Of a DNA stretch of 20,000 nucleotides, positions 1-20,000 are shown piece by piece. A program made the translations under genes and the position numbers. The stretch lies in the IMG/VR virus record IMGVR_UViG_3300037189_025930; one strand, 5' to 3'. The notes beneath the pieces are model-generated. The model did no database searches, was not told the origin of the DNA, and worked only from the letters and a program-made list of their open reading frames with translations. This DNA comes from an uncultured virus (IMG/VR IMGVR_UViG_3300037189_025930) (lineage: Duplodnaviria; Heunggongvirae; Uroviricota; Caudoviricetes). Position 1 is the first letter of the stretch. The number at the start of each line of letters is the position of its first letter.

Positions 1-75
1 TTTCAGTTAGAAGAATCTATTAATCAATATCGTAACATCTTATTAGAAAATAATTTGAGTGAACATTTACTTTGA
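1..75 (+). CDS. 3' end of a hypothetical protein (partial), C-terminus ...LLENNLSEHLL
   Basis: Frame 1 is open from the window edge (FQLEESINQYRNILLENNLSEHLL). Its TGA at 73-75 overlaps the TTG start of the next gene. It carries the shared E-x-x-[LI] C-terminus. Confidence 0.7.
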   Translation, partial: FQLEESINQYRNILLENNLSEHLL

Positions 76-464
76 AATTTGAAGGATATTACGTTCATAT
101 TATTGATGATAATTACGTTAATAATGGTAATTTATATGGATATAAATTAGATTTAATTAATTTTAATAATTATTATTTTATATCTTATTTTTCTGAATAT
201 CATTATGTGGACGTTAAAGATAACGTTTTAATGGAATTTCGTTATTTTGATAAACGTTATGATATCAAAAAAACTTTTAATTTAGAAAGATTACTTTTAA
301 AGGATGTTAAATATGATCATATATATGATGTTAATATAAAAAAAATGTATCCTTTAAATTTAAAAACTTTTTTTAACTTAAAAAGGAATAGACCAAAATC
401 TATGAAATCAGAATATATTAATGAATATTTTATTGAAAATAAATTATATGAGCTAGTGATATGA
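72..464 (+). CDS. hypothetical phage protein (130 aa), C-terminus KLYELVI
   Basis: ORF track; 4-nt start/stop overlaps with both neighbours; shared C-terminal pattern. Confidence 0.75.
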   Translation: MKFEGYYVHIIDDNYVNNGNLYGYKLDLINFNNYYFISYFSEYHYVDVKDNVLMEFRYFDKRYDIKKTFNLERLLLKDVKYDHIYDVNIKKMYPLNLKTFFNLKRNRPKSMKSEYINEYFIENKLYELVI

Positions 465-796
465 AAAACAGTTATTATATTTATCTTAATTGCCATCAAA
501 TTAATCATCAAATAATTGAATGCGTTTTATTTGATTTAGAAAATAAAAAAATATATGATCCATCAATCGTTAATGAGTTTGATAAAAAAAATGATTTAAT
601 AGGTGATAACTATGTTGATTTTATTTTAAACGATGAATTATATGAAGAGTATTTAGTTAGTTATCCTGAGGATGAAGTATTTGTTTTGACACCTCAACAA
701 TTAAATTATATATTAGGACTTCATCCTAATCAAATTTTTAGTCAAAGTTTAGAGGATCTTTTTACAACTCTTAAATTAGAGGAATATCTAATTTAA
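461..796 (+). CDS. hypothetical phage protein, ~100-aa paralog family, C-terminus LKLEEYLI
   Basis: ORF track; ATGA overlap with the upstream gene; N-terminus (YIYLNC..NHQIIECVLFD) resembles 8488..8811. Confidence 0.8.
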   Translation: MKNSYYIYLNCHQINHQIIECVLFDLENKKIYDPSIVNEFDKKNDLIGDNYVDFILNDELYEEYLVSYPEDEVFVLTPQQLNYILGLHPNQIFSQSLEDLFTTLKLEEYLI

Positions 797-806
797 TATG
801 ATATAC

Positions 807-844
807 TTTTAGGTTTATGCATCTACTCAAAATTCTAGTATTCT
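807..844 (+). promoter_or_regulatory. conserved phage promoter TTTTAGGTTTATGCA-N17-TATTCT
   Basis: Matches the repeated motif; followed by AGGAG SD and GTG at 867. Confidence 0.7.
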
Positions 845-866
845 ATATACTAGAAGGAGAAATAGC

Positions 867-1151
867 GTGAGTATATATAAAATAAGTAAAAAAGGTTCTG
901 AAGATTATTCTGGAGCAATAATTGGCGGCGAGTTTTCAAAGTTTGAAGCTTTTAGTATTTTTAATAAAAAGTGTAATTTTGGAGATAATAATATTTTTGA
1001 ACAGTTTGATATTGAAGAATTTCAAGATCTTCAAAAAGCTTTAGAAAAAATAGATTGTCCAGTTCTAGCACCTAGATATAAAAAAATGAATCGTAAATCA
1101 AGTGAAGCAAAAATAGTAATTTTACAATGGTATAAAGGATGGATAAAATGA
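867..1151 (+). CDS. hypothetical phage protein (94 aa)
   Basis: ORF track; strong SD (AAGGAGA) before GTG. Confidence 0.8.
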   Translation: MSIYKISKKGSEDYSGAIIGGEFSKFEAFSIFNKKCNFGDNNIFEQFDIEEFQDLQKALEKIDCPVLAPRYKKMNRKSSEAKIVILQWYKGWIK

Positions 1152-1303
1152 AGAAAGAAGTTTTAATTTGTGGAACATGTAAGCAAGTTATTAAAGATGG
1201 AAAGAAGCATCATTGTGAGGATGTTTCTTCTAATAAAAGAAATGAGTATTATATAGATGATAAATTAAAAACTAATTACTTTTTATCTTTTCTTAAAAAA
1301 TAA
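1148..1303 (+). CDS. small putative zinc-binding protein (51 aa; CGTC...HHC)
   Basis: Translated by hand: MKKEVLICGTCKQVIKDGKKHHCEDV...FLKK. ATGA overlap with 867..1151. Below the ORF-track length cutoff. Confidence 0.6.
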   Translation: MKKEVLICGTCKQVIKDGKKHHCEDVSSNKRNEYYIDDKLKTNYFLSFLKK

Positions 1304-1462
1304 CAATATTCTTATAATTATCATTATTGGATAAAAAAGAGAAAACAAAGCAAACATCTTTATTTTATCTTGTTCTTCAATATAAGAATCGTCTAAGAAA
1401 TAAAAAATTAAACCTAAAATAGTTCCTATCGTTATATAACAAAAAAGAATTTTTATTTTCAT
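1283..1462 (-). CDS. small membrane protein (59 aa, two hydrophobic segments)
   Basis: Translated by hand: MKIKILFCYITIGTILGLIFYFLDDSYIEEQDKIKMFALFSLFYPIMIIIRILLFFKKR. ATGA overlap with the stop of the upstream gene. Confidence 0.65.
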   Translation of the reverse strand: MKIKILFCYITIGTILGLIFYFLDDSYIEEQDKIKMFALFSLFYPIMIIIRILLFFKKR

Positions 1463-1632
1463 AAAAAAGTCTTTTTAAAGATTTTGAAAAAATCTTTTTC
1501 ATTTTTAACAAAAAATTTATCTTTATCTTTTTGCTTATAAAGAATTTTAAATTCATTACGATTATCAAGATATTGATCTATTATTTGATATATATTTTTA
1601 CCTTTTAATCCTTGATAAAAAGTATTATTCAT
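1459..1632 (-). CDS. hypothetical protein (57 aa)
   Basis: ORF track 1459..1656. Start refined to ATG 1632, which overlaps the upstream TGA and follows GGAGGA. Confidence 0.65.
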   Translation of the reverse strand: MNNTFYQGLKGKNIYQIIDQYLDNRNEFKILYKQKDKDKFFVKNEKDFFKIFKKTFL

Positions 1633-1907
1633 AATGTCCATTCCTCCAATAAACATGCTTGTAAAAATTCTTGTCTATTTAAACAACAAAAATGAATTAA
1701 ATTTATTTTACTAAACAGTTCATAATATTTATCTGATATTGGTATTGAATCTTTAATAATATTTTTATAATATGTTTCTATTTTTTTTATTTTAAATTCT
1801 TTTTTTTGATGTATAACTATATCTTTATCGGTATCTATAACTAAAATATTAAGTATTTTATTTGTTATCTTTGAATCTTCTATATATAATCTTTTTTTAT
1901 TTTTCAT
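1629..1907 (-). CDS. hypothetical phage protein, ~100-aa family, C-terminus LLEEWTL
   Basis: ORF track 1629..1919; likely start is ATG 1907 (TAATG coupling). Confidence 0.75.
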   Translation of the reverse strand: MKNKKRLYIEDSKITNKILNILVIDTDKDIVIHQKKEFKIKKIETYYKNIIKDSIPISDKYYELFSKINLIHFCCLNRQEFLQACLLEEWTL

Positions 1908-2185
1908 TAAATTTGCCACTCTTGTAGTTTTAATTTTTCTAAAAATTGTTTTTCAGATAACGCTGTTATTTCATTTTTTATCTCATATATATTATCCTCA
2001 TTAAATGGTATTCTTTTCCAGCTATTAGTTGGAAACACTTCGTTAAAACCTTCTGTTGATAATGGATCAATGTTACATATAGTCCCAGCAAAAGAAAACA
2101 TTTTTATTTTTTCTTCTTTTTTAAAATATAAGTAAAATACATCAATTTTATTTATATATAAACTATACACTAAATAACAATTCAC
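1907..2185 (-). CDS. hypothetical phage protein, ~100-aa family, C-terminus LKLQEWQI
   Basis: ORF track; overlaps both neighbours by 1-4 nt. Confidence 0.75.
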   Translation of the reverse strand: MNCYLVYSLYINKIDVFYLYFKKEEKIKMFSFAGTICNIDPLSTEGFNEVFPTNSWKRIPFNEDNIYEIKNEITALSEKQFLEKLKLQEWQI

Positions 2186-2688
2186 AATAAATATTCTACC
2201 TTATTTATATCAATTAAAAATTGTCTATAATCGTTAGCATAGTCAGAATCTAAAATAATTTCATTTCCTAATTCAAAATAATCTTTTAAAACATGCTTAG
2301 CATATAAAAAAGAATAATATGGACTATTAGATATTTTTTTTTCTCCTTTTTCCCATCTACCTTTTATTATATAAAGAGAATAATAATAAGAAGCATCAGA
2401 ATATAATAAAATCTTTTTTTCACTTTTTATCCATCTTTTTTTTATTACTCTACGACAATAAAGAACGATTTCTTTAGAATTAACTCTTCCATTTGATCTT
2501 AAAAAATTTTTTTCTAAATCTTCCCATCTACCTTTAATAATATTACTAGCATAATAAATTGCATACTCTTTATATCTTAATAATCTTTTTTCGTTCTCAA
2601 GATCCCTTTTTTTACTCTTTTTACAATCTTTAAGAATTTTTTTTGCTTCAGCATAAGAAGTTTGATAAATCATGTTCATAAAAGCCAT
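2182..2688 (-). CDS. 26-aa helical-repeat protein (Y[ACS]xxxIKxRWxxxExxI), C-terminus NKVEYLL
   Basis: Repeats visible in the translation; paralog of 9089..9406 and 13863..14501; true start uncertain (see findings). Confidence 0.8.
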   Translation of the reverse strand: MAFMNMIYQTSYAEAKKILKDCKKSKKRDLENEKRLLRYKEYAIYYASNIIKGRWEDLEKNFLRSNGRVNSKEIVLYCRRVIKKRWIKSEKKILLYSDASYYYSLYIIKGRWEKGEKKISNSPYYSFLYAKHVLKDYFELGNEIILDSDYANDYRQFLIDINKVEYLL

Positions 2689-2801
2689 TCAGTTTTCCAG
2701 TGTTTTTAGTAATTTCATAAATATCTTTAAGTGTTATTATATCGCTATTCAAAAATATTTTCCTCTATTATGTGTTTATAATAAAAATATTCCCTATTAT
2801 T

Positions 2802-2840
2802 ATTATATAGTAAATATATTTGAATGTTTAAACTTGAAAA
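2802..2840 (-). promoter_or_regulatory. promoter variant TTTCAAGTTTAAACA-N17-TATAAT
   Basis: Same -35 core and exact 17-nt spacing as the conserved motif. Confidence 0.6.
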
Positions 2841-2927
2841 CTGATTAAATTTTGATCACTTATTTTTAATGTTTTTAAATATTTAAAATATTTTTCAATT
2901 AATTGATCTCAAATTTTGAAAATATCA

Positions 2928-3224
2928 TTATATAAAATACTCCTCAAAGCCATGTTCTACATGAAAATTACTATTGTTTTCTTTATTAAAAGAAATAGAT
3001 AATAAATACCTAAGTTTATCTTTATTTATAAGTTGATTTTTATTTTTTGTAAAAGGCATAGTCGTGTAATATACAAACCAATTATTTTTTAATTTCCTTC
3101 TAAGAGTTAAATATTTAGTTGGATTCATAAAAGTAATAATAAGATTTGAATAAACATAATTTTTTCTATAAATGTAAATAATAACAGAATCGTTAAATTT
3201 TGAGACACTAATATAATCATTCAT
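2928..3224 (-). CDS. hypothetical phage protein (98 aa), C-terminus HGFEEYFI
   Basis: ORF track; promoter immediately upstream (likely leaderless). Confidence 0.7.
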   Translation of the reverse strand: MNDYISVSKFNDSVIIYIYRKNYVYSNLIITFMNPTKYLTLRRKLKNNWFVYYTTMPFTKNKNQLINKDKLRYLLSISFNKENNSNFHVEHGFEEYFI

Positions 3225-3230
3225 TAACTC

Positions 3231-3259
3231 ATTTTATTTATTAATAAAATGAATGTTTA
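3231..3259 (-). promoter_or_regulatory. promoter TAAACA-N17-TAAAAT, 6 nt before ATG 3224
   Basis: Spacing counted by hand; overlapped by a 10-bp inverted repeat (3229-3238 / 3243-3252). Confidence 0.5.
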
Positions 3260-3262
3260 TTT

Positions 3263-3598
3263 TTAAATAAATTGATCAGCATTTTGTTCTACAAATTTTT
3301 TAACCATAAGGTGTGTAAGATCATCTTCATTTATAATACCTTCTTTTATATAATTAAAAGGTCCAGTATAAAAATATTTTAATTTAGAAGTTCCAGGTAC
3401 ACACCAATATCCTATTTTCTTATGCTTTCTTAAAATACCAAGTTGATATAATTTAGTAATGTTTGTTGACCAAGATGAATAATTAATTGGATCTTTTCTT
3501 CCAGAGATTCTCCAAATTTCTTCAATCATTTGTTTTCTTTTTAGAGTTTTTTCTTCTAAAACTTTTACTAATTGTCTAACAATAGAATTTTCTTTCAA
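3263..3598 (-). CDS. hypothetical protein, possible winged helix-turn-helix
   Basis: ORF track; helix-turn-helix-like pattern followed by LYQLGILRK...GYW wing-like segment (by eye); promoter and AGGT SD upstream. Confidence 0.7.
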   Translation of the reverse strand: MKENSIVRQLVKVLEEKTLKRKQMIEEIWRISGRKDPINYSSWSTNITKLYQLGILRKHKKIGYWCVPGTSKLKYFYTGPFNYIKEGIINEDDLTHLMVKKFVEQNADQFI

Positions 3599-3617
3599 TT
3601 TTATTACCTACTAGATA

Positions 3618-3655
3618 ATTATACTTACATTTTAATACAATGATTAATCCTAAAA
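3618..3655 (-). promoter_or_regulatory. conserved phage promoter TTTTAGGATTAATCA-N17-TATAAT
   Basis: Match to the repeated motif. Confidence 0.75.
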
Positions 3656-3683
3656 TATTAACATCTAAACAAAAAACTAACGC

Positions 3684-4208
3684 TTAAGCGTTAGTTTTTT
3701 CACTTTCTAATTGTTGAACTAATAATCCCATACAGTGTTTTAATACAAAGATTGGAAGTGTCGCCATAGTTAAAGATACGAATAAATGAAAAAATTGTCC
3801 AGGATCTAAAAAACTAAGAAGTAAATTTTTAAAAGTTGATCCACCAGCACTGTGAAGAGATAACATCAAGTTAGCATATACAGAAATAGTGAATGTTGAA
3901 AAAGTAGATATGTTAATTAATTTTTTATCCCTCATAAGATAAAAAACTATAATCATCATATCTAAAAAAGCAGTTAATCCAATAGCGTATATATCAGCAT
4001 AATGAGAGCCTATCATATCGAACCTTGATTCAGATATTTGGTGTCTAACTGCGTGATAATTACTAATTGTACCAACAACTCCAGATGTTAATGCTACTCC
4101 AAATTTTAATTTTTTGCTTTCAAAAAAATTAAAAAATTCAGATTCCCCAATTTTAAATGCTTCTTCTTGTGAGAAGTATTGTTTTTGAATCCATGGTTCT
4201 GTTTTCAT
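3684..4208 (-). CDS. multi-pass membrane protein (174 aa)
   Basis: ORF track; about four hydrophobic segments. Confidence 0.8.
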   Translation of the reverse strand: MKTEPWIQKQYFSQEEAFKIGESEFFNFFESKKLKFGVALTSGVVGTISNYHAVRHQISESRFDMIGSHYADIYAIGLTAFLDMMIIVFYLMRDKKLINISTFSTFTISVYANLMLSLHSAGGSTFKNLLLSFLDPGQFFHLFVSLTMATLPIFVLKHCMGLLVQQLESEKTNA

Positions 4209-4238
4209 AGTTTTCTTTCCCTTTTAGGTTTTATTTTT

Positions 4239-4406
4239 TTATTTTGTTAGAGTACAACGATATTTTTCACCTGAATCGTAAAATCTGATTTCTGTTTTAG
4301 CATTTTTTTCAATTATTTTATATTCTGTCATTGCAACATCTGAATCACTAATGAAATTATTCAGTAACACTAGAACTGCTGCTAGAACTATTAGATTTTT
4401 TACCAT
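4239..4406 (-). CDS. small protein with N-terminal signal/anchor
   Basis: ORF track 4239..4421; likely start ATG 4406 after GAGGAGGG; hydrophobic NLIVLAAVLVLL. Confidence 0.7.
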   Translation of the reverse strand: MVKNLIVLAAVLVLLNNFISDSDVAMTEYKIIEKNAKTEIRFYDSGEKYRCTLTK

Positions 4407-4545
4407 CTGCTCCCTCCTCAAAGTTTACTTCTTTAATCCAAGAAGACGGGCTATTTTCTTTTTCAAGTTTTTTAAATTCATGCCAAACACTTTTTACGTT
4501 GTTTAGCATTTCATTTAAAAAATCAAAATTTATTCTTATCTTCAA
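4357..4545 (-). CDS. hypothetical protein (62 aa)
   Basis: TTGA overlap with the upstream stop and fills the gap. The Ser-run tail lies in the overlap with the next gene. Confidence 0.45.
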   Translation of the reverse strand: MKIRINFDFLNEMLNNVKSVWHEFKKLEKENSPSSWIKEVNFEEGADGKKSNSSSSSSSVTE

Positions 4546-4973
4546 ACTGAAACTCCTGTACTATTTGGTTTAAAAGAAAAACAAAGTTTATCACCAATAA
4601 TAACACAATTATTGATAACAAATAAGTTTTCACAATTAAGAATAATAGAACCCCAACTATTAGGTTTTTCTTTTCTTAGGTGCTCAATAAAACCAATTAA
4701 ATCTTTTAAAGTTAAACTATCGTGACCTTCGCTACCATATACGAAACTGACCATGTTTATTTCTTCTTCAAAAGAAATATTTGAGATTTTAAAAAATACT
4801 TCTTTATCATTTTCAACGTCAACTACGCCATAATTTAATTTTAATTCTTTAAAATCATCAAAGTTTTCACTTATCAAGTTTATTGATCTTTGAGCCCATG
4901 AACAGTTAAACGGTTCAATACCAAGCAGATTTGAAAATTCAACGGATGTTTTTAATAATTTTTTTCTTTCCAT
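4542..4973 (-). CDS. hypothetical phage protein (143 aa)
   Basis: ORF track; AAGGAGA SD; conserved promoter upstream. Confidence 0.85.
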   Translation of the reverse strand: MERKKLLKTSVEFSNLLGIEPFNCSWAQRSINLISENFDDFKELKLNYGVVDVENDKEVFFKISNISFEEEINMVSFVYGSEGHDSLTLKDLIGFIEHLRKEKPNSWGSIILNCENLFVINNCVIIGDKLCFSFKPNSTGVSV

Positions 4974-5009
4974 ATTACTTTCTCCTTATTTTATTATTTG
5001 TAATAATAT

Positions 5010-5047
5010 AATATACTATAATATATAATAAGTGTTTAAACCTAAAA
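5010..5047 (-). promoter_or_regulatory. conserved phage promoter TTTTAGGTTTAAACA-N17-TATATT
   Basis: Match to the repeated motif. Confidence 0.75.
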
Positions 5048-5073
5048 ATAAAACACTTAATATATTAAAACAC

Positions 5074-5352
5074 ATGAAAGAAAATTATTACCTTGGTTTT
5101 ACTTTAAAAAATGAAAAAATATCATCCATTAGAGTGTACGATAAAAACAAAGGAGATATTTTTTTTTTAGATAATCCAAACGAATTTTCAATGAAAGGAA
5201 ATTTACTTTTTTTTAAATTAAATTTAGATTTTTTTGTTCCAATAAATAAAGTTTTATTTTTTAAAGTTCTAAATTTAAAAAGAAAAGATTATAGAAAAAT
5301 AGATTTAAAAACGTTTTTAATTTATAATGGATTAGAGGAGTGGTGTTTATAA
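5074..5352 (+). CDS. hypothetical phage protein, ~100-aa family, C-terminus NGLEEWCL
   Basis: ORF track 5032..5352. The GTG at 5032 lies inside the opposite-strand promoter, while ATG 5074 (MKENYYLGF) fits the family N-terminus. Confidence 0.7.
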   Translation: MKENYYLGFTLKNEKISSIRVYDKNKGDIFFLDNPNEFSMKGNLLFFKLNLDFFVPINKVLFFKVLNLKRKDYRKIDLKTFLIYNGLEEWCL

Positions 5353-5637
5353 AATAAATTCTTCAAAATTATATTTTTTATAAAAATCAATTAAAAACAT
5401 ATCTTTAATATCTCTAAAATCAGCTTTTAAAAATTGATTAAAAGTTTTTTCATCTATATTAATTAGATGTGGGTCACTTTGAAAATTTGCTAAATAAAAC
5501 GATAAGTCTGAACTATAATCTTTAATTATTTTTTCACCTGTATATTTTAAATTGTTTTTAGCGTCAAATACAGATAATCCTATTATTTTTTGATTATCAT
5601 TTATTTTAATTGATAATGTATATTCTTTTTGATTCAT
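5347..5637 (-). CDS. hypothetical phage protein, ~100-aa family, C-terminus YNFEEFIL
   Basis: ORF track; AAGGA SD; convergent 6-nt overlap with 5074..5352. Confidence 0.8.
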   Translation of the reverse strand: MNQKEYTLSIKINDNQKIIGLSVFDAKNNLKYTGEKIIKDYSSDLSFYLANFQSDPHLINIDEKTFNQFLKADFRDIKDMFLIDFYKKYNFEEFIL

Positions 5638-5680
5638 TATTATATCCTTTTTTGTTTTTAATAAATCATCAAAAATAATT

Positions 5681-5714
5681 AAAAAAAATCTCTTTCTTAA
5701 AAAAGAAAGAGATT
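5681..5714 (-). terminator. intrinsic terminator downstream of the VWA gene
   Basis: 12-bp stem AATCTCTTTCTT/AAGAAAGAGATT, 4-nt loop, T-run on the minus strand. Confidence 0.7.
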
Positions 5715-5724
5715 AATTATTTTT

Positions 5725-6984
5725 TTAATCTATATTAAAAACTTTTGCTTTTTTGAAATTAGAAATATCTAACGCTAATTTTCCATCTTTGGGTAAAAGA
5801 AAGAATATATTTTGTTGAGGTACTTCTTTCCAAGAATTTTCAATTTCTCCATCCGTTAATACTATTATATAGTCACAACGAATTTTTTTATTTTTAATAT
5901 GTTCAATTGCTGGATAAAGATAAGTACCACCTCTACCAACAATACCTACTTTCTTATTAGAAGGAGTATATTTTTTAATACTATGTACTTGAGCATCTAC
6001 CTGAATTAGTTCGACTTCAGAATTAGTTGATTTACATAAGTTATCAATTTCTCCTAAAGTTTTAGAAATAAATTCATTACTAACTGATCCAGAAGTATCT
6101 AATATTACTACTCCTTTAGAAGAATAAGTTTTTATAAATCCTTTAATTTCTACTCGATTCATAAATCTACGATTTCTTCTTTTTATAGACTCTTCTACAT
6201 CTATGGAAGAATTAGAAGCTTGATTACGAATATGCTTTTTCCAATCAATTTTCTTAGAACGAAGTTTTTCAATTTCATCTGCAATATCAGATGGTATCAA
6301 TCCCCTACTTTTATTCTCAGCATGTTGAATTAATTTCTCCCTCATAAGATTTACTAATTCTTCATTTACTTCACCTTCGTTACGATCGTCTGCTACGTGA
6401 GGGTCAATTTCATATTCTTTGACACCACTTTTAGATTTAACCCTCATAATAACTTTCGATATTTTCTTTCCATTGCCTTGCTGCGGATTTCCATTGTTGT
6501 TATCGTCAGAAGAACCGTCTTCATAAATTACTTTGAAAGAAATTTCTTTATCGTCAATTTTCTTTCTAAGAAAAGAATAATAATTCTCCGCAGATAATTT
6601 TGGTTCTAATCCAAATTTTTCTGGTAACATACAGTCTGGCGGTAAATCCTTGATAAATTGATTTAAAGCAGTATCTGTTGATATATTCCAGCAAAATCTT
6701 CTTTTATTCTTTGCTCTACCTATATGATTAAGAATTATATGTAAAGCTTCGTGAACTAATATTGATCTTCTTTCTTTTAGAGAGTATTCAGAAAACTTTT
6801 CTAAATTAATCACTAAATTAAATTGACTTTTTGCGAAATATACCCCAGCAGGTGCAGGTAGTGTATTATCAAAATGTACTTTTGTGGCTGCAATTATGTG
6901 ACCATAAAATACATATTGATTTTCTTGTCCCCAAAGAGTATTAGCCATTGTTTCTTCATAGACTTCTTTGTTGATTTTATCCAT
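5725..6984 (-). CDS. HExxH metallopeptidase-like + VWA domain protein (DUF2201-type partner of MoxR AAA+)
   Basis: HEALH motif, C-terminal MIDAS DTSGS, GRGGT and LTDG; AGGAGG SD; adjacent to the AAA ATPase. Confidence 0.9.
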   Translation of the reverse strand: MDKINKEVYEETMANTLWGQENQYVFYGHIIAATKVHFDNTLPAPAGVYFAKSQFNLVINLEKFSEYSLKERRSILVHEALHIILNHIGRAKNKRRFCWNISTDTALNQFIKDLPPDCMLPEKFGLEPKLSAENYYSFLRKKIDDKEISFKVIYEDGSSDDNNNGNPQQGNGKKISKVIMRVKSKSGVKEYEIDPHVADDRNEGEVNEELVNLMREKLIQHAENKSRGLIPSDIADEIEKLRSKKIDWKKHIRNQASNSSIDVEESIKRRNRRFMNRVEIKGFIKTYSSKGVVILDTSGSVSNEFISKTLGEIDNLCKSTNSEVELIQVDAQVHSIKKYTPSNKKVGIVGRGGTYLYPAIEHIKNKKIRCDYIIVLTDGEIENSWKEVPQQNIFFLLPKDGKLALDISNFKKAKVFNID

Positions 6985-7040
6985 AGTATCCTCCTATTAA
7001 ATATTTTCTATTTTCAATTATTTTTTGTTCCATAATATAA

Positions 7041-7078
7041 ATTATACTAATAATAATTACAAGTGATTAAACCTAAAA
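7041..7078 (-). promoter_or_regulatory. conserved phage promoter TTTTAGGTTTAATCA-N17-TATAAT
   Basis: Match to the repeated motif; oriented toward the VWA gene. Confidence 0.8.
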
Positions 7079-7094
7079 AAATAACATTTAAAAT

Positions 7095-7131
7095 AAAAAA
7101 AATAGGAGCCACTAAAAAAGTAGTGGCTTCC
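7095..7131 (-). terminator. intrinsic terminator downstream of the AAA ATPase gene
   Basis: GC-rich stem AGCCACTA/TAGTGGCT with 6-nt loop, then TATTTTTTTT on the minus strand. Confidence 0.75.
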
Positions 7132-7154
7132 AAGAAGATTGAAATAAGGATTAG

Positions 7155-8312
7155 TTATTTCTTGTTGTCGAATTTATCTATAATCCTTCGGAAAATTTCT
7201 TTTTCTCTAAATTTTCCAGCAGCTGCTGAATCACAACGAGCTAAACCAGCGTATAATTCTTTCATATTTTCATCGTCTTTTTCTTTAAGACCTTTTAGAA
7301 TAGAATGTGAAACTTCTAATTCTAAAGAATAGAAAAAAGCCATAACTGGAAAAGCGGTTTCAAATGCTTTATCTATTGTTGCAATAGTAGCTGTTTTTGG
7401 AATATACTTTTTAAGTAAGTCCTCTCCAATAAGAGAAAGTTTTATGACTTCGATAGTAGAGAGAACTGGTTTTAGTATCTCCATAGCTTCGTCCATGTTT
7501 TCTTTCTTCCTATTCTTAATTTTCTTAATTGCTTTTTCAATACTTTCCATAGAAAGTGCTTGTTTTTCTTTCCAATAAATAGAAAATTGATTACCAACGC
7601 TTCTACCAATCTTTCCATTTACAAAAGTTTGAAGTAAAAAGAATTTTTCCTCATCTGCTTCTTTTTCAAGTTCTAAAACTTTTAGAAAATTAGATACTTT
7701 TACCCAGCTTCTTGGAGTAGGATGGTTGATTTCATTTTCATTGTTAGTTTTGAACCACAATTTATCTGGATTATCTGCTACAAAAGAAACTACTGTTTCA
7801 TTGACTGACTTTTTTCTAGCCCATTCAATCCACTCTTCAGTGTTTGCTTTCAATTCAATAGCTTCAAATCTATCTAAAAGTGCTGGATCTAATTCAGACA
7901 CTTGGTAATCATCTTCTGGATTAACTGCTGCTACTACTAAAGAATCTTTTGGAAGTACGTGCTGGTGAATTTGCTTAGATAATACTAACTGTAAAGCAGA
8001 TTGTCTAACATCTAATCTTGCTCTGTTTAATTCATCTAAGAATAATACACACGTTTTTCCATTCTTAGAAGCATCATAAATTCTTTGTAACCAGATTGGT
8101 GTACTCCATACGGTATTTCCATTTTCTAAATATGGAATACCAATTAAATCTCCAGTTTCTTGGTGAGAAAGAAATAAAATTTCGCAATGATAACCTTTTT
8201 CTTTTGCGAATGCTTCTACTCTTTCACTCTTCCCTATTCCGTGAGGTCCCTTTAATAAGACTGAATTGTCGGATTTTTGACAAAGGTCTAATATTTTTTC
8301 TAAATTCCTCAT
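7155..8312 (-). CDS. MoxR-like AAA+ ATPase (AAA_5-type)
   Basis: Walker A GPHGIGKS, DLIGIP, Walker B LFLDELNRA, AAVNP sensor, LDPALLDRF arginine finger, PTPRSW; AAGGAG SD. Confidence 0.92.
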   Translation of the reverse strand: MRNLEKILDLCQKSDNSVLLKGPHGIGKSERVEAFAKEKGYHCEILFLSHQETGDLIGIPYLENGNTVWSTPIWLQRIYDASKNGKTCVLFLDELNRARLDVRQSALQLVLSKQIHQHVLPKDSLVVAAVNPEDDYQVSELDPALLDRFEAIELKANTEEWIEWARKKSVNETVVSFVADNPDKLWFKTNNENEINHPTPRSWVKVSNFLKVLELEKEADEEKFFLLQTFVNGKIGRSVGNQFSIYWKEKQALSMESIEKAIKKIKNRKKENMDEAMEILKPVLSTIEVIKLSLIGEDLLKKYIPKTATIATIDKAFETAFPVMAFFYSLELEVSHSILKGLKEKDDENMKELYAGLARCDSAAAGKFREKEIFRRIIDKFDNKK

Positions 8313-8370
8313 TTTTTTCTCCTTGTTAAAATTAAATTTCTACTTAATAAATAAAAATTTCTAATATAAT

Positions 8371-8408
8371 ACTATACTTATTTACTCTATTAGTGTTTAA
8401 ACCTAAAA
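8371..8408 (-). promoter_or_regulatory. conserved phage promoter TTTTAGGTTTAAACA-N17-TATAGT
   Basis: Match to the repeated motif; oriented toward the AAA gene. Confidence 0.8.
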
Positions 8409-8443
8409 AAATATCCAGTACGGGTAGTTTATAAATGTCTTTT

Positions 8444-8481
8444 TTTTAGGTTTAGTCACTATTACTATTCTTATATATAAT
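8444..8481 (+). promoter_or_regulatory. conserved phage promoter TTTTAGGTTTAGTCA-N17-TATAAT, 6 nt before ATG 8488
   Basis: Match to the repeated motif; back-to-back with the 8371..8408 copy. Confidence 0.8.
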
Positions 8482-8487
8482 TGTAAT

Positions 8488-8811
8488 ATGAATAAAAATA
8501 AAATAAACGCTTATTTGTGTCTTAATTTATTTAACGATAAAATTATTACCTGCGTTTTATATCATTATGTTGATAAAGAAAATTATCTAGTTTATAATGG
8601 ATATTCTTATTTTTCAGATTCTAAACAAGAGAAAACCAAGAACCAAAATGATTTTAAATATGAATTGAAAATTAAATTTAATCTTTCTATAAAGATAAAT
8701 AATAAAGATCTTTTTGAAGAACTTTTAAAACTAAATTTTAAAGAAGATGTTTTAAATAAAAATAAAGTTGATTTTTTAGGTAAATTTAATCTACATGAAT
8801 GGGTGATATGA
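8488..8811 (+). CDS. hypothetical phage protein, ~100-aa family, C-terminus FNLHEWVI
   Basis: ORF track; similar to 461..796. Confidence 0.8.
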   Translation: MNKNKINAYLCLNLFNDKIITCVLYHYVDKENYLVYNGYSYFSDSKQEKTKNQNDFKYELKIKFNLSIKINNKDLFEELLKLNFKEDVLNKNKVDFLGKFNLHEWVI

Positions 8812-9092
8812 ATTATTTTCTTTGTATAAAAACATCAAAAAGTTATTTAGATTCAGATTGCTTAATAAAAAATTATGTTCTTGTAAATCAGGAAAATACT
8901 GAAACAGAAATTTATTTTGAGAATGGACAAAATATCATTTCTAATAATCATAAATTATTAAATGATATTAATTGGGATTTTAAATTATTAATCAATCAAG
9001 AACAATATTTTATAATAAAAGAAAATAATCTTGTCTTTAGAAGATTAAAAAGTGTTTTAAATCAATTAAAATTAATAGAACACCTAATATGA
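8808..9092 (+). CDS. hypothetical phage protein, ~100-aa family, C-terminus LKLIEHLI
   Basis: ORF track 8799..9092; ATGA coupling favours a start at 8808. Confidence 0.75.
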   Translation: MNYFLCIKTSKSYLDSDCLIKNYVLVNQENTETEIYFENGQNIISNNHKLLNDINWDFKLLINQEQYFIIKENNLVFRRLKSVLNQLKLIEHLI

Positions 9093-9406
9093 CACCTATT
9101 GAAGCTTTACATAAAAGTTTATCTATGGATAAAAGAATAACAGAACTAGAAAAAATTATTGCTACTGATGCTGAGCAATCTTTTTATTATGCTATGTATA
9201 TGATTAAAGGAGCTTGGGATGAAGGAGAAGAAGTTATTTCTAAAGATGCATACGTATCTTATTTTTATGCTATTAATATATTAGAAGATATTTTTGAAAA
9301 AGGTCATCATACTATTTTTAAATCTCAATATAAAGATGATTATATAGAATTTTTAAAAAAGAATAATAAGTATGATGAAAAAAAATTATTACAATGGATG
9401 ATTTAA
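9089..9406 (+). CDS. short 26-aa helical-repeat protein, C-terminus KLLQWMI
   Basis: YAMYMIKGAWDEGEEVI repeat unit; paralog of 2182..2688 and 13863..14501. Confidence 0.8.
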   Translation: MTPIEALHKSLSMDKRITELEKIIATDAEQSFYYAMYMIKGAWDEGEEVISKDAYVSYFYAINILEDIFEKGHHTIFKSQYKDDYIEFLKKNNKYDEKKLLQWMI

Positions 9407-9423
9407 AAAAAGAGGATAAAACT

Positions 9424-9750
9424 ATGAAAAAAAATACTTTTTACTATTTAGACGTAATAAGAGAGTTACCTGTTTTTTATAAAATAGAAACAGATTTATC
9501 TTTGAAAAGTTTAAGATCACTTTTAAAAAAGCAAGCAAAAATAGAAGCCAATAGATTAGGAATTAAAGAATCTTATTTCAGTGAAGGTCAATGTGAAAAT
9601 CCAGATTATTTTACTTTTGATGTTGATGCTGGAAATTTTAATTATGTTTTTTCACTTCAAACTTTTCTAAGTAAATTTAGATCTGAAGAACGTTTAACTT
9701 CTAAACTTGATTTTATAAATATGGAAATAAACAAAGAGGATTTAGAATGA
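9424..9750 (+). CDS. hypothetical phage protein, tandem paralog of 9747..10061
   Basis: ORF track 9394..9750; GAGG SD before ATG 9424; shares FYY[LI]D, FYKIxTDL and SKL blocks with the next gene. Confidence 0.8.
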   Translation: MKKNTFYYLDVIRELPVFYKIETDLSLKSLRSLLKKQAKIEANRLGIKESYFSEGQCENPDYFTFDVDAGNFNYVFSLQTFLSKFRSEERLTSKLDFINMEINKEDLE

Positions 9751-10061
9751 AAAACTTCTACTATATAGATTCACTTGATAATTCAAACGATGTTATTTTT
9801 TATAAAATTAAAACTGATCTTAATAAAGATCAGTTAGTTAATTTTATTCATAAAAATGCTATCAATTATTGTGAAAAACTTGAAATGGATATAGAAGAAT
9901 ATCTTTATAATCACGACGATGAATACGTTGAATTAGAAGTCCATAAAATAACATATCTTTTATCTTTAAGAACGTGTTTAGAAAAATCTGTTTTAGAATC
10001 TAAAATAAATTCTAAATTAAAATATCCTACAATTAATATAAAATCAGAATCTTTAATTTAA
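9747..10061 (+). CDS. hypothetical phage protein, tandem paralog, C-terminus IKSESLI
   Basis: ORF track; ATGA overlap; paralogy by eye. Confidence 0.8.
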   Translation: MKNFYYIDSLDNSNDVIFYKIKTDLNKDQLVNFIHKNAINYCEKLEMDIEEYLYNHDDEYVELEVHKITYLLSLRTCLEKSVLESKINSKLKYPTINIKSESLI

Positions 10062-10396
10062 GTTACATATATAGATTCATTTTTTTCATCTAACATTATT
10101 TCTTTTTCTTCGGGTATAAATTTCAAACACAACGTTTCATCTGTATTATTCCAAGATGCTTCAAATCTTCCACTTGCTATAATCATATTAATATTTTTCT
10201 TTTTACCTAGATTATAGCAATCCTTTAAAAGATGATAACTCATTTCTTTTAAATCTTCTATTTCAGGATTATATTCTTCATGTAAATTTTTCATATATTT
10301 ATAATCACAAACATGAAAGATTTTTTCTATATTGTTCCAATCCATAGAATCAAAAATTAAATCAATTTGTGATTGAAACGAGTGATCTCTAGTCAT
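10058..10396 (-). CDS. hypothetical phage protein (112 aa)
   Basis: ORF track; AAGGA SD. Confidence 0.8.
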   Translation of the reverse strand: MTRDHSFQSQIDLIFDSMDWNNIEKIFHVCDYKYMKNLHEEYNPEIEDLKEMSYHLLKDCYNLGKKKNINMIIASGRFEASWNNTDETLCLKFIPEEKEIMLDEKNESIYVT

Positions 10397-10436
10397 CTTA
10401 TATTCCTTAATTTATATAAAATATATTTAAGAAATA

Positions 10437-10928
10437 TTAATAAAATTCATCTTCTAAATGTCTAATTTTAAAATTTTTTTTAGTAAAATTAGTAGGATTA
10501 AAATTAACTCCATTAAAAGATATTTCATAATGTAAATGAGGTCCAAAAGAAAGTCCAGTATTTCCAATGTAACCTATAATTTCACCTTGTTTAATTTCTT
10601 TAGATTCATTAAAATCAACTTTACTAAGGTGAGCAAAAAGATAATAAAAATTATCATAATCTTTTCCAATTATATAAAGACCATGATTTTCATTTCTTCC
10701 TACTTTAAATATTTTCATATCTATAGGTGAAATTATTGGTGTTCCATAAGGAGCAGAAAAATCTATTCCCCAATGAAAATTACCTTTTCTTTTTCCAAAA
10801 CCAGAAGATATTCTTACATCACGAACTGGATAAATATTATCTTGTCTTTTTTCTATTTTTTCTGGGTGATAACAAAATGCAAAAACATTTAGCAATAGGG
10901 GTATCAATATGATTAAAATTCTTTCCAT
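10437..10928 (-). CDS. M23 family peptidase (peptidoglycan endopeptidase-like) with N-terminal signal peptide
   Basis: ISSGFG.R, HWGID (HxxxD), FAHL, GYIGNTG.SFGPHLHYE (HxH); hydrophobic N-terminus. Confidence 0.92.
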   Translation of the reverse strand: MERILIILIPLLLNVFAFCYHPEKIEKRQDNIYPVRDVRISSGFGKRKGNFHWGIDFSAPYGTPIISPIDMKIFKVGRNENHGLYIIGKDYDNFYYLFAHLSKVDFNESKEIKQGEIIGYIGNTGLSFGPHLHYEISFNGVNFNPTNFTKKNFKIRHLEDEFY

Positions 10929-10936
10929 ATATTTTT

Positions 10937-11269
10937 TTATCTAATTTTTAGAAGTTCCCAGTTATTAATCGGGAAATTATGATTGATAATACTGTAATGT
11001 GGAGTATCAAAAATAATCTTCTTAATTATTCCTTTGTCAGAAAAATAAACCATAAAAGTATTTATTTCCTTATTTATTAAAACTTTAATTTCATCTAAAT
11101 ATGTAAAATTAAAATTTTGATTAAATAATTCTGGATATAAATCAAAAAACAAACTATAATAACTTAATTTAACTTTTTGGTCTTTTATTTCATTAATATT
11201 TGATTTTTTTTGGTAATCATCAAATTTTTCAATTAAAAAATTTGCTTTATCATTGTAATTATTTTCCAT
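10937..11269 (-). CDS. hypothetical protein (110 aa)
   Basis: ORF track; tightly packed in a minus-strand gene run. Confidence 0.7.
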   Translation of the reverse strand: MENNYNDKANFLIEKFDDYQKKSNINEIKDQKVKLSYYSLFFDLYPELFNQNFNFTYLDEIKVLINKEINTFMVYFSDKGIIKKIIFDTPHYSIINHNFPINNWELLKIR

Positions 11270-11272
11270 AAT

Positions 11273-11986
11273 TTAATTATAAGATATAATTCTACTAGAT
11301 ATATCTTTCAATAAAGAAATACCATTATTCTTAAAAAAAACTTTGTTATCGTCAAATAAAAATTTATTTGCATCACGATTATATAATTCTTTCAATAAGA
11401 AATCACTATTAATTGATGTAAATATTAAAAAACTATGAAAATCTTCTTCTTTTGTTTTTAACTGTTCTTCTGTTGCTATGTTTATTAATATATTTTCAAA
11501 TTCATTGCTATTTTTAAAATCTTTAAAAGTTTTATAAGTTGCCTTATATTCATTTTTCCATTTTTCTTTTACTTTTTTAAATAATAATAAACTTCTTTTT
11601 ATTTGATCAAAAATATTAAAAGTAAAATGTATTATAGAACCATAAAATTCAGATTCTACATCTGTGCTTTTTAAAATCATGTAATCTAAAATTTTATTAT
11701 ATTTATTAAAATTAAATTCTGCGATATCTTTTAAATTTTCTTCTAAATCGTTTATTTCATCAATAGAATAATTAAAATTATTTTCTGTTTCAAAATATAA
11801 AATGTAAGAAAAACCATTTTTATATACTTCATTAAAAAACGAATCAGTTATTTTATTGAGAAGTAAAAACTCATCTAAAACAGATTTGAAATTAAACGAC
11901 TTATCTAAATAATCATCGTTTAAAAAAAGACCATTGTTATTAAAATCATTAATATTATCTTCGTATTCTTTATCTAATAGTGACAT
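11273..11986 (-). CDS. hypothetical acidic protein (237 aa)
   Basis: ORF track; GGAGG SD. Confidence 0.8.
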   Translation of the reverse strand: MSLLDKEYEDNINDFNNNGLFLNDDYLDKSFNFKSVLDEFLLLNKITDSFFNEVYKNGFSYILYFETENNFNYSIDEINDLEENLKDIAEFNFNKYNKILDYMILKSTDVESEFYGSIIHFTFNIFDQIKRSLLLFKKVKEKWKNEYKATYKTFKDFKNSNEFENILINIATEEQLKTKEEDFHSFLIFTSINSDFLLKELYNRDANKFLFDDNKVFFKNNGISLLKDISSRIISYN

Positions 11987-12323
11987 TATTAACTTCCTCC
12001 TTTAGCTTATCTGGTAAATCAATAAATGGTATTTGAACAAAATTACTTTTAAAATAATTATCATTGACTATTTCAAATATATCTTTTCTTTTAATTATCC
12101 ATTCACTTTCAAAAATTACCTTAACTTCTTTTTTATGATAAAAAAATCCACCTACGTGATTAAACTTAGATAAATTATCATCAAACACTTTTTGTTGAAT
12201 CCCATTAATTATTTCAATACCAAAAAACACAAATTTTTCTTCTGGAAATATTTCTATGATTTTTTGAACGGTTTCTTTATTTAATTGAATTGCTTCACAT
12301 GGTTTTTGAACATATAAGTTCAT
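11970..12323 (-). CDS. hypothetical phage protein, resembles the 'KP..EAIQ...W(I/Y)IK' small phage family
   Basis: YVQKPCEAIQL and EWIIKR...YFKSNF pattern; family recognised by eye only. Confidence 0.75.
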   Translation of the reverse strand: MNLYVQKPCEAIQLNKETVQKIIEIFPEEKFVFFGIEIINGIQQKVFDDNLSKFNHVGGFFYHKKEVKVIFESEWIIKRKDIFEIVNDNYFKSNFVQIPFIDLPDKLKEEVNNVTIR

Positions 12324-12428
12324 CTATTCGTCTTCAATGTTTTTATTTATAAAAGCATAATAAAAAAAAGTTAAAAGTAAAGTTGCTGTTAAAGCAAAGG
12401 TTACAAAAGAAAACAAATCGCTTAGCAT
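12324..12428 (-). CDS. single-pass membrane micro-protein (34 aa)
   Basis: Translated by hand: MLSDLFSFVTFALTATLLLTFFYYAFINKNIEDE. It fills the gap, and its TAG abuts the next ATG. Confidence 0.55.
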   Translation of the reverse strand: MLSDLFSFVTFALTATLLLTFFYYAFINKNIEDE

Positions 12429-12432
12429 TAAT

Positions 12433-13416
12433 TTACCTTTGATTATTGATAAAAATATCGTATTCATTTTTTATTTTTTCCTCAAAATATTCTATATTAT
12501 AAGTTTCTATATTTTCAATTATTGATTTATTTCTCTCTTTAAAGAAAATAATAAATTCACCTAATTTTTTTTCTTTTAATCCAGTGATATTAAAAAATAA
12601 ATCACCAGAAATCATTTTTCGTATAATCTTATTTTTCTCTTGTTCTTTTAACAAAGAAACATACTCTTTTTCTTTATTAAAGTATGATAAAGATTTATAT
12701 TTCATGTATTCAATATTAGGAGTAGGATCACTAAAAGTTTTATCTTTTAAATAATGTAAAAAATTATTATAAGTATTTCTTTTAGAATTACGTGACCTAT
12801 TCTTATTATTAAGGTTTTCAAATTGAAAATATTGAGAACTAAAATAGGGTATTTCAGTTATATGTTTATACATCTCTTCAAAAGTATCAAAACCGTCACT
12901 TAAAATCTTTTTAATAAAAACATTACCACAACCTAAGAAATTAAGAATAGATTCAGTATCATTCGATAAAAGGATTTTAGTATTATCTAATTTTAGATAT
13001 AAACCCTGATGTCCATAATTAAAATTAAGAGCATGGTAAATAGATCCTATTAGGTTTCCTCTATCGTTATCAGCAAAATAATAATAACTCGTATTAAGAT
13101 GTTGTTTTGAAATAAAAATAATATCTATTTGATAGTCACTAAAAGCTAAAGAAAAAACATTATCGTTAGTAATTTTACCTTGAAATGAATAATTATTTTT
13201 TTCAATTTCAACGATTATTTGATTATTTTTTTCTTCTCTTTTTAATTCAGAATAACATAAAAAATCTATGTCTCCAAAATCTTTTTTCTCTTTAATTTCT
13301 CTTACAGGAACTAAATCGTCAATAATTGAAAGGTTTGATATTATATTATTTCTAATATTTATATCAAACCTTTTTGCTTCTTTCCCTATTATAGGAATAA
13401 TAGCTTTTCCACCCAT
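12433..13416 (-). CDS. putative nucleotidyltransferase (Pol-beta superfamily), phage type
   Basis: MGGKA N-terminus, DFGDIDFL (GDxD) and YQIDII third aspartate. ORF track start is 13434; likely start is ATG 13416. Confidence 0.75.
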   Translation of the reverse strand: MGGKAIIPIIGKEAKRFDINIRNNIISNLSIIDDLVPVREIKEKKDFGDIDFLCYSELKREEKNNQIIVEIEKNNYSFQGKITNDNVFSLAFSDYQIDIIFISKQHLNTSYYYFADNDRGNLIGSIYHALNFNYGHQGLYLKLDNTKILLSNDTESILNFLGCGNVFIKKILSDGFDTFEEMYKHITEIPYFSSQYFQFENLNNKNRSRNSKRNTYNNFLHYLKDKTFSDPTPNIEYMKYKSLSYFNKEKEYVSLLKEQEKNKIIRKMISGDLFFNITGLKEKKLGEFIIFFKERNKSIIENIETYNIEYFEEKIKNEYDIFINNQR

Positions 13417-13422
13417 ATTATT

Positions 13423-13450
13423 ATTATATACCAAGTTGTTTTAATGTTTA
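13423..13450 (-). promoter_or_regulatory. promoter variant TAAACA-N16-TATAAT, 6 nt before ATG 13416
   Basis: Spacing counted by hand; no SD upstream of the ATG. Confidence 0.55.
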
Positions 13451-13491
13451 AGTAAAAATTCAATTACTCAAACATTAAAACTTTATATTTT

Positions 13492-13722
13492 TTAATAAAC
13501 TAAATCAACATAATCGCCAAAATACTTATCAAAAACTCGTGTTAAGTGATTATAATCTGAACTCGTCATGTCTTTTCTTATTTCTTCCCAAGGAGGCAAC
13601 TCTATTCCTCCTCTTGTAAGATCTCTATGAAGATTCTTTCCTGCTCCAATAATATAAAAAGCATTACCTTGAGAACCCTTGAGGTCTATTTCTTCTTTTC
13701 TAATTTCTTTTGGTTTTATCAT
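13492..13722 (-). CDS. conserved small phage protein (IDLxGxxGNAF motif)
   Basis: ORF track; AAGGAGA SD; IDLKGSQGNAFYIIG...MTSSDYNHL..VFDKYFG pattern. Confidence 0.85.
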   Translation of the reverse strand: MIKPKEIRKEEIDLKGSQGNAFYIIGAGKNLHRDLTRGGIELPPWEEIRKDMTSSDYNHLTRVFDKYFGDYVDLVY

Positions 13723-13745
13723 ATACTTTTTCTCCTTATAGTTAA

Positions 13746-13783
13746 ATTGTATAATAATTAGAAACTAACGACTAAACCTAAAA
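13746..13783 (-). promoter_or_regulatory. conserved phage promoter TTTTAGGTTTAGTCG-N17-TACAAT
   Basis: Match to the repeated motif. Confidence 0.75.
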
Positions 13784-13811
13784 AGTAATCAGTATATAAA
13801 AAATATCATAT
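13762..13811. repeat. 50-bp direct repeat, copy 1
   Basis: 48/50 identical to 14551..14600. Confidence 0.95.
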
Positions 13812-13819
13812 TAAAAATT

Positions 13820-13845
13820 TAGGGATAATTGAATAATTATCCCTA
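13820..13845 (-). terminator. hairpin / likely terminator downstream of 13863..14501
   Basis: 11-bp perfect stem TAGGGATAATT/AATTATCCCTA, 4-nt loop, followed by AATTTTT on the minus strand. Confidence 0.65.
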
Positions 13846-13862
13846 CTAATAATTCTTTTAAT

Positions 13863-14501
13863 TCATAATAAAAATTCAATATATTCATCTTTAATTTCTT
13901 GAGTATTAATTCGTAGCTTTTCAAGAAGATTAAGATATTTATTTCTCCATTCAGAATTAGAAGATGTAAAAATTGTCTTATGAGCCATTGGAAATTTATC
14001 ATTAATAAACTCAGCATAAAGAAAGGAATACTCTGCATTTGTACTAATAGTTTTTTCTGCTTCTGGCCATCTGCTAAAAATATATTCTTTAGCATATATA
14101 TAAGCACTATCTGGTTTAGATGCTATTATTTGTTCACCTTCTGGAAATCTTTGTTTTATTATCGTTCTTACATAATATAACGTAGGATAACATTCTTGTA
14201 AAATTAAAGGTTCAGCTTTTGTAAATCTTTTACTTATTACAAGTTTAGCGTAACGTGTTGAAGCATTAATGTTTGAACTAATAATATCTTCGCCCTCTAA
14301 CCATTCTCCACGTATAACTGAACTAGCATATTTTAACGCTAAGTCTGCATCTTTAATAACCTCTTGTTCTAATTCTTTAATTCTTATTTTTCTAGCTGCT
14401 GCATAATTAATGGATTTTTTAATATCTAAAAGATCAAAATCTTTATTCTTTAGATCTTGTTTATTTAAATCTTTAATTGTAAGTATTTGTAATTTATTCA
14501 T
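13863..14501 (-). CDS. 26-aa helical-repeat protein (4 repeats plus cap), C-terminus EYIEFLL
   Basis: Four consecutive units with exact 26-aa period; AAGGAGA SD. Confidence 0.88.
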   Translation of the reverse strand: MNKLQILTIKDLNKQDLKNKDFDLLDIKKSINYAAARKIRIKELEQEVIKDADLALKYASSVIRGEWLEGEDIISSNINASTRYAKLVISKRFTKAEPLILQECYPTLYYVRTIIKQRFPEGEQIIASKPDSAYIYAKEYIFSRWPEAEKTISTNAEYSFLYAEFINDKFPMAHKTIFTSSNSEWRNKYLNLLEKLRINTQEIKDEYIEFLL

Positions 14502-14534
14502 AGTTGTCTCCTTTATTTGTTACTATTTTAGTTA

Positions 14535-14572
14535 ATAATATAATAAATACAAACTAACGATTAAACCTAAAA
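14535..14572 (-). promoter_or_regulatory. conserved phage promoter TTTTAGGTTTAATCG-N17-TATTAT
   Basis: Match to the repeated motif. Confidence 0.75.
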
Positions 14573-14600
14573 AGTAATCAGTATATAAAAAATATTATAT
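14551..14600. repeat. 50-bp direct repeat, copy 2
   Basis: 48/50 identical to 13762..13811. Confidence 0.95.
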
Positions 14601-14800
14601 GATTAATTCTGGATTATTTTTAATAACATGATTTAAAAAAAATCCTGTGTTCTATTAAAAGATTCTATTGTTGTAATAGAATAAAATTTTCTAAATTTTA
14701 TTAATGATGATTTGTTTTGTAATTCTTTAAAAAGCCAACGAATTTGTATCTCCCCAATTTCAATAATAGCATCACTTTCAATTTTATATATATATTTCAT
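14595..14800 (-). pseudogene. frameshifted paralog of 14797..15000 (55-aa ORF 14633..14800; C-terminus VIKNNPELII lies in the -1 frame)
   Basis: MKYIYKIE...SFNRTQDFF stops just after a T8 tract. One extra T gives ...DFFLNHVIKNNPELII, matching the neighbour's YTYKIE...IRKNHPELLL. Confidence 0.6.
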
Positions 14801-15000
14801 AGTAATAATTCAGGATGATTTTTTCTTATATATTCCTTTGCTCTTAAAGTTGCATCATAACGCTTTGTACCAAGTACTTCACTTGAATTAAATAAATCTT
14901 CTAATATCCAAACATTATTTTTTTTACCATCTATAAATTCTACTAAAAAATCACCTAAATTATAACGATTATATTCAATTTTATAAGTATAATTATTCAT
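14797..15000 (-). CDS. small hypothetical phage protein, C-terminus KNHPELLL
   Basis: ORF track; ATGA overlap with the downstream paralog. Confidence 0.75.
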   Translation of the reverse strand: MNNYTYKIEYNRYNLGDFLVEFIDGKKNNVWILEDLFNSSEVLGTKRYDATLRAKEYIRKNHPELLL

Positions 15001-15064
15001 GCTTTTATAAAATAATTACTTAAGTTTTTTTTATCTCTAATATGTTTTATTTTTTTTTAAATAT

Positions 15065-15138
15065 CTGGCAAGGTAGGATTCGAACCTACGACCCAAGCAT
15101 TAACAGTGCTTTGCTACTACCTACTGAGCTACTTGCCA
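15065..15138 (-). tRNA. tRNA-Asn (GTT), CCA not encoded
   Basis: Acceptor TGGCAAG/CTTGCCA plus discriminator G; anticodon arm AAGCA-CTGTTAA-TGCTT; T arm GTAGG-TTCGAAT-CCTAC. Confidence 0.93.
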
Positions 15139-15146
15139 TTTTATTT

Positions 15147-15175
15147 ATTATATTAAATAGTTTTTTAAGTGTCTA
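15147..15175 (-). promoter_or_regulatory. sigma70-like promoter TAGACA-N17-TATAAT for tRNA-Asn
   Basis: Near-consensus boxes, 8 nt upstream of the tRNA 5' end. Confidence 0.7.
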
Positions 15176-15179
15176 TTTT

Positions 15180-15380
15180 TTAGAAATTTAAAAATTTTTG
15201 GAGAAAGCAGTTTTCACAAATATCTAATTCTATTTTTTGTCCTGGAGAAATAATAGACTTATGAGTAAATACATGATTAATTTTTATATTGTCAGTTAAT
15301 ATATCATCATTACAATAATCACATATTTCTTTTACTAAAGAATAAGAATCGTCTAATTCATTTAGTTTTAAAACTTTCAT
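15180..15380 (-). CDS. small putative zinc-binding protein (CxxC...CxxC)
   Basis: ICDYC and DICENC motifs. Confidence 0.75.
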   Translation of the reverse strand: MKVLKLNELDDSYSLVKEICDYCNDDILTDNIKINHVFTHKSIISPGQKIELDICENCFLQKFLNF

Positions 15381-15604
15381 TAATAGAGTTTTCTAATAAT
15401 TTTAAAATAGAAAAAGTTGATAACAAAAACGCAATTATATTTCTCTGCCTCTTGGTCAGAGTAAGTTTGAATTAAAAACTCAGGCTTCATAATCGTATAT
15501 TCTCTTTTTCCCTCATAGAAAAATTTAGTAAATTCAATTTTATATTTCTGTTGTATTAGAGCAACAAACTCAGTAAGAAATAATCTTTGATAATCAGGTT
15601 TCAT
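15380..15604 (-). CDS. hypothetical protein (74 aa)
   Basis: ORF track; overlaps both neighbours. Confidence 0.65.
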   Translation of the reverse strand: MKPDYQRLFLTEFVALIQQKYKIEFTKFFYEGKREYTIMKPEFLIQTYSDQEAEKYNCVFVINFFYFKIIRKLY

Positions 15605-16115
15605 AGTAGTTATAGTATTTAAAAACTTTTTTTAGTTCTTTTTTATTTTTTATATAACGCTCATCATTCTTATCAAAAACTTCTATTTCAAAAGTTTGTG
15701 GTATAAATGGAAAAGTCTTAACTAACTGACGACTTGTAATTTGTTTTTTCTTTTTCTTAGTATAAGAGATACCAGAAAATCTACTACCATTCTCATCTAC
15801 AAAAATTATAGCATCTAAATAATAAACTCTACCATTTTCTTTAAAAAGACCACCTAGTCTTTTATTTTGAAATAATCCTTCTGATACTTCCATCCACTCT
15901 TCTGTATTACCTGTAATTGGAATCAAAGGTTCGTATTTTACAAGTTTATTAAATACATTTCTCACAATAGAAGCACTCATTCCAGAGTGCCCTTGATTAG
16001 AAAAAACTTGTATTAACTCTAATACTGCTTTTCCAATATCGCCATTATAATCACTGTCTGGATCGTTTAATCCAGCCGCCTTAATCTCTTCTTCAGCATA
16101 CTTTATAAGACTCAT
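15594..16115 (-). CDS. conserved hypothetical phage protein (QGHSGxSA motif)
   Basis: ORF track; AAGGAGA SD; FSNQGHSGMSA...PLIPITG..EEW..V...FQNKR pattern. Confidence 0.88.
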   Translation of the reverse strand: MSLIKYAEEEIKAAGLNDPDSDYNGDIGKAVLELIQVFSNQGHSGMSASIVRNVFNKLVKYEPLIPITGNTEEWMEVSEGLFQNKRLGGLFKENGRVYYLDAIIFVDENGSRFSGISYTKKKKKQITSRQLVKTFPFIPQTFEIEVFDKNDERYIKNKKELKKVFKYYNYYET

Positions 16116-16130
16116 GTTTTCTCCTTATAA

Positions 16131-16212
16131 TGGATCTAGCAAGAATCGAACTTGCACGCTTTTATGCGAGAGATTTTAAGTCTCTTGTGTCTACCAATTT
16201 CACCATAGATCC
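16131..16212 (-). tRNA. tRNA-Leu (TAA), long variable arm, CCA not encoded
   Basis: Acceptor GGATCTA/TAGATCC plus discriminator A; anticodon arm AGAGA-CTTAAAA-TCTCT; variable arm CGC...GCG; T arm GCAAG-TTCGATT-CTTGC. Confidence 0.93.
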
Positions 16213-16340
16213 TGTACTAATATTTAATTTTTAGCTTGATTAATTTTTTCAATTAATATTATTCTATAATAAGATGTTTATTTTTAAGTATTTTTTATAA
16301 TAAACCCGTAAAAATATTATATTAACATAAGGGATTAATT

Positions 16341-16910
16341 TTGAAATTTTTAAAAAAATTAAAAGATTTAATATATATAAATGAATCAAATAAAGATAAT
16401 AAATATGTTTATAGATTTGATGATAAAAAAATAGAAAATTTCAATTTAAATTTAAATACGTATCAACATACAGATGATTGGACAGAATCAGGAATTCTTC
16501 AAGATAATACAAAACCAAAAGAAGGTTTTAAAACATCCACTGGTTTATTTTCTGGAAATTTATTTGACATTGCTCCTTATGCTTCTCCAAGAGGCACTCC
16601 ATTTCTTAAATATAATCATAATAAAAAAGACTATATTATCTTTAGAAAAAAAGATAAATCTAAGATTGAATCACATCAACCATTTTTAACTGCTTTCAAT
16701 AAAAAAAATTTTCAAAAATTAGAAACTTCTAATGAATATTTTGCATACAAAAATAATAATAAAATAGAATTTGAGAAACAAAAAAAAATAATTAATCCAA
16801 TAGAATTTATGAAAAATCAAGGTTATATAATTAAATTTGTTGATGATTTAAAAACTGAAAAAGATAGACTTGAAGAAAGTGGAATTAATGTTGAGGAAGA
16901 GGAACCTTAA
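16341..16910 (+). CDS. hypothetical protein, tandem paralog 1 (possible virion-internal protein)
   Basis: ORF track; shares KFLKxLKDLIxINESN, YVYRxDDK, TGLF.G, APYA.PRG, PI.FM..QGY.I.FVDDLKTE with 16962..17546. Confidence 0.85.
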   Translation: MKFLKKLKDLIYINESNKDNKYVYRFDDKKIENFNLNLNTYQHTDDWTESGILQDNTKPKEGFKTSTGLFSGNLFDIAPYASPRGTPFLKYNHNKKDYIIFRKKDKSKIESHQPFLTAFNKKNFQKLETSNEYFAYKNNNKIEFEKQKKIINPIEFMKNQGYIIKFVDDLKTEKDRLEESGINVEEEEP

Positions 16911-16961
16911 TTTTTGTAAATATGATTTTTATTTATTAATAAAAATAAAGAATATAGGTAA

Positions 16962-17546
16962 TTGATTTTGAAATTTTTAAAAGAATTAAAAGATTTAATA
17001 TGTATAAATGAATCGAATGAAGATAATAAATATGTTTATAGATTAGACGATAAAAGAATAATAGATTTTAATAAAAAAATGAAAACATATTACCATAATA
17101 GTAATTGGACTAACTCTTATGCAATTTCAGCAAAATCAAAATCAGAAAAAGATTATTCTAAGGCGACAGGTCTATTCGTCGGTACAAAAAAAATGGTAGC
17201 GCCTTATGCTGCACCTAGGGGATTACAATTTTTAAAATATCGTTTAAAAACAAAAGATTATATTGTTTTTAATAAAGAAGATGAAAAAAAAATTAATAAT
17301 CATGAAACATATTTAACTAAATTTGATAAAGAAAAATTTATAGAATTAACACAATCTAATCAATTTTTTTATTTTAAAAACGATAAAGAAAAAATTGAAT
17401 GGAAAAGTCAAGAAATAATAAATGATCCTATAAAATTTATGGAAAGTCAAGGATATGAAATAATTTTTGTTGATGATTTAAAAACAGAAATAGAACGAAT
17501 TAAAAAAAATAAAAAATATCAAATACTTGATATTGAAGGATTTTAA
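16962..17546 (+). CDS. hypothetical protein, tandem paralog 2
   Basis: ORF track; clear paralog of 16341..16910, with a near-identical 5' nucleotide sequence. Confidence 0.85.
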   Translation: MILKFLKELKDLICINESNEDNKYVYRLDDKRIIDFNKKMKTYYHNSNWTNSYAISAKSKSEKDYSKATGLFVGTKKMVAPYAAPRGLQFLKYRLKTKDYIVFNKEDEKKINNHETYLTKFDKEKFIELTQSNQFFYFKNDKEKIEWKSQEIINDPIKFMESQGYEIIFVDDLKTEIERIKKNKKYQILDIEGF

Positions 17547-18337
17547 AGTTTTCTTGGGCATAAAACTTTAAATGGACACCATTTACAATTATCTGGACTT
17601 GGATTCCAATTTTTATTATCAAAAGATTCTTTATGATTTTTAATAAAATCTTTTAATAAATTAGTTAAGTTATTTTCTACATTACTATTTTCTTGAAATC
17701 CAATATTATTAGAAAAAATCATTTTATTTTCTGCATCAAAAATCAGATAATTAAATCCTAATGGGTTTTGTTCTCTTTTTAACCACAAATAAGAAAGACT
17801 TTGAGCGTCTTTTTCCCAATTTACAAACATCCAAGAATTTGGATTTTTAGTTGTTTTAAAATCAAAAACCCATAATTTATCTTCATCTTTAACTTGAAGA
17901 TCAATAATACCTTTAACATTTATTATTAAATCATCTATTACTATATCTTGCTCAACTTCCTCTTCAAATATCTTTGTACCAGGAGGTAAATATAAAAATA
18001 GAAATCTAATTATATCTTTTATCCAATTATTGTTATTAGATAAAACTTCTTTTTCATTAAAGTTTTTTGGAGTTCTGTAAGTAACTTTGATATTAGATGT
18101 TTCTTGTTTTTTACATTTAAAAAATGTTTCTTCAAATAATGGTAATTTTTTAATATCTTTTTCTTTAACTATTGAATTTAAATTTTCCTCAATAAATAAG
18201 TGAGTAGCTGTTCCTATTAAAGTTCCTGGCCATAAAATAGTAGGGACAGACCTCTTTTCAATATATTGATAAAAGTACTGTCCTAAACAATTTTTTTGAG
18301 AACCATACCTAGACTTAGAGAATTTTATTTTTTCCAC
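17543..18337 (-). CDS. PD-(D/E)xK exonuclease, RecB/AddB/Cas4-like, with 4-Cys Fe-S signature
   Basis: N-terminal FSKS...NC, GTATH, KGIIDL, VFDFKT, Q..SY, C-terminal CKWCPFKVLC. Confidence 0.9.
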   Translation of the reverse strand: MEKIKFSKSRYGSQKNCLGQYFYQYIEKRSVPTILWPGTLIGTATHLFIEENLNSIVKEKDIKKLPLFEETFFKCKKQETSNIKVTYRTPKNFNEKEVLSNNNNWIKDIIRFLFLYLPPGTKIFEEEVEQDIVIDDLIINVKGIIDLQVKDEDKLWVFDFKTTKNPNSWMFVNWEKDAQSLSYLWLKREQNPLGFNYLIFDAENKMIFSNNIGFQENSNVENNLTNLLKDFIKNHKESFDNKNWNPSPDNCKWCPFKVLCPRKL

Positions 18338-18342
18338 TTTTT

Positions 18343-18371
18343 ATTGTATTAGAAAAATAAAAAAGTGTCTA
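18343..18371 (-). promoter_or_regulatory. sigma70-like promoter TAGACA-N17-TACAAT, 5 nt before GTG 18337
   Basis: Spacing counted by hand; no SD. Confidence 0.6.
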
Positions 18372-18373
18372 TT

Positions 18374-18775
18374 CTAAGGTAAATTTCTTATTCTTTCTAA
18401 TTCTGCTAAAAACTTTTTATCATTTGATACTTTAACATTATTTTTATATTTAAAAAAACTAAAATCCTGTATAAAATTATTATAAAGTTTTTCTATTCTT
18501 TTATCCTTAATATTAAAATCTAAATAATTCATATCATCAATATTATCTAATAAATTTTTATTCATAAAATATTTAAAAAAATCATCTGATAAATAATTTT
18601 TATTTATGTTATAATTATTTAAAAATTTCATCATTAAATTATCACGCATTTCATCATTAATTTCTTTAACATCTTCTAATGGTAAAAATAATTGATCATC
18701 AGAAGAAAGTTTTAAAATTTTATAAAAACTTAAGATTAAGATATTTAATTTTTTTTGTTTTTCTTTTTTTTCCAT
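18374..18775 (-). CDS. hypothetical protein (133 aa)
   Basis: ORF track. Confidence 0.7.
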   Translation of the reverse strand: MEKKEKQKKLNILILSFYKILKLSSDDQLFLPLEDVKEINDEMRDNLMMKFLNNYNINKNYLSDDFFKYFMNKNLLDNIDDMNYLDFNIKDKRIEKLYNNFIQDFSFFKYKNNVKVSNDKKFLAELERIRNLP

Positions 18776-18921
18776 ATCAATTTATTTTTTGGTTTATATA
18801 ACTAATCAGTACTAATTTTCTTCTTCACCTTCAGTGTAATTTTATACAAGATGTTTATACAATGTTTATGATTTTTTTAAATAGTAATAAAAAAAGATCA
18901 TAAAAATATTATTAGGATATA

Positions 18922-20000
18922 ATGATGAAACTAATAAATTATTTTGAAGCAGTAATAGATGAAAAAATAAAAGAATTATATGATTTTGATTTACAATTAG
19001 ATATTAAACAAAATTTATTTGATTATATTGATCTTTTTTGTATAATTAAATATGTAACTTCTATTGCTAAAGAGTTTTTTAAAAAAAATAATATTTCTGA
19101 TCAAAATATATATGATCTACAATTGCAAGCTTTTGTTTTTTCTAAAGATGAAGAAATGTATAAAATATATCAAAAATTACAAATTATATTTGAACATTTT
19201 TTAAAATCAGATTTAAATATAAATTTAGATGATATTTTAAAAAAACCAAATTATTCATTTAGGGATGAAATAAAAAATAAAATTGTTGCTTTTATTAAAG
19301 ATAATGATATTTTAAAAAAAATGAGTTTTGAAAAATTATCTTTTGAAATTAGTGAAAAATTTACTATTGAAAAATATAGTACATATCAAAATTCATATAA
19401 AAACGTAGAAGGTTTATTTAATAGTTTATTTCACGATTATATTTTTCATGCTATGTCTGAAATTAATTCAGTTAATAAATTTGACAATGAAGATACTTTT
19501 GGTGATTTTGATTATTCTTATGGATATGATCCAATTGAAATGTTTAAAGAATTACAAGCAATACAAACTAATTTTATTTCTACACCAAAAAGTTATAGTG
19601 ATAAAAAAAATATAACTGTTATTTTAAATAATATAAAAAAATCTATTTATGGATTAAAAAAAGATGATTGGACAAAAAAAGATCCTGATATAACTTGGAA
19701 ACAATTTAGAGATACTTTTAAAGGATACGATACTTTTTTAAAATTATTTCCAAAGAAGAATTTTCCAGATAATAAAGATGTTGATTTTCCAGGGATGATT
19801 GATGAATTAATCGAAGATGCTTATGAAAATTCAAAAGATTTCTTTTATAAGTATTCTGATCAGCAAAATTTACCAGGATTTTCTAGAAAAAATCAATTAG
19901 ACCTTTCTAAAATGTATCCTAAATATGATGATAAAATAAATAAATTTGAGTCAGTACAAAGAATAATCCTAAGATATGTTGCTCCATTTATTAAGAGCAG
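18922..20000 (+). CDS. large hypothetical protein (partial, at least 359 aa, runs off the window)
   Basis: Translated by hand: MMKLINYFEAVIDEKIKELYDFD..., with no stop before the window end; AGGA SD. Absent from the ORF track because it is incomplete. Confidence 0.85.
   Translation, partial: MMKLINYFEAVIDEKIKELYDFDLQLDIKQNLFDYIDLFCIIKYVTSIAKEFFKKNNISDQNIYDLQLQAFVFSKDEEMYKIYQKLQIIFEHFLKSDLNINLDDILKKPNYSFRDEIKNKIVAFIKDNDILKKMSFEKLSFEISEKFTIEKYSTYQNSYKNVEGLFNSLFHDYIFHAMSEINSVNKFDNEDTFGDFDYSYGYDPIEMFKELQAIQTNFISTPKSYSDKKNITVILNNIKKSIYGLKKDDWTKKDPDITWKQFRDTFKGYDTFLKLFPKKNFPDNKDVDFPGMIDELIEDAYENSKDFFYKYSDQQNLPGFSRKNQLDLSKMYPKYDDKINKFESVQRIILRYVAPFIKS

Follow-up and report, generated by a model that had tools for sequence, protein, structure and literature searches.

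A short C-terminal tail, E-x-x-[LI]-COOH, ends 87 of the 428 open reading frames (ORFs) in the 290,274-bp genome of an uncultured phage, about a fifth of its genes. The tail is real, far beyond chance and strongly conserved. The reading that best accounts for it, to which we give a probability of about 45%, is a protein-level terminal cap whose codons double as a junction coupling each gene to the next. The counts refer to a greedy set of ORFs of at least 40 aa, in which stops are reliable and starts are not. Three families contain 58 of the 87 carriers: a family of 26-aa helical repeats (family A, repeat Y..YA..IKGRW.EGE), an alpha/beta family of about 100 aa (family B) and an N[HY]PELLL family of about 67 aa (family C). 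A further 24 carriers are small orphan proteins.

Among the 428 ORFs, 5.3 such ends would be expected by composition and 5.4 from how often the pattern occurs inside proteins, and shuffling the last 20 residues of each protein (2000 shuffles per protein) gave 8.0 ± 2.8, with a maximum of 18. Glu stands at position −4 in 116 ORFs, a 4.0-fold enrichment, and Trp at −3 (5.75-fold) and Leu at −6 (2.1-fold) are enriched too; a stricter six-residue form of the tail occurs on 59 ORFs against 0.22 expected. With paralogs collapsed, at least half of the members carry the tail in 30 of 317 sequence clusters, where 4.0 would be expected. Dividing the genes by translational coupling shows an excess over shuffles in every class: 49 of 85 ATGA-coupled ORFs (shuffles 2.2 ± 1.4), 21 of 154 that end convergently or more than 60 nt before the next gene (2.6 ± 1.6) and 19 of the remaining 192 (3.1). 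These classes total 431 ORFs and 89 carriers, as opposed to 428 and 87, through a slight overlap of the first two sets. A sequence-only reading of this DNA had already placed the tail on uncoupled genes as well, which the second class bears out. It had also held that recognisable enzymes lack the tail, and they do: proteins of at least 150 aa outside the three families carry it at chance level (5/178 against 2.2 expected, P = 0.075), compared with 24 of 186 orphans below 150 aa.

In the window, the whole 20,000-nucleotide stretch that was analysed, all 14 strict tails picked out by that reading are present, and its three near-matches were confirmed. The genes are as follows.

1..75, plus strand: 3' end of a 113-aa ORF whose start lies beyond the window, an apparent coiled coil, ending ...NNLSEHLL; its TGA is overlapped by the TTG of the next ORF
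72..464, plus strand: 130-aa orphan, ...KLYELVI; ATA TGA gives an ATGA overlap with the next gene
461..796, plus strand: family B, 111 aa, ...LKLEEYLI; uncoupled, ATT TAA, 70 nt before the next gene
1629..1919, minus strand: family B by a wider profile, 96 aa, ...LLEEWTL
1907..2185, minus strand: B-like 92-aa protein beyond the profile's reach, ...KLQEWQI
2182..2688, minus strand: family A, 168 aa, ...NKVEYLL
2928..3224, minus strand: 98-aa orphan, ...GFEEYFI; convergent end, ATA TAA
3263..3598, minus strand: 111-aa protein outside families A, B and C, near-match ADQFI
5032..5352, plus strand: family B, 106 aa as called, ...GLEEWCL; convergent with the next gene, TTA TAA
5347..5637, minus strand: family B, 96 aa, ...NFEEFIL; convergent, TTA TAA
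8488..8811, plus strand: family B, 107 aa, modelled, ...NLHEWVI
8799..9092, plus strand: B-like 97-aa protein, ...KLIEHLI; ATGA-coupled to the next gene
9089..9406, plus strand: family A, 105 aa, degenerate tail ...LLQWMI
9747..10061, plus strand: 104-aa protein, ...KSESLI
13863..14501, minus strand: family A, 212 aa, ...EYIEFLL; next gene 140 nt away
14595..14800, minus strand: frameshift-split family C copy; the called ORF ends ...FNRTQDFF at 14633, the other frame runs to ...NNPELII* at 14595
14797..15000, minus strand: family C, 67 aa, modelled, ...RKNHPELLL

The degenerate family A tail has an intact counterpart in P0014, a protein 83% identical to it that ends ...LLEWII. The ADQFI protein probably lies outside the phenomenon, and the KSESLI tail may be a chance match because the paralog of its protein, at 9394-9750, ends NKEDLE. 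Of the at least four unrelated carrier families claimed from the sequence, three stand, since A, B and C are mutually unrelated by profile-profile comparison and by predicted fold; the fourth, this 9394/9747 pair, is weak, with the motif on one of its two members.

The small-gene units, including tail-bearing ones, are headed by a promoter-like (sigma-70-like) motif that is absent before structural genes. Its strict form, TTTRGGTTTW, has nine copies in the window where 0.94 would be expected, and the looser TTT[AG]GGTTT occurs 82 times in the genome. Predicted stem-loops around TTTRGGTTTW fold no better than shuffles.

808..817, plus strand: TTTRGGTTTW copy
Starts of the other eight copies, promoter-like: 4223 and 8445 on the plus strand; 1409, 5037, 7068, 8398, 13773 and 14562 on the minus strand

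Conservation of the tail extends to public databases, where it is kept in 127 of 135 family B clusters and 71 of 72 family C clusters, the proteins ending exactly three residues past the Glu. That Glu is the best-conserved column of both families (98% of 132 in B, 100% of 60 in C), exceeding core residues. Beyond Glu and a general hydrophobicity, the two families share little: the consensus is LEE[WYH][LIA]I in B and N[HY]PEL[LIMF][LI] in C. Position −3 is W, Y, H or F in 115 of 135 B clusters and Leu in 67 of 72 C clusters, and position −5 is Glu in 70 of 135 and Pro in 70 of 72. At −6, 116 of the 135 B clusters have Leu or Ile, whereas C has His or Tyr. Most family A tails have Ile there (..EI.EWLI). 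Distant family A homologs, for example P0001, P0023 and P0032, have no tail, which indicates that it can be gained as a unit. In the tandem fusions P0180, P0181 and P0185 the tail of the first copy is retained internally. Several of these observations sit less easily with a cap. A Glu conserved above core residues is more typical of a functional contact, and across such diverged clusters one would expect greater variation in where the proteins stop if the end were purely structural; the exact protein end could also be fixed by the ATGA overlap. Helical-repeat proteins, alpha/beta proteins, a fold of three strands and one helix, and an apparent coiled coil all bear the tail, at least four architectures in all; this, with the tailless family A homologs, likewise speaks against a cap.

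In AlphaFold models of families B and C the tail is predicted to form an ordered helical turn at the terminus, abutting the fold with no flexible linker. The family B model (8488..8811) has a pLDDT of 91.2, with 80 in the last block and residues 103-105 helical; the family C model (14797..15000) has a pLDDT of 91.1, with 90 in the last block and residues 63-66 helical directly after a helix at 46-61. Together, pLDDT and DSSP suggest that the last three hydrophobic residues are buried. The capping box rule for helices is S/T/N/D/G-x-x-E, and the grammar of the tail fits it: of 135 family B clusters, 87 have G, N, S or D at −7, and 64 of the 72 in family C have N there.

The same residues are encoded where coupling makes its own demands. 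Codons −4 and −5 are the Shine-Dalgarno core site in coupled genes of both this phage and T4. Among 23 unrelated ATGA-coupled genes (at least 150 aa, outside the families), 6 have Glu at −4, in each case encoded as xxG GAA/GAG, 6 have Gly at −4 or −5, and none has the full tail. For T4, the same ORF caller gives Glu at −4 in 6 of 24 coupled and 12 of 144 uncoupled ORFs, and 1 of the 24 has the full motif. Genome-wide, Glu is encoded by GAA in 87.6% of cases and GAG in 12.4%, whereas the tail Glu is GAG in 27 of 49 ATGA-coupled carriers, 8 of 21 strictly uncoupled ones and 5 of 19 others; in the related contig L020 it is GAG in 10 of 21 tails against 55 of 332 internal positions. ATGA-coupled carriers end in ATA, TTA or CTA followed by TGA in 49 of 49 cases. 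Strictly uncoupled carriers have ATT or ATC as the last codon in 12 of 21, and TAA is their commonest stop (12/21). Codon choice thus follows coupling while the residue persists. A properly placed 4-mer Shine-Dalgarno core is present in only 17 of 49 coupled carriers (2 of 15 in family C), uncoupled family members keep the tail (6/6 in B, 3/4 in C), and at least six carriers keep it although a separate GGAG sits in the spacer after the gene. Selection acts on the protein, as the scarcity of cores, the uncoupled members and the near-absence of the full motif from coupled controls indicate, and the tail codons in addition couple translation of each gene to that of its successor. The suggestion from sequence that Glu codons supply the Shine-Dalgarno site of a downstream gene therefore survives in part: it explains a Glu frequency of about 25% at −4 in unrelated coupled genes and the shift to GAG, but not the full tail or its retention in uncoupled members.

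Under the cap-and-junction reading, the tail would be a selected peptide (a turn or N-cap, two variable residues, Glu, two hydrophobic residues and Leu/Ile-COOH) forming a short terminal helical turn that closes off the structure of several small-protein families, mutually unrelated and greatly expanded, which occupy variable genome regions in a lineage of T4-like jumbo phages. At the junction, the final A of the last codon and the TGA would create the ATGA stop-start overlap with the next gene in the chain, and the Glu codon, preferably GAG and often after G, would lie at the phage's Shine-Dalgarno core position. The families would share the tail chiefly because their genes lie in such coupled chains. 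A junction of this kind would favor Glu at −4 followed by A/T-rich codons, and small folds would have adopted these residues and later made them permanent as a hydrophobic end-cap, so that uncoupled members keep the tail. There would be no single partner, and the differing family consensuses would look like independent solutions to one constraint, not one docking consensus. We infer that the junction came first and fold recruitment second, and that there is no hub.

A hub was central to the sequence-only reading, which saw a library of variable domains plugging into one; that picture finds no support in the analyses made here, with tails ordered on the fold and family consensuses that differ. 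Docking to a common hub is possible but less probable than a cap. The free E-hydrophobic-hydrophobic-[LI]-COOH terminus would bind about 80 small proteins to one hub, of the host (for example a sliding clamp, an unfoldase/protease or RNA polymerase) or of the phage (for example the neighbouring VWA-MIDAS/MoxR pair). The tail's presence on unrelated folds, its limitation to small proteins, its top-conserved Glu and its exact termination all agree with docking. The VWA protein beside tail-bearing genes has an invariant MIDAS (D296, S298, S300, T354, D378), and MIDAS-type sites bind acidic ligand residues. The acidic-aromatic-aliphatic-aliphatic pattern resembles class II PDZ ligands, as well as the clamp-binding ends of gp43 (...SLDFLFG) and gp55 (...SLDFLYEAND) in the T4 record. 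However, no hub was found, the phage genome having no DnaN, gp45-type or PDZ match (PDZ at E up to 1); the consensuses diverge at −5, −3 and −1, the modelled tails have no linker, fused forms bury the first copy's tail, and coupling explains part of the shared Glu signal.

Coupling might also be the whole purpose of the peptide, if the last residues in the ribosome tune UGA termination toward restart on the overlapping AUG and are selected for their effect on the next gene's translation. The ATGA association of the motif (49/85), the invariable TGA of coupled carriers and the restart of family C chains largely without a core fit such a nascent-peptide effect, but the 21 strictly uncoupled carriers, the uncoupled family B members and the unrelated coupled genes that do without the tail make it improbable. 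Still more improbable is C-terminal capsid targeting, in which the tail, as a counterpart to the N-terminal targeting sequence of T-even internal proteins, would take proteins into the prohead and a T4-type protease would cut after [LI]-x-Glu, removing the last three residues. Head genes of T4 type are present in the phage (S77 prohead protease, E 9e-20; gp23-type capsid protein; gp20-type portal), −6 is Leu/Ile in most B clusters and Ile in most A tails, and the T4 targeting sequence MKTYQEFIAE includes E-F-I, comparable to E-W-L. Excerpts of PMC9026906 describe cleavage by T4 gp21 after L/I-X-E and C-terminal processing of Alt and gp21, and those of PMC3012670 describe T-even internal proteins as diverse defence proteins with only the targeting sequence in common. 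Against this, −6 is His or Tyr in family C, the promoter-like motif suggests early and not late expression, and the packaging of about 80 different proteins would have no precedent. Least probable is that paralogy and RNA-level constraint (Shine-Dalgarno site, start codon) leave the peptide as an unselected by-product. The three expanded families, the Glu frequency in unrelated coupled genes and the GAG enrichment are in its favor. It is largely refuted by the coupled controls and the collapsed clusters; moreover, residues stay constant while codons vary (ATA or ATT/ATC, GAA or GAG), and neither a Shine-Dalgarno site nor a start codon calls for the aromatic −3 or the Leu −6.

Known systems share parts of this pattern. 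The clamp-binding tails of T4 gp43, gp55 and gp33 and bacterial beta-clamp motifs have an acidic-aromatic-Leu-hydrophobic stretch at or near the C terminus, comparable to EFLL, EWLI and EFIL here. They sit on flexible termini of a handful of proteins for replication and transcription, whereas here there are about 80 mini-proteins and the clamp gene has no match in the phage; the beta-clamp consensus starts with Gln, which the tails here do not have. Class II PDZ ligands, encapsulin cargo-loading peptides and the HK97 protease tail are C-terminal docking peptides with hydrophobic last and third-from-last residues and an acidic residue before, one short end serving unrelated cargo, usually on flexible linkers. 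The ends here are similar, but are modelled as ordered.

In the T-even internal proteins IPI, IPII and IPIII, according to excerpts of PMC3012670 and PMC9026906, a short terminal peptide is the sole common part of diverse small proteins from variable regions. That peptide also contains Glu-aromatic-aliphatic (MKTYQEFIAE, T4 record), and the phage here has the same head protease family. It is N-terminal, cleaved off and proven to target the prohead, whereas the tail here lies at the C terminus and belongs to the fold in the models; the genes here look early, one family has no L/I-x-E, and packaging is putative. PMC4122927 describes PeSL (promoter-early stem-loop) cassettes in hyperplastic regions of T4-like phages as grouped variable small genes with a repeated early-promoter-like element between them, and the small-gene regions here are likewise punctuated by a repeated promoter-like motif. 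PeSLs have stem-loops and concern DNA shuffling, not a protein tail. Coupled chains with a Shine-Dalgarno site in the upstream gene's last codons and an ATGA overlap have the same −5/−4 placement and, here and in T4, the same Glu/Gly excess. Coupling alone yields about 25% Glu at −4 and no hydrophobic end, whereas the tail joins a Glu conserved at 98-100% to three hydrophobic residues, across unrelated families, and persists where coupling is lost.

The C-terminal tail E-x-x-[LI]-COOH, in which glutamate stands fourth from the protein end, is confirmed as an observation and reaches one fifth of the genome and hundreds of database clusters. The sequence-only reading had listed 14 strict tails and three near-matches in the window, and all of them are found where it placed them. 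On the reverse strand, the window covers positions 230,229-250,228 of a 290,274-bp virus record with direct terminal repeats that is rated complete (GC 25.6%); a single base, at window position 11806, differs from the genome record. The genome carries a T4-type structural module (gp23-type capsid protein, gp20-type portal, S77 prohead protease, T4-type terminase and sheath) as well as a split DnaE polymerase, DnaB, a sigma-70-like factor and three MoxR-type AAA+ ATPases. No close relative was found among GenBank phages, where the best match to the capsid protein has 31% identity. Pfam matches within the window comprise a VWA/DUF2201 metallopeptidase, a MoxR ATPase, an M23 peptidase, a PD-(D/E)XK nuclease and a Tad3-type Thoeris inhibitor; the window's small proteins all lack a Pfam match. 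The features needed here, beyond the tails themselves, are as follows.

Window 5725-6984 and 7155-8312, (-) strand: DUF2201 metallopeptidase/VWA gene and MoxR-type AAA+ ATPase gene, adjacent
Window 15594-16115, (-) strand: match to Tad3, a Type I Thoeris inhibitor (173 aa, PF25185, E 2.8e-36)
Window 16341-16910 and 16962-17546, (+) strand: tandem paralog pair of about 190 aa each, with no family match and no tail motif
Genome 42,860-44,509 and 48,373-50,415: DnaE-type polymerase split in two ORFs about 4 kb apart

Through the Tad3 match, at least one anti-defence gene is recognisable in the region. Both members of the tandem pair begin M..KFLK.LKDLI.INESN.DNKYVYR. In the split polymerase, one ORF covers PHP and the start of the alpha domain and the other the rest of alpha, the fingers and HHH, with other ORFs between the halves.

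Open reading frames were called across the genome by a simple greedy longest-ORF procedure, which gave 428 ORFs of at least 40 aa covering 94% of the sequence, a set in which stops are reliable and starts are not. The motif ends 87 of the 428 ORFs, referred to here as carriers. The number expected is 5.3 by composition and 5.4 by how often the pattern occurs internally; 2000 shuffles of the last 20 residues gave 8.0 +/- 2.8 (maximum 18). A stricter six-residue pattern is present on 59/428 (0.22 expected), and the motif ends 31 of the 36 ORFs in the record's first 10 kb. When paralogs are collapsed, 30 of 317 sequence clusters have the motif in at least half of their members (4.0 expected). The excess over shuffled termini is present in every coupling class: 49/85 ORFs whose stop is overlapped by the start of the next gene as ATGA (shuffles 2.2 +/- 1.4), 21/154 that end convergently or more than 60 nt before the next gene (2.6 +/- 1.6), and 19/192 of the remaining ORFs (3.1), the classes overlapping slightly and so summing to 431 ORFs and 89 carriers.

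The carriers had been proposed to come from unrelated families, and this proved correct. With the last 10 residues removed, iterative profile searches gave three groups without overlap. Family A, of helical 26-aa repeats (Y..YA..IKGRW.EGE), has 16 members and 12 carriers. Family B, of about 100 aa, and family C, of about 67 aa and ending in N[HY]PELLL, have 24 members with 24 carriers and 17 members with 16 carriers by the first profiles; wider profiles that include database homologs raise these to 31 members with 30 carriers and 18 with 16. The three share the tail without a full-length relation by hhalign, in which C is unrelated to both B (probability 0.4%) and A (0.07%). The sole local match between A and B lies in the last 17 columns (E 0.012, probability 3.5%), and there is a weak suggestion from these sequences that family A took over family B's tail.

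The wider profiles leave 29 carriers outside the families. About ten of them look like chance, for example ribonucleotide reductase and the UvdE endonuclease; the others are small proteins with B-like or C-like ends, one of which seems to be a coiled coil. Size separates the ORFs outside the three main families, with the motif on 24/186 proteins below 150 aa (2.3 expected) and on 5/178 of at least 150 aa, which is chance level (2.2 expected, P = 0.075). Two further C-like ends were seen by eye near 40.9 kb and 42.8 kb of the genome (roughly ..KNHPEYIL and ..ENHPPELII before the stop), each directly preceding a called gene; their ORFs are absent from the 428-ORF set, so the count of 87 carriers may be an underestimate. 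At genome 177,583-180,341, three coupled paralogs of 210-238 aa end in [WM]-E-[IL]-[AQ]-Q, a partial form of the tail grammar on larger proteins (Glu at -4, a hydrophobic residue at -3, and Gln as the last residue, -1). Two more paralogous features follow.

Window 14595-14800, (-) strand: broken family C copy; a frameshift cuts the ORF short, and NNPELII follows in another frame
Genome 21-32 kb: 18-member paralog family of 58-226 aa, with tails mostly ..KK and the motif in none

The 18-member family is a second large expansion, one without use of the tail.

AlphaFold models from deep alignments are confident for family B (pLDDT 91.2; four strands, helix, strand, three helices) and family C (pLDDT 91.1; three strands, short helix, long helix), and the predicted folds differ from each other. 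Fold searches with both gave nothing at E <0.1 or Z >4.1; the best Foldseek E values were 0.58 (B against PDB), 0.61 (C against PDB) and 0.13 (B against BFVD), and a VIA fold search with family B reached a best Z of 4.1. The 24 family B members gave stray matches alone against Pfam and PHROGs (E >0.002). The Protein Atlas had no usable match by features, and its own model was poor (pTM 0.28). A literature search on phage paralog arrays whose C-terminal motifs are conserved returned nothing relevant. The families and their tail are undescribed in Pfam, PHROGs, PDB, BFVD and the literature searched.

Database relatives of families B and C mostly keep the tail. Among 1.84 billion representative proteins, the family B profile matched 135 clusters, all of 84-127 aa, of which four are identical to ORFs of the genome under study. 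The motif stands at the exact end in 127/135, a count with some bias to tailed matches since the profile contained the tail; E values down to 1e-21, however, require the full length. Glu is at -4 in 131/135 and Ile at -1 in 116/135; position -3 is W, Y, H or F in 115/135, and position -6 is Leu in 102/135 and Leu or Ile in 116/135. The family C search gave 72 clusters, with the motif at the exact end in 71/72, Glu at -4 in 72/72 and His or Tyr at -6 in 72/72. The lowest-entropy column is the Glu in both families (98% of 132 sequences in B, 100% of 60 in C), and among the 24 family B paralogs of the genome, whose mean identity is 23%, it is the sole invariant column. The consensus around it differs, being L-E-E-[WYH]-[LIA]-I in B and N-[HY]-P-E-L-[LIMF]-[LI] in C.

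The family A repeat occurs widely among longer proteins from metagenomes. Of the 42 homologs read (44 were found), four are tailed, all near-relatives of the phage; others end in ...EY[IV]KFIK, ...ESCKE or ...EFLKDHPEVKEEN, and the last of these, at the ends of some distant homologs, is a longer C-like form. A metagenome-contig search with a narrow alignment gave eight loci, and the true relatives among them are two contigs, L020 and L021. The L020 contig (GC 28.9%) has the motif on 19 of 49 ORFs, in a chain that mixes C-, A- and B-type genes. Loci L022-L027 (GC about 37%) were rejected as unrelated, and the sole locus among viral contigs, L019, proved false (GC 41.5%, with the match lying within a 1628-aa ORF). 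In three natural two-domain proteins, the tandem family C fusions P0180, P0181 and P0185, the first copy's tail stays and is internal. There the first tail (HPEIIM or YPEVSM) passes directly into the second copy, and these proteins look as if an ATGA junction had turned in-frame.

Both models show the tail as an ordered helix of one turn, separated by a short turn from the last long helix. Residues 103-105 are helical in family B and 63-66 in family C, with pLDDT of 80 and 90 for the last block. The tail grammar agrees with a helix capping box in which Glu stands at N3; at position -7, 87/135 family B clusters have G, N, S or D and 64/72 family C clusters have N. The models suggest that the three hydrophobic tail residues are buried.

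The tail is also bound up with translational coupling. Of 87 carriers, 55 overlap a same-strand gene downstream, 11 are convergent and 10 have a gap of more than 60 nt after them; an ATGA with a downstream ORF of at least 40 codons is found in 49/87. In all 49 of these coupled carriers the ATGA is formed by a last codon ATA, TTA or CTA with a TGA stop, and the tail Glu codon lies 9-11 nt upstream of the next ATG, the site of the phage's Shine-Dalgarno (SD) core. Strictly uncoupled carriers have ATT or ATC before the stop in 12/21 cases, and their commonest stop is TAA (12/21). GAG makes up 12.4% of Glu codons genome-wide and encodes the tail Glu in 27/49 coupled, 8/21 strictly uncoupled and 5/19 remaining carriers; in the L020 contig it accounts for 55/332 internal Glu codons versus 10/21 tail Glu codons. 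Codon usage directly shows a double constraint on the tail.

Two controls indicate how much coupling alone contributes. In 23 coupled genes of at least 150 aa outside the families, Glu is at -4 in 6/23, always as xxG GAA/GAG, and Gly is at -4 or -5 in 6/23; the full motif is present in 0/23, the last residues being mostly K, Q, T, A and P. In the first 100 kb of T4, given identical treatment (168 ORFs), Glu is at -4 in 6/24 coupled versus 12/144 uncoupled ORFs, and the motif in 1/24 and 1/144. Since these controls are rich in Glu at -4 and nearly lack the full motif, all that coupling accounts for is a rise of Glu at -4 by a factor of about four. A 4-mer SD core sits at the right place in 17/49 coupled carriers (2/15 in family C), uncoupled members keep the tail (6/6 in family B, 3/4 in family C), and at least six carriers keep it despite a separate GGAG in the following spacer. 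The tail residues are therefore selected as residues. The idea that Glu codons merely supply the SD of the next gene thus survives in part: Glu at -4 is raised and GAG is shifted in coupled genes, but the 21 uncoupled carriers and the near absence of the full motif in the coupled controls (0/23, and 1/24 in T4) stand against it as the whole account. Dual coding of the tail is thus real, though not enough to explain it.

The small-gene regions share a second signal, a promoter-like motif TTTTT[AG]GGTTTA..CA followed after about 17 nt by a TAGTAT/TATAAT-like hexamer, which is strongly enriched upstream of genes. Its core TTT[AG]GGTTT has 82 copies in the genome, the intergenic ones mostly 43-75 nt before starts and nearly all in the small-gene regions (2-40 kb, 110-113 kb, 198 kb and 235-284 kb). 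Tail-bearing units and the MoxR and VWA genes are among those with a site in front, and structural genes have none. The window has nine copies of TTTRGGTTTW versus 0.94 expected.

Window 808, 1409, 4223, 5037, 7068, 8398, 8445, 13773 and 14562: TTTRGGTTTW copies

Several pairs are divergent, such as 8398/8445, and in the 21-32 kb stretch many genes lie behind their own copy, often as divergent pairs. The VWA and MoxR genes of the window each lie behind their own copy, amid tail-bearing genes; two further MoxR-type genes are located elsewhere in the genome. HExxH and MIDAS (DxSxS..T..D) are invariant in the VWA protein across 62 homologs, one of them on a 398,952-bp contig, and family A and family C members are also found on 398,952-bp contigs. 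Six promoter-like sites were folded in a search for stem-loops, which were no better than shuffles (z -0.19 to +1.25). The small-gene units are read as an early class, by analogy with T4 early promoters and with the PeSL cassettes described in PMC4122927.

The reading preferred here, at a probability of roughly 0.45, is that the tail would be a terminal cap acting at the level of the protein, its codons serving also as the coupling junction, and that it would be common to the families because all of them live in chained arrays. This would accommodate both the predicted ordered helix and the codon bias of coupled carriers. A pure by-product of paralogy and RNA constraints would likewise expect the ATGA junctions and paralogous arrays, and it is extremely unlikely given the excess that persists among collapsed clusters and the selection of the tail residues as residues. 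That the nascent peptide aids reinitiation would suit the 49 coupled carriers, and with tails kept on 21 uncoupled ones it appears quite unlikely. A C-terminal signal for capsid targeting and processing is very unlikely; the S77 protease and the Leu or Ile at -6 in 116/135 family B clusters would suit an L/I-x-E cleavage pattern, the specificity given for the T4 head protease in PMC9026906, and the His or Tyr at -6 in 72/72 family C clusters would not.

A true docking tag to a common hub is conceivable and somewhat unlikely. The conserved exact end speaks for it; as to exposure, the predicted tail blocks are helical with pLDDT of 80 (B) and 90 (C). DnaN, the T4 gp45 N-domain and three PDZ models found no match in the phage genome; the silence of gp45 means little, because that model matched in only 1/14 control genomes and in none above the cut-off. 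A broader form, similarly doubtful, is a C-terminal address label, whether a mirror of the T4 capsid-targeting sequence or a new docking motif, that would lead about 80 fast-evolving early mini-proteins of at least four architectures to one hub; candidates for this hub are the prohead core, a clamp or unfoldase of the host, and the phage's MoxR/VWA-MIDAS machine.

One gene in five of this 290-kb phage shares a four-residue end, and at least three of the families concerned match nothing in Pfam, PHROGs, PDB or BFVD. If the tail is both cap and junction, it would be an unusually clean natural case of a coupling signal fixed into several unrelated folds, and would help in understanding the evolution and annotation of chained mini-gene arrays in giant phages. 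If it docks, it would be a handle and a route to function for hundreds of unknown metagenomic phage proteins. An address label, if true, would mean a jumbo-phage lineage with a plug-in library of host-takeover or anti-defence modules. Under either reading, the motif is a simple marker of the families.

Known systems resemble these arrays in part. PeSL cassettes belong to hyperplastic regions of T4-like phages, according to PMC4122927; a repeated early-promoter-like motif flanks variable genes here too, but no stable stem-loop accompanies it. Work on T4, set out in PMC3012670 and PMC9026906, supports the idea that diverse small proteins can have a terminal address in common. As with the T4 capsid targeting sequence, a short terminal peptide is common here to otherwise unrelated small proteins, but it is N-terminal in T4 and at the extreme C terminus in this phage. 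In the T4 record that sequence is MKTYQEFIAE (IPII, IPIII), and the clamp-binding ends are ...SLDFLFG (gp43) and ...SLDFLYEAND (gp55); an acidic-aromatic-aliphatic core is found in both and in the tails, a resemblance only. With C-terminal docking motifs (PDZ class II-like or clamp-binding-like) the tail shares a fixed distance to the free carboxylate, kept in 127/135 family B and 71/72 family C clusters.
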